A DNA stretch of 64,000 nt from positions 46,686,001 through 46,750,000 of the forward strand of contig NC_086107.1 of the NCBI RefSeq assembly GCF_963921235.1. Direction: 5' to 3'. Positions 1-64,000 of the stretch are shown here, piece after piece. A model generated the notes under the pieces. That model was not told the origin of the DNA, made no database searches, and worked only from the letters and a program-made list of their open reading frames with translations. Position numbers and translations under genes: made by a program. Origin of the DNA: Mobula hypostoma. Lineage: Eukaryota. Numbering within the stretch: the stretch's first letter is position 1; every line of letters begins with the position of its first letter.

Positions 1-821
1 CCGTAACTGGGTTGCCAAGCCAGCAGAAATGGACCACTTAGTTGGAGTCTGGTTAACAGAAACTAATAAAGTTTTATTAAAGAAATAAGCAACACAGTAT
101 TCTAATCGTAAGGATATAAATGCAACATTTAGCAATGATAAAACACACATGTACACAGAACTAGGGTAATAGGAATCACCCAAGCTCTATCGCAGTCTAG
201 GGGTAAAATGATCAGTCTCAAGTGGCGCAGAGTTCAGTTCGGCTTAGTACAGTTCGCAGTAATCGCTCTTGTGCCGTTGGAGAGAGAGAGAGATAATATA
301 CAAACCTGATTCAGACAGACCTTTGATGTTCTTCGCATTAGCTTTCGGGCGAACCCTTTTAATGTCTTCTGTGGTCACCGACTGTGACCCCTCCATTCTG
401 GATACGACCATTCTTCCGCGGTGAACCCAGCACCCAGGCAAGGGCGGACACACACACCAGGTTCCCGCTGATCGTACCTTTTCACCCTGTGCGTCTATGG
501 TCGGTTCCCGTGACCAGACCTCCAAACTCCTACCAACTTGTGGGGGCACACCGCTCTTCCAGGGTCTTGTTATCTCGTGATCTCGTGATGTGTGTCGTGC
601 CTTAGCGAACCTGTTCTTTTTATCCCCCTACTGGGGTATCGCCTGTCCATCAAACTTCAAACAGTTCAGGTTCAAAGCAACCGGTCTGTCAATATTCTGA
701 AATGTGTTTCTTTCTCGTTAATCTCTCTCTCTTATTAGCATTTTGAATGTTTCTCCATTGTCTCTCTTATCTCTCTCATCAGCATCAATCTTCTGATAAC
801 TTGGTTTGTCGTCACACTACA
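1..821 (-). mobile_element. probable LTR of an LTR retrotransposon (runs off window start), inserted into the Tc1 element
   Basis: The Tc1 transposase reading is replaced by unrelated sequence at about 821. The junction reads TGTAGTGTGACG on the minus strand (TG start typical of LTRs). No credible coding sequence. Confidence 0.45.
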
Positions 822-1951
822 AAGTGTTGTAGCCTGTGCAGAATGTGGTCTGGCATTGTCCTGCTGAAATAAGCGTGGACGTCCCGGAAAGTGACCTCGC
901 CTTGATGGCAACATATGTCTCTCTAAAATCCTAATATACACCTCAGAGTCAATGGTACCTTCACATACATACAACTCACCCATGCCGTGGGCACTGCTGC
1001 ACCCCCATACCATCACAGATGCTGGCTTTTGCACCTTTCACTGATAACAATCTGGATGGTCGTTTTCATCTTTGGCACGGAGAACTCGATGCATGTTTTT
1101 TTCTGAAAACTAGCTGAAATGTGGACTCATCTGACCACAGCACACGGTTCCACAGTCTTTTGGTCCATCTGAGATGAGCTTGGGCCCAGAGAACTCGCCG
1201 GCGTTTCTGCATAGAGTTGATGTATGGCTTCCTCCTTGTGTAATACAGTTTCAAGTTGCATTTCTGGATGCGGCGACGGACTGTGTTGAGTGACAATGGT
1301 TTTCCAAAGTACTCCCAAGCCCAGGTGGCTATAATTGTCACAGTAGCATGACAGTTTCTTAGGCAGTGCCGCCTGAGGGCTCGGAGATCACGCGCATTCA
1401 ACAGTGGTTTCCGACCTTGCCATTTACGCACTGAGATGTCTCTGAATTCTCTGAATCTTCTCACAATATTATGTACTGTAGATGTTGAAAGACCTAAATT
1501 CTTTGCAATCTTGCATTGAGAAATGTTCCTTTTGAACTGACTAACAATTCTCTCACAAATTTTCGCACAAAGGGGTGAGCCACGACTCATCCTTGCTTGC
1601 AAAGACTGAGCCTTTGATGGACGCTACTTTTATACCCAGTCATGATACCTCTCCTGCTACCAATTAGCCTGCTTAATGCGGAGTCTTCCAAACCAGTGTT
1701 ACTTGAATATTCTGTGCACTTTTCAATCTTATTTTAACTCTGTCCCAACTTTTGTTGAGTGTGTTGCAGCCATCAAATTCTAAATCTGTGTATATTTACA
1801 AAATACAATTAAGTTGGTCAGTAAAACTATTGAAAATCTTTTCTTTGTACTTTTGTCAGTTAAATAAAGGTTCACGTGAATTAACATATCACAGATTTTT
1901 GTTTTTATTGCATTTTGGAAAATATCCCAACTTTTCTGGAAATGGGGTTTG
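822..1951 (-). mobile_element. Tc1/mariner DNA transposon, truncated, with disrupted transposase
   Basis: ORF 1066-1602 has Tc1 HTH features and the WSDES motif; ORF 735-1034 has VMVWG and FQQDNARPH DDE motifs. The terminus reads CAAACCCCATTTCCAGAAAAGTTGGGA on the minus strand, next to TA at 1952-1953. Confidence 0.92.
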
Positions 1952-1953
1952 TA

Positions 1954-2290
1954 TTTTGGATAGCTTCTCCTTTGTTAAATAATAACAGTGAACAATTTTA
2001 AATTGAATTAAACAATGATTGGCACATATCGAAGAAGAATTAACCATTTTCAGAACTCGCAACCAATCTTCATTAACAAAAGTCATATTAAGTTCTCTGT
2101 CCCAATCTTGTTTAATCTTTAGTGAGAGGTTATCTTTTTGTAGTAAAAATAACTTATAAATTCTACCAATGGAATCTCTCACTAAAGTATTCATATTCAA
2201 AATAGTATCTAACAAATCATATTCTTGCATATATGGAAATGTAGAAACGTATTTTTGTAAAAAAATGCCCAACCTGAAAATATTGCAAAA
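1954..2290 (-). mobile_element. L1 ORF2 C-terminal fragment
   Basis: ORF 1889-2272 (KIKQDWDRELN...SSSICANHCLIQFKIVH) closely parallels the C-terminus of the L1 ORF at 52513-55152 (KIRVDWEQELG...TSSICAKHSLIQFKVVH). Confidence 0.85.
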
Positions 2291-2348
2291 TTTTGTCTAG
2301 TTTTACGCTGTGTAACACCCTTACAAGCTCTTTCAGGCTTTTCCGATA

Positions 2349-3918
2349 CAGGTGTCCCCTGCTTTTCGAACATTTGCTTTTCGAAACCTCACTGTTACAA
2401 AAGACCTACATTAGTACCCTGTTTTCGCTTTCAGAAGGTGTTTTCACTGTTACGAAAAAAATTCAGCGCGCGATAAAAGGCAGCGCGCGCCCCGAGCAGC
2501 CGCTCTCACCCGGATTTGGAACGGCATTGCTCTAACACGAGCCTGTGAGCAGTCGTTTGCAAGATGAGTTCTATGGTGTCAGAAAAGCCTGAAAGAGCTC
2601 ATAAGGGTGTTACACTTAGCGTAAAACTAGATATAATTAATCGTTTCGATCGTGGTGAACGAAGCAAGGACAAAGTGAGTTTGGCTTGTGGAAGTTGACG
2701 AAGATGATGTTGAAGAGGTTTTGGCATCCCATGATCAAGAACTGATAGATGAAGAGCTGATGCAATTGGAAGAGGAAAGGATAACAATCGAAACCGAATG
2801 AGTAATGATAAAGTAAGACTTTAATTTTGAAAGGGAACGTAGGTTTAGGGGATATTTGCAAGATTCTTTGAGTCCTTACAAAGAACTATATGATAGAAAA
2901 ATGCGCGAGGCTCAGCAGTCAACCAAGCCTTCCACATCAGCCACAGCAGACAACGAGCCACAACCTTCGACATCGAGGCGGGCAGTCATAGGAGAAGATG
3001 AGCTGCTTGCTCTAATGGAAACAGACGATGAGATGACACCCCAGTGTCCCACCACCCCAACACCCAGGCCGCGGACAGATACTGTACTGATTCGCGGAGA
3101 ATGCAGCAGTAGCCGGGAGGCATACAGCACATCTTTAAGAAAAAAGCCGAAATAAACATGCTAATAAATTAGGTGCCGCCCCACACGTAAATGTCGGCCC
3201 AGATCAGAGGCAACGAATCGGAAATCGGCATTGATCTGGGCCGACAATTATGTGTCGGGCGGCACCAAATTAATTAGCATGTTTATTTCGGCTTTTTTCT
3301 TAAAGATGTGCTGTGTGCCTCCCGGCTACCGCTGGACCCCTGCATGCTTTGCGGTAATGTATCGGCTGGTGGCCCGGAGGGTGGGGGCCACTCCACCACC
3401 TAACCTGCGACGACTCAGCCTAACACACCACCATCAGTGTGCTCGACTTTGTCCCAATTCCGGTAAGTGATACAACACTGTACATACATTATTTCTACTT
3501 TATATCGGCTGTGTATTTTTATGTGTTATTTGGTATGATTTGGCAGCTTCATAGCTTAAAGGTTACTGGACAGCGCTTGCGCCGTGTTTTTGCCAACAGC
3601 GCTTGTGTGAGATTTTCTGCCAACGGTGCTTGCATGAGATTTTCGCTACGGAGAACAGTTCAGCAATGATTGTGGAAAAGTATTTCTACTTTATATAAGC
3701 TGTGTATTTATCATATCATTCCTGCTTTTACTATATGTTACTGTTATTTTAGGTTTTATGTGTTATTTGGTATGATTTGGTAGGTTATTTTTGGGTCTAC
3801 AAATGCTCACAAAATTTTCCCATATAAATAAATGGTAATTGCTTCTTCGCTTTATGACATTTCGGCTTACGAACCGTTTCATAGGAATGCTGTACCTTCG
3901 GATGGCGGGGGAAACCTG
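2349..3918 (+). mobile_element. Tigger/pogo-type non-autonomous DNA transposon
   Basis: Ends CAGGTGTCCCC... and ...GGGGAAACCTG are flanked by TA at 2347-48 and 3919-20. ORF 2856-3155 resembles a Tigger transposase C-terminal remnant. Confidence 0.8.
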
Positions 3919-3920
3919 TA

Positions 3921-4174
3921 CCATAGAACTCAACTTGCAAATGGCTGCTCACAGGCACATGTTTAAGCAATGCCGGTGAGAATGCCGTTCCGAATCCGGG
4001 GGAGAGCAGCTGCTCGGGGCGCGCACGGCCTTTTATCGCGGGCTGTTTTTTCCTGCACGCTGCTTTTTTTGTAACAATGAAAACACCTTCTGTTAGCGAA
4101 AACAGGGTACTAATGTAGGTCTTTCGTAACAGTGAGGTTCGTAAAGCGAACGTTCGAAAAGCGGGGGACACCTG
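3921..4174 (-). mobile_element. inverted 5' fragment of the same Tigger family (host of the 2349-3918 copy; other half at about 2296-2346)
   Basis: 3921-4174 is the reverse complement of about 2349-2577, and 2296-2346 is the reverse complement of about 2578-2630. Confidence 0.8.
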
Positions 4175-4176
4175 TA

Positions 4177-4330
4177 TATAAAAACAGGAACATTTAAAGG
4201 GAACAATTCACTTTTATTTAAATTAAGTTTATATCCTGAAAATTTTCCAAAATCATTTAATAATTCCAAAAGATAAGGAACAGATAACTGAAGGTGGGAT
4301 ATGGAGGTCTCAGAGTTCGGACACCCTTAG
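4177..4330 (-). mobile_element. L1 RT-region fragment
   Basis: The minus strand reads ...LLNDFGKFSGYKLNLIK..., matching LAQFGLFSGYKLNLSKSELFP in the 52513-55152 ORF. Confidence 0.7.
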
Positions 4331-4518
4331 ATAGGCTGACTTATGATGCACTGGGGAAACAGACTGTTGCATCTTTCCCCCAGTGAGATATATCACTACC
4401 ATTCACAAATGGATTGGAGGTCCTGACACCACGAAATTCCTTTGAAAACTGTGTTGTTAATGATGGGTTGATAAGTTTCAAAGTCATGAGGACATGACTA
4501 TTTTCGGCGGGGGGAGAG

Positions 4519-5580
4519 TGTAACGCCCTGGTTCACATTTTTACTGCTATGCTGTTTTTTTTTGTGTGCCATACTCTGCCAGCACCTTGGCGACCACTTT
4601 TTTCCAAGTGATTGTCTTGGAGGAAAGATTCTGTGAGTGGTCCCCCACGGCTTTCTCACAGCACAGTTTTTTTTACGAGGCCAAGTTACAAGCTCGACAC
4701 TCAACACAGCATGGATGGAAAGCGTGCCCGACTGGATTCGAACTGGGGAACCTTCGCTCCGGAGTCTGGCGCTGATGTCACTGTGCGACCAGCTATGCTG
4801 TAGATATTCCATTTCAGCAGTTCTGTAGAGCAGTCTGTTCTGCTTTCAGCCTGTTTGGGTTTGAGCTGAGATAAGGGACTTTGTTGTTGACCTTAGCAAT
4901 GTGGTGTCAGCCAATCAGGATGATGGAATTGGGAGGTTCTAGGGAGCGATGGGTGGAGAGTTTTTTTAAAAAGGGCAGTGGTGTTTGAGGTCTTTTTGGC
5001 AGGAGCTGAGAGAAGACATGAAGGAAGATGGCTGAGGATGCTGTCCCTGTTGCACAGGGTGCTTTGTGCAGATGAATGGGTTCCAGGAGGAAGGACCAAT
5101 ACTTCTGTGGGAAATCCCGTTTGTTCGAGATGAATTTCAAGCGACATTTGGAAGGCGGTGTGTGTTTTCACTCAGACGGAGGGTCCAGTGCTTGAATTAG
5201 ACAACTCAAGATGAGCTCCAACTTCTGTGCACAATTGACTGTTTAGTTATGATGGGCCATTTTTTGTTTTGCTTACTTTAATAACTGTTAGGTTAAGTTA
5301 ACATTGTTAATTATACTTCATTGTAATTGTATGCAGTGTACGGTCTGTTATTTCTTGCCAACAGCGATTGCCGGGGGGGGTGGGGGGGGTGGCGATGTGG
5401 TGTCAGTAAATCACACAGCAGTCACACAAACCGGGGTTTGGGTGGGCAAGACATCCCAGCCTCATGGGTTTGGCAGGACCAAAGACGTATACATCCTATA
5501 CGTACGGAGCCTGAGAAAGGTGGTTTCTTTGCTGTGGAGTCCAGTGGCTGTTAGTGAGCGGCTATCAAGCTGCATTTACA
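4519..5580. mobile_element. probable solo LTR
   Basis: Begins TGTAAC and ends TTTACA. Flanks are GAGAG and GAGAC (5-bp TSD, one mismatch). Non-coding. Confidence 0.5.
4560..4795 (-). mobile_element. tRNA-derived SINE inserted in the LTR
   Basis: The minus strand has a tRNA-like head with a B-box (...CAGTTCGAATCC...) and an A-rich end near 4560. Confidence 0.55.
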
Positions 5581-6087
5581 GAGACTCCCAGTGAAAAGAG
5601 GTTTCTCTAGCAACATACTTATACATTTTTTCTGCATTCTTCCCAGCTTAATGGTGTCATTCCTATAACAATGTACCCAAAATAAACTTTACAATTAAGG
5701 AAGTACCTTTTAAAGAGTATGCACTGTTACTAACGTCTGAGACACAACGCATTATTTAACCTTTACTAACCTGAGATGTTAGTAATGTTGACTAAAGTTT
5801 ATGTTCAAGTTAGTGCTGAGGGACTTATTTAATATTGATGAGGAATTTTGTATCTTCATATTACGTTGCTGAAGGTTTAATGACTCATCTGAAATCTGTG
5901 ATTTCAAACAATACAGCATCCACTTCAATCCACAAATCAATCTGTGATCCTGGAGTTGAACAACTTACTGACTTGTGATTTTGCTAGAAAGAATGCCATA
6001 ACTTGCACTGTAACTTGGATCTGTTTAATTTCTATTTGTAATATGTGATTGAAGATAAACTTACCTCATTTTTCTGTTTGCATTTAG

Positions 6088-6429
6088 AATCGTTGGATAT
6101 GACCATTTTTAGAAGTCCAAAGAATGTATTATTGAATACGGACATTACCTTGGAATGTAAAGTTACCGATTTTGGAACGCCACTTCTTGACCTATCAAAC
6201 GTAGGTGTTAAGTGGTTGTATGGATCCCAAAGGAAAGAAATCTATATCTTTAATGCAGGAGATGCTATGGCTAAACGACATGGAGCCAAAATATTTGAAA
6301 CTGAATTACGGAAAGGAGATGCTTCACTTTATCTTCCAAATATCCAATTAAATGAAGCAGGAGAATACATTTGTGTTGTACTTGTCACTCCTGACAGAGT
6401 GGAAAAGAGTTCACAAATTGTGGTCTTGG
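6088..6429 (+). CDS. NCR3LG1-like: exon: Ig V-set domain, B7-H6-like
   Basis: catttag|AA...TTG G|gtaaga, 342 nt, phase 1/1. Peptide ITLECKV...VGVKW...GDASLYLPNIQLNEAGEYICVVLVTP resembles the B7-H6 V-domain [26 protein letters not shown] motif as I recall it. Confidence 0.9.
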
Positions 6430-9400
6430 GTAAGAGATTTCTAAAACATTACCTGTTGTGAACAGAGAACAGCACAGCATAGGAATAAGCCATTTGGCCC
6501 ATGATGTTGTGCCAAACTAATTAAACTAGTAATTAGCTAGGAAGTTAAGTAATCCCTTCTGTCTACACAATGTCCTTACCCCTCAACTCTCTGCACATTC
6601 ATGTGCCTATCTCAGAGCTTTTTAAATGCATCTGTCACATCTGCCTCTGCTGCCCCCTCTGGCAGTGCATTGCAGGCACCCACTGCTCTCTGTCTCTTTT
6701 TAAAAGAAAGAAAACCTGCTGCTCACATCATCTTTAAACTTGCTCCCTCTCAGCTTTAGGCACTTTGACCCTGGGATAAAGACAATAGCTGTCTTTTCTA
6801 TCTTTGCCTCTCATAATCTTATAAATTTCCATCAGGTTTTCCCTCACCTTGACACTCCAGGGAAAGCAACCCTAGTTCATTTGAATGGTTTTAATCTGAA
6901 ACATCGACTGTCCATTTCCCTTCATAGATGCTGCCTGACCAAGCACGTTGTGTGTTGCTCCAAGTTTGTCCATCCTCTCCTTGTAGCACATGCTCTTTTT
7001 CTGAGGCAACATCCCACTTCTGTACCCTCTTCAAACCCTCCACTCTATTCCTATTATGGGGACAACCAGAACTGGAAGCAGTGCTCTAGATGTGGCATAA
7101 GCAGAGTTTTATAAAGCTGCAAAAGTAACTTATCAACTCTTGACCTCAATGCCTCAACTAATAAAGACAAGTGAGCCATGTACTTCCTTACCACCCTATC
7201 AACCTGTGCTGTTTTAAGAGACTGTGGCCTTGGGTCACAAAATCCCTCTGTAGATCAATGTTGTTAAAGATTTTGCCATTAAAAGTGTACTATCCCTTCA
7301 TATTTGAGTTTCCAAATTGTAAAACTTATTACTTAGCTGTCTTAAACTCTACCTGCCATTTCTGTGCCCATGTCTATAACTGATCTATATCCTGCCATAT
7401 CCTTTGGCAATTGTCTACACTATCCATAATGCATATAATCTCCGCAGAATTACCGATGCACCTCTCCACTGTCTGTTAATTTTTTATTTGGAGACTCTGG
7501 ATCAGAAGGAATACCTGATTTAAAAACTCTCACATGGAACTGCATTGAATGTTGAACAAGCCAATTATCTTTCAGGAGTAATAGTAAAGGGAAATCCTGT
7601 GTTTTGGAGCAATAATTGAAGGAAGGAAAGTGGTACATTTTGTTTATGTAAACATAGCAATATCTTAGACTTGGCTTTAGATATTTATGATAATACACTT
7701 CATCCTATCTGACTTAAGGTTGGATTTGCCTTTTAATACAGCTAAGCCAAAGGTGCTTCTATCCACGCAACACATTACCATTCTGAATGGTACAGAGAAA
7801 TCTGTCCAGTGTGATGCTGCGGAATTTTATCCTCAGAAGCATGAAATCTTCTGGGAAAAGATATCCGGAGGGAAAACTGAGAGATTGCAAAGACATGTCT
7901 GCACTGGAGCTGCAGTTTCTAATAATGATGGAACGTTTAACGTTTCCAGTAATATTAGAATTGAACCAACTCCGAATGATGATGGTAATGTATACAAGTG
8001 TACAGTGAGACATCAGTCCCTTCCAGACGAACTTTCAGAAGAGGTGAAACTCACGGTTGAAGGTATGTTCCATACTTTGAATAAGTTGGGGATACTATGT
8101 AGCAATATTTGTAACAATGTTTTTTAAAAATGTTCCACTGACTTAAATCAAAGGTTCATTGTTTGTTATTTCACCACATAAAGATACTGGCTGAGAAGTT
8201 GAGTCATGCCTGCAAATAATCAGTAGGCTGGCACATTTTGAATTTCTACAGAGACTCTTGGTGACTGCCTGTTAGTAACTTGCTCATTGAATCATTTAAC
8301 TGTTTGTACCAATGTAACTGCTGATTCTTTCCATGCCATGAGTAATTAGTTTTGACCTTTATCGTACAATTTCATTTTCTGCACACCACTGTCTATCTTT
8401 CCTGTGCTTGATTTGGTTGAGTAAGAGGGGCCCTGCCCTTCTGCCTCTGTCTTCACCAGTGGGTTAGATATTCTTCTAATATGTCCCAAAAATAATTGAG
8501 ACAGGTTTGCAGGCATCATTCTAGCCTTCTGTCACCACCCTTACCCAGGGCTAGTTTTTAATCTTTCTATTTTAATATTCAACAGCACAACTTGCAACTG
8601 ATGTCATTTGCAAATAAGTTGAGTCAAAAGTTGGGATACTGGTAACTCTGAGCCCACCACTTATCCCAGATTATATGGAAAATAACAAAACTACAGAATG
8701 GAATTCCCAGAACATGACTTAAAGTGAAAATAAGTTGCACAATTATGGTTTCAATTTCTTGAAAATCTTTACAGGGTTTATGAATGGTGATTTATAATTT
8801 GCAAAAACTCGTAAGTGTCTCAAGATGATGAAGTTTATTAGTGTGTCTAAATGCTCATATTTTTGTTTTGGTTTTCTAAGTTTCAGAGCCTGAATCAGCT
8901 TCAACAGGAGCAGTGGGAGCTGCATTTGTAGGAGGATTTGTGTTATGTATCCCGTTTGCTGCAGGACTACTTGCTTGTTGGTGGAGATTTCGAGCAGGTA
9001 ATATGAAGACAGTGAAATCATTTTGGTGTGTTGCAGTTTGTGCATTGAGTCATAGAAGATGCAGCTGAGAAACTGGCCATTTGGCTCACTGTGTCCATGC
9101 CAGCTATCAAACACTGGTTTACAAAATCCCATTTTATTTTCCCCAATTTCTCACTAGCTCCCCCCAGGTTCTACCATTCACCTACACTTGGAGAAATTCA
9201 CAGATTTCATTCACCTATTGGCCTGCATATTTTTTTGGTGATGCGGAAGGAAACCAAAGCACCTGAAGGAAATTCCTGCATCATGGCCAGTGTTGAAACT
9301 CCACACAGGCAGTGCCAGAGGTTAGCATTGAACCTGGGTTGCTGGCTGTGAATTTGTATGGCTGTTCTGATTCTTTGACTGTTTCTTGTATCTCTTCCCC

Positions 9401-12400
9401 AAATTGGGAAGTGATGATCTTTTTGCTTTGATTACAGCTAATCTGCAGTAATTGTACTCCTCCATTGGTGTTCAACAGAAAGTCTTGCTTGGTGTTTCTC
9501 CATTGAATGGAATTTGATACTCTAGGTGCAGCCTCCATTTAATTTTGATTTTTTTTTATAATTATATTTCCCTTTAAACACATTTGAATTTGGAATTGAT
9601 GCACAGTTCATTTTTATGATGCCATAAATTACATCATTCAATTTTCAAAGTTCCTTTTGGATAATGTAGATTGACTTCCCCAATAAGCTTCTTCCCTAGG
9701 AAGCTAGTTGAATTTCCTCCAGGTTCACCTGTCGTTGGGCACTGTTTTAATAGCACAGTGTGGAGCACCACTAAATGTGGCCCATTTCATGGGTTCTTAT
9801 CCTTTTTTCTGTCACTTCAATTGCTGAATTTGCTCTTGACATGAAATGAGCATGAAGCAACACACAGAAAATGCTGGAGAAACTGAGCAGGCTAGGCAGC
9901 ATCTATAGAAAAGAGTAAATAGACAAAGTCTCAGCCCAAAACCCTTCTTCAGGATTGAGAAGGGTCTCAGCCCACAACATCACTTGTTTACTTTTCTCCA
10001 TGGATGCTGCCTGGCCTGCTGAGTTTTCCAGGATTTTGTGTGTGTTGCTTGGATTATCAGCATCTGCAGATTTTCTCTTGTTTGTGAAATGCTTTATCTG
10101 CAGAGGAATTGGGGGGGGGGTAGAGAAAAAAATATGTTCTCGTGTTTAGAAATAAACTGTGCTAAGTGATGAATTTTCTCGCTTCTTACCACCTAGATTT
10201 TTTTAAGAACCTGTTTTAAAGTTCAGCAACGGAAGCAATTAACAGAAATCTGAAATCAGAAGTTAGATTTATCAATACACATTGATCTGATTGCATATCT
10301 GACTGTACTTTGATCTAATTGTGTATCTGACTGTACATGCATGTATGCAAAACAATCATGTATACAATTTCAATGTTAGGGCAATATCCTCCCACATTGT
10401 CCCTCTTCGTTGCTTGTACATTGCAATGGAGATACAACATGAAGATTTTTACTCCCTTGGATGTAAGAAAATAAATAAATAAATAGCCCTCCAGTGTTTC
10501 AGAATAAGCAAATAGTGCAATTTTTTAAAATACTCTTAATTCCACTGGATGCAATGTTTGTTGGTTTCGTTATTTTGGGCCGTAATATGCTGAATAAAAA
10601 TGGTACAAACTAATAGAAATTCTGACCTTGTCTGTTTACACTAGTTGTGTCTTATTTCTGTAATTCCAGAAAGGCAATAAAAACTGAGGATGCAAGAAAG
10701 AACATTTACATTGTTAAGTGTTAATTACTTATTTTGTTTTGATTAGTTCCTCCAAAAATTACTGGATGCAGTGAACATCAAGTTTTGAAACATCTTGAAG
10801 AAAGCGTAGTCACTTGGATGGTTAGCTCATTTCGACCTTATGAGATTACAATTGTGATCTACGCAAAGAGGAAGCAGAACGATAAATGTCGGCTTCTGAA
10901 TTGGAGCAGTAAGGATGGGAAAAAAATCTGCAGTCAGTATACATCAACAAATGGACCTGATTGTAATGAAACGAAAATCCTTATGCGGTCAGATGACGAA
11001 GATGCATCCTTTAAAGCACAGATTTCTGAATTAAAAACTAACACACGAAAGATTTGCAGTGTAGAAGTCAGTGTCAGAATACATCCAGATATTTCTCAGG
11101 ATGATGGGGCTGAGTTAAGTATCGAAGTTCAACATCAGGCACTTAAAGAGCCTATAACTAAGACACTGACACTAGACGTTAAAGGAGGTAAATTGCAAAT
11201 ATTTTCTTTAATTATTAATTGCTGTCTTTTGTGGCTCCATTTTGAATGTCTTTCATTAACATATATGGTATTTGACATTGATGTGGATACACAAAATTCT
11301 GGAGGAACTCAACAGGTCAGGCAGCAACTATGGTGAAGAGTACTGACGGGTCACGGCCCAAAACATCAGCTGTTTTGCCCTCCATAGATATTGCCTGACC
11401 TGCTGAGCTTCTCCAGCATTTTGCATGTTTTGCTCAAGACTTCCAGCACCAGTAGAATCTCTTATGTCAATGATGTCGATAGTTATGTTGAATACAGTTC
11501 TTCATCAGGTGGACTCAGTCATTAAACATTTAAAACAATTCAGTATTTTTTTTCTCTGTTTGCATTTCAGTTTGTGAGATTAATTTTTCATTTTCTCTTT
11601 TCTAAGTGCCACCTAAGGTTTTAAACATTTTGACGCCACCTCTCATCAAAGACAAGGAACCTGTGGCTTTGTCTTGTTCAGTCAGTGGATTTAAACCAAG
11701 ACCATTAAGTATTATATGGCAACAAAAGAGAAAGAATAAAGATTTGGAAGAACTTGTCCAGTTGCAGCTGGACAATACGACAAACAAACACGATGACAAC
11801 AGGATGAATTTGAAGGCAAAGCATTACATCAGTGAAGTGGAGCATGAAGACAAAACTTACAGCATTGCTAGTGTATTAGTTATTGTGCCAAATATACAGC
11901 AAGACCAGAACTCGCAGTACTTATGTAGCATACTGCACCACTCCACTAACGACAAGCAAGAGAAAGAAATAACCCTAAGAATTACAGGTATACTATTATC
12001 TAAGCCTTGCAACAAGAAAGGATCCAGATTGCTTATTTCATTTGGAGGCTCCTCTAATGAATGCATTGTCTCGATGCCATATTTCTCTTACTGTTACAAG
12101 GGAAAAGATTTGAAATAATTTAAGAATATAGCAAGCTAAATCAATAGGGTAGGATTGTACTGAAATTAATAAATTAAGTAATTATATTCTATGTCTTTCT
12201 CCAAAGTTTTCAAAGCTATAAGTAATTACATACGGAAAGTGCAATATCTAGTCCCCAACTTTTGAAAATCTGCTCATGTTTCAAACCTTGTTTTCTTTTC
12301 CAGCTCCTCCAAAACTGGGCACTATAAAGTGTGAAGCAGCAAAACCAATTGCAGAAGTGCCCATGAATTTAAGCTGTCAAATAAGTGCATTTTACCCCAG

Positions 12401-15400
12401 AGATATCATAGTTAAATGGCTCAAAGATGGCTCAGAAATACAACAAAATTCTGAAGTTAATGATGCAGTGATTGGACAGGATGAACTCTATCATTTCACA
12501 GCTGCTGTGCAGATTGTTCTTAGCAGCGCTGACACTGAGACAAAATACACATGCCAAGTAGCACATGAGAGCTTATCAAGGCCAATAGAGACTCACTGGG
12601 TAGCTGGTGAAGTGAGTAAGTAACTCGTTTTTTGTTTCTGAAGTTTTTTTCTATAATCAATTTGAAATTCATAAAGGATGGATGTCTAATGATAACTGTT
12701 GGTACTAGGACATACCCTTGTAATTTTTTGGCATCGGTTTACCAAGACAGCAAGCAGGGTGTCACAAAGTCTACAGGCTAATTGTATTACTGCAAAGGAA
12801 GGTGAACATGGTGGATTTGATTGAACAGAGAATTCCTTGGAAACTGAAAGTAAATGAAAATGGGTGAATTCATTGATTTGTTGGTAAAGAAATAAAAGTT
12901 AATACATAGATATAGTTAAGAGGAAAAAGTATAAAACTTTTAATTGCTATTGATTGTAAAAACTGAAATTATTTGATCAAAACCAGCCACCATATGACTA
13001 TACTTATCAAGGGTGTTTGACAGTATTTCACACAATTCAAAGGATATAGGATAGTTTAAAGAACTCTCCTGAATGATTCTATTTTTTAATTACTTTTAAT
13101 TAAGTGCTTCTAACTACTACATGAAATATATAAACAATGTAAAATGGCTGCCCTGATGATGAAAGCTAATTGCTTAACAAGAGAATAATGAGCAATCAAC
13201 AACAGCTGAGAACCCACAAGAAAGCAGTGAGATCCAGTAATTAGAAATAAAATAATAATCCAGATCAGGAAAGACAAGACAATAGTTTTTTTTTTCATTG
13301 CTTTTAATAGTTTTCAATCTTGAACTTCTTACTAAGACATGCTTGTCAGTTTTGGTTTAAATTGTAATATTCTTTAAGTTGCGTATTTAGTTTAACTTAT
13401 TTTTCTTCCTTTTTTATGTCTAGTTTCATTGCCAAAGATCTCAGAAATTAAGGCAGATCCAACTTGCCCTGAAATAGGAAAGCCTTTAACACTTTCCTGC
13501 ACGGCTTATGGATTTTTTCCAGAAGGAAATCAGATATTCTGGTTCAAAGATGATAGTAAATTTCAAGATGCATCACAAGCAGGAATAGTCACTGAAGAAA
13601 GTACAAAGGATTCCAGTGGTTTGTACTCACGATCATCCCGTTGGACATTTAACCCAACTGCTCGTGATCATGGGAAAGAGTTCAAGATGCAAATCCTTCA
13701 TTCTGAAACTTCAAGCAAGCCTGTGACATCCCGTTACCGTCTGCAATTTAGAGGTGAATACCCATTCTAACCAAGTCTGCAGTCACATTGTACCATAAGA
13801 AGCAGGCTATGCCATTTGGCCTCTGATGGCTGCTTTTCTATTCAGTAGGATCATGCCGGGCTTTGTGTTTTTATTGCAGTGTTATATCCTTGTACTGGCC
13901 CCACAGACTTTATTTTCCAATATCTTTCAATTTCTGCCTTGAAGATGGCTTCATAGCTTCCTCACAGCTCTGAATGATGGAATTTTTTTTTCCCATATCA
14001 AAACTGTTAAGACACTGATTCCTTGTTCTCGGTATATCAGCCAGTTGAAACATGAACTGCACATTAATCCCTGTCCAAACAGATAAGAGGTTTGTACATT
14101 TCAATGAGATTGACACTCTGTATTCTGATCAGACCACCAGTACATCATTTGCTGCTATCCCACAGAGCATAGCATCTTGGCCACAGTTACATATAGTGAG
14201 TGCCTAGAACTGGCATCTCAGTGAGAATAGCACTGTGATTGCCTCAGTGCACTGATCGGGTGCAGAGGAAGCCGTGGAGACAGTGTGCAGACTGTGCCTC
14301 TGATGGCTGGCACTGGAAAGTGCTGGATCAAGTAAGGTAACTAACCAGTGCAATGATGCAGGGCTTGGGTGCAGCCCATTGCTGGGGAGTAACAGAGGCT
14401 GATAATGTTACAGATTTTCAGAAATAAAAGGACTAGAGCACAATGTTCCCTCTAATTTGTAATGACTATTGTGTGCAAAAAATCTAGCACTCTGCAATTT
14501 TTTTGCCCAGTGACAACAGTACTTAACTTACCAACGAGGTAGAGGGTAACAATAATTTGTGCGCAAATAAAATTCCTTTGTTAGAAGGTTCTTTGCTGGA
14601 ATATATGGTTAATAACAAAGCAGTGAAGCACCAATATGCCCAATGTCACTGAGAAAATCTTCCAGTCATTGTGGAATGGGTTTCTGTCAGCTGATGCTTT
14701 CTGCTGCAGAACAGCAGTTTAACGGGGCGGGGGAGGGATGGGTGTGGGAGGGGGTATCACTGATGTTTAACAGCTGTGTGATCAGATTTTATGACAAATC
14801 CTCAGTGTGAAATGTGTAATTTTTAACTGGCACAGTTGGTGAAATGATTGGAACAATAATTTTACTGGAGGAGTTTAAATATCATAAAGAGTTGAAAGCA
14901 TTGTGTAAAATGTTGGGGCCCGTTAGCATGCAAATAAGTAATTATGGTACTGGATATGTTTTACTTGAAATCCATTATTGGGTCAAAGTAGAATTTTATA
15001 TTGCATATGAGACAAGCATTAGTATTCGGAATAGTGAGTTTGTGCTGTAGTATACAAGCTGCCATTCCAAATCAACGCTGTCAGTCTGTTGCCATCAATT
15101 CTTGGGTGCCCATATCCAATAAATTTCAATGCAGTTCTTTACATGATGACAAAATACACACAAAGAGCAAAATACAGATCTGAGTAAGCTTTACAAAATT
15201 AATTTTTTTCTGTTATTTGTATGCCTCCTGATCAGATGAATGAAGGTCAATGAGATGCTCATTTCCAGGTATGTCGGCAGGTTATGGCGAACGTTGAGTA
15301 GTTGTAGAAGGATCATGTGCTTTTCCTTTTGGCTCAGTCAGTGGCCCACTCTTCAAGTATACTAACATGGACTGGATTTTCATGGTATATTCTAGTGCCA

Positions 15401-18400
15401 CCTTCTGTGCCTGAAAATGCACTTTATCCTTCAGGGATTCATGTTAAAACAGGATCACTTCCCTTTTCTTCCAAGAAGCAGTGAATCCCTACTCTGGAGT
15501 CAATAATCTTTTTCAGCATGTATCCCACACTTTTGTCCACTCCATAGCCACGTCCTCACCATCAATTGTAACAGGGAGCAGTGCAGAGTGCTTGTGTGTT
15601 CATGTGACTCATTTCAATAAAGTAATACATGCAATGATCATTGATTTTAAACTTAAAACAATATTAATTTAACCATTTACTTCATATCAAGTCCTCCCAT
15701 TGACTGAACTGGTGTGGTTTTTTTCCTAATGCTGGGAATAGATGATTCTAGGAGGATGGAGATGTTTAAGATCTGGTTAGATGAGATAATCACTGTTTTA
15801 TATTTCTAAGAGCTAACTTGATTTGACTAATGTTTGGTTTTATTAAACTATTTTTTCCCCCTACAGGCAATACTGACAAAAAAGATGTCAGCAATAGAGC
15901 AATAAGTGAAGGTAAAATGTTCATTTACTTGAAATCCATTATTGGGGCAAAGTAGAATTTTAGATTTTTACAATTGAGACAAGCATTGGTATTTGGAATG
16001 GTGAATTTGAGCTGTTGTATACAGGCTGCCAGTCCATTTCAATGCCTGTCAGTTTGCTGCCTTCATTTCCTGGGTGCCCATATCCAATAAATTTCCACTG
16101 TTCTTCAGCTGATGACAAAACACACTGAGAGCCAAATACAGATCTACTTAAGCTTTACAAAATTAAATTAAATTTCTCGCATCATTTGTATACCTTCTGT
16201 TTCTCCTGATTATATATCAATGAAGTAGTCATCTCCAAACAGACTAGAGCATCTTACGGCGAACTACTTTTCCCTTGAGGCTCTGTCATGTCATCCACTC
16301 TTCAAATATTCTGATGTGGACTGGATTTTTGTGGTAGATTCTGGTGCCAACTTCCATGTCTTAACATGCATGTAATCGCTTTAGTCCTCCATTTTAAAAC
16401 AAGATCACTTCCCTTGTCTTCCACAAGGCAATGAATACTCACTCTGTTGTCAAGAATCTTGCCTACGCTTTCATCTGATACGTATTTGTGACTTCGGCGT
16501 TAACAACTAAACTCTCATCGCTGTATGTCTCTTCTCAAGTGAATGGGAAGGACGGAATGAGTGTGGTTCAGATCCTGAAATGCTGACAAAGCAGGACAGG
16601 TATGCTGGCATGTGATCCTCTGTGTTGAGAATACTCAGGAAGGAGAGGGATAGTTCCAATGAGTGTGTTTAGAGTGGACACCTTATTTTCAATGTCACTA
16701 TGAGAACATGGCATGACCAGTAGTCAGAAAAGAAAGCATATTTGGCATGATGGCCTTCATCAGGGTAATTGAATGTAGGGGACTAGGGCATTGCATTACA
16801 GTTGTACAAGATTTTGTTTGTGCTGCATATGGAGTATTGTGCACAGCTTTGTTTACTCTCCTATAGAAAAGATATCATTGGCTAGAAAGAGTGCAAAGCA
16901 GATTTAATGAGAATGTTGCCAGTGCTCAAGGGGGTGAGTTATAGGAGAGGCTGAGCAGGCTAGGACTTTAATTGTGGTGTATCGGAGACTGAGAGGTGAT
17001 CCTAGAGGTGTATAATATCAAATGGGCAAGGTCAGGATTAATGCATGAATCTTTTTTCCCATCAAAAGGAATGAAAAACCTAGAGAGCATTGGTTTAAGT
17101 TGAGAGGAGATATCTGATATTAAAAATGATCCAGAACTACTTCAAGCTAAATACCCTGCAATATTTAGCATCTTGAATGGCTGTGTTCCTGCGAAAATCA
17201 AAGTAACGTGGTATAAAGATGGAAGGATGCAAAAACAGGTCATCGTGACAGTGCAGAAGAAGGTCTGAGTTCATCAATTACAAGCATAAAATTTACACCA
17301 GCAAAAGCAGACCATGGGAGTTGTATCAAATATGTGAGGTGGTTCACAAAGAAAGGAAGTTCAAAAGAAAGAATTCAAGTTACACCTTCAAGGGAGATCT
17401 TCTACTGGATAGATATAGATACTTTATTGATCCCAAAGGAAATTACAGTGTCAGAGTAGCATTAAAAGTGCACAGATATAAATATTAGAAGGGAAAAAGT
17501 TACCTCAAACAGTCTAACAGGAGGGGTTCATCAATAACCCGGCTGTCGGCTGTCTCATTATAGAGCCTAATGGCCAAAGGTAGAATGACTTTATAATCGC
17601 GTTCTTTGGAGCAGCATGGTTGTCTTGGTCTATTACCCAAGTTATCCTCTGCTCAGCCAATGTGGCGTACAGAGGGTGAGAATCATTGTCCAGAATTTCC
17701 AGGCTTTTCTGTAGTGTCCTTTTTGACAGCCTGTAGTGTGTTTAGTTGGACACCTATGAAAGAGCCAGCCTTTCTAAACAGGTTAATGGGCCTGCTGTCA
17801 TTGCCCGTGTTGATGACATCGTCCTAGCACATCACCACAGAGAAGATCGTACTGGCGACAACAGACTGGTAGAAGAAGTGAAGGAGAAACTTGCACACTC
17901 CGAAGGAGCTCAGTCTCCTCAGGAAGTAGAAGCGACTCTGGCCCTTCTTGGACACAGCCTGTGTGTTCGTGCTCCACTCAAGTCTGTCATCCAGGTGTAG
18001 CCTCAGCTGCTTGTAGGCCCTCGCTCCAGCAACAACCTCACCATCAATTGTAACAGGGACCAGCGCACCATAGTAGTGTGTTCATCTGACGTATTCCAAT
18101 AATGTTATAGATGCAATGATCATTTATTTTAAACTTAAAATATTAATTTTACCATTTACTCCGAATCAAGTCTCACATTGACTGAACTGGTGTGTTTTTT
18201 TTTCCTATCGCTGTGAGTAGGTAATGATAGGTAGCTACAGTTGTTTAACATCTGGTTAGATGAGATGAGTATTGTTTTAAATTTCTAATGGCTAATTTGA
18301 TTTGACTAATGTTGGGTTTTATTAAACTACTATTTTTCCCCTTACAATGCTGTCAAGGAAGATGACAGCAGTGAAGCAACAGTGAAGGTAAACTGTTCAT

Positions 18401-21400
18401 TTACTTGAAATCCATTAAAGGCACATTTCAATAAAGTTGTTTTAGATGACATGATCATTTATTTTAAACTTAACAAAATATTAATTTAACTATTTACTTC
18501 ATATCAAACCTCACATTGACTGAAACGGAGTGTTTTTTTCCTTTTGCAATGAATAAATAATTCTAGGTGGTTGGAGTTGTTTAACATATGGCTGGATGAA
18601 ATAATTAATGTTTGAAATTTACAAGAGCCAATTTGATTTGACAAATGAGTTTTTCTTAAACCACTTTCTTTTTTACCTACAGACCGTACCCCTAAGAAAG
18701 TTGGCAGCAGTAAAGCAAAAAATGAAGGTAATGTGTTCATTGTGGGAAGTTCGTGAACTGGACATGTTTTACTTGATGTCCATCATTAAGTCAAAGTAGA
18801 ATTTTACATTATTACACATGAGACAAGCATTAATATTTGGAATGGTGAATTTGAGCTGTTGTCTACAAGCTGGCAGTCCATTCCAATGGACATGTCTGAT
18901 TGCTGCCTCATTTCTTGGGTGCCCATATCCAATAAACTTCCACTGTTCTGCAGATGATAACAAGAATACACTGAAACAGCGAAACATAGATCTGTTTACA
19001 CTTTACAAAATTAAATTTCTCACGTCATTTGTATACCAACTGTTTCTCCTGATTATATATTGTAAATATCAATGAAGTAGTCATCTCCAAACAGACACTT
19101 GATCACCTTATGGCAAACTACTTTTTCCTTTAGGGTCCAACATGTTGTCAACTCTTCAAATATTAGATTAGATTATGAGGACACGCAGTCCTCTCTTATT
19201 GTCATTTAGTAATGCATGCATTAAGAAATTATACAATATTCCTCCGGTGTGATATCACAAAAATACAGGACAGACCAAGACTGAAAAACTATCAAAAACC
19301 ACATAATTATAACATATAGTTACATCAGTGCAACAATACCATAACTTGATGAAGAACAGGCCATGGCTTTGTCATATCATCAACTCTTCAAGTAGTCTAA
19401 TGTGGACTGGATTTTTATGGTAGATTCTGGTGCCAACTTCCCTACCTGAACATGCTTGTAATCACTTTAGGCCTCCAAATTAAAACAAGATCACTTCCCT
19501 TCTCTTCCACAAGGCAATATATACTGACTCTGTTGTCAAGAATCTTGCCGAGCATGCATCCCACACTTTCATCTGATGTGTATTTGTGACTTCTGCATTG
19601 ATAATTAAACTCCGTTGTCACTGTATCGCTCTTTTCTAGTGAAAGGGATGGAGGGAATGAGTGTGGTTCAGATCCTGAAATGCTGATGAGGGTAGACGAG
19701 TAAACTGGTATGTGAACCACTGTGTTGAGAATAGCTAGAAAGGAGAAGCATAGTCCAGATGAGTGTGTTAAGAGTGGATATGATATTTCTTATAGAAATG
19801 ATATCATTGGCTGGAAAGTGTGCACAGCAGATTGATGAGAATGTTGTCAGGACTCAGGGAGGTGAGGTATGGGGAGAGGCTGAGCAGGTTAGGACTTCAT
19901 TTATTGGAGTATTGGAGACTGAGAAGTGATCATACAGGTGTATAATATACTATGTGGCATAAAAATGTGGTATAAAGATGGACAGACGCAAAAACAGGTC
20001 ATCGTGAGATTGCAGAAGAAGGTCTGATTTCATCAATTACAAGCATAAAGTTTACACCAGCAAAAACAGATCATGGAAGTTGTATCAAATGTGAGGTTGT
20101 TGACGAAGAGACAAACTTCAAAAGAAAGAATTCAAATTACACCTTCAAGGGAGAACTTGTACTTGTCTAGAATTGCCATGATTCTTTATAGTGTCCATTG
20201 TACTACCACAGTCAAAATTGTATCCATTTAGACTCCTATGACAGAGCCAGCCTTTCTGAACAGTATATTGAGCCTGATGGCATCACCCATGTTGATGCCA
20301 TTGCCCCAACACTACCACATAGAAGATTGTACTGGCCACTGCAGACTGTTAGAACAAGTGAAAAGGAGGCCTACATACTTCAAAGGAGCTTGGTCTTCTC
20401 AAGCGGTAGAGGGGACTCTGGCCCTTCTTGGACACAGCCTCTGTGTTGGTGCTCCACTCAAGACTGTTATCCAGGTGCACCCCCAGGTACTTGTAGGTCC
20501 CCAGCACAGCCACGTCCTCACCAACAATTGTAGTGCAGAGTACTTGTGTGTCCATGTGACACATTTCAATAAAGTTGTTAGAGATGCCATAATCAGTTAT
20601 TTTAAACTTAACAAAATATTAATTTAACCATTTACTTCATATCCAACCTCACATTGACTGAAACAGTGTGGTTTTTTCCCTAATGCTGTGGATAGATAAT
20701 TCTAGGTGGCTACAGTTTAACATCTGTTTAGATAAAATGATTAATGTTTTAAATTTCAAGAGCTAATTGGATTTGACTAATGTCAGGTTTTATTAAACTG
20801 TTTTTTTTTTAACTACAGACTTTGACTCTGCCCATATGAATGGTTCCAGAAGTTCTTCCCTTTCAAAAGGTACGTTTAATGTCAGAGAAATGTATACAAT
20901 ATACATCCTGAAATTCTTTTTCTTCCCAACCATCCACGAAAACAGGAGTGCCCCAAAGAATGAATGACAGTTAAATGTTAGAACCCCAAAGCCCCCCCCC
21001 AGCTCCCCACTCTCAATCATAAGCAGCAGCAAAGCAATGATCCCCACTCCTCCACCAGCAAAAGAAGCATCAGCCCCCTCCACTGAACACTCAAGCTTGC
21101 AGCAAAGCATCGATAAAGATACAGACTTGCAGGACCCCAAATTCTACTCGTTCACCTAATTCGATATACCACAGGCTTTCTCTCTCTGCCTAATAAGGAA
21201 AAAAAGAGGTGTCCCTGTTTCACAGGGAGAGCGGAGACATAACAAGCAATTTTCTGATTTTATGATGTTAAAAGTCCGTTGGGTCACTTTTTCCGAGCTC
21301 TCTGCCCAAAGAGCTCGGGTCTCTGGGCACATAGCCAGAGATCTTCCATCTCCCACGACACACCAATGGCAGCAGTAGAGCAAAAGATAAAGGTAAAGTA

Positions 21401-24400
21401 ATGATTTTGGGATGTTCCTGAAAGGGACATGGTTTACTTGAAACACATTATTGGGTCAAAGTAGAATCTTATATGATTGCACATGAGATGTGCCATTGGT
21501 ACTTGGAATGGTGAATTTAAGCTGTTGTATACAAGCTGCCAGTCCATTTCAATGATCTGTCAGTCTGCTGCCTTCATCTCTTGGGTGTCCATATCCAAAA
21601 AATTTCCACTGATCTTGACAAGATGATGACAAGAATATACTGAAAGAGCCAAATACAATCTGATTATTCTTTACAAAATTAAATTTCTCATGTCATTTGT
21701 GTACCTCCTGTTTCTCCTGTAAATATCAATGAAGTAGTCATCTCCAAGCAAACACTTGAGCACCTAACGGTGAGCTACTTTTCCCTTGTGGCTTTGTCAT
21801 GTCGTCCACTCTTCAAACAGTCTACCGTGAGCTGGATTTTTATGGTAGATTCTGGTGACAACTTCCCTACCTGAACATGCGTGTAATCACTTTAGGCCTC
21901 CAAATTAAAACAAGATCACTTCCCTTCTCTTCCACAGGGCAATAAATACTGACTCTTGTCAAGAATCTTGCCGAGCATGCATCCCACACTTTCATCTGAT
22001 GTGTTTTTGTGACTTCTGCATTGATAAATAAACTCCCTTATCACTGTATCGCTCTTCTCTAGTGAAAGGGATGGAGGGAATGAGTGTGGTTCAGATCATG
22101 AAATGCTGACAAAGACAAGATGGGTAAACTAGCATGTGAGCCACTGTGTTGAGAATACCTCGGAAGGAGAAGCATAGTCCAGATGAGTGTGTTTAGAGTG
22201 GATATGATATTTTTAATGTCTCTATAAGAACATAACAGGTAGATAGGTGAATAAGAAGGAATATTTGGCATGGTACCCTTCATCAGAGCATTGAATGTAG
22301 GGTGCTAGGGCATTGCATTACAGTTGTACAAGATGTTGGTAATGTTGCACATGCAGTATTATGCACAGCTTTGTTTACTCTCTTATAGAAAATGTAACAT
22401 TGGCTGGAAAGAGTGCAATGCAGATTTATGAGAATTTTGCCAGGACTCAAGGGAGTGAGTTATAAGGAGAGGCTGAACAGGCTAGGATTTTATTTGTCAT
22501 TTATCAGAGACTGAGAGGTGATCCTGGAGGTGTATAATATCATATGGGCATAGTCAGGATTAATGTATGAATCTTTTTCCCATCAAAGGGAATGCAAAAA
22601 CTAGGGAGCATTGAGAGGAGATATCTGATATTAAAAGTGATCCAGAACCACTTCAAGCTAAATAGCCTGCAACATTTAGCATCTTGAGTGGCTATGTTCT
22701 TGTGAAAATCAAAGTAACGTGGTATAAAGATGGAAAGCCGCAAAAACAGGTCATCGTGAGATTGCAGAAGGTGGTCTGATTTAATCAATTACAAGCATAA
22801 AGTTTACACCAGCAAAAACAGATCATGGAAGTTGTATCAAATGTGAGGTGGTTCACGAAGAGACAAAGTTCAATAGAAAGAATTTAAATTACACCTTCGG
22901 GAGAGAACTTGTACTTGATAGATAGATACTTTATTGATCCCAGAGGAACTTGCAGTGTCACAGTAGCATTACAAGTGCACAGATATAGATATTAGAACCG
23001 AAGTCAAAGGAATTAAAAATAAGTTATCTCAAACAGCATAACAGGAGGGGATCATCACTGCACCGACTAGAGGAAGAGGGTACTAATGACCTGATATAGT
23101 GCCGTTTGGAGCAGCACAGTTGCCTTAGTCTGTTACTAAAAGTTCTCCATTCTGCCAAGATGGCATACAGAGGTGAGAATCATTGTCCACAATTGCCAGG
23201 ATTTTCTGTAGTGTCTTTTGTTCTACCACAGCATCCACTTTGATTTCTATAACAGAGCCAGCCTTTCTACGAACTTTATTGAGCCCGTTGGCATCATCCA
23301 TGTTGATGCCATTGTCCCAGCACACCACTGCATGGAAGATTGTACTGGTGACATTAGCCTGTTAGAATAGGTGAAAGAGACGCCAGCATATTCCAAAAGG
23401 CCTTAGTCTTCTCAAGAGGTAGAGGCCACTCTGGCCCTTCCAGGACACAGCCGCTGTGTTGGCACTCCACTCAAGTCTGTCATCCAGGTGCACCGCCAGT
23501 TACTTGTAGGTCCTCATCAATTGTAACAGGGAGCAATGCAGAGCGCCAGTCTGTTCATGTGGCACATTTCAATAAAGTTGTTTTAGATGACATGATCATT
23601 TATTTTAAACTTAACAAAATATTAATTTAACTATTTACTTCATATCAAACCTCACATTGACTGAAATGGAATGTTTTTTTTCCTTATGCAATGAATAAAT
23701 AATTCTAGGTGGTTGGAGTTATTTAACATATGGTTGGATGAAATAATTAACGTTTGAAATTTACAAGAGCCAATTTGATTTGATGAATCTGAGGTTTTCT
23801 TAAACTACTTTCTTTTTTACCTACAGACCGTATCTCTGAGAAAGATGGCAGCAGTAAAGCAAAAAATGAAGGTAAAGTGTTCATTGTGGGAAGTTCCTGA
23901 ACTGGACATGTTTTACTTGAAGTCCATCATTAGGTCAAAGTAGGATTTTACATTATTACACATGAGACAATCATTAGTACTTGGAATTGTGAATTGTTAA
24001 CTACAAGCCGCCAGCCCATTTCAATTCTCTCTCAGTCTGCCACCTTCATTTCCTGGGTGCCCAAATCGAATAAATTTCCACAGTTCTTTGGATGATAAAA
24101 GTACACTCAAAGAACCAAATACAGATCCGATCAAGCTTTACAGAAGTGAACTTTTTCTGTCATTTGTATGCCTCTTATTTCTCCTGATCAGATGAGTAAA
24201 AATCAATGAGATACTCATTTCCAGACTCTTTGGCACCTTACGGTGAAATATGAGCATGTGTAGAAGGATCATGTGCTTTTCTCTTCGGCTCTGTCAGTGG
24301 TCCACTCTTCAAATATTCTAACCTAGCCTAGATTTTCATGGTAGATTCTGGTGCCATTTTCCATGCCTGAACATGGTTGTAATTGCCTTAGTCCTCCATT

Positions 24401-27400
24401 GTGAATGCACAAATCATTTTCCCTTGAAAGGGAATTGAAAACGAGAGCACAGGCTTAAGTTGAGAGGAGATATCTGATATTAAAAGTGATCCCGAAATAG
24501 TTGAAGGTAAAAAGCCTGCAACATTTAGCATCTCCATGAAGGGCTATTTTTCTGCGAAAATCAAAGTAACTTGATATAAAGATGGAAAGGCACAAAAACA
24601 GGTCATCCTGAATTTGCAGAAGATGGTCTGAATTTATCAATTACAAGCATAAAGTTTATACCAGCAAAATCAGATCATGGGAGTTATATCAAATGTGAGG
24701 AGGTACATGAAGAAAGAAAGTTGGGAAGAAAGAATTCAAATTACGCCTTCAAGGGAGATCTTCTACTGGATAGATATAGATACTTCATTGATCCCAAAGG
24801 AAATTACAGTGTCAGAGTAGCATTAAAAGTGCACATATATAAATATCAGAAGGGAAATCGAATTTTAAAAATCTGGTACTTCAAACAGTCTAACAGGAGG
24901 GGGTCATTACCTACCCGCTGCTAGCTGACTCATTATTGATCCTAATGGCCGAAGGTAGAATGAATTTATATAGCACCCTTGGAGCAGCACAGTTGTCTTA
25001 GTCTATTACTAAAAATTCTCCTCCGTTCAGCCAAGGTGCCATATAGAGGGCAAGAATCATTGTCCAGAATTGCCATGATTTTTCGTAGTGTCCATTGTTC
25101 TACCACAGCCTCCCGTGTGTCCAGTTAGACTCCTGTGACAGAGCCAGCCTTTCTGAACAGCTTATTGAGCCTGATGGCATCACCCGTGTGGATGCCATTG
25201 CCGCAGCACACCACCACATAGAAGATTGTACTGGTGACAACAGAGTGGTCGAAGGAGTGAAGAAGAAGCCTGCATACTGCAAAGGACCTCAATCTCCTCA
25301 AGAAGCAGAAGCAACTCTGGCCCTTCTTGGACACCGCTTCTGTGTTGGTGCTCCACTCAGGACTGTCATCCAGGTGCATCCCCATGGACTTGTAGATCCT
25401 TTGCACAGCCACGTGCTCACCGTTAATTGTAGGGCAGAGTACTTGTGTGTTCATGTGACACATTTCAATAAAGTTGTTACAGATGCAGCGATCATTTATT
25501 TTAAACTTAACAAAATATAACATTAACTATTTACTTCATATCAAACCTATTAACTGAAACGGTGTGTTTTTTTTTCCTAATGCTATGGATAGATAATTTT
25601 AGGTGGTTACAATTTAACATCTAGTTAGATGAAATAATTCATGTTTTAAATTTATGAGCTAATTTGATTTGACTAATGTCAGGTTTTGTTAAACCACTTT
25701 TTGTTTTAACCTACAGACTCTGACTGTAAGGAAGATTTTAAAAGTTTCAGGGGTCCATCTAATGTCAGAAATGTATACAATATACATCCTGAAATTCTTT
25801 TTCTTTGCAACCATCCGTGAAAACAGAGGAGTGCCCCAGAAAATGAATGATAGTTAAATGTTAGAACCCCAAAGACCCCCTCAGCTCCCTACTCCCACAC
25901 ATAAGCAGCAGCAAAGGAACGATCCCCCTTCCCACAACAGCTAAAAAATCATTGGCGCCCTCCACTAAGCACTCAAGTGTGCAGCAAAGCATCAATAAAG
26001 ACACAGGCTTGCAGTACCCCAAAGTCTACTTGTTCACCTGGTAATTCGATACATCACAGGCTGTGTGTGTGTCTCTCTCTCTCTCTCTCTCCCCTCTCTC
26101 CTCCTCCTCTCTCTCCCCCCTCCCTCTTCCCCCCCTCCCTCCCTCTCTTCCCCCCCTCCCTCCCTCTCTTCCCCCCCTCCCTCCCTAATAAGGGAAAAAG
26201 AGATGTCCCTGTTTCACATAACAAATAACTCACTGATTTACAATGTTAAAAAGTCCTTTGTATCGTTTTTTCTGAGCTCTGTGCCAAAGAATTCAGCTCT
26301 TTGGGCACACAGCCAGAGATCTTCCATCTCCCATGACACACCAATGGCAGCAGTAGAGCAAAAGATCTTCATCTTGGGAAGTGATCATCTTGGGAAGATC
26401 CTGTACTAGGCATAGTTTACTTGAAACACACTATTGGGTCAAAGTATAATTTTATATTATTGCACATGAGACGAGCATTGGTATTTGGAATGGTGAATTT
26501 GAGCTCTTGTATACAAGCTGCCAGTCCATTTCAATGCTCTCAGTCTGCTGCCTTCATTTCTTGAGTGCCCATATCCAATAAATTTCTATAGTGCGTGAGA
26601 TGATGACAGAAATATACTCAGAGCCAAATACAGATCTAGTTAAGTTTTACAAATTAATTTTTCCCTGTCATTTGAACACCTATCTTTGTCTGATCAGATG
26701 AGTAAAGATCAAAGAGGTGGTCCTCTCCAAAGAGACACTTCAGCACCTTACTGTAAACTATGTGCAGCTGTAGCAGGATCATGTGCTTTTCCCTTGGCTC
26801 TGTCAGGTGGTCCACTCTTCATGTATTCTAACATGGACTGGATTTTCATGGTATATTCCAGTGCCACCTTCCATTCCTGAACATATTTTTTACCCTTCAG
26901 GGATTCATGTTAAAACAAGATCACTTCCCTTTTCTTCCAAGAAGCAGTGAATCCTGATTCTGGTGTCAGTAATCTTTTTCAGCATGTATCACACACTTTT
27001 GTCCACTCCATAGCCACGTCCTCACCATCAATTGTAACAGGGAGCAGTGCAGAGTGCTTGTGTGTTCATGTGACTTATTTCAATAAAGTTGTTATAGATG
27101 CAATGATCATTTATTTTAAACTTAACACAATATGAATTGAACCATTCAGTTCATATCAAGTCCTCCCATTGACTGAACTGGGTGTGGATTTTTTTTCTAA
27201 TGCTGGGAATAGATGCTACTAGGTGGATACAGATGTTTAAGATCTGGTTAGATGAGATAATCAGTGTTTTAAATTTCTAAGAGCTAATTTGATTTGACTA
27301 ATATTGGGTTTTACTAAACTATTTTTCCCCCTACAGACAACGCTGACAAGGAAGATGGCAGCAATAGAGCAACAAGTGAAGGTAAACTGTTCATTTACTT

Positions 27401-30400
27401 GAAATCCATTATTGGGGCAAAGTAGAATTTTAGATTTTTACAAATGAAACAAGCATTAGTATTTGGAATGGTGAATTTGAGCTGTTGTATACAGGCTGCC
27501 AGTCCATTTCAATGCCCTGTCTGTTTGCTGCCTTCGTTTCCTGGGTGCCTATTTCCAATAAATTTCCACTATTCTTTAGCTGATGACAAAACGCACTGAT
27601 AGAGCCAAATACAGATCTACTTAAGCTTTACAAAATTAAATTTCTCACATCATTTGTATACCTCCTGTTTCTCCTGATTATATATCAATGAAGTAGTCAT
27701 CTCCAACAGAGACTTGAGCACCTACGGCGAACTACTTTTCCCTTGAGGCTCTGTCATGTCGTCCACTCTTCAAATATTCTGACGTGGGCTGGATTTTTAT
27801 GGTAGATTCTGGTGCCAACTTCCATGTCGTAACATGCATGTAATCGCTTTAGTCCTCCATTTTAAAGCAAGATCACTTTCCTTTTCTTCCATAAGGCAAT
27901 GAATACTGACTCTGTTGTCAAGAATCTTGCCTACACTTTCATCTGATACATATTTGTGACTACTGCATTAACAACTAAACTCACTTATCAGTATACAGGT
28001 TTCCCCCGCCATCTGAAGGTAGAGTATTCCTATGAAACACTTGAGTACAGGGCTTGCTGTTTGTATTCTTGTAAATGAAAAAAGTAAGTTCTATAGTACA
28101 TATTTGCAACATTTATTAATTAAAAATGAGCTGTCAACTCCGTAGTGATGTCAAATTGTGTCAAATTACACACAGAAAATGACAATTCATCTGAAGTTAT
28201 TTGCACCTTGAAGAATTTGATCCCATTTCATGTCCAGTGAGACATCACCATGAAATTTGAACAACTTAAAGGATATTGAAACACTGTTTATGTGCATGTT
28301 ACACATAAATAACACCAAAGGTTTTCAATTAGATATTAAATGGAATTTGTTTTTTTTTTAATTTTATTTTTATTTGGATAAGGAATTCACAATTATCATG
28401 TACTTTTTTCACACATATAACTTTTTCCATTTTTTTTATATGTATAAAACTACAATTATTTATACATTCTTAAGTACACATTGAGATGATATAAAAGGAA
28501 AATAAACATTTAAATAGATAATTATGTACTGTGGTAAATCTAACCTATTAGGCTAAGTAATGAAATTAGTTGTTAAGAAAAATGGTAATAATAGTTTCCA
28601 TACAACCCTTCTGGACCATTTCCACTGGCCCAAAATGTTGCACACAAGCCTATATACCAACCATTGTAGGTGTTTATATCCCAATTTGTTCGTGCTTGTT
28701 CCTGCCCGCAGACATAATTATCCAATCCCTATGTACTTATTTACTTAATTTTTTCATTTTTTTTTATCCCTTTCCCAAATCTTTCCCTTTACTTGTTAAT
28801 TCTCTATTTTCCAAAAAAAAACAACAAACATTTAGACTAGGGGTGCTTACGTTAGCAATATTACTGTGTTGATGAGAAGAGCAATATAAATCATTAGGAG
28901 AGTCATCTAAAGTCTGCTCGCATTGGGGTTATATATTCAATCCATTTATTCCAGATTTGATAAAATGTTTCTTTTTGAGTTCTCAGGGAGTAAGTCAACT
29001 TTTCCATTTTAAATATTTCCAAGATAATTTCATACCAATCTTCTAATGTAGGTGGTATTGGATTTAGCCATTTTCTAGTGATTGATTTCTTACTTGCCGC
29101 TAAGAGGGCCTGCAGCAACTTTATATCTTCCTTCTGTTCAAGGAACAATACATGCCCCAAATAGAGTGTCTCAAAGTTCAGAGGTATCTGGGACCTAAGT
29201 AGCTTAACTAATGTTCTATGAATACCTTCCCAAAATAGACTTAATTTAGGGCAATCCCAGAAAATATGAAAATGATTTGCCTCCTTGGAGCCGCACCTTC
29301 TCCAACACATCACATTTGTATCTTTATATTTTTCCTGATATGGGGTCTTGAAGTATCTTATAATGTTTTTCCAACAATGTTCTCTCCAAGTCAAAGAATT
29401 AGTCGAGGACCATTGAAAGCTGCAGATTTTCCCCCAAGCCTCCTCTGAAAGTACCAACCCCGCTTCTTTCTCCCACTTCTCTTTAATATACAATGTATTT
29501 ACATTTTTAGCATGGGAGAGTGCATTATATAGGCGAGAAACTGATTTACTAGGTATTGAACTGCAAGCCGAATTCAGAATCTTGAAAAATTCTAATTCTA
29601 CTGTTGATAGGTCTGTATATCTACAACTCTGGTTAACATAGTTTCGTATTTGAAGGTACCTAAAAAAGTCATTATGTTCTAGGCCATGTTTGTCCTGCAG
29701 GATTTGGAAACTTTGTAATACTCTTTTATCTATAAATGAGAGGTAGGTTGTAAGACCTTTCTTTATCCATAGCTCAAATCTTTTATCTCCTCTGTTGGGA
29801 AGGAATATGCACACCATCTAAAGAGTTTTAGCATGTTATTAATTCCACATGAATTAACCACCTTCTGCCATACTTTTAATGTAAGATTTATCCAAGCATT
29901 ATTAAATTTTTCCAACTGGGCCATCAATCCTTTGTCAGCTATTGAGGCCTGAAGAGGAAAACTGTCAACTAATCCAAATTCTATTTCCTTCCATCTAGCC
30001 TTATATTCCCTATTACACCAATATAACAGAGGGGTTATCTGTGAGGCATAAAAATAATTTCTCAGGCAAGGAAGAACCATACCTCCTCTTTCCTTCCCTA
30101 ACTGTAAGGTGTTATATCGAATTCTAGGTTTCCTTCCTTGCCAAATGAAGCGGGAAATCCATTTGTCCCATTCCCTGAATTGATTATCATCCACCTCCAC
30201 TGGTAAAGTATGGAAAAGATATAATAACCGAGGAAGAATATTCATTTTTATAGTATTTATCCTTGAATTTAAACTTAAAAAGGGGATAAGATTCCATCTA
30301 TGCATATCTGCTTTTATCTCTGAGATTAATGGCCCATAATTTACCTGTGACAGTGTTGAAAGATCCTTCGGCAGGGTTATTCCTAAATATTTTAATGATT

Positions 30401-33400
30401 TAGCTTCCCATTTAAGATCGTATGTATCCTGCAATTTTTTGGATGGTGTATAATTTAGGGACATAACCTGCATTTTCTTTACATTTATTTTATAACCTGA
30501 TATTTTCCCAAAGTCATCCAACAGTGTAAACAATCCTATAAATGATTTTTCTGGTTCACTCAGATAGACCAAAACATCATCTGCGAATAACGCCACTTTC
30601 TGTTCAATCCCTGCCACCTTGATACCTTTTATGATTTCGCTCTGTCTTATTAGTTGGGCAAGTGGTTCAATATATAGCGCAAAAAGGAGAGGAGAAATTG
30701 GGCATCCCTGTCTAGTGCCTCTCTCTAAAATGAAGGAGTCAGAGAGGTCCCCATTTATCTTAATTCGGGCTGTTGGGCTGTCATATAGAGTCTGAATTAC
30801 TTTAATAAACCTTTCTTGAAAGCCGAATCTTCCTAACACTCTGTATAGGAATGCCCAACTAACCGAATCAAAAGCTTTCTCAGCGTCCAATCCTACTACC
30901 ATTGTCTCTGTCTCGTTCTTATTAACCTGTTTTAATATGTGCAGAGTTCTCCTTATGTTGTCCTGTGTTTGTCTTTGTTGAATAAATCCAGTCTGGTCTA
31001 AATGGATTAGGCCAGGTAAAAGCTTTTCCAATCTGCGCGCTAATATAGATGTAAATAGTTTGTAATCTAAATTAAGAACACTAATTGGCCGATAATTGCC
31101 ACATTCTAGTTTATCTTTACCCTCTTTAGGAATAACTGAAATAATCGCTTCTCTCCAGGAAGGTGGAGTTTCTCCTCTCTGCAAGATCCAATTAAAGGTG
31201 TTAAGTAGTAATGGGGCTAACTGTGTCTTCAGGGACTTGTACCACTCTGAGGTAAACCCATCAGAACCTGGGGACTTTCCAGCCTTTAACCTAGAGATGG
31301 CCACGTTCAGTTCTTTGACAGTTACTGGTTCTAATAAACTTTCATTTTGTAAATCTGTAAGTTTAGGTAGATCTAAAAAATTCAATACACTGTCTATATA
31401 GGGCTCATTGGGGGCCCGGGGTTGGGAGTACAGCTCTCGATAATACGTTTCAAAACTCTCTTGAATTTTCCCTATTGTACTCTCCACAAGCTTTGTCTTT
31501 GGATTCTTTATTTTATGAATTGTATTGTCTGCTTGTTGTTTTCGTAATTTATATGCTAATAATCTAGCTGATTTACCTCCTACTTCATAATTCTTTTGTC
31601 TCAGGTAAAGAAAATTTCTTTGAGTTTCCAACGTATAAATATCATCAATTTCACTTTGCAATTTCCTAATTTCCTGTTTTCGATTTGAATTACTTTTGTT
31701 GCTATCTACAACTTGAAGTTGTTTTAATTTTCCTTGAAGGTCTGCTAATTTTTGTGCATTGATTTTTTTCATGTGAGTAGTAATGGAAATAATTTTCCCT
31801 CAGTACAGCTTTCAATGTATCCCATAAAATCACTGGTGATGTTTCTCCCGTGTCATTAAGGTCTAGATATTCTTTGATTTCTCCCCTTAATCTCTCCATT
31901 ACTTTTGGGTTATTAAGTATATGTGAGTTTAGCCTCCATAGTGTTTTCCTCATTTTCCTTTCCAGGATTAGAGACATAGAGACTGGGCTATGATCCGACA
32001 GATCAATTGTTGCAATATTACAGTTTTTTATCCTGAGTCTATCTGTATTAAAGATAAAGAAATAGTCTATCCTTGAATAGGCTGAATGAGGGAAAGAGTA
32101 ATATGTATAATCTTTACTAGTAGGGTGTAATTCCCTCCAGACATCTATAATTCCCAACTCCTCCATCAATGAATTCACTTTCCGAGTCAGAGGTTTATTC
32201 TGAGTAACTATTCTTGAAGAATCTAATATAGGATTTAATCTAATATTAAAATCCCCTCCACAAATTACTACCCCTCGAGAACTGACCATTAGGTCAAAAA
32301 TGTGTCTATAAAATGACCATTCACTACCTGGAGGAGCATAAATATTCAGCAATGTTATTTCTGTACCTTCTATTCTTCCTGTGATTTTTACAAACCGTCC
32401 TTCTTTGTCTCTAGTCTCTGAAATATGTTCATAATTAAGAGTACTTGATATTAAAGTAGCTACCCCTCTTTTGTGACTCAATTTATATGATGAATAAAAT
32501 ACATGCTTAAAGCCCATTCTTTTTAATTTTCCATGTTCAGATTGGCTCATATGTGTTTCCTGGAGGAAAGCTATTTGTGCCCTCTCTTTTTTCAATTTAG
32601 ACATAATCTTATTTCTTTTAATTGGATTCAAAACCCCATTAACATTATAGGAAATTATTTTTACCAATTCAGTTTGCATTTTTCTCTAGTAGAAAAAAAG
32701 CACTCTCCTTTTCTAACCAAACAGTAAGCAATCCCTTCTCAACAGTAAACCAAGACATATAACCACACCCTAGACATTTCTGAACGTATAACATTTGAAA
32801 ATTTTCCCCGACTTCCCACAGTGAGGCCTGAGCACCGACCCGCCTCAGTTCAGAGGGATAACCTCTATCTTCACCCTGTGTTAGAGGGCCCTCAGCAGTT
32901 TGAATAATCATAGAGAATTTTCTCCTATTTATGTATCGACCATATTGCTATCATTCAAGTTATTCCGGCTAGTTTATTTTCAGTTACCAGTTTTCATTTT
33001 ACTTTTAAGTCCGATTTACTCTTTTCAGTCATTTCTCTTAATTAATCTGTATTCTCTGTACATTTGCGTCTGAATATTTGCAGCTTTTCCTTGTAGTTTG
33101 ACACTCTGGTTCGAGTGGAGCGTCCTCGCCCCACTAACTGCCACGACTTCTGCCGAATCCTCTCCAGTAGCGACTCCGGTTGGGTGATAACTTCAATAGG
33201 TAGTCCCCGGTCCGCCAGGTCCGACGTTGCCTCCTCCACCGTAGTGTAAGTTTTTGTCCCTTCGTCGTAAAAGACTCTCAGCCGAGCTGGATATAGGGTC
33301 TGGAATCTGATGTTGTTTTCCTTCAGGACTCTCCGTGTTTCCGTATATTCCTTCCGTCTGGCAAGAATCCCCGGTGCGTAGTCGTGGTCTAAACTGATTT

Positions 33401-35687
33401 TGCAGTTGTTCCACATGAAACCTTTCTTTTGCCATGCTCTTTTCGGCACCTCTTCCTTCGTTCTGTAACTGAGAAATCTGATCAGAATCGATCTGGGCTG
33501 GGTGCCTGCCGGAGGCTGTGGTGCCAACGCGCGGTGAGCCCTTTCTATCTGTAGGTCTTTTGCGGCCGGTATATCAAGGTTCTCTCTAAGCAGCTTCTCC
33601 ACGAAGGGAATCATCAATCCCGGTTTACCTTCGGTTCCTTCGGGAACTCCGTAGATCCTCACATTTTCCCTTCTCGAGCGGCCGCCTTGATCTATTAGTT
33701 TCCACTGGAGTTGGTCTTGTAGCTTCAGCATTTCTGCCATCACATCCTCGGCGTTTTGTAGCTTCTCTTCAATTCCAACAATCCTCGCTTCGGCTTCATC
33801 TATCCGCGAGTTAGTTTTTACTATTTCTCCTTTAATATCTTCCTGCTGTTATCTTGTCGGAACTCGCAAATCTCTCCGAGAATCAAAGACAGAGTCACCG
33901 ATTCCCCCTCATTATCTCCGTCCTGGCTTGCCGTGGGAGAGCTAGGCCCTTCGCCTTGCTGCATCTCTTTATGTTTATCAGCCTTCGCAGCGGACTTTTT
34001 ATTCTTGTTCTTAGACATCATCCTTGCCCCTTTTATTAATATAGTTATGCAATATTAAGTATTTGTCTAAATTCGATTTTGGGGCAGTTTACCTTTTTTG
34101 TCGAGAGACCTTTTCCTTACACCGCCATTCCCTTAATGACCCGGAAGTCCTCTGTTCTTTCACGTCTGTCTCCATCAAATCAGAGTTGTCCACGGCCCCT
34201 ATTTAACAGATACAATATCATTTCACCGGAGAGCTGCACGTGCTGCGTCACACCACCATCTTCTCCTCTCCTCCTCTAACGTAATATTCTAACGTAGACT
34301 GGATTTTTATGATAGATTCTGGTGCTAACTTCCATACCTGAACATGCTTGTAATCACTTTAGGCCTCCATTTTAAAACAAGATCACTTCCCTTCTCTTCC
34401 ACAAGGCAATGAATACTGACTCTGTTGTAGAATCTTGCCGAGCATGCATTCCACACTTTCATCTGATACATATTCGTGACATCTGCATTAACAACCAAGC
34501 TCCTTTATTGCTGTACGTCTCTTCTCTAGTGAATGGGATGGAGGGAATGAGTGTGGTTCAGATCCTGAAATGCTGACAAGGCAAGACGTGTAAACTGGCA
34601 TGTGAGCCACTGTGTTGAGAATAGCTAGAAAAGAGAAGCATAGTCCAGATGAGTGTGTTTAGAGTGGATATAATATTTCTTATAGAAAAGATATCATTGG
34701 CTGGAAAGAGTGCAAAGCAGATTTATGAGACTGTTCTCAGGACTCAGGGAGGTGAGTTATAGGGAGAGGCTGAGCAGGTTAGGACTTCATTTATTGGGGT
34801 ATCGGAGACTGAGAGGTGATCATGCAGGTGTATCATATAATATGGGGCATAGTCAGGATGAATGCACAGATCTTTTTCCCACCAAAGGGAATTGAAAATT
34901 AGAGAGTATAAGTTAAGTGTGAGAGGAGAAAAATTTTGAAGGGACCTGAGGCAGAGAATGATACATAGTATATCAAATAAGCTGCCAGAGGAAGTGTTGG
35001 AGCAGGTAAAATAATAACATCTAAAAGACATTTGAACAGGTACATGGATAGTGTTTTAGGGATATACATTCAACATGGGTAGATGTGTCTAACTTCCAGC
35101 ATCTTGGTCAGTGTTGATGAATTGAGACAAAGCCCTGTTCCTATGCTGTATGATTCCATGATTCTATGCCATGACAGCAGATATTTCATCTGGATGATAT
35201 TCCATATCTACCCAACTGCAGTAGTTCAGGTGGCAAATGGTGATTTAGTGTAAAGATTTAAATTTGTAAGAATTAAAATAAGGACTTTGCGAGTGCAGTG
35301 ATATATATTGACTCACATAGGTCTTTATTTTTGAAATGCCTTTAAGCTTCTCATGTTATTTATTGTAAATTCTTTTTTTCAGCAGATGTATGGGAGAAGG
35401 TTTCAGAAATAAAGTGCCTCACAAAAAGTCCTAAAATTGGTCAACCAGTAACTCTTTCTTGCGATGTTAAAGGATGTGCTGTTGAAGAGGCTCATATCAT
35501 CTGGTACAGAGATGCTTATCCTTTTGATGAAAAGGAGTACGTTACAAACAAGCCATTTCAAAATGGTAGCGGTTTCACCACTGAACTAACTTATACGCCA
35601 AAACCAAATGATAAACAACACATCCAAGTTCAAATTGAATTTAATTTGGAAGAACATATGAAACAGTATGACTTGATATTAATTTGA
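6088..35687 (+). CDS. NCR3LG1-like: multi-exon B7-H6/NCR3LG1-like Ig-superfamily gene: V-C1-TM followed by multiple C1-like domains and microexons (5' leader not in window)
   Basis: A chain of in-frame phase-1/1 exons with AG/GT boundaries (listed individually below). The V and C1 domains show B7-H6 hallmark motifs. Joining all exons into one transcript is inferred. Confidence 0.7.
7742..8062 (+). CDS. NCR3LG1-like: exon: Ig C1-set domain (ectodomain)
   Basis: aatacag|CT...GAA G|gtatgt, 321 nt. Peptide VQCDAAEFYP...IFWEK...NNDGTFNVSS...YKCTVRHQSL has both canonical Cys and the C-strand Trp. Confidence 0.92.
8887..8997 (+). CDS. exon: stalk plus transmembrane helix
   Basis: tttcag|AG...GCA G|gtaata, 111 nt, phase 1/1. 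Encodes EPESASTGAVGAAFVGGFVLCIPFAAGLLACWWRFRA: about 25 hydrophobic residues followed by RFR. Not in the ORF track. Confidence 0.85.
9859..10046. repeat. palindromic (hairpin) interspersed repeat resembling Penelope-like element termini
   Basis: 9859-9920 and 9987-10046 are inverted copies. Related copies at about 11288-11430, 36185-36790, 48710-48945, 49240-49390 and 58715 onward. Confidence 0.6.
10747..11187 (+). CDS. exon: post-TM atypical C1-like Ig domain
   Basis: gattag|TT CCT CCA AAA...GGA G|gtaaat, 441 nt, open. VPPKI start, SFRP (FYP-equivalent), LSIEVQHQALKEPITKTLTL end. Confidence 0.8.
11607..11987 (+). CDS. exon: post-TM C1-like Ig domain
   Basis: tctaag|TG CCA CCT AAG...ACA G|gtatac, 381 nt. 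LSCSVSGFKP...IIWQ...YLCSILH. Confidence 0.88.
12304..12615 (+). CDS. exon: post-TM C1-set Ig domain
   Basis: ttccag|CT CCT CCA AAA. LSCQISAFYPRDIIVKWLKDG...YTCQVAHESL. Donor taken as GTG A|gtaagt; an alternative phase-1 donor follows 12606. Confidence 0.88.
13424..13753 (+). CDS. exon: post-TM C1-like Ig domain lacking the F-strand Cys
   Basis: gtctag|TT TCA TTG CCA AAG...AGA G|gtgaat, 330 nt. LSCTAYGFFP...IFWFKD...DHGKEFKMQILH. Confidence 0.88.
14836..14937 (+). CDS. candidate 102-nt exon (VGEMIGTIILLEEFKYHKELKALCKMLGPVSMQI)
   Basis: cacag|TT...ATA A|gtaatt, open and phase 1/1. It lies just before the first copy of the intron segment that follows each microexon. The polypyrimidine tract is weak. 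Confidence 0.3.
15867..15911 (+). CDS. 45-nt microexon (GNTDKKDVSNRAISE)
   Basis: ttttttccccctacag|GC...GAA G|gtaaaa, phase 1/1, no stop. Confidence 0.7.
16720..17109 (+). mobile_element. CR1 LINE 3' fragment (paralogous copies about 19790-19960, 22240-22620, 24425-24469, 34670-35160)
   Basis: Degenerate version of the CR1 RT C-terminus (LERVQ-RF-RMLPGL...YRERL-RLGL...RLRGDL) seen intact at 42836-43846. Confidence 0.75.
17110..17393 (+). pseudogene. degenerate C1-like Ig exon, copy 1
   Basis: ISDIKNDPE...KIKVTWYKDG...TSIKFTPAKADHGSCIK with frameshifts. The 5' end is fused to CR1, there is no acceptor, and the donor is lost (caag|ggagat). Confidence 0.8.
17405..18125 (-). mobile_element. Rex1/Babar-type non-LTR retrotransposon 3' fragment (paralogous copies about 20155-20590, 22915-23600, 24765-25500; short pieces about 15500-15620 and 27000-27090)
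   Basis: Minus-strand peptides such as HLDNSLEWSTNTEAVSKKGQS..FLRRLRSF and DAIRLNKLFRKAGSV (ORFs 20349-20564, 25125-25523, 23125-23328). Confidence 0.8.
18346..18387 (+). pseudogene. dead microexon copy
   Basis: Homologous to 27337-27381 but the acceptor AG is deleted (cttac-aatgct versus ctacagacaacgct). The donor gtaaac is retained. Confidence 0.65.
18683..18727 (+). CDS. 45-nt microexon (DRTPKKVGSSKAKNE)
   Basis: ttttttacctacag|AC...GAA G|gtaatg, phase 1/1, no stop. Confidence 0.7.
19967..20150 (+). pseudogene. degenerate C1-like exon, copy 2 (3' half only)
   Basis: WYKDG...TSIKFTPAKTDHGSCIKCEVVDEE; 5' half deleted. Confidence 0.75.
20819..20869 (+). CDS. candidate 51-nt chimeric microexon (DFDSAHMNGSRSSSLSK)
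   Basis: Array-type acceptor ttttttaactacag|AC, then a donor AAAG|gtacgt at the edge of an inserted repeat. Phase 1/1, open. Confidence 0.45.
20870..21366. mobile_element. interspersed repeat inserted into a microexon (paralogous copy about 25750-26345)
   Basis: The 20-nt 5' half (actctgactgtaaggaagat, 25717) and the 25-nt 3' half (ggcagcagtagagcaaaagataaag|gtaaag, ending 21392) add to 45 nt and are separated by this repeat in both copies. Family not determined. Confidence 0.65.
22621..22900 (+). pseudogene. degenerate C1-like exon, copy 3
   Basis: ISDIKSDPEPLQAK* ... KIKVTWYKDGK...IKCEVVHEE, with an in-frame stop and the same CR1 junction as copy 1. Confidence 0.8.
23827..23871 (+). CDS. 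45-nt microexon (DRISEKDGSSKAKNE)
   Basis: tttttacctacag|AC...GAA G|gtaaag, phase 1/1, no stop. Confidence 0.7.
24470..24754 (+). pseudogene. degenerate C1-like exon, copy 4
   Basis: ISDIKSDPEIVEGKKPATFSISMKGYFSAKIKVT*YKDG...DHGSYIKCEEVHEE; TGG mutated to TGA plus a frameshift. Confidence 0.8.
26062..26186. repeat. (GT)n/(CT)n microsatellite and pyrimidine-rich ~20-nt tandem repeat
   Basis: Directly visible; absent from the paralogous element at about 21180. Confidence 0.9.
27337..27381 (+). CDS. 45-nt microexon (DNADKEDGSNRATSE)
   Basis: tttttccccctacag|AC...GAA G|gtaaac, phase 1/1, no stop. Confidence 0.7.
27996..28040 (-). mobile_element. Tigger terminal fragment
   Basis: TA-CAGGTTTCCCCCGCCATCTGAAGGTAGAG is the reverse complement of the element end at about 3880-3918. 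Confidence 0.7.
28348..34275 (-). mobile_element. near full-length L1 retrotransposon (ORF1 + ORF2, frameshifted)
   Basis: ORF1-like 33042-33743 (RRENVRIYGVPEG, IERAHR). APE endonuclease 31702-32679 (SYNVNG, FLQETH, GGDFN, YSRIDY, SDHSP). RT 29763-31772 (LDAEKAFD, QGCPISP, FADD). C-terminus 28903-29817 (CWRRC, HIFWDC). T-rich tail at about 28348-28375. Confidence 0.95.
35386..35687 (+). CDS. terminal C1-like Ig exon ending in TGA (absent from ORF track)
   Basis: tttttttcagcag|AT (NAGNAG acceptor; 35383 also in frame). About 100 open codons: DVWEKVSEIKCLTKSPKIGQPVTLSCDVKG...HIIWYRD...FTTELTYTPKPND...YDLILI*. Confidence 0.75.
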
Positions 35688-36184
35688 ATTTATGTAGCAT
35701 TTTCTGGAAGAGTATGGAAGCTTTTTTAATTGGAGACAGCACTTCATTTATAACAGTAAAATAATTTACTGTCAACTTCATTGTTCTTTTGCAGTTTACC
35801 ATCCAGTATCCATTCACCATTCTGATTGGTAAATTAATCCAGTTTAGTTAATGTACTGTTTATTTAAGTCACAAAAGTTACATAATTGTGAGGCAGACAG
35901 TGATTTAGTTGTAGGTGTAAGGAGAAATTAATTGAGGATCCAGATGTGTCCCAAGAGCTCGTGTACAGTAGGAGTTGTCTGATCTGACACATTAAGCCAC
36001 TATGATGTAATTGTGTCGATCTGCTGGACAAATCCATGAATCATTTATTACAGTTAAGTTGAGCTCTTATGCCATTTGCACGAAAGTGTAACTACTATTA
36101 GTGCATTTACGGAACAATGCCTCTCTCCTCCTACCAGCTAATCAGGTGGATCAGATGCATTGATCAATTTTGTAAATTTTCTAG

Positions 36185-36790
36185 AAACACAACAAAATGC
36201 TAGAGGATCTCAGCAAGCTGGGCAGCATCTGTTGAGAGGAATGAAGGGGCAATGCACACAGGAATCAAAAACATACAGAGCACAGGTTTAATGTGAGAGG
36301 GGAAGAGTATCAAAGAGACCTGTGGGACAGTCTGATTTGGATGAGTACCTGGATTGGAAGGTTTTAAAGGAATATCATGGGCAAGTGGATTCTGGAAAAA
36401 AGATTTTCAAGCTTCTGGTAATTGTCCCTCCTTCATTGTTTCCTGCCTCCCTCCCCCTTTGGAAATTCCCCAATCCTGTTTCCCTCTCACTTTATCCCCC
36501 TTACCTGCCCATCCCCACCCTCTGGTACTCCTCCCCCTGCCCTTTCTTCTGTTCTCTTTCTGATTTCCCCTTCTCCAGCCCTTTATCTCTTTCACCAACC
36601 AACTCCCCAGCTCTTTACTTCACCCCTCCCTCTCTCCATTTCACCCATCACCTACCACTTTGTACTTTTTCCTCCCCTCCCCCAGCCATCTTACTCGGAT
36701 CTCTTTTCTCCCCCATTCTTGATGAAAGGTCTCAGCCAGAAACATCAGCTGTTTACTCTTTTCCATAGACACTGCCTGGCCTGCTTGCAT
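36185..36790. repeat. Penelope-like/hairpin repeat with pyrimidine-rich interior
   Basis: Ends match the arms of 9859-10046; the interior is low-complexity C/T-rich. Confidence 0.5.
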
Positions 36791-39700
36791 CTCCAGCCCT
36801 TCACTATTACAAGGTTTTAACATTTTAGAACTAATGTTAAGGTCGTTGGAATTCAGTATAATGGACTAGAATTGCAGTCACAGACCATTTAGTACCAATG
36901 ATGTAACAATCCCTGTCGTATGCAGAACCCCTTTTCTGTCTTTAAATGTTACTATTATAAACCAGAAAGGGGATTTCTGCAATCCAGCATTATCACACCA
37001 GAAAGCTTGATTGCATCAAAGAATTATGTGGACTGTTTACTGAGAGGTGTTTTCATTTTTAAAAAGTGCTTTAGACATCTAATTAAATATTAGACTCTCT
37101 GTATGTGAACACATTTGAAGGTGATAGATAAATATTGTATGTTAACATAATTTTTAAGATTTACATGTATATGTTATGCCAGTTTGGGCAGCAAAATTAT
37201 TGAGCCTTGTTACATAAGTATGTATGTGAAAGGTCTAAACTTTCATGCGTTAGCCGAAGCTTAGAATCATATCAACTAAAGCTGTGGCCCCACTATAACT
37301 GAATAATCTATGCTTGTATGCAAGTCCTGAAGTTCTCTCATTTTTACAGAGAGATCAAGGAAACTGCTGATAAATATGTAGTGGGATTTGGTAGGCCATC
37401 TGGTACTTGGAAATTTCAGTGAGAAAAGGATCAAATATACCATTCACTGAGAATTATATGCTGGTTAACAACTGGTAGTAAAATTGGATTCAGATATGGG
37501 AATAGGAAATGAGGGCTGCACCACGAGAATTGGAAGAGAAAATCTTGGATGAATTTCTGGTGGGGCAATAAAAGCATGAATGTACATTGTATGTCATTTT
37601 TTATAGTCTCTTAAAATATATTTTCATTAAATGTATTCAAATTCTAGAAATTATAATTTGTGTATATGAATGTGACTGCCTCCTAACAATTACATCTAGC
37701 ATTTGTAAATAAATTATTGTTTGATATTAGCATTTGTCTCCAATTTGACAAACATATTCTGTTTACAAGGTCATTTCATAAGTAGGTAATAAAGACATGT
37801 TTTCAGTAAGATGGCAGTGCACTCGAGTGCAGAAGGTCCACAAGGCCTTTTAACTTTTTTTTTTAATGATTGCAAGGCACTGCTGGACACAAGGAACTTC
37901 AGGCACTGCAAGTCTACCCCATCAGCAAGTTGCATGTTGGCAGAGGGGCTGGAATTGGTGTGATCATATTGCTGCCTGCTATAGAGAGGCATTGGAATCA
38001 GTGCATGAAGGCAGTGTGCAGTCTAACAGCCAGTGATTGTCTCAGTCATTTTTCTTATAATCACAAGCCCCTGGTGGATATTGGTAGCATGTAATGCTAC
38101 AAGTCTGATTCACTGCTTTATTGGCAGGACAGACACCGGGAGCTGTGCGTCCTCAGTGGTAACATGCACTAGACCTCATGCTGTGCTGTTGCCTGTTGCA
38201 GCCGGTGGTAGTGTGCTGCTTCCAGTGCTGTGTATGACTGTTGGTACTGTGTTTTGCACCTTGGCCCCAGAGGAACACTCCCGTATCTCTTACCATAGCT
38301 TCACTCCTCTTGTATCTCAAAACTACTGCAGTCTGTCAAGTTAATCTGCTGATAATTGTACCATTCAATCACTTCTGGCCTTCTCCCCATCATAGAACCT
38401 CCATTTTGTTTCCTTTACTCTTCCATTCTCAGCATTTTTTTTTATTACCATTAAGATTTTATAGTGTTGATGAAGAGTCATCAGCTTGAAACATTAACTC
38501 AGTTTCTCCTTCCATTCTATGTCAGTGAGCCACACAGGCCAGCAGCTTTCAATAAACAGGTAAGACACTGCAACATTCTACCCATCAAAAGCCACAACAC
38601 TGATGCTCAGCCCAAAGGCTTGTATAACCCTCATGGGTGCTTTGATATACTACACACAAAACATAACACAATAATACCCAAAACTAACAATCAATAGTTG
38701 CTACCCAGTGAGAGTGGTCCACCAGCCTCCCAGTGCTCCAAAAACCACCTGGGGAGTAGTAGTTATGAAGCTGGACTCCTACTTTGTGATCTTATTTACT
38801 GATCAGCCAGGTGAGTAATGTTCCCAGACTCATTGGGGATGTAGGTGCAGCATTTCTGACCAATCACAGCACAGCTGTCACCCATCACTGCAAATAGGTA
38901 GTCCAAGGCCATGGGATTTTGCAAGGCCACCAGCTGAACAGGCATCAGTTCAGCTGACACTTTGCTCAGTGCACCCTCTGTAGGTTTGAATGCTGAGGCT
39001 GTCCCATTGGTAGTGTCTCTATGAGAGAAGCCATGCGTATCAGTTGCCAGGACAGCCTGGTTGTACCAGACAGTGGAAAGACCATCATCCAGGACCTTTC
39101 TGCTTATTCAAGCTGTTGAGGTGGTGTATGTGCAGTACCATGTACCCCAGATAGCAGCAGCCATCCTATCCTGCAGGGTTAGGGGAGTATTAGCCATGGG
39201 CACCGCAATTCCAGTACCTACTGTTTAGCATCCAGGAAGTGCCCATCTTCGTGGCATCCTTTACTCTGGACACAGTCGCCCAGAATACTGCTGGGTACAG
39301 GGTACAGGACAGGCTGGATAGCCTGAGGAAGAAGAAATATATGACTGTTAATGGGATTATATTGTAGATCACGCAACAGCCTCTGGGATTCAGAGGAGCA
39401 AATTAGTAGAGAGACCACAGGATGCTGCAGGAAACAGTGTAACTCAGGTTAATTAAGCCCAAAGATGTAATGTCAGAAAACTGTGGAGGGATGAAGATGA
39501 GATTTACCAAATATTTTAAATGAGAACTTGAAAAAAGAGCAATGCGAGAACTAGGCATTGCTAGCGAGGCTTGGACAACTGACAGAAATGCAGCAAACTA
39601 GAAAGTAACTAAAGATAAAAACTGTTAAAAGTGGAATTAGTAGTTAGTGTCTCTACCCTACGTATGGGAAATCATCAGTTTGAAACCCATGGAGGAGAGA

Positions 39701-40996
39701 TGAAATTGATAAAAGACTTATTGAAGCTATGACTATACTGTAGCAAGATGATATCAGAGTAGATTTTCAGGAACTGAATTTTTGCAAATACTTTGATAAG
39801 TGATTGAATGAGATTTACTTTGTTTAAAAGTTGTGATGTTGGAGGTTTGTCATGAAAGGAGTTAAGTTGTAATTATAGAAAAGGATTGATCTGGTCCTCT
39901 GGTTGAGGTTCAAAATTTTGATTGTATTATCTAAAGGCCAATTTTGATGGTATCAGAAAGGATCTGACAAGTGTGGATTGGGATACGTTGTTTCCTGGCA
40001 AAGGTGTACTTGATAAGTTTGAGGCCTTCATAAGTGAATTTTGAGAATATAGAGTTTGTATGCTCCTGTCAGAATAAAAAGAATAGATATCAGATTTAGG
40101 GAACCTTGTTTTGAGAGATATTAGGGTTCTGGTTAAGAAAAAGGAGGTGCATAGCAGGTATAGGCAGGTCACAATAAATAAGGTAATTGAGTACAGGAAA
40201 TGCAAGACAACACAAGGAGGAAATCAAGAGGGCTATGAAAAGGCATGGTTCCTCTAGCAAATAAAGGGAGGGAGATTCCCAAGAACTTCTACAGATATTA
40301 AGAGCAAAAGGATAGCAATGGACAAAACTGGTTCTCTGGATGACTGGAGTTGTAATCTATGTGTGGAGCCGAAAGAGACAGTAGATCTGAAATGGGTTTT
40401 ATTGTATCTGTATTTTCTTGGAAGATGGACAGTCAGTTGAGGTGAAGAAAAGCAGTAGTTAGGTCATGGACCCTGTAAGGCAAATTAAAGTGGATAAATC
40501 CCCAAGACCTGACAAGGTGTTCCCTCGGACCCTGTGGGAAACTAGTACCAAAACTGCAGGGGCCTTAACAGAGATATTGAATTATCTTACCATGAGTTGG
40601 GTGGCGGAGGATTGTAGAAAAGCTAATGCTGTTGCATTGTTAGGACAGGCTCCAAGTTTAAGCCAGGAAATTATAGGCCAGTGGGCCTGACATTAGTTGT
40701 AAAGTTATTTGAAAGGACCGGATATCTAAGTATTTGGATAGACAGGGATAGTCAACACAGCTTTGTGTGGTATGTTGTGCTTAACTAATTACAAGGTTTG
40801 TCGAGGAAGTTACCAGGAAGGTTGATGAAGGCAAGTCGGTGGATATTGTCTATGGGGACTCCAGCAAGGTCTTTGACAAGTTCCCAAATGGGAGGTTGGG
40901 CAACAAGGTTCAGTCATTCGGCATTCATGATGAGTTAGTAAATTAGATTAAACATTAGCTTCATGGGGGATGCCAGAGGATGGTAGAAGATGGTTG

Positions 40997-42146
40997 TGTC
41001 GCATAAGGGGTGCAGGGAATGGACCCAAATGCAAGACACAGACACTGAAGTACAAGGAACAGGACTTGACTAGAGTCAGGACGTGACAGGATTCAGGCAA
41101 GGAGCAGGGACAAGAACACAGACTTGGGCGAGGGAAAGCGGGACCAGGACTAGGAACTATGGACTAGGAGAAAAGGCTTGGACTCCAAGCCTGTGATTGG
41201 ACAAGGACCCAGAACTTGGGTCTTGCCTTGGGCTCAGACCCCAGAAACAGGCAAAGACATGACATAGCTTGCAGCCTGGGTTCTCTGAGCTGGAGCTTGG
41301 GCGCAGGATCCTCGCAGCCTGGGTTCTCAGAGCTGGAGCTTGGGCACAGGATCACCATCTTGAAATGCAGAGGCTGATAACTCAGAGGCTGGAACTGGAG
41401 ACCAACTGGGAACTGAACAAACAGAGCTGGGACTTGTCCTTCAAAAAGCCAGGACTCACCATTAACACAGCACTAACATGAGACAGGACAGAACATAAAC
41501 AGAGCCAGGACTTGCCCTAAGACAAGCCAGGGCTCCACTTAATCTCCACACTAAGGTGGGACAGGTCCACCAGTTGGGTAACAGCAGGACAGCCAGACTT
41601 AACCAACAGAGGCAAAGACAAGACATATCCCCCTGCAGGACAACAGCAAAACAGCCTGGTTCAGCCCACAGAAGCAAGGACAAGAGACAAACACCAAAGA
41701 ACAACAGACTGTTCTATCTCTGCTCCAGGGAAGCTCCAAGTTTCAGTTCAGCCAGCAACCTCAGCTGGCTACAGAAACAGCCAGATCCCTACCTAGCTCA
41801 GAGTGGCTGGCAGCCACTCAGCTGGCCCAGGAAACAGCCAAATCCATACCTCAAAGACCACTCCAACAAGTGGCAACATGGCTCCATGAAGCAGTGGTCC
41901 TCCAACCAGGCCTAGAGATCACAAATGGTTTCACTCGCCTTCCATCAACAGGTTGCTCCAAGAGGGACTGATAAGACAAACCAGCAGTCCACACTCAATC
42001 CCAAGGCTACTTATATTGCAAGCCTAAAGATGGGAATCAGGTGCCTATGATTAATTCAAACAAGGGATAGCTGGAAGACCCGGAGTCCTGAGTCCACGGA
42101 CCGGACCATGAACCGGAATGTGGATTTCATGGACCAGACCATGACA
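40997..42146. mobile_element. solo LTR
   Basis: TGTC...GACA ends with exact 5-bp TSD GGTTG (40992-96 and 42147-51). The CR1 sequence resumes across it. Confidence 0.8.
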
Positions 42147-42384
42147 GGTTGCCTCTTTGACTGGAAGCCCGTGACTAGTGGTGTGTTGCAGGGATCGGTG
42201 CTGGTCCCCCTGTCGTTTGACATCTATATCAATGATCTGGATAATAACATGGTAAGCTAGATCAGCAAATTTATGGATGACATCAAGATTGGGGAAGTGA
42301 GGAAGACTATCAAAGTTTGCACCAGGGTTTGGCCCAGTTAGAAAAGTGGTTGAAAAATGGCGGAAGGAATTAAACGCAAACAAG

Positions 42385-44035
42385 AATCAGAATCAGAATC
42401 AGGTTTATTATCACCAGCATGTGTTGTGAAATTTGTAATTTAGCAGCAGCAGTTCAATGCAATACAGAATATAGAAGAAGAAAAAATAATAATAAATAAA
42501 ATACAGTATACATATATTAAATCAGTTAAAAATCATGCAAAAAAACAGAAATAATATATATATAAAAAGTGAGATAATATTCAAGGGTTCAATGTCCATT
42601 TAGGCATTGGACGGCAGAGGGGAAGAAGCTGATCCTGAATCACTGAATGTATGCCTTTAGGCTTCTGTACCTCCTACCTGATGGTAACAGGGAGAAAAAG
42701 GCATGCCCTGGGTGCTGGGGGTCCTTAATAATGGATGCTGCTTTTCTGAGACACCACTGTCCTGGGAACTTTGTAGGCTAGAACCCAAGATGGAGCCGAC
42801 TACTAAATTTACAACTAAATTTTGGGAGTAAGGTATTGGTGTGGGTGGAGAATTGGTTAGCAGACAGGAAGCAAAGAGTGGGAATAAACGGGACCTTTTC
42901 AGAATGGCAGGCGGTGACTAGTGGGGTACCGCAAGGCTCAGTGCTGGGACCCCAGTTGTTTACAATATATATTAATGACTTGGATGAGGGAATTAAATGC
43001 AGCATCTCCAAGTTTGCGGATGACACGAAGCTGGGTGGCAGTGTTAGCAGTGAGGAGGATGCTAAGAGGATGCAGGGTGACTTGGATAGGTTGGGTGAGT
43101 GGGCAAACTCATGGCAGATGCAATTTAATGTGGATAAATGTGAAGTTATCCACTTTGGTGGCAAAAATAGGAAAACAGATTATTATCTGAATGGTGGCCG
43201 ATTAGGAAAAGGGGAGGTGCAACGAGACCTGGGTGTCATTATACACCAGTCATTGAAAGTGGGCATGCAGGTACAGCAGGCGGTGAAAAAGGCGAACGGT
43301 ATGCTGGCATTTATAGCGAGAGGATTCGAGTACAGGAGCAGGGAGGTACTACTGCAGTTGTACAAGGCCTTGGTGAGACCACACCTGGAGTATTGTGTGC
43401 AGTTTTGGTCCCCTAATCTGAGGAAAGACATCTTTGCCATAGAGGGAGTACAAAGAAGGTTCACCAGATTGATTCCTGGGATGGCAGGTCTTTCATATGA
43501 AGAAAGACTGGATGAACTGGGCTTGTACTCGTTGGAATTTAGAAGATTGAGGGGGGATCTGATTGAAACATATAAGATCCTAAAGGGATTGGACAGGCTA
43601 GATGCGGGAAGATTGTTCCCGATGTTGGGGAGGTCTAGAACGAGGGGTCACAGTTTGAGGATAGAGGGGAAGCCTTTTAGGACCGAGGTTAGGAAAAACT
43701 TCTTCACACAGAGAGTGGTGAATCTGTGGAATTCTCTGCCACAGCAAACTGTTGAGGCCAGTTCATTAGCTATGTTTAAAAGGAAGTTAGATATGGCCCT
43801 TGTGGCTACAGGGGTCAGGGGGTATGGAGGGAAGGCTGGGTTCTGAGTTGGATGATCAGCCATGATCATAATAAATGGTGGTGCAGGCTCAAAGGGCCGA
43901 ATGGCCTACTCCTGCACCTATTTTCTATGTTTCTAACCCTCTGCAGCTTCTTTCGGTCCTGTGCAGTAGCTCCCGCCCCCATACCAGACAGTGATGCAGC
44001 CTGTCAGAATGCTCTCCACAGTACATCTACAGTGT
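42385..44035 (-). mobile_element. Rex/L2-type LINE 3' fragment with (aatcag)n tail, itself split by a young CR1
   Basis: AATCAGAATCAGAATCAGGTTTATT tail at about 42385; its sequence resumes at about 43935 after the CR1. Confidence 0.65.
42820..43935 (+). mobile_element. young 5'-truncated CR1 LINE
   Basis: Uninterrupted ORF 42836-43846 (SGVPQGSVLGPQLF, KFADDTKLG, RPHLEYCVQFWSP); short tail ttttctatgtttcta. Confidence 0.93.
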
Positions 44036-47000
44036 GAGGTACATCACTTTTGAAGGAGTAGCCAGGGTAGATTTTACACAGTCAGCAGTAGGGCACTGAG
44101 GAGTATTGTAGAACTGAGGAATCTGGGGAATACAGATCCTTAATAGATAGGGTCATAAAGAAAGCTTTTGGCACATTTACCTTCATAGATCAATGTATTT
44201 GAGTACAGGAGTTGGGATGTTATGCTGGAATTGTATGAGACACCAGATTTGGAGTATTCTGTGCAGTATTAATTAACTGCCAACAGAAAAGATGTAAGTA
44301 AGATGGAAAGAGTGTAGAGAAGATTAACAAGGATGTTCCAGGACTTGAGGACCTGAGATATACAGAAAGATTGAATAGGCTGGAATTCTGTTCCCTAGAA
44401 CGTAGAAGATTGAGGGGAGATTTGATAGAGTTATAGAAAATTATGAGACGTATAAATAACGTAAATGCAAGCATACCTTTTCCACTGAGGTCAGGTGAGA
44501 CTACAACTAGAGGTCATGTGTTAAGTGTGAAAGGTTAAATGTTTAAGGGGAACATGAGGGAGAACTTATTCACAGAGAGGGTGGTAGGAGTGTGGAATGA
44601 GCTGCCAGCAGAAGTCGTGGATGTGGGTTTGATTTCAACATCCAAAAGAAATTTGGACAGGTACATGGATAATGGGTATGGAGGGCTATGGTCCAGGGAC
44701 AGTTCAATGGGACTCTGTAGATTAATGTTTTGACATAGATTCTTTGGCCTATCTAGTCAGTTTCTATGCTGTAGTGTCCTATGACTCTAATGAAACATAC
44801 AATCCACATCACTCTATCTGGGACTTTCAATATTCTCATGCATTAATCCTTTTGTTCACTCCCAAGATATTCTCATGAACCTCCTCTGGACTCTCCCCAG
44901 TGCAAACATATCTTTTCTTTCAGGGCCGTTTAAATAAGGGGCACAAAACTGCTCACAAACTCCAGATGCTGTCTGACCTGTTGTGTTTGTTATTGAGGGA
45001 TAGTGCAGAGCACACCAGGATGTCAGTCTGTAGGATACTCAACTGAACTTTATTGTTATCCAAGCTTGTACAGTATGTGAACTCCTCCCATGTGGAAATG
45101 GTATAGGAATAATACTATTAACTACCACTACATCCCCCCTTCTTGATAAAAAGAGAAAAAATAAGTACTTTTTGCCTATAGAACTGCATTGAAATTATAG
45201 TCACTGATACTGAGTGATTCAGTTCATTTTACCCATAGCACGTAACTTATGCTCCTTACACAAACATCGAAAAGAACTGCCAACATTATGACAATCTTTT
45301 GCTTTGTTTTTAACAATTTATCTCTCTCTCTCTCTCTCTCTCTGTATTTCTCCCTTTTTCACCAATTCCCCTTTAAGAGCAGTCTCATTTTTTTGAAATG
45401 TTTTCAACTTTACAACTCTTTAAAAAAAGCCACTAAGTCTAATGGAGGTTGGGGTAGACTACCTGAATGCTCTGGCAAAGTGAAAGGATTATTCTGCCTC
45501 TTTGATCACTTGCCCTAAGCTATTAGGCGATGATATATATCATTGTGGTGGGACAGATAAACAACCCGATCTAATATAGGTTCCTGGAAGTGTTGCAGCA
45601 GATGGAGATTCTTGAACAGGTGCATCAGCCTCAGGTAAGTGATCCTGGTCATGATGATTAGGTCACTCTATTTCTCTCTCTACAGATCGTAAACACTGAA
45701 GGCACACGAGTTCACGCCTGTTTTCACCTTGTGATGCTCTGATCGCAAACGGACCGTGGTACATGCTACTGGATTGTTGTTCAATGCCTGTATATAAATG
45801 GAGGAGATGGAGTTAGAGCATAAGCTGGCCACATAATCATGAGTGTACAGGGGATACAGTAGGGGGCTGTGGTGTGCGAGTGTTGAGGATGATCATGGCA
45901 GAGTTGTTGCTGCCTATCCTTACTACTTGTGGTCTGTTGGTCAGGAAGTTGAGGCTTCAGTTGTAAAGGAAGGTGTTTTATCTCAGATCTTGGAGATTGG
46001 AGATTAGTGAGTTTGGAATCATAGTATAGAAGAAAGAGTTGTAATCAGTAAGTAATAGTCTAAAGTAGGTGTTTACCATTGAAATGCTCTAGTGATGAAT
46101 GTGGGGCCAAAGAGATGGCATCTGGCAGTGCAAGGCCAATTGCAGTGGATCAGATTTATCTGGGAGGCTGTAGTTAATGCATTGCATGCCATAACTAGCC
46201 TCAGAAAGCATTTCACAACTGTGGATCTCAGAGCCTCCGAGTTGTAAGGCTTGAGATCTGAAATTCTTACCCTAAACATCTCCACCACTCCAACCTGTTT
46301 CAAGCTTCCTAACTCTTGTTTATTTGATGTAATATTACTTTATGTGAAGCAGTGTCAACGTTTCTTTGTTAAGTACTTTGGGAGGTATGCTGAATGTATG
46401 ACATGAATGCAAGTCTCTGGTAAAAGGCCCTTGAAGTAGCAAATCATTGTTGATGTACCACCAGCTCTAGCTACAACTCACTGGGGGCTCAAATGCATGG
46501 GAAGCAGGAGGGAAAGGTTTTCTTGCACCCTTCAAGTATCTGGTAATCATTAAAATAAACTATGCTCGTGTTTTCTTTTAATATATCATGCATTTTCCTT
46601 ACAAGTTAATGATCCAATCGAGTTTACATCAATTATACTTAAATTACAACATTGTTGTTAATTCCAGACTTAAGCCATATTTTTAAGAAACATTTAAATT
46701 GCAAAAAAAATGTCAACACCCACTGGCAGATTGGAAGAACAAGAGACTGCAGATGCTGGAATGTGCAGCAACATACAGTCTGCTGGAGGAATTCGGCATG
46801 TTTGGCAGCATCGGTGGAAGGAAGGAAATTATCTACGTTTCTGGTGGAAAACCTACACCAACATTCAGCATGGAGAGGGTAAGGGGGAGTGGCCTGAAAG
46901 GACTCCCAAGTGATTGGTGCACCTGAGGGGTGTAAATGACAGGTAGGTAGTGCCAGGTAAGGGAGGGAAGCAGTGGTGGAATTGAAAGACTGGGGCAGAT

Positions 47001-49859
47001 GAATGATAAATGGAGACAGACACTGACAGATTGTCTAATGTTTGATGGTGGAGGTCAAAGACAATGTTGGCCCCATTATTTCATTTTGTAAAATTTGCAG
47101 CAATACAGTATCATGAAGAACCAGAGGCTGGCAACTTTGAGGGATTGGTGAATTCCCAGCCTGGGATGCAAAATAAAGCAGCATTTCCACCATGTACAAG
47201 CTCTATTTAGCCATCCATTTATTTTTAACTGTGTTTATATTTATATAATAGTTTATATTCTTCCATATGAGGAAACCTCCATTCATCCTATGACTACCCT
47301 CAGGATTTTCTTTCTTTCAATCAAGTCCCCCATTATTGTAAGTGTCAGCAGATACTATCTCAGACTGTCCAACCTTACTTCAACCCTCTTATTCCAGTAT
47401 CAGTTTAGTAAATTTTGTCTGAACTGCTTCCAATATTTCAATATATTCCTTTAACTAAGGATCCCAATACTGTACAAGTACACCAGATGACTAAAGCATC
47501 ATCTAGCTACAACATAACCTCCCTACTTTGGTATGCAATTTTCTCTATTAATAAGCAATAATATTTTGTAAGCTTTCCAGAATTTGCTGTAACTGGATAC
47601 GAACTTTTTGGGATTCATGCACATCCAGTAATTTATCCCTCAGCTCTGCAATCTCTCATTATGCTTCTTTTCATACTAACATTTAAATATTTTAACTTTG
47701 TGCTCCATTTGCCAGATTAGTAATTACCACTTAATCTATTTGCATCAATTTGTAGCCTCTTTTTGACCTCTTCACAATGATTTTTTTTGTGCCTTTCATT
47801 GTGTCAAAAGCAAATTTAGCAACTAAACCTTTAGTCCCTTCATCTGTTATATGAAAAGCAGAGGCCTCAGTAAAAATCCATGTAACACTCCTCTCTTTGT
47901 ATCTTGCCAATTAGAAAAATAACCTAATTACGTAGTCTACCCAATTTCCTGTTAGCCAGCCAATCTTCCATCCAAGTCAATATAACTACGTGCATTATTA
48001 TTTTTTATTTTCAATAATAACACTTAAAAAGTGTCCTGGAAAGTATAAGCACAATTTTGTATATCGAGTAGCATTGCAGTTAGCACAGCACTATTACAGC
48101 TTGGGGCATCAGAGTTCTGAGTTCAATTCCGGTGTCCTCTGCAAGGAAGTTTGTATATTCTTCCCAAGTGCGCATGGGTTTCCTCCAGGTGTTCTAGTTT
48201 CCTCCTACAGCCAAAGAGGTTGTAGATTAATAGTTCATTGTAAATTGTCCTGTGATTAGGCGAGGGGTTAAATCAGCGGATTGCTGGTCAGCATAGCTCA
48301 GTGGGCCAGAAGGGCCTGTTCCCCACTGTATCTCTAGAGAAATAAAAATAAATAATTCCTCATTATCCAGAGATCAATGAACTAGTAAAACATAATTTTC
48401 CCTTCACAGAAACACGCTGACTTTTCTTAAAATTGCTGCATTTATCTAAGGGTGTGCTAGAACATTTTAATAATAGCTTCTCCGTTTAGTAACTTCCCTG
48501 TGTCAGATGTTAAGCTAGCCCAGAGTTTGTGTCTTTGCATCTCTCTCCCTTTTGGAAATAAGGAGTTGGATTTTTTTTGCTTCTCAAACCCAATGGAACT
48601 TTTCTTGATTCCAGGGAATTTGGGAAAATTAAAACCAATATAGTTACAATCTCTGAAAATCTTAATTAAAGCCAAATTGCAGACAATGGAAAAATAAAAT
48701 AAAAAGAGAAAACACTGGAAATACTCAACAGGTCAGCTGACATCTGTGGAAGAGAAGCAAAAGTATGCTCCATATTGATCTTTCATTGGAAACAGGAAGG
48801 AAAGATGGTTGGTAAGCTGCAGAGAGAGTGGGTGAGGTCTTCCATGGTGTAAAACTGGGGTCATTGAAGAAGGGCCTTCAACCTAAATGATAAATCTGTT
48901 TCTCTTCCCACCGATGAGGCTTGACTTAATGACTATTTCTAGCATCTTGTTTTATTAATTACACCAATATTGCCACTATCCACTTATTCCAATACTCCAG
49001 CATGACATCTATCAGGACCCTAGGAACGTGTCAACCTACAGCTCCAATAAGCTCACTACAGTAAAACGACATTAATCTGCTATTCAGCGACTTGGAAATA
49101 TTAAGGTATCTGACTCATCCGGTGATGCTTGCTGTGCACCCCTTCAAATCCCCCAGGCCCTGGTTCCAGGGCTCAGTTTAAATATGAAGGCACAAGAGCC
49201 TTCAAATTTAAACTGGTATCTGCAGCGAAAAACAACCAATTGGAGGAATACTGCAGACCAGGCATCATCAGCTGAGGGAAATGGACAGTCCAGATGATAG
49301 GTCTCGATCCGGAACGCCGACTGTCTATTTTCATTTACAGATGCCAAGTGAGACGCAGAGCTCCTTCACCGGTTTGCTTCATCTTGCACTGTTGTAATGA
49401 ATTGATTTGTATGGACGGTATGCAAGACAAGTGCTTTCAGTATACCTCAGCCCGTACGACAAGAAAAACAAATCTACCATTTTTTTTTGTTCCGAAGTCT
49501 CAGCCTCTTACGTCACCAATTGATTTGCTAGGTTTGCTGAAAAAAAATCAATATATTATTAAATAACATCATAAGGCAGAGGGGAGGCGGGAGTTGAAAC
49601 TGTGGGGAGGGAATGGGAACAGAAAGGGAGCGGATGAGAGTGGAGCAGCGATGGGAGATGCTGTATTCCAATGAGGAGGGCGCTGATCAGGAGTTGTTGC
49701 TCTTTCTGACATGGTCGGTCTTCCGAAGCTGCGCAGTCATTAGTGTCTGCGCAGTAATGCAGACAGCGTCCCACGGCATCCTGAGTTTTAAGTGTTCTGG
49801 ACCCGTGGGATGAAAGCTCATCAATGTCCAGGTTGCCTCGGCGATGAAAATGGTGGCAC

Positions 49860-50052
49860 AGCGCGACCCGGGGGAGTGAGGGTTCCACCCTCAGCTATAC
49901 TGAACTGCTCAGGAGGTCCAAGTTCCGTATGCTCCACCACCGCCGGACTGAGTGTGTAAATATAGGAGGGGACTATGTTGAAAAATAAATGTGCTAGGCT
50001 TTCTAAAATTGACTCCTTTTACCTTAGGCCACGAACTTATCAATCACCCCTC
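49860..50052 (+). mobile_element. mariner transposon 3' end
   Basis: CVNIGGDYVEK* transposase C-terminus (49953-49988), then a TIR-like ccttaggccacgaacttatcaatcacccctc. Confidence 0.75.
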
Positions 50053-50154
50053 ATGCAATGTCTTAGTTTAACAGATTTTTTGAAGTTGGATCTTCACTCA
50101 TGTTTTCTCTTTGTCTTTTGACTTTTTTGTATTACTATATCCTTTTTAAAATAG

Positions 50155-51108
50155 AAGAATTTGGTTTTGCATCATGCCGAATATATTCCTTCTTCCCAAA
50201 AAACATCAAAGTTATCTGGAAAATGGATAATAATATACTGGAGGAAACGAATGCTGAACATGAAGCTATCTTGGGAAAGGATGGCTGTTATAGCTGCACC
50301 AGTCATTTGAAATTTATTCCTGAAAGAGAAATGTGACGAAGGCCCGTCACTGATTACGGACGGCACATGGCACACTCAGTAAAACACTCATCCCCGGCAG
50401 TAATAGTCACTGGGTCTGAAACAGAGCTGCTCCACAGGTGTGCTAATGGTGGAGGATAACATCTTTAATTGGGTCAAGGGTTATGTTCCCTAATTACTCA
50501 TCTTGTGATCAGTTGTGGAGTGGTTACTGACCGGAGAGGGAAAGCTTCAGGGAATCGTGTGGCATAATCACATACAACCAGAATGTGCTGATATCCTGCT
50601 GAGCATTTTTCCAGGGGCCCCACAATGTCCATTGAAATTCGCTTAAATGGGGTGGTAATCACTGGCATGGATTGGAGGGGTGCTTGGTCTGATTTACGAA
50701 CAGCACTGGGTTTTTGACACTCTGGGCACGTTTTGCAATATGTCTGCACATCAGTGTACATTGAAGGCCAAAAGAACCGAGAGGCCAGCCTGAGATATGT
50801 CTTACGGTGACCTAAGTATCCTGCCCAGGGAATGGTATGTGCAAGGTGTAGTATAAGGGACCAGCAACGACTTGGCACCACTAACCTCCTGTTGCCTGGC
50901 TCCTCTCCCTGATAAAGGATGCCGTTGTGAAGGACATACACTGAACCACTTAGCTGGGTAGTGTAATTAGCAGAGGTTAAGACCTTGGTTAACAGAGACT
51001 TTAACAAGGGATCAGACTGTTGTAACATGGGAAAGTTATTAACGTGTGAATTCCAGCATGAAAGTATGACAGACACCAAGAAAACTAGCTGTAAATTGTT
51101 TAAATTGA
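50155..51108 (+). pseudogene. C1 Ig exon split by a Gypsy fragment
   Basis: 5' part EEFGFASCRIYSFFPKNIKVIWKMD...SCTSHLKFIPEREM (50155-50333) joins in frame to GKLLTCEFQHESMTDTKKTSCKLFKL and A|gtgagt (51030-51108). Confidence 0.8.
50334..51029 (-). mobile_element. Ty3/Gypsy pol fragment (integrase H2C2 zinc-binding region and start of the core)
   Basis: ORF 50498-51079: LAHTIPWAGYLG...FFWPSM...CKTCPEC...PFKRISMDIVGPL...VVCDYATRFPEAFPL. Confidence 0.9.
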
Positions 51109-52503
51109 GTGAGTAAATGTTTTATTTATTAACACTTTTTATTTTGCAATATTCCAATAGCCATTAGAGAACATAAATGGATACATGCAGGAGCTTTTGT
51201 TAAATTATTGTTGGTGGTATGGATAACCTATCAGGTTCATTCCGATATAGGTTCTAGTTTCAGCTTCATGGCTGGTCAAACTGGAAAAGCTAACTTTGGA
51301 CAGTTTAACATTGGCCACTTGTTACAGGATCAGAAAATGATCTTTTCACTCAAAGTTTTTACTTTCACAACTTGAAATCTAGTCAGATATCTCAGTGAGT
51401 TTTTTTTTGAAGAAAGCAGAAATGTATTTGGATAAGGATGCAATCTTTGAGGGTCAAAATCCAATCCCGGGCAGGCTGCTCAGTTGTTGGCTAGAATAAG
51501 TTTGATAATTTGATGTTACTATAGAGACAAAGTTGGAAAAGGTATATGAGGGATTTAACTCTTCAACCTTTAAAGCCATGCAATTTTAAAAATCACAATT
51601 ACAGAATAAAGTAAAACTTCTACATGGTAGAATTGGGGCAATCAGCCCAGTGGCCCTTTGCCATTGGTAACATACCATGTGAGCATCCACACAGACACAC
51701 TACCACTAAATCTAAAATACTATATCCTTACATTTCTTTTTTATCGAGCTGATCTTTAACCCTATGGATCTATCAGGTTGTTAGAGTGGCTTATAAGTCT
51801 ATTGACCATAAATGCAACTTTTGTTCTGATTTGTATCCAGTTTCAATAAGACCATGTGAGTTGGGTGAAGACTTGTTTGCTTCTTGAATCTTCCGTGCTG
51901 GCTTTATTTATAACTTCCCTGTCTGAAGGTGCATAGTTTTAGGAGTGGATTTCTTTTCTGTGTGATTAGGGAAAGTCATATGATGAACAGTTGGTCCACT
52001 ACCTGTATAGAGTGGTATAGTGCATAATAATGGTAATCTGCAATGTGGTAAAATGTTATTGCTTCAAAAACACATTGGTTTGTTTGATACAAATTTTGAA
52101 AGTCTTTAGTTTGCAAAATTTCAGTAACCTTTGCAGAACACAAATTAGTTAACTTTGTTAATTTAATTACTGTTATTGGAATGCGTAACCTATTAGATTG
52201 ATGCACAGATGCATACTAAGTTCTGGATTCACTGCTGGCAAAACTGGAGGAAGAATGCTCAGTTTTCTTTGTTGGTTTTATCAAACATGAAATATGTTTG
52301 GAATGTGGTTCTGCTGAGAGAATTTAAGAAGTTAGATTTAGATGTATATCTATCGGTATTATATACTTGAGCTGAGTTCTCTATATTATCCTTGATCAAT
52401 TTGATACAGGTACAAGCAAATAACATATTAAATCTATGATTTAAGTTGTATGGGCAGCAAGGGCCTTGATTCATAGGATTTAGCATTCTTTTGAGATTGT
52501 TCT

Positions 52504-55500
52504 TCTAATCAATTGAAATCTAATTATGTTAAATCTCAAATCAATCAGATTTATAACCAAAATGATCGATTGATATTGGATCATGTGGGGATTAATCAAA
52601 CCTTTTGTGATTTTTATTCTTCTTTATATCAATCAGAGTCTCCTCGAGATTCTAAATATATGAATGATTTTTTAGATAAGTTAGACTTTCCTCAGATTTC
52701 ACAGGATATGTCTTCTTTATTAGATACTTCCATTACAATGGATGAGATTAAGAATGTTATTTTTTCTATGAATCTGGGGAAAGCTCCTGGCCCTGATGGG
52801 TTTACCGTTGAATTTTATAAATGTTTTGCTTCTTTATTGATTCCTTGGCTCTATAAGGTTTTTGAGGCTTCTTTGAAACTTGGTAAACTTCCGGAATCTT
52901 TTAATAGAGCATCAATTTCTTTAATACTAAAGAAGGATAAAGACCCTGCTCAATGTGCATCTTATAGACCAATATCTTTATTAAATGTTGATTCTAAAGT
53001 TTTTTCTAAGTTATTAGCAAATAGACTAGAAAAAGTACTTCCTTCTATTATTTCGGAAGACCAAACGGGTTTTATTAAAGGTCGTTACTCTTTTTATAAT
53101 ATTCGTACATTGTTAAATATCGTTTATACTCCCTCACAAAATGTTCCTGAGTGTGTTATTTCTTTAGATGCCGAGAAAGCTTTTGATAGAGTAGAATGGC
53201 CTTATTTATTTAAGGTGCTTGAAATGTTTAATTTTAGCCTGAAATTTATATCCTGGATTAAACTGTTATATCACTCCCCTGTAGCCTCGGTTCGTACTAA
53301 CTCTTTAAACTCACCTTTTTTTCCTCTCTTTCGTGGTACTCGACAAGGCTGTCCTCTTAGTCCCCTATTATTTGATATTGCATTAGAACCTCTTGCAATT
53401 GCTATTCGAGAATCTTCAAATATTACTGGGATAACTCGGGGATTAAAGTCCCATAAATTATCACTCTATGCTGATGATTTACTTTTATATATTTCTAATC
53501 CTGAGAGATCTATTCCTGCTGTTTTAGAGTTATTAGCACAATTTGGTCTTTTCTCAGGTTATAAATTAAATCTTAGTAAGAGTGAACTTTTTCCGATTAA
53601 TAAACATCTTCCCTTATATTATAAATTTCCATTTAAATTGATTAATAATTACCTTTCATATCTTGGGATTAAAATTACTTGTAAACATAAAGATTTATTT
53701 AAGACTAACTTTTTACCATTAATAGACCATATTGCTCAACTTTCATGTAAATGGTTTCCTTTATATTTAACTTTGATTGGTCGTATTAATGCAGTTAAGA
53801 TGTTTTTTTTGCCAAAATTTTTATATGTGTTTCAGGCATTACCAATTTTCGTTCCTAAATCTTTTTTTGATAAAGTCGACTCTAAAATTTCTTCATTTAT
53901 TTGGCAGAATAAGAATCCGAGACTGGGTAAAATACATTTACAGAAAGCTAAGAGAGATGGAGGTTTAGCATTACCTAACTTTAGATTTTATTATTGGGCT
54001 ATTAATATTCGACATATGAAATTTTGGTTACTTGACCGGGATATACTATCTATTCCTAAATGGGTAGCATTGGAATTACAATCTGTTCAGGGTTATACAC
54101 TTGGTTCTATTTTAGGTTCATCTCTTCCTTTTGATTCGAAACGCCTTAAGCAGGTCTCTAACCCGATCGTTAAATATGCTTTGCGTATTTGGTTTCAATT
54201 CAGAAAATTTTTTGATCTTAATCAATTCGGGTTAGCGATTCCTATTTTAGGTAACATATTTTTTCCTCCCTCTTTTACGGATCGCGCTTTTCAAACTTGG
54301 AAGGCTAAGGGTATTTTACGGTTTTTGGATTTATTTTTAGATGGTTCCCTTATGTCTTTTGAACAATTATCTAATAAATATAACCTATCAAGAATACATT
54401 TTTTTAGATATTTACAAGTTAGAAATTTTCTAAGTACTATACTTCCTTCCTTTCCAATGCTTCCTCCTATATATATTTTAGATTCGATAATTAACCTTAA
54501 TCCATGTCAGAAAGGTGCATCGGCTATGATTTATAATATTATTATGAAACTCAGGAAAGCTCCATTTGATAAGATTAGGGTAGATTGGGAACAGGAATTG
54601 GGGCTTACCATTTCTGTGGATGATTGGGGGCAGATTTTACAATTAGTTAATACTTCCTCTATTTGTGCTAAACATTCCCTAATTCAATTTAAAGTGGTGC
54701 ATAGAGCACATATGTCCAAAGATAAGTTAGCGCGTTTTTACTCGCATATTAATCCTTTCTGTGATAGATGCTCGGGGCAGATAGCCTCTTTAACTCATAT
54801 GTTTTGGTCTTGCCCTACTTTGGAAACTTTTTGGAGAGATATTTTCAATATTATTTCTAAGGTATTAAATATAGATATCTCTCCTCACCCTATTACTGCT
54901 ATCTTTGGACTACCTAAAATTTCTAGTAATCTTTCCCCTTCAGCCCGTAGAATGATTGCATTTCTTACTTTAATGGCGAAAAGATGTATTTTACAACATT
55001 GGAAAGAGCTTAATGCTCCAACTACCTTTTTTTGGTTTTCTCAGACGATTTTATGTTTGAATCTGGAGAAAATTAGAAGTAACCTTTATGATTCTTCATT
55101 TAAATTTGAACAGATTTGGGGACCTTTTATTCGATATTTTCATTTAATGTAATATTTACCCTTCTTGTTTTTTTTTCACTGTTTTAATGGAGGTCGGGAT
55201 TGAGGACGTGATTTTAAGTTTAACTCTGTTTGGTTTCAAGTTAGCCCATTGCTTTGCTTTGCTTTTAGTTAGTTGCACGGTGGGTTTTTTTTTTGGGGTT
55301 TTTTTTTTCTTTTTTTCCATTGATATATATAAAATCTAGTATACTATTATGTTATCTTGGTTTCTTATGCTTAAATTACATTGTTTGTAGTATTTTCTTT
55401 TTGGTATTGTTATCTTTTGGAATTTTATTATACTTTAACATTGTATTAATGTTTATATGGCTTACCTTTTTTGTATACTTATTCAATAAAAAGATTAAAA

Positions 55501-55505
55501 AAAAA
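52504..55505 (+). mobile_element. young 5'-truncated L1 with intact 879-aa ORF2 remainder
   Basis: ORF 52513-55152 (KAPGPDG, LDAEKAFD, QGCPLSP, YADD, CDRC...HMFWSC). AATAAA and poly(A) at about 55487-55505. 11-bp TSD GAGATTGTTCT at 52493-52503 and 55506-55516. Confidence 0.96.
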
Positions 55506-56447
55506 GAGATTGTTCTGTTGAGACATGGTACACTTAAATTGAGTGAGCAAGCACTCTACTGACAAATGGAATATATTTATTCTAATTAAAAGAGGAAGTG
55601 GGGAAAGGAAATATTTAGCACTGGGAGAAAATTCAAGTCTGTAGAGCAGAGTGAAAGTGTACGGAGTGGTATACAAAGGGACAAGGAGATTGTCGGAAGT
55701 TATTAGAGTTTTTTAAACAGATCAGAGATAAAAAAGCTAAGCTTTGTGATTGAGACATTGATCAGGGCAAAATATGAGAAGAGAGTTTGGATTGATGTGG
55801 ACTGAGAAACTACACTGCCACCTTGCTTTATGAGTCAATACATTCTCAAAAATGAGACTGCGAGTAGAATAATTATAGTTAAAATGGGTTATTATAGGAA
55901 TGTATATGGATGTGTTATTGGCAGCTCCATTCTGTTGGGGACACAGAGAAAACCCCTGCACCCACCCTTCACGTACCCAATTTCTGCTGTGCTTGAAATC
56001 TCTTTGAGAAACTAGACTTTTGCAGCAGCATTAAAATAGTTGAAATGGTCTCATAGCTACCTGGAAAGAGACACCAAGGGAATGTGCAGCAGCTATATGA
56101 TTGTCTAGCACTGAATTATGTGGCTTAAGTTGCATTCTGAATGTTATGGTCAGTAAGAGACATTGCTGGGGAGAACGGGCAGCGGCTCTATGTGATATCA
56201 TTCTGCATTCTACATCTTCTGATGGATGTGATGGAGCTGCCATGTTTCCTATCTCTTGTCTGGCTACAGACTCATCTCAGCCCAAAGGTTTCACAGTAAC
56301 GCAAGTCCAATACTTTTCCATGCTGAAGTGTTAATCTTGGTAGCTCAAATTGAAGATAATTGTAACTGTTTTCTTGCATAACTTTGTTTGGGTTATTTAA
56401 GTGGTTGTAAAACCACTTCACTTAACAATTTATCTTGATATTTACAG

Positions 56448-56771
56448 TATCTTCTCCATTAATGGACAACATGACAGATGAACCACAATACCCAGAGCCA
56501 GGAAACGAAGCAACATTCCTATGCGTTGCTTAACACTTCTTTCCAGAGAATGTCATGTTTATGTGGTTCAAAAATGATAAGAGGATTGATGATAATGAAA
56601 TAATTTCTACCACCCCAGAGATAGATAAAAATACCGGCTTCTTCTGCAGTGAGAGTCGATAGAAATGGATAATTTCAGTAGAAGATCGTCAAATTGATTT
56701 CAAAGTTGAGGCTCATCATTTTCCACCTTCTCATAGACCTACAAGGATTTCTCACACATTGCGCCTTGGAG
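56448..56771 (+). pseudogene. C1-like Ig exon with two in-frame stops
   Basis: tttacag|TA...GGA G|gtatga, 324 nt, phase 1/1. ATFLCVA*HFFPENVMFMWFKND...ESR*KW. Stops at 56531 (TAA) and 56660 (TAG). Confidence 0.85.
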
Positions 56772-59700
56772 GTATGAATTCAATGTATTCTTAATTTCCG
56801 CACTTATACTATTTTAGGGAGCTACATATTTCTATGGCTATTAACATGTCAAAATTTCACACATTTAATACCACAAAATTGTTACACTGAAATGTGTGTG
56901 TTTTTTTTAAAGACTGCAAATACACATATAGTAAATCATGCAATACAAACTTTATGGTAAAATTCCCTACTTGTCAGTCAAATTTTGGGAAAGAATTTGC
57001 ATTTAAGCTATTAGAAATTAGAATTATTAAAATATTTCTGTAATTGAGTAAAACAAAAGAGAGATGCCCAGATCCAACTGACTGTTTGCTGTTTTGTTTG
57101 GAAATAACAACATTCAGTGCACATTGTAAAAATGGAAGGTGAAGAGTCACTGGCTGATTTGAAGACCACAAGTTTAGCCAGCTGCTGCACACGCCTTAGA
57201 ATTACTAATGCGGCCCAGTATGATACCCTGCAGTTATTCTGGGGATTTGATTTGTTCTTTCACTGCACTCCAAATGGAATCCAGTGATGTAACTTAGAGG
57301 TTACATGGATTCCTTGGCATCTTTCTGGGAAATTGCTTCACCTTATTGCTGGATTCCTGTGGTGGAACTCAGTGTTGCTAGGGCTCCCTGGTGCTATTTT
57401 GGGGAATAGTTTGCTGCATCACTGATCTCTCCATGGAGTTTGAATAGAGACTCAAGCCACTGCTTCAGATTCACTAGCATTATTATAGGGGATTGCCACT
57501 TGAATCCTGTGTCAGATCCAACCTGCTTCAGCATCTGAGATCACATTCTTTTTAATATGGGTTAAAGAGCAGGCAAGGAACTTCTATCAATTATTTCGTT
57601 TTGATGTTACTGATTGGCATCCATCTGTCTTGAAGGACAAAGAGTGATGATGACCGTCATCACAAGCCTGGGCAGAAGATGTGGAGATCCTGAGATGCCC
57701 AGTCATCAAGATCCCTCTCTTGGCCTCACCAGTGTAGTCCAAAGGAACGCTGATGAAACAATACATTTTGCACAAGTATGGCTGCAGGAGCTGCCAGAAG
57801 AATGTTCAATATCGTCCAGCCACCTTAAGGGCTCCACTCCGGATTTGCTGTCTGGGTTTACTCCCGCAGCCTTTGTCTCTCCTGAGGCCGCCCACAAGAT
57901 ATTGGGGTTATTTACCTATAGCTGGGGATCTGGTTCACGAGCACCAAGGCGTGTCTATATGCTGCTGGGCCTCCGTGCTATGTGTGCAGGGACCAGACTT
58001 CCTCCCCATCCTCTGTAGTTCAGCCTGAGTCCAAAAGCAGTTCAGTTTCCATGTGTTTGCAATGAGGAGGCACTGCTTGGGGCTTGCTGTTGGAGAGGCC
58101 ATGTACTGGCAGGGAGAGATTTACACATTTGGGTGTCCTTTTCGTGAGACTGCGAGCCAGTGGTGGAAGCTGAGAGTGAGAGTGACAAACACTACCACAC
58201 TAGATGCATTACTACAACTATTTTGACACTATTATTAATTATTATCCATTTAAAGCTTTAAACTGTTTTATGTTAATATTCTTGATGCTGTATTATTAAA
58301 TTTTTAATTAACTTTGGGTGTTAGAAACATTAAAAAGTTTAAGAAATTTTATGCTTTTACTGCCTGTAAAAATTCTGCCTCGATTTGTGCCCATTGTAGT
58401 TGGTTGGGGTTGCTTTAGGTTTGGAACCTGGTACAGTTACCGTTACTGCTGGACTATTGGATGTGGAGGTAGATTGGCCTTCTACATCTCGATAAAATAA
58501 ACAAATGTGTGGGACAAGTTCAAACCATGATTCTGGGTATGAAGAATTCTCTGCAATATCTGGCCCTTTTATATTATACAAAGAATATTACACAGTGATA
58601 AAAATAAGTTGCATCAATGAGGTGAACTGAATTTTGTCATGTGACAATACGTTAGATGTTTCAGCTATCTAACCCAAGTTGAATCTCAATATTGAATTGT
58701 CCAGCTCTAGTTAGCACACACAAAATGGTGGAGGAACTCAGCTGGACTATTGGATGTACAATATAAAAGGGCCAGATGTAGAAGGCCAATCTACCTCCAC
58801 ATCCAATAGGCCAGGCAGCGTCTATGGAAAAGAGAAAGCAGTCAATGTTTCAGGACATCAGAACTGGTAAAAAGATGAGAAGTCAGAGCAAGAAGGTAGG
58901 GGGAGAGGAGGAGAGGAAGAAGTACAAGGTGATAGGTGAAACTGGGAATGGGGGGGTAAAGTAAAGAGTTGGGAAGTTGATTGATAAAAATGATAAAAGG
59001 CTGGAGAAGGGGGAATCTGATAGATAGTGGAAGACCATGGAAGAAAGGGAAAGGGGAGGAGCACAGAGGGAGATGATGGACAGGTAAAGAGACGAGGTGA
59101 AAGAGGGAAACGGGATTGGGGAATGGTGAAGGGGGACAATTAACATAACTTCGAGAAATCAATTTTCATGCCATCAGGTTGGAGGCTACCCAGACTGAAT
59201 ATAAAATGTTGCTCCTCCAACCTGAGTGTGATCTCATTCTGGCAGTAGAGGAGGCCATGGTCTGACATGTAGGTATGGGAATGGGAAGTAAAATTGAAAT
59301 GGTTGGCCACCAACTTTTGTTAACTTGTTTTTTCTTTCTGTTTGTATCAGGACTTGCCATTTGTAATTTCAATACTGCTTCATCCTCTCACCCACTCCTT
59401 TCCTTTCTTTCATTTTCTTTTCTGGCCTGCTCAGCATGAAAGCCAGGTGAATCAACAGGACCAAGACTGCAAAATGTTAGCAATGTGTTACACATATATT
59501 CATTCAATAGTAATAACATTACACCCCGTTTGTTCCACCCATTGTCCTTCCTCATCTCCTCTGCTGTTTAAACTAATGTCCACTTTGTTTACTTCTTCGT
59601 TCTGTTGAAGGGTTGTCCATCTGCAGCGTTAACCATTTTCTCTTTCCGCACATGCTGCTTGACAACTGAGTTCTTCCTGCAGTTCCATTCTTTTTTCAGA

Positions 59701-60088
59701 TTCCAACATTTGCATTTTTATTTGCTTTCCAAATATTTCTTTGGTAAGTGGGAGCCATTTCTTGATTACCAGCTAATTAAGTAAGTACAATGTAGTAAGA
59801 CTAAAACACATAGAAAAACTGTTTTGAAGTGTTTTTAAATATTGTAAGTAGCTCAGTTTTAAATTTAATCACTTCTTTTGGGAACTTCAGATTAACAGCC
59901 CAAAAGTGTACCTAAATCAGAATATAATAGTGTTTTTCCTTCCCTGGAATTCTGGTAATTTTATTCTTCAATAAAATTTCATCTGATTACAATAGTATTT
60001 GTATGGGAGAAGGCAGGGTTGCTTAAATGAACTCTATAATATAGAGCAAAAGCAGTAAGTAAACGGTGTCTGCTTTTTCTTCAAATAG

Positions 60089-60400
60089 GAATTCCAAAGC
60101 TTTCTGATGTCATTCTCAAGCCAGAAAATCCATTATATGGCCAGCCTCTTGTTCTTAAATGTAATGTAACCAGTTTTTCTCACAATGAAATTTCCACCCA
60201 ATGGCTAATGGATGAGGAACCCTTCTTAAAAGGAGTAAAAAGTTCAAGCCCCGTAATGGAAAAGGATGGATCTTATCATTCGTGCTCCTGTCTGCAGTTT
60301 ATACCAACAGCATTGCATTATAATAAGAATTTTGCCATTGTGATGAAAAATGGACTTTCATCTGATGGTATTAAAATGCAGTTTTGTTTATCGCTTCCAG
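60089..60400 (+). CDS. intact C1-like Ig exon lacking the F-strand Cys
   Basis: caaatag|GA ATT CCA AAG...CCA G|gtgcgt, 312 nt, open. GIPKLSDVILKPENPLYGQPLVLKCNVTSFSHNEISTQWLMD...KDGSYHSCSCLQFIPT. Confidence 0.78.
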
Positions 60401-60529
60401 GTGCGTTAAACTGGTGCAAAACCCTATACGTTTATTAATTTTGTTAGCAAGAACTGAATTTATCAGAGTAAAAAAAAACCAACTGCTAATTGTTTTTGAA
60501 TAACATAATTTGTTTTCATATATTTGTTT

Positions 60530-61330
60530 CCAGCATGGGCCCAGGTGAGTTTATAAACCTTTACTTGAGTAAAAGTATTAAACGCAGAAAAGAAAGGACT
60601 TTGAATTGAAGTACAATTGAGTCCAGTTAATTGGGACACATCAGACCTGTACATTTTGGCCCAATTAAGTGGCTGCCCAATTAGCCTAAGTTTCACGGAA
60701 ATAGTTAAAAAGATGTAAAAGAGACAAACTGCCATTTAACTGAATAACAAATTATGTATTCAAATGAAATACAGAACAAATTAGAACACTATCAATAAAC
60801 TATAAAACTGTATTAGTTCCTAATAGTTTGTCCAGTGTACATTGCTGCTTCTTTTGATTGATTATAAATGAACAATATCAGTGCAGACAATGGGCTGCCT
60901 TCATTCAATGCTACTGATGACTGCATCCACCAAATCTTCATTTTCATTGTAAGATTGTCAATACCTTCAAACTCTTTTTCATTCTTAATTTGGTTAAGTG
61001 GCGTAATCATTTCATTTTCACTCCTAGCTGTTCCTAGTATCTCCAAGCCTGAATACTCGAAACCACAGCAAGCAAAGCGGTTCTGAATCGTCTTACTGCT
61101 TGTTTCTCACCAATGATCAGTGACAAAAATCAGTGCTCTATAAACACAAGCACATTCAACTGATGCTCCTTAAAAACAGCTCACTCCAAGCACAGTGTAA
61201 CTTCTAATGGTCACACAAGTGCATGCATTTGACGCCAGTTAGAAACTTCCACAACATTCTCCTGCCCCAAATAAGTGGCGTAGTGCCCCCGAATAAAGGA
61301 AGAAGTTCCTGGCTTTTTTCTTGATGAGTT
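60530..61330 (-). mobile_element. degenerate Tigger/pogo-like DNA transposon remnant
   Basis: An acidic C-terminal-like remnant (ORF 60813-61046) and subterminal palindromic motifs (aattgggacaca...ccaattaag). Family assignment tentative. Confidence 0.45.
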
Positions 61331-61369
61331 TTGTTCTTTGAAAGTGTCCAAAATAGTGGGAAGATTTGC

Positions 61370-63065
61370 AAATGTTGCACAGGGGGGTGGGGGCATGGTT
61401 TAAACTAGAGTTGCAGGGTGCACAGAACAGTTCGTGGAGTGGTTATGAAGAAAAATGTAAATCATATATAACCATATAACAATTACAGCATGGAAACATG
61501 CCTTCTCGGCCCTTCTAGTCCGTGCCAAAAGCCTACTCTCACCTAGTCCCACCGACCTGCACTCAGCCCATAACCTTCCATTCCTTCCCAATTTTACGTT
61601 AAATGACAATATCAAGCCTGCCTCTACCACTTTTACTGGAAGCTCGTTCCACACAGCTACCACTCTCTGAGTAAAGAAGTTCCCCCTCATGTTACCCCTA
61701 AACCTTTGCCCCCTAACTCTCAACTCATGTCCTCTTGTTTGAATCTCCCCTACTCTCAATGGAAAAAGCCTATCCACGTCAACTCTATCTAACCCCCTTA
61801 TAATTCTAAATACGTCTATCAAATCCCCCCTCAACCTTCTATGCTCCAGAGAATAAAGACCCAACTTGTTCAACCTTTCTCTCTAACTTAGGTGCTGAAA
61901 CCCAGGTAACATTCTAGTAAATCTTCTCTATACTCTCTCCAGTTTGTTGAGATCTTTCCTATAATTTGGTGACCAGAACTGTACACAGTACTCCAAATTT
62001 GGCCTTACCAATGCCTTGTACAATTTTAACATTACATCCCAATACCTATACTCAATGCTCTGATTTATAAAGGCCAGCATACCAAAAGCTTTCTTCACTA
62101 CCCTATCCACATGAGATTCCATCTTCAGGAAACTATGCACCATTATTCCTAGATCCCTCTGTTCTACTGCATTCTTCAATGCCCTACCATTTACCATGTC
62201 TGTCCTATTTTGATTAGTCCTACCAAATTGTAGCACCTCACACTTATCAGTATTAAACTCCATTTGCCATCTTTCAGCCCAGTCTTCTAACTGGCCTAAA
62301 TCTCTCTGCAAGCTTTGAAAGCCTACTTCATTATCCACACCACCACCTATCTTAGTATCATCTGCATATTTACTAATCCAATTTACCACCCCATCAGTCA
62401 CCGGCCTTCAACCTGACAAACAGTTATCCACCACTACTCTCTGGCGTCTCCCATCCAGCTACTGTTGAATCCATTTTACTACTTCAATATTAATACCTAA
62501 TGATTGAACCTTCTTAACTAACTTTCCCTGTGGAACCTTGTCAAAGGCCTTACTGGTCCATATAGACAACATCCACCGCTTTACCTTCATCAACTTTCCT
62601 AGTAACCTCTTCAAAAAATTCAATAAGATTTGTCAAACTTGACCTTCCACGCACAAATCCATGTTGACTATTCCTCATCAGACCCTGACTATCCAGATAA
62701 TTATACATACCATCCCCAAGAATACTTTTCATTAATTTACCCACCACTGACGTCAAACTTACAGGCAGATAATTGCTAGGTTTACTCTTAGAACCCTTTT
62801 TAAACAATGGAACAACATGAGCAAGATGCCAATCCTCCGGCACCATTTCCGTTTCTAATGACATTTGAAATATTTCTGTCAGAGCCCCTGCTATTTCTAC
62901 ACCAACTTCCCTCAAGGTCCTAGGGAATATCCTTTCAGGACCCGGAGACTTATCCACTTTTATACTCCTTAAAAGCGCCAATACTTCCTCTTCTTTAATC
63001 ATCATAGTTTCCATAACTTCCCTACCTGTTTCCCTTACCTTACACAATTCAATATCCTTCTCCTA
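61370..63065 (-). mobile_element. CR1 LINE fragment with frameshifts
   Basis: ORFs 62550-63047 (DKSPGPERIFP, QHGFVRGRS), 61928-62401 (KYADDTKIG, RPNLEYCVQFW) and 61400-61873 (RLRGDLI). Confidence 0.92.
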
Positions 63066-63068
63066 GTG

Positions 63069-64000
63069 CAGGGGACCCAACCCTTTTTGCACCGCGGACC
63101 GGTTTAATATTGACAATATTCTTGCGGACCCGCTGACGTGGGGGGAGGCCGTGTTAATCACGACCAGAATATAGGTGATAAGTCAACTATAAGTCACTTA
63201 TCAATGGTTAATACACTCAATTTCATTTCTAAAAGGGTTTACCTAGCGAATTTAATATTAAACACACAGCATATTTTCCATGCATGAATATAGTGATAAG
63301 TCAATTATAAGGGGGTTCCTTATGTCCAGTCTATTCTGCAATTTAGTTTTCATTGCATTCATTGCAGAAAACTCCGCTTCGCAGAGATATGATGTTGGAA
63401 ATGGAAGCAATGTTTTCAGTGCTTTCGTGGCTATCTCAGTATATTCAGCCTTGACTTTGATCCAGAATGCCGGCAGAGATGTTATGTCAAACATACTTTT
63501 CAGCCGACTATCATTTGCAAGCTCGAAGAGTTGATCTTCTTCCGGCGCTGACATGGATGATTCACCGGGGACATTCACAAATGGGTCATAGACCCATTCC
63601 TTTTCACGTCTTGAGTCATTTGCAGTTGGGAAGTAACACTCGAATTCTGTTGACAGCAAAGATAGATGATCGCGCACCAGCTGTGAGAAGGACGGTGCAG
63701 CCTCAGCCTCTCCTAAAATCCCAGCTAATGTTGGGAACATGTCAAATATGCCCCTATCCACTCGCCAACCCCACAGTTCCAGTTTGGCTGTGAAAGCAGG
63801 CACTTTATCTGCCAACTTGAAGACAGTTTGTCATTCTCCCCTGAAGTGACAAATTGAGTTCATTGAGCAGGTTGAAGATGTCACACAGATAAGCGAGTTT
63901 TGCCATCCACTCCTCGTCACTGAAGTGTGCTGCCAGTGGTGACTTTTTTCCTGAAAGAAATCTCTGTAGCTGCTCTCTTAACTCAAAAATCCTGGGCCAG
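63069..64000 (-). mobile_element. hAT/Charlie DNA transposon (runs off window end)
   Basis: TIR-like CAGGGGACCCAACCC at 63069. ORF 63258-63815 has the hAT dimerisation motif LPFPTSYLCEAEFSAM...KTK. Confidence 0.9.

Follow-up and report, generated by a model that had tools for sequence, protein, structure and literature searches.

The exons found between positions 6088 and 35687 of the window, i.e. the whole 64,000-nt stretch of Mobula hypostoma DNA that was analysed (contig NC_086107.1, forward strand), probably represent exons 2-14 of a single gene, LOC134353704. At the same confidence (that of the best explanation taken as a whole), it represents in the devil ray a family to which the depositor of a nurse-shark sequence gave the name B7H6 (NCR3LG1). 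The gene is real and transcribed, and its exons and splicing, as well as its Ig folds and the conservation of its layout across jawed vertebrates, could be demonstrated. From its sequence, it is predicted to encode a single-pass type I membrane protein, with one hydrophobic segment followed by RFR. The tail of ~660 aa beyond that segment is quite probably cytosolic and has, with the same probability, been evolving in the cytosol for a long time. The gene is no discovery in itself, as the protein already figures among the RefSeq predictions and a shark homologue has been deposited as B7H6; rather, it is classed as a new member of a family that has been deposited but barely described. No description of the layout, that is, V, C1, transmembrane (TM) segment and then an array of C1 domains, was found in the accessible literature.

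Exon structure and splicing

The V, C1 and TM exons, the four exons that follow the TM exon (X1 to X4), the microexons and the terminal exon of the original prediction are all present, on the + strand and in phase 1/1 (Table 1). The existence of the TM exon and its RFR end were borne out, but not its proposed start at 8887, which lies at 8881 (6 nt more, frame unchanged). The end of X3 was likewise corrected to 12615, and there are five microexons, of which one measures 51 nt and the others 45 nt. The acceptor of the terminal exon may be 35383 or 35386 (a NAGNAG site), and the spliced model is 100% identical to the RefSeq protein P0201 (LOC134353704, "uncharacterized protein", 966 aa) save for one NAGNAG residue. 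A signal peptide is present in P0201 and in a loose end of the RNA contigs, the only place in the contigs where the leader exon sequence was seen; a search for that sequence within the window gave no match, the exon being located upstream of it.

Table 1. Exons assigned to LOC134353704 in the window (a>b, RNA joint from the last position of one exon to the first of the next).
Feature	Position	Strand	Evidence
V-set exon, B7-H6-like	6088..6429	+	phase 1/1; Pfam V-set 30.8 bits (cut-off 26); RNA joint 6429>7742
Ectodomain C1-set exon	7742..8062	+	Pfam C1-set 39.9 bits (cut-off 21); RNA joints on either side
Transmembrane exon, 39 codons	8881..8997	+	RNA joints 8062>8881 and 8997>10747, four runs
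X1, first post-TM Ig-like exon, 147 aa	10747..11187	+	RNA joints; beta-sandwich in orthologue model
X2, post-TM C1-set exon	11607..11987	+	Pfam C1-set 30.4 bits; RNA joints
X3, post-TM C1-set exon	12304..12615	+	Pfam C1-set 55.2 bits; RNA joints 11987>12304 and 12615>13424
X4, post-TM C1-set exon, B-strand Cys unpaired	13424..13753	+	Pfam C1-set 33.3 bits; RNA joints 12615>13424 and 13753>15867
Microexon 1, 45 nt, charged 15-aa unit	15867..15911	+	RNA joint 13753>15867, two runs
Microexon 2, 45 nt	18683..18727	+	AG/GT-flanked open phase-1 exon; in P0201
Microexon 3, 51 nt, Ser-rich	20819..20869	+	sequence reading; in P0201
Microexon 4, 45 nt	23827..23871	+	sequence reading; in P0201
Microexon 5, 45 nt	27337..27381	+	sequence reading; in P0201
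Terminal Ig-like exon	35383..35687	+	open frame; stop codon 35685-35687; in P0201; 86% identical to stingray C-terminus

In Mobula hypostoma, the RNA contigs of four runs contain the joints 6429>7742, 8062>8881, 8997>10747 and 13753>15867, which come from Mobula hypostoma runs only, together with those among X1 to X4 (11187>11607, 11987>12304 and 12615>13424), which were also found in two runs of a closely related species. In that relative the last of these joints is given as 12615>13426, with two letters replaced. The introns at all RNA-supported joints are GT..AG. As originally predicted, the transcript continues past 8997: in every Mobula hypostoma run, the dominant contig joins the TM exon to 10747. 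The RNA joints reach the near side of microexon 1, past which the contig runs on into a similar microexon; the assignment of microexons 2-5 and of the terminal exon rests on their identity with P0201 and on the stingray orthologue, with its 86% identical C-terminus.

An ectodomain closest to B7-H6

The ectodomain has a V-set and a C1-set domain, encoded by a single phase-1 exon apiece, as is typical of the B7 family. The best PDB match of the V exon is NCR3LG1/B7-H6 (2e-13; next, CD276 with 3.5e-09), and B7-H6 is also the top named non-antibody match of the C1 exon (8e-14). A model of the stingray orthologue superposes on B7-H6 with a TM-score of 0.87-0.92 at 31-33% identity. By these matches, together with the depositor's name, the ectodomain is closer to B7-H6 than to butyrophilins or the rest of the B7 family. 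The resemblance to B7-H6/NCR3LG1 extends to the signal peptide and the single TM segment, but the tails differ: that of human B7-H6 is short (~170 aa), non-Ig and Gag-like, with ITIM-, SH2- and SH3-type motifs, whereas ~660 aa of C1-derived Ig domains are found here. Since the nurse-shark protein deposited as "B7H6" (P0210, 1092 aa) aligns over its full length at 41% identity, Ig tail included, the short Gag-like tail would define the mammalian protein and not the family.

Folds of the tail domains

The original prediction had described the post-TM exons as C1-like. This stands for X2, X3 and X4, all of which pass the Pfam C1-set (PF07654) gathering cut-off of 21 bits; X1 and the terminal exon fail by sequence and are Ig-like only from the orthologue model. 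That is, X1 has no Pfam or PDB match and the terminal exon gives only a weak Ig_3 match in Pfam, but the AlphaFold2 model available for the stingray orthologue shows both as confident beta-sandwiches (pLDDT 77-90 and 88-96, respectively); the microexon region of that model has a pLDDT below 35. The best PDB match of X3 is shark UrIg2 (9dmx; 2.8e-21), followed by SIRP and MHC-I alpha3.

The canonical cysteines are unevenly kept. In X2 the Cys, Trp and Cys are present in 26/26, 26/26 and 24/26 aligned members, and in X2 and X3 together the Cys-Trp-Cys set has been kept in 24-26 of the 26 over ~450 My. X4 has its B-strand Cys in 25/26 and its Trp in 26/26, and the F-strand Cys is missing from the family consensus. 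X1 has lost the pair in this lineage, its B-strand Cys being kept in 16 of 26 relatives. In the devil ray, X2 and X3 have both canonical cysteines, and X1, X4 and the terminal domain lack one or both. The core Trp, on the other hand, has persisted in 86-93% of tail domains (172/200 in 36 family representatives), and C1-set motifs are visible in the consensus of the family.

Topology of the tail

The TM exon encodes, in this order, an acidic stalk, a hydrophobic stretch of ~26 aa and RFR, and it contains the only Kyte-Doolittle peak of the protein (2.22). In line with the single TM segment that had been expected, a hydropathy scan, which is a crude TM predictor, revealed no second hydrophobic segment in the devil-ray protein or in ~70 relatives.

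The tail domains were compared with those ahead of the TM segment in 36 family representatives. The canonical Cys pair occurs in 36 of 37 pre-TM domains versus 80 of 200 post-TM domains (Fisher 6e-12), i.e. one or both cysteines are lost in 3% versus 60%, and 102 of the 200 post-TM domains have one unpaired Cys. N-glycosylation sequons exceed expectation before the TM segment (observed/expected 1.58) and are at chance level after it (0.98), where no sequon column is conserved. Across all 150 matches, post-TM arrays have the Cys pair in 48% of domains and a sequon ratio of 1.11, compared with 97% and 1.58 for classical arrays ahead of a C-terminal TM segment, a set of 27 matches whose names are unverified save for one 'titin-like'. 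Loss of the Cys pair without sequon enrichment after the TM segment provides independent evolutionary support for a cytoplasmic Ig chain.

A different reading would place the tail outside the cell: the TM exon would be a cassette exon and the relevant product a secreted seven-Ig protein, with the membrane form minor or kept for storage. All exons being in phase 1/1, skipping of the TM exon preserves the frame, and the stingray RefSeq isoform model X6 (P0153, 935 aa) lacks exactly this exon and would secrete the whole chain. Furthermore, the near-complete conservation of the Cys pair in X2 and X3 is what would be expected of disulfide-bonded domains and counts against a cytosolic tail, and the closest solved relative of X3, UrIg2, is extracellular. 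However, the TM exon is in the dominant contig of all four runs, a joint skipping it (8062>10747) is absent among the joints listed for these runs, and none of the other gene models examined lacks the TM segment. Moreover, a secreted chain would be at odds with the Cys-pair and sequon figures (40% versus 97%, and 0.98 versus 1.58), and unpaired canonical cysteines in half of its domains would put it at a disadvantage in the ER. We therefore regard secretion as unlikely.

Conservation and distribution

The layout of signal peptide, V, C1, one TM segment and 350-900 aa of C1-type domains with no second TM segment is found in rays, sharks, a chimaera, bichirs, the coelacanth and amphibians. Full-length orthologues and paralogues show 27-79% identity, with one TM segment at about residue 230-300; the exception is a skate protein with its TM segment at 494, behind a doubled V-C1. 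Identity with the stingray amounts to 78-88% for X1-X4 and the terminal domain, as compared with 81-88% for V and C1, 57% for the TM exon and 53% for the microexons, values which suggest purifying selection on the tail. With respect to a close relative dN/dS is ~0.6, a value derived from 13 listed differences, so that constraint over this short range does not appear strong.

Alternatively, the tail would be a leftover, namely C1 exons captured from a neighbouring UrIg- or SIRP-like gene, placed behind the TM exon, that are translated but functionless and slowly decaying. Cys pairs have indeed been lost, several tail Ig exons have decayed to pseudo-exons in this lineage, which are found within the tail region as well as past the stop codon, and domain number is plastic, paralogue P0197 having six X4-like copies; the dN/dS value would fit as well. 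Against this, conservation of the layout and of the individual domains reaches from the chimaera to the amphibians, the core Trp and the C1-set motifs have been retained, the tail is as conserved as the ectodomain between ray and stingray, unlike the TM segment and linker, and the frame is still open across 660 aa. A functionless tail is thus very improbable.

The original prediction had allowed that similar architectures may exist among uncharacterised proteins, and predictions or deposited entries of the same continuous protein do in fact exist for more than 30 species, the nurse-shark entry included. It had also considered a separate downstream gene, which was not seen, no leader or gene start lying between the TM exon and X1. 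Contigs built from short reads can be chimeric, and one spanning two genes proves no single transcript, but a contig chimera or a conjoined product of a V-C1-TM gene and a downstream multi-C1 gene can practically be dismissed given the many species with the continuous protein, the clean GT..AG splice 8997>10747 at full contig depth in four runs, and an interval that lacks any leader or alternative terminal exon of comparable depth (the depth of this intron is at pre-mRNA level only, save for repeat-derived depth at ~9800-10400).

Proposed mechanism and relation to known systems

In the reading that we favour, with a cytosolic tail, a signal peptide from the exon upstream of the window would be followed by B7-H6-like V and C1 domains outside the cell and by one stop-transfer helix flanked C-terminally by basic residues. 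Only ~5 residues further on would begin X1-X4, as four C1-set-derived Ig domains, followed by a disordered charged linker of five alternatively usable microexons and by the last Ig-like domain. The tail would have retained the Ig core while shedding the disulfide, with no surplus of glycosylation sites. Its candidate role would be that of a protein-binding scaffold coupling a surface NKp30-type ligand to intracellular partners, a more weakly inferred step that draws on analogy with the cytosolic B30.2 domain of butyrophilins and the cytosolic FN3 modules of integrin beta4.

Butyrophilins have a B7-type V-C ectodomain, one TM segment, small symmetric cytoplasmic exons and then a cytosolic B30.2 beta-sandwich, which in BTN3A1 mediates inside-out sensing. 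The likeness to the present gene (B7-type ectodomain, one TM segment, a run of small symmetric exons and a folded beta-sandwich inside) offers a working model for inside-out signalling, but the predicted intracellular fold is here of the Ig C1 type. Identity with a butyrophilin was rejected, no SPRY/PRY (B30.2) match having been found by Pfam in the exons of this gene or in five relatives. Integrin beta4, titin and obscurin use beta-sandwich modules of extracellular type as cytosolic scaffolds, and the top Foldseek match of the whole chain (stingray orthologue model) is titin I65-I70; their modules are FN3 or I-set, however, whereas Pfam scores C1-set far above I-set here.

Shark UrIg and UrIg2 combine a non-rearranging V with multiple C1 domains and a TM segment (PMC12227049). 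UrIg2 resembles the devil-ray gene not only as the closest solved relative of X3 but also in having C1 exon arrays that change in number by tandem exon duplication. It differs in its VJ-type V and in that all C1 domains precede a C-terminal TM segment and are thus outside the cell, as opposed to a post-TM array and a B7-like V. Identity with UrIg/UrIg2 was rejected, as the TM segment sits between the first C1 and the remaining Ig domains and V is closest to B7-H6.

Biological significance

The C1-set is a hallmark of extracellular recognition in adaptive immunity, in antibodies, T-cell receptors, MHC, tapasin and SIRP. To our knowledge, all characterised C1-set proteins are extracellular or lumenal, and we know of no characterised cytosolic C1-set domain. 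If a cytosolic location holds true, a cytosolic C1 chain conserved from chimaeras to amphibians on an NK-ligand-type protein would be a new cellular context for the fold. Loss of the disulfide with the fold kept, and with no sequon excess, turns topology into a simple testable prediction. As a doubtful extension, the ancestral B7-H6 of jawed vertebrates may have been two-faced, with an NKp30-type ligand outside and, inside, a cytosol-adapted C1 array that would bind partners within the cell, for instance stress, viral or cytoskeletal proteins, and control or report ligand display by an inside-out logic like that of the BTN3A1 B30.2 domain, mammals having later swapped in an unrelated tail. On this doubtful reading, no C1-set Ig family before it would have been known to act in the cytosol. 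A cytosolic tail would suggest that the B7-H6/NKp30 axis once had an intracellular function, which mammals have lost.

Gene structure and splicing

LOC134353704 encodes a type-I-looking protein in which a B7-H6-like ectodomain is followed by a long, conserved and transcribed tail of Ig-like domains. The window consists of vertebrate DNA in which LINE and CR1 elements are abundant, and the exons of the original prediction are all present on the forward strand (see the feature table), with small corrections to their bounds: the transmembrane (TM) exon starts at 8881 and X3, the third of the post-TM Ig-like exons X1-X4, ends at 12615. In the hydrophobic exon, an acidic stalk leads into a stretch of about 26 hydrophobic residues, which RFR follows. 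RNA contigs assembled from four Mobula hypostoma runs carry the TM exon into the exons that follow: the joint at 8997>10747 and those after it demonstrate splicing from the TM exon into the Ig exons, in agreement with the proposal. All joints in the region 6000-11999 are GT..AG and at full contig depth, and the single contigs that span them reach 4098 nt; one loose end in this set points into X3, and the contig past the 13753>15867 joint enters another similar microexon. The joints among X1 to X4 were also found in two runs of a close relative (about 3% divergence in introns and 1.3% in exons), the last being given as 12615>13426 with two replaced letters. Contigs of this relative reach 118 and 1225 nt upstream of X1, and intron depth is low (3-5) apart from expressed repeats, as expected from pre-mRNA.

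The 925-aa spliced model matches P0201, the RefSeq protein of the gene ('uncharacterized protein LOC134353704 isoform X2', 966 aa), at every position save one NAGNAG residue at 35383/35386, an agreement that validates, at the level of predicted sequence, the five microexons, the terminal exon and the signal peptide. A search with a 30-nt contig loose end found no leader exon in the window; the leader exon therefore lies more than 6 kb upstream, and the signal peptide is encoded outside the window.

Coordinates of the features described in the window (joints as donor>acceptor)
Feature	Positions	Strand	Remarks
Exons of LOC134353704	6088-35687	+	V, C1, TM, X1-X4, five microexons, terminal exon
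X1	10747-11187	+	
X2	11607-11987	+	
X3	12304-12615	+	
X4	13424-13753	+	
RNA joints, region 6000-11999	6429>7742, 8062>8881, 8997>10747, 11187>11607	+	contigs from four M. hypostoma runs
RNA joints, region 10700-16699	11987>12304, 12615>13424, 13753>15867	+	RNA contigs
Degenerate microexon copies	18340-18390, 25707-25760	+	in repeat array
Ig-like pseudo-exons	19955-20113, 22618-22886, 24467-24720	+	stop codons, frameshifts; inside ~2.5-kb repeat units bearing microexons
L1-like LINE	28903-33743	-	last intron; open frames of 233, 325, 669 and 304 aa
CR1-like reverse-transcriptase fragment	42782-43846	+	downstream of gene
LINE reverse-transcriptase open frame	52495-55149	+	885 aa; downstream of gene
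Ig-like exon relics past the stop codon	50154-50321, 56447-56779, 60085-60402	+	

Domains of the ectodomain and the tail

Pfam identifies the first exon of the series as V-set and the second as C1-set. The best PDB match of the V domain is B7-H6 (2e-13), which is also the best named non-antibody match of the ectodomain C1 domain (8e-14), and when the stingray orthologue, as modelled by AlphaFold2, is superposed on human B7-H6, the target-normalised TM-score is 0.87-0.92 at 31-33% identity. The C1-like nature claimed for the post-TM exons was borne out by Pfam for X2, X3 and X4 but not for X1, which gave no usable match in either PDB or Pfam. In the stingray model, where the TM is a helix, all tail domains nevertheless adopt the anticipated Ig-like beta-sandwich fold (pLDDT about 85-96), including X1 and the terminal domain, which sequence profiles miss; the microexon region has a pLDDT below 35, indicating disorder. 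Among solved structures, X3 is closest to shark UrIg2, followed by SIRP, MHC-I alpha3 and IgM/IgA constant domains. In UrIg2 the C1 array is extracellular and lies ahead of a C-terminal TM (PMC12227049).

Exon by exon, identity to the stingray orthologue is 81-88% for V and C1, 78-88% for X1-X4 and the terminal domain, 57% for the TM exon and 53% for the microexons, so constraint acts on the folded domains of the tail. The dN/dS ratio against the close relative, about 0.6, points the other way, but its 13 listed differences (4 synonymous and 9 non-synonymous) are too few to weigh.

A family across jawed vertebrates

With X3 as the phmmer query, a set of 1.84 billion representatives yielded the stingray orthologue P0003 (Hemitrygon akajei; 78% identity over the whole length) and dozens of full-length relatives at 27-54% identity, with alignments continuous through the TM. 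The named family members come from rays and skates, many sharks, the chimaera Callorhinchus, the bichirs Polypterus and Erpetoichthys, the coelacanth Latimeria, a caecilian, a newt and frogs. Nearly all are annotated as 'uncharacterized protein', which is where similar architectures had been suspected to lie, and one Polypterus entry as NR3L1. A nurse-shark protein of 1092 aa (P0210), deposited as 'Natural killer cell cytotoxicity receptor 3 ligand (B7H6)', has the same layout as the devil-ray protein, with a TM at about 258-284, then VPPE, then 800 aa of Ig-like domains.

Kyte-Doolittle hydropathy scans (thresholds 1.6-2.0) placed a single TM near residue 230-300 across the family, and a skate protein differs only in TM position (494, after a doubled V-C1). 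A lone TM in mid-protein, with more than 350 aa beyond it, is present in 78 of the 150 best representatives. In line with the single TM predicted, the scans detected no second TM or re-entrant segment in the devil-ray protein or its relatives, the few extra peaks being signal peptides or beta-strands. A separate downstream gene, or a conjoined transcript, was rejected in view of the splice evidence together with the conservation of this layout. In five frog proteins of 1300-2200 aa (P0004, P0006, P0019, P0031 and P0044), the only TM is located near residue 330, with C1-like domains spanning more than 900 aa beyond it, and the best X3-like stretch precedes the TM; these proteins could represent another family with the inside-Ig layout or else result from the fusion of gene models.

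Tail plasticity and relics

A Mobula hypostoma paralogue, LOC134353705 (P0197), is near-identical in ectodomain and TM (92-95%), and its tail contains six tandem copies of the X4-like domain (aa 576-1235). The count of tail domains is therefore plastic, as has been reported of UrIg2. The best matches of this paralogue in the window are the exons of LOC134353704 itself, at only 71-95% identity; LOC134353705 is therefore encoded elsewhere. Ig-like exons at 50-60 kb were rejected as parts of LOC134353704, which stops at 35687, and of LOC134353705; one is a relic with stop codons.

These downstream relics comprise a partial exon, an exon with two stops, and an open exon that shares 32-37% identity with the fifth tail domain in homologues from chimaera, shark and electric ray; they are unaccompanied by V, C1 or TM exons. 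The pseudo-exons within the gene resemble a tail domain that the electric ray Narcine retains intact (P0015, aa 888-981), and each ~2.5-kb unit probably once contained a microexon plus an Ig exon. One degenerate microexon copy is missing a base as well as its AG acceptor, and the other lacks a usable donor. The L1-like insertion in the last intron looks recent.

Side of the membrane

To compare compartment footprints, an HMM of the C1-like domain was built from the family and 1190 domain matches from the 150 representatives were aligned. The canonical B-F cysteine pair is present in 97% of domains in classical arrays before a C-terminal TM (n=297; observed/expected N-glycosylation sequons 1.58) and in 86% of pre-TM domains of mid-TM proteins (n=111; 1.73), but in only 48% of their post-TM domains (n=465; 1.11), whereas the core Trp is kept at 91-95% in all three classes. 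For 36 representatives of the B7H6-like family the pair occurs in 36/37 domains before the TM and 80/200 after it (Fisher p = 6e-12), with sequon ratios of 1.58 and 0.98, respectively; 102 of the 200 tail domains have a single unpaired cysteine. No conserved sequon column was found after the TM. On account of the cysteine and sequon footprints, with which the basic residues C-terminal to the TM in all members agree, we would say that the tail evolved outside the secretory pathway while retaining its fold. The tail is thus rather likely to be cytosolic, a topology predicted from sequence. Against this, the Cys-Trp-Cys of X2 and X3 is retained in 24-26 of 26 aligned members, and a stingray RefSeq isoform model (P0153) omits exactly the TM exon, which would yield a secreted seven-Ig protein; no TM-skipping joint is among those listed for the devil ray, in RNA contigs that drop rare variants.

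Implications

Among the papers covered by full-text search, none was found to describe the Ig tail that follows the TM, on which a 2012 B7-family paper might have remarked; the papers examined that name B7H6 do so in their reference lists only. Since RefSeq already predicts the gene and a shark homologue has been deposited under the name B7H6, the devil-ray protein adds a member to a family already known. Butyrophilins with a cytosolic B30.2 domain and integrin beta4 with cytosolic FN3 domains serve as working analogies for the tail, not as relatives. By such analogy, the tail might act as a putative binding scaffold that would join the surface ligand to intracellular partners, and the charged linker of microexons, whose inclusion differs between stingray isoforms, would set how far the last domain reaches.

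Follow-up and report, generated by a model that had tools for sequence, protein, structure and literature searches.

The gene LOC134353704 of Mobula hypostoma very probably contains five linker exons, constitutive or cassette, four of 45 nt and one of 51 nt, which together encode a 77-residue polyampholyte between the C1-set domain C1d and the terminal immunoglobulin (Ig) domain. The exons were located in a 64-kb window, which is the whole stretch of DNA analysed:

15867..15911, + strand: linker exon m1, 45 nt, encoding GNTDKKDVSNRAISE; in the RefSeq-identical spliced model
18683..18727, + strand: linker exon m2, 45 nt, encoding DRTPKKVGSSKAKNE; in the RefSeq-identical spliced model
20819..20869, + strand: linker exon m3, 51 nt, phase 1-1, encoding the 17 residues DFDSAHMNGSRSSSLSK; acceptor CTACAG, donor AAG/GTACGT; in the RefSeq protein
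23827..23871, + strand: linker exon m4, 45 nt, encoding DRISEKDGSSKAKNE; in the RefSeq-identical spliced model
27337..27381, + strand: linker exon m5, 45 nt, encoding DNADKEDGSNRATSE, the best-conserved module across species; in the RefSeq-identical spliced model

The spliced exons of the window reproduce residues 43-967 of the M. hypostoma RefSeq protein XP_062918051.1 with 925 of 925 residues identical and zero mismatches; the splicing of LOC134353704 in this species is that of the RefSeq Gnomon model. As judged from its sequence, the product is an uncharacterised B7-H6-like multi-Ig protein composed of a V domain, a C1 domain, a transmembrane segment (TM), four more Ig domains, the linker, and a terminal Ig domain. 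The following exons flank the linker:

6088..6429, + strand: IgV exon, B7-H6-like, phase 1-1; Pfam V-set, top solved-structure match human NCR3LG1; in the model identical to XP_062918051.1
7742..8062, + strand: IgC1 exon of the B7-like ectodomain (C1a); Pfam C1-set 5e-10; in the spliced model
8881..8997, + strand: transmembrane exon, 117 nt, phase 1-1, mid-protein, followed by R/K residues; in the spliced model
10747..11187, + strand: Ig3, divergent Ig-like exon without canonical cysteines; in the spliced model
11607..11987, + strand: C1b, C1-set exon retaining the C..W..C signature; Pfam match, in the spliced model
12304..12615, + strand: C1c, C1-set exon; Pfam C1-set 9e-15; in the spliced model
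13424..13753, + strand: C1d, C1-set exon, the final Ig domain upstream of the linker; Pfam match, in the spliced model
35383..35687, + strand: terminal Ig-like exon with the stop codon; in the spliced model

The leader exon of the gene is absent from the 64-kb window. Isoforms X1 and X2 arise because of a tandem CAGCAG acceptor at the terminal Ig-like exon.

The linker exons are in frame with both the C1d exon and the terminal Ig-like exon. All five are entered after codon position 1 and have G as their last base, and therefore units can be added, lost, or skipped in any number with the frame intact. The four intact 45-nt copies of the preliminary description, beginning at 15867, 18683, 23827, and 27337, are exact to the base and have phase 1-1. 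The pyrimidine tract with CTACAG acceptor and the GAAG/GTAA donor ascribed to them are present at each, and the proposed translations agree with the spliced model after the final G of the preceding exon is added to the split codon. Every repeat unit carries its own splicing kit, with a TTGAC/CTAAT that resembles a branch point, a pyrimidine tract, and CAG ahead of a purine-rich body, and with an AAG/GTAA donor behind it. The purine content of the exon bodies is 67-73%, compared with 48% in the intron background. The exons are indeed invisible to ORF callers, but NCBI eukaryotic annotation already lists all five. The RefSeq annotation of M. hypostoma includes no exon-skipping isoform, and a search for short transcript-derived fragments spanning the linker found none.

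The linker exons belong to tandem repeat units of 2.4-2.9 kb, each composed of a dead Ig exon and a linker exon. The identity within pairs of copies over 201 bp is 91.5% for A1/A2 and 92.5% for B1/B2. The linker copies are homologous within the tandem array, and chance is excluded. The dead Ig exon, psi-D8, was detected by tblastn using domain D8 of Narcine, Pristis, and Scyliorhinus as queries:

17107..17390, + strand: psi-D8, Ig pseudo-exon inside a repeat unit, with stops and a frameshift
20006..20128, + strand: psi-D8, only the 3' half
22618..22886, + strand: psi-D8 copy
24467..24735, + strand: psi-D8 copy

One frameshift is common to all psi-D8 copies. The array probably grew by unequal recombination, with tandem duplication of the unit of dead Ig exon and linker exon, and its turnover between species is fast.

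Three further linker copies had been described as damaged. The copy at 18346 is dead and that at 25717 is probably dead, but the copy at 20819 is not damaged: it is the intact exon m3. The sequences involved are:

18340..18386 (approximate), + strand: dead A-type copy (18346); in the alignment, the AG acceptor is lost to a 4-nt deletion, and the frame is shifted by another of 1 nt
20830..21366, + strand: 537-bp insertion splitting an ancestral 45-nt exon; elsewhere in the window only at 25752-26344
21367..21392, + strand: orphaned 3' half of the microexon interrupted by this insertion, at present part of the intron, identified by alignment
25717..25752, + strand: decayed m3-type copy, 36-nt open piece with the very weak donor GGG/GTCCAT; outside the RefSeq model
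26345..26370, + strand: orphaned 3' half of the 25717 copy, donor lost, identified by alignment

The 5' 11 nt of m3 come from the old microexon, and the remainder of the exon together with its donor comes from the inserted sequence. The copy at 25717 shares this insertion, and its derived donor has decayed. The paralogue LOC134353705 carries the 17-residue module type of m3. A transposable-element origin of the 537-bp insertion is unsupported in this window, where the sequence occurs just twice.

The presence of dead copies raises the alternative that some or all of the others are also pseudo-exons carried in duplicated intron. The RefSeq model would then have been built on thin or misassigned evidence, and the mRNA would mostly join C1d to the terminal exon or use the last module only. 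Two or three sister copies in the array are demonstrably dead, and the comparison of the paralogous pairs A1/A2 and B1/B2 inside the window points in the same direction. The exon bodies had been expected to be less diverged than the duplicated intron, which is not so in either pair. The A1/A2 exons are 84.4% identical, whereas their flanks are 94.3% identical (Fisher p about 0.015-0.017, exons more diverged), and the B1/B2 exons are 91.1% identical compared with 93.5% in the proximal flanks. Nine of the eleven changes over both pairs are non-synonymous, five of seven in A1/A2. Since the exon bodies are not better conserved than the intron and most changes alter the protein, no sequence-level purifying selection is seen. 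Furthermore, the identity of m1 and m2 between M. birostris and M. hypostoma reaches only 53-60%. However, all five exons retain canonical splice sites, an open frame, and phase, whereas the Ig pseudo-exon of the same units decayed. Neither of the two recent pairs shows any difference in the 20 nt nearest the acceptor (100% identity). Five exons of 45-51 nt are rarely placed by ab initio prediction, and the modular linker recurs across at least seven batoid species that were annotated independently, with isoforms differing by a single module. We therefore regard the pseudo-exon explanation as improbable. What is constrained seems to be the splice signals, the phase, and the composition, and not the sequence of the exon bodies. 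The array also shows that, for exons encoding disordered spacers, higher conservation than in the intron is a weak criterion.

The comparison between species supports the claim that linker length varies by copy number and exon inclusion. The number of modules is five in M. hypostoma, three to four in M. birostris, three in Hypanus, three to four in Hemitrygon, and three to six in skates, whereas sharks, chimaera, Narcine, and Pristis have one acidic linker of 15-31 residues at the equivalent place. Orthologues or paralogues from M. birostris, Hemitrygon, Hypanus, Amblyraja, Leucoraja, and Rhinoraja contain runs of 15-residue (some 16-17-residue) D...E modules at the equivalent position. RefSeq isoforms with and without an individual linker exon are annotated in M. 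birostris, Hemitrygon, Amblyraja, Leucoraja, and Rhinoraja, and in the first four of these the isoforms differ by exactly one 15-residue module. Module m5 is 93% identical to that of M. birostris and 73-80% identical to those of stingrays, which is comparable to the Ig domains. Stingrays and devil rays on the one hand and skates on the other have separate arrays, each its own, and no conserved motif common to skate and stingray modules was found except the D...E ends and charge.

The 77 residues encoded by the five exons include 16 K/R, 16 D/E, 30 S/T/N/G, and 7 hydrophobic residues, with no cysteine and one proline. The AlphaFold2 prediction contains two confident Ig folds (pLDDT above 90), and the stretch of about 78 residues between them has a pLDDT of about 45 and lacks secondary structure. 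This agrees with the preliminary description of a charged linker between Ig domains that is predicted to be disordered. The linker tethers the conserved terminal Ig domain to C1d. We infer that it serves as a flexible spacer, that its length is important, and that the inclusion of its exons is regulated.

The composition of the linker is also consistent with a regulated or recognised segment, either a cytoplasmic Ser-rich phospho-regulated scaffold or an extracellular glycosylated or protease-sensitive hinge, the fast change of which would reflect diversifying selection. Fifteen of the 77 residues are serines, many serines and threonines adjoin acidic residues, and the gene belongs to an immune-type family. 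The excess of exon over flank divergence in A1/A2, with its preponderance of non-synonymous changes, fits such selection. However, the excess is limited to this pair and to seven substitutions, and there is none in B1/B2. Skate and stingray modules share no conserved motif beyond their ends and charge, and Pfam gave no match in the linker. We consider a regulated or recognised segment rather unlikely, and favour the flexible spacer.

Several known systems resemble the linker array in part. Neuronal SRRM4-type microexons are at most 27 nt long and have a UGC motif just upstream of the acceptor; membership in this class is ruled out by the exon length of 45-51 nt and by the absence of TGC from the 15 nt before each acceptor. 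The repeat of the IgG3 hinge is 15 residues long. As in the human IGHG3 hinge, tandem-duplicated short phase 1-1 exons of 45 nt, encoding 15 residues, are positioned in phase between C1-set Ig exons, and their number, which varies among alleles or species, sets the length of a flexible connector. However, the IgG3 hinge is Pro/Cys-rich, disulfide-bonded, and semi-rigid, whereas the linker of LOC134353704 is charged and Ser-rich, has no Pro/Cys-rich inter-chain disulfide sequence, and belongs to another gene family. A further difference is that single modules are alternatively skipped in relatives. In IgG3, hinge exons are present or absent according to allotype (PMC4202688).

The chicken BG genes of the butyrophilin/B7 family contain long arrays of 21-nt cytoplasmic-tail exons, the number of which varies by gene and haplotype (PMC5938342). 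LOC134353704 is likewise a B7-family gene in which the TM exon is followed by an array of phase-1 mini-exons, variable in number, and in both systems the split first codon depends on the preceding exon (PMC5938342). The BG exons encode coiled-coil heptads with hydrophobic a/d positions, whereas the exons described here are 45 or 51 nt long, have no heptad pattern, are predicted to encode disorder, and are flanked by Ig domains; the few hydrophobic residues (7/77) and the AlphaFold2 model without helix also differ from a coiled coil. Batoid UrIg2, a multi-C1 gene of plastic exon structure, has batoid-specific short hinge exons between C1-type Ig exons (PMC12227049), and was considered because of a C1-domain match. 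Short extra batoid-specific exons among C1-type Ig exons are common to both genes. However, UrIg2 has a VJ-type V domain, a split leader, and a proline-rich hinge, and membership in UrIg2 is ruled out by the B7-H6-like V domain of LOC134353704, the linker of which is acidic/basic, Ser-rich, and has a single proline; only the C1 domains resemble UrIg2.

The V-C1 ectodomain matched NCR3LG1 (5e-34), CD276 (2e-23), and TAPBPR (4e-18) in a phmmer search of the PDB. The IgV and IgC1 domains are thus similar to B7-H6 in sequence, and a single TM immediately follows C1 (exon 8881-8997). Human B7-H6, the ligand of NKp30, ends in a short non-Ig cytoplasmic tail, whereas the family of LOC134353704 continues past the TM with five to nine Ig domains, which are followed by the linker and the terminal Ig domain; its tail consists of Ig domains. 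Family members from alligator and frog were automatically named NCR3LG1. The relationship to B7-H6 is one of V-C1 sequence similarity and does not imply orthology to mammalian B7-H6.

The strangest feature that we met is family-wide: the TM exon lies mid-protein. No credible TM exon was found 3' of the Ig exons of LOC134353704; the TM lies upstream, between C1a and Ig3. An equivalent exon is kept in 27 of the 31 nearest cluster representatives, and Hemitrygon isoform X6 skips it. N-glycosylation sequons before and after the TM occur at chance level, and their counts do not discriminate between topologies.

No description of the B7-H6-like multi-Ig family or of its linker was found in the literature searched. 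We speculate, tentatively, that the gene represents an undescribed ancient gnathostome B7-H6-like family, with members in chimaera, sharks, rays, bichir, sturgeon, coelacanth, lungfish, amphibians, and crocodilians, in which a phase 1-1 TM cassette separates V-C1 from a chain of C1-set domains. Inclusion of the TM would place the Ig chain, linker, and terminal domain in the cytoplasm, whereas skipping would yield a secreted all-Ig antibody-like protein; the fast-evolving linker would determine how far the conserved terminal Ig domain can extend in both forms. C1-set domains in the cytoplasm, if true, would be unprecedented.

The linker exons themselves are already in NCBI annotation, and exons of their kind are known from the IgG3 hinge and chicken BG genes. 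From the point of view of splicing, the array is a clear example from nature of how mini-exon units that are self-contained and in phase allow a protein linker to lengthen, shorten, and diverge quickly via unequal recombination. The host gene is of greater value: it represents a widespread, unstudied B7-H6-like family with an Ig chain after the TM, which merits the attention of comparative immunologists.

The linker exons belong to an annotated gene, LOC134353704, which encodes a B7-H6-like multi-Ig protein. Our spliced model joins 13 exons of the window:

6088-6429 (+), V exon
7742-8062 (+), C1a exon
8881-8997 (+), transmembrane (TM) exon
10747-11187 (+), Ig3 exon
11607-11987 (+), C1b exon
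12304-12615 (+), C1c exon
13424-13753 (+), C1d exon
15867-15911 (+), linker exon m1
18683-18727 (+), linker exon m2
20819-20869 (+), linker exon m3
23827-23871 (+), linker exon m4
27337-27381 (+), linker exon m5
35383-35687 (+), terminal Ig-like exon

The product matches residues 43-967 of XP_062918051.1 with zero mismatches, and the four exons of the preliminary description are already contained in the NCBI annotation. Expression is supported indirectly, by RefSeq models from eight species. M. hypostoma has only two listed isoforms, which differ by one residue; the terminal exon has a tandem CAGCAG acceptor (35377-35386) that explains RefSeq X1 (967 aa) and X2 (966 aa).

The six Ig exons upstream of the linker array are all phase 1-1 and on the same strand. 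The V exon most resembles human B7-H6/NCR3LG1, and the C1 exons UrIg2, SIRP, Ig and MHC-I alpha3. When the last Ig exon was used as query in an exhaustive HMMER search, a family of 900-1300-aa proteins was retrieved. Members of the B7-H6-like family occur in chimaera, sharks, rays, bichir, sturgeon, coelacanth, lungfish, frogs, salamander and alligator; our literature search found no paper on it or its linker. In LOC134353704 and 27 of the 31 closest family clusters, the V-C1 ectodomain is followed by the TM segment and basic residues, and the part of the family proteins beyond it comprises 500-900 residues of Ig domains. If the protein has a signal peptide at its N-terminus and no other TM segment, the Ig chain and the linker would be cytoplasmic. 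C1-set domains are thus predicted on the cytoplasmic side, in an arrangement kept across gnathostomes. The canonical Cys...Trp...Cys signature of C1b and C1c is nevertheless present in 13 of 13 species checked. A skate transcript contig has Ig3 spliced to C1b, and the elephant-shark UniProt entry V9K7L7 contains the TM segment and downstream domains. The TM exon is a cassette of 117 nt in phase 1-1. Exactly this exon is skipped in Hemitrygon isoform X6, which predicts a secreted all-Ig form.

The four intact 45-nt linker exons lie exactly where the preliminary description placed them, each preceded by a pyrimidine tract with CTACAG and ending in GAAG before GTAA. They are open in phase 1 only, with the final base of the preceding exon filling in their first codon. 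A split codon closes every Ig exon of LOC134353704, and the four peptides proposed earlier are therefore correct. Purines make up 67-73% of the exon bodies and 48% of the intron background; the insertion-derived m3 (41%) is the exception. The purine richness would fit exon definition by abundant enhancers, as required by short exons. The block GATTTGAC(T/A)AAT is kept in all copies approximately 40-50 nt 5' of the acceptor (15780-15866 and equivalents) and is a likely branch-point candidate. The block TTTACTTGAAATCCATTATTGGG is also kept in all copies, approximately 15-40 nt 3' of the donor (40-65 nt in B-type copies). Both blocks may be splicing elements, or may merely reflect the youth of the duplicates.

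Three further copies had been called damaged, which holds for two of them: copy 18346 has lost both its AG and its reading frame, and copy 25717 has a decayed donor. The third, 20819-20869, is an exon of 51 nt in phase 1-1; its acceptor is good, its donor is AAG|GTACGT, and it encodes the fifth module of the RefSeq protein, DFDSAHMNGSRSSSLSK. Its origin is a 537-bp insertion into a 45-nt exon: the inserted sequence provides the present 3' part and donor, and the former 3' half now lies cut off at 21367-21392. Copy 25717 is a sister of m3 with the same insertion. The 17-aa m3 type also occurs twice in the linker of the neighbouring paralogue LOC134353705 and is therefore a working exon type rather than a damaged one. 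In the LOC134353705 linker, 15-aa and 17-aa modules alternate. The protein of this paralogue, encoded outside the window, has six near-identical tandem C1d copies before the linker, a second case in the family of amplified exon units.

A BLAST search of the window with each 200-bp unit identified seven related copies and an orphan downstream flank at 14949-15002. The orphan is a copy of the conserved intron segment usually found 3' of each linker exon, here without an exon in front, and marks the 5' edge of the array. The region 14.9-28 kb is a nested tandem array with units of 2.4-2.9 kb that are 73-92% identical. Narcine, Pristis, skates and sharks have two additional Ig domains, D7 and D8, between C1d and the linker, and tblastn with D8 detected four decayed copies within the repeat units:

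17107-17390, decayed D8 exon copy
20006-20128, decayed D8 exon copy
22618-22886, decayed D8 exon copy
24467-24735, decayed D8 exon copy

Their stop codons differ, but one internal frameshift is common to all; therefore, D8 had died before amplification of the unit, which combines decayed D8 and linker exon. A minus-strand retroelement fragment is likewise part of the units. The last intron, between m5 and the terminal exon, contains a near-complete LINE (28903-33743, minus strand) with endonuclease and reverse-transcriptase ORFs and an upstream ORF. Reverse-transcriptase fragments also occur at 42836-43846, 52513-55152 and 61400-63047, and 735-1602 (minus strand) holds a Tc1/mariner-like transposase fragment.

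Downstream, the window contains Ig exons of a second, different family member:

50151-50330 (+), Ig exon
56435-56776 (+), Ig exon
60088-60402 (+), Ig exon

The family is therefore clustered in tandem. These exons are 70-77% identical to Pristis LOC127577746, whose subfamily has neither the acidic linker nor the terminal domain.

Judged by the criterion of the preliminary description, the exon bodies are no better conserved than intron; yet the exons are present in annotated mRNA. In the recent duplicate pair A1/A2, exon identity is 84.4% and flank identity 94.3%, with five non-synonymous and two synonymous changes, and the exon is changing faster (Fisher p=0.017). In the other recent pair, B1/B2, the exons are 91.1% and the proximal flanks 93.5% identical, with four non-synonymous and no synonymous changes. 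Older A-versus-B comparisons have no conservation peak anywhere. The 20 nt 5' of the acceptor are identical within both recent pairs. Between M. hypostoma and M. birostris, the Ig domains are 93-98% identical, but m1 and m2 only 53-60%, and m3 is absent. For the last module, m5, identity is 93% with M. birostris and 73-80% with stingrays, similar to the Ig domains. Therefore, constraint appears to act on splice signals, phase, length, composition and the last module, and not on which residues the earlier modules contain.

A charged linker precedes the conserved terminal Ig domain in every family member having that domain. Copy number differs between species, with three to five modules in Mobula and a single stretch in sharks. 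Sharks, chimaera, Narcine and Pristis have just one stretch, of 15-31 aa. The linker of M. hypostoma has five modules, that of M. birostris three or four, that of Hypanus three, and that of Hemitrygon a maximum of four, each of 15 aa. In the skate Amblyraja, there are three or four modules of a 15-aa type that looks unrelated, DYGKKENDVNE..., and in the skate Leucoraja three to six of this same type. The skate Rhinoraja has over seven modules, and their type, DCGKIENDVN..., is related to that of the other two skates.

RefSeq isoforms are exactly one module apart in Hemitrygon (973 and 958 aa), M. birostris (950 and 935 aa), Amblyraja (1271 and 1256 aa) and Leucoraja (1303, 1288 and 1273 aa), the signature that would be expected of single-exon skipping.

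The 77-aa linker contains 16 K/R, 16 D/E and 15 S, and only seven hydrophobic residues. In AlphaFold2 predictions from a 21-orthologue alignment, C1d and the terminal domain fold at pLDDT above 90, and the linker (construct residues 111-189) has a pLDDT of approximately 45 without secondary structure. The hinge repeat of IgG3 is likewise 15 aa. The IgG3 hinge exons are the nearest analogue in gene architecture (PMC4202688), and the arrays of 21-nt phase-1 exons for chicken BG cytoplasmic tails the nearest within the B7 family (PMC5938342); batoid UrIg2 also has short additional 'hinge' exons (PMC12227049). The M. hypostoma array differs from all three in its host gene and in being a charged serine-rich polyampholyte, neither Pro/Cys-rich nor heptad-based. 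In our reading, the linker is a flexible tether. Its length would be determined over evolutionary time by how many units are present and also, at least in the relatives, by exon skipping.
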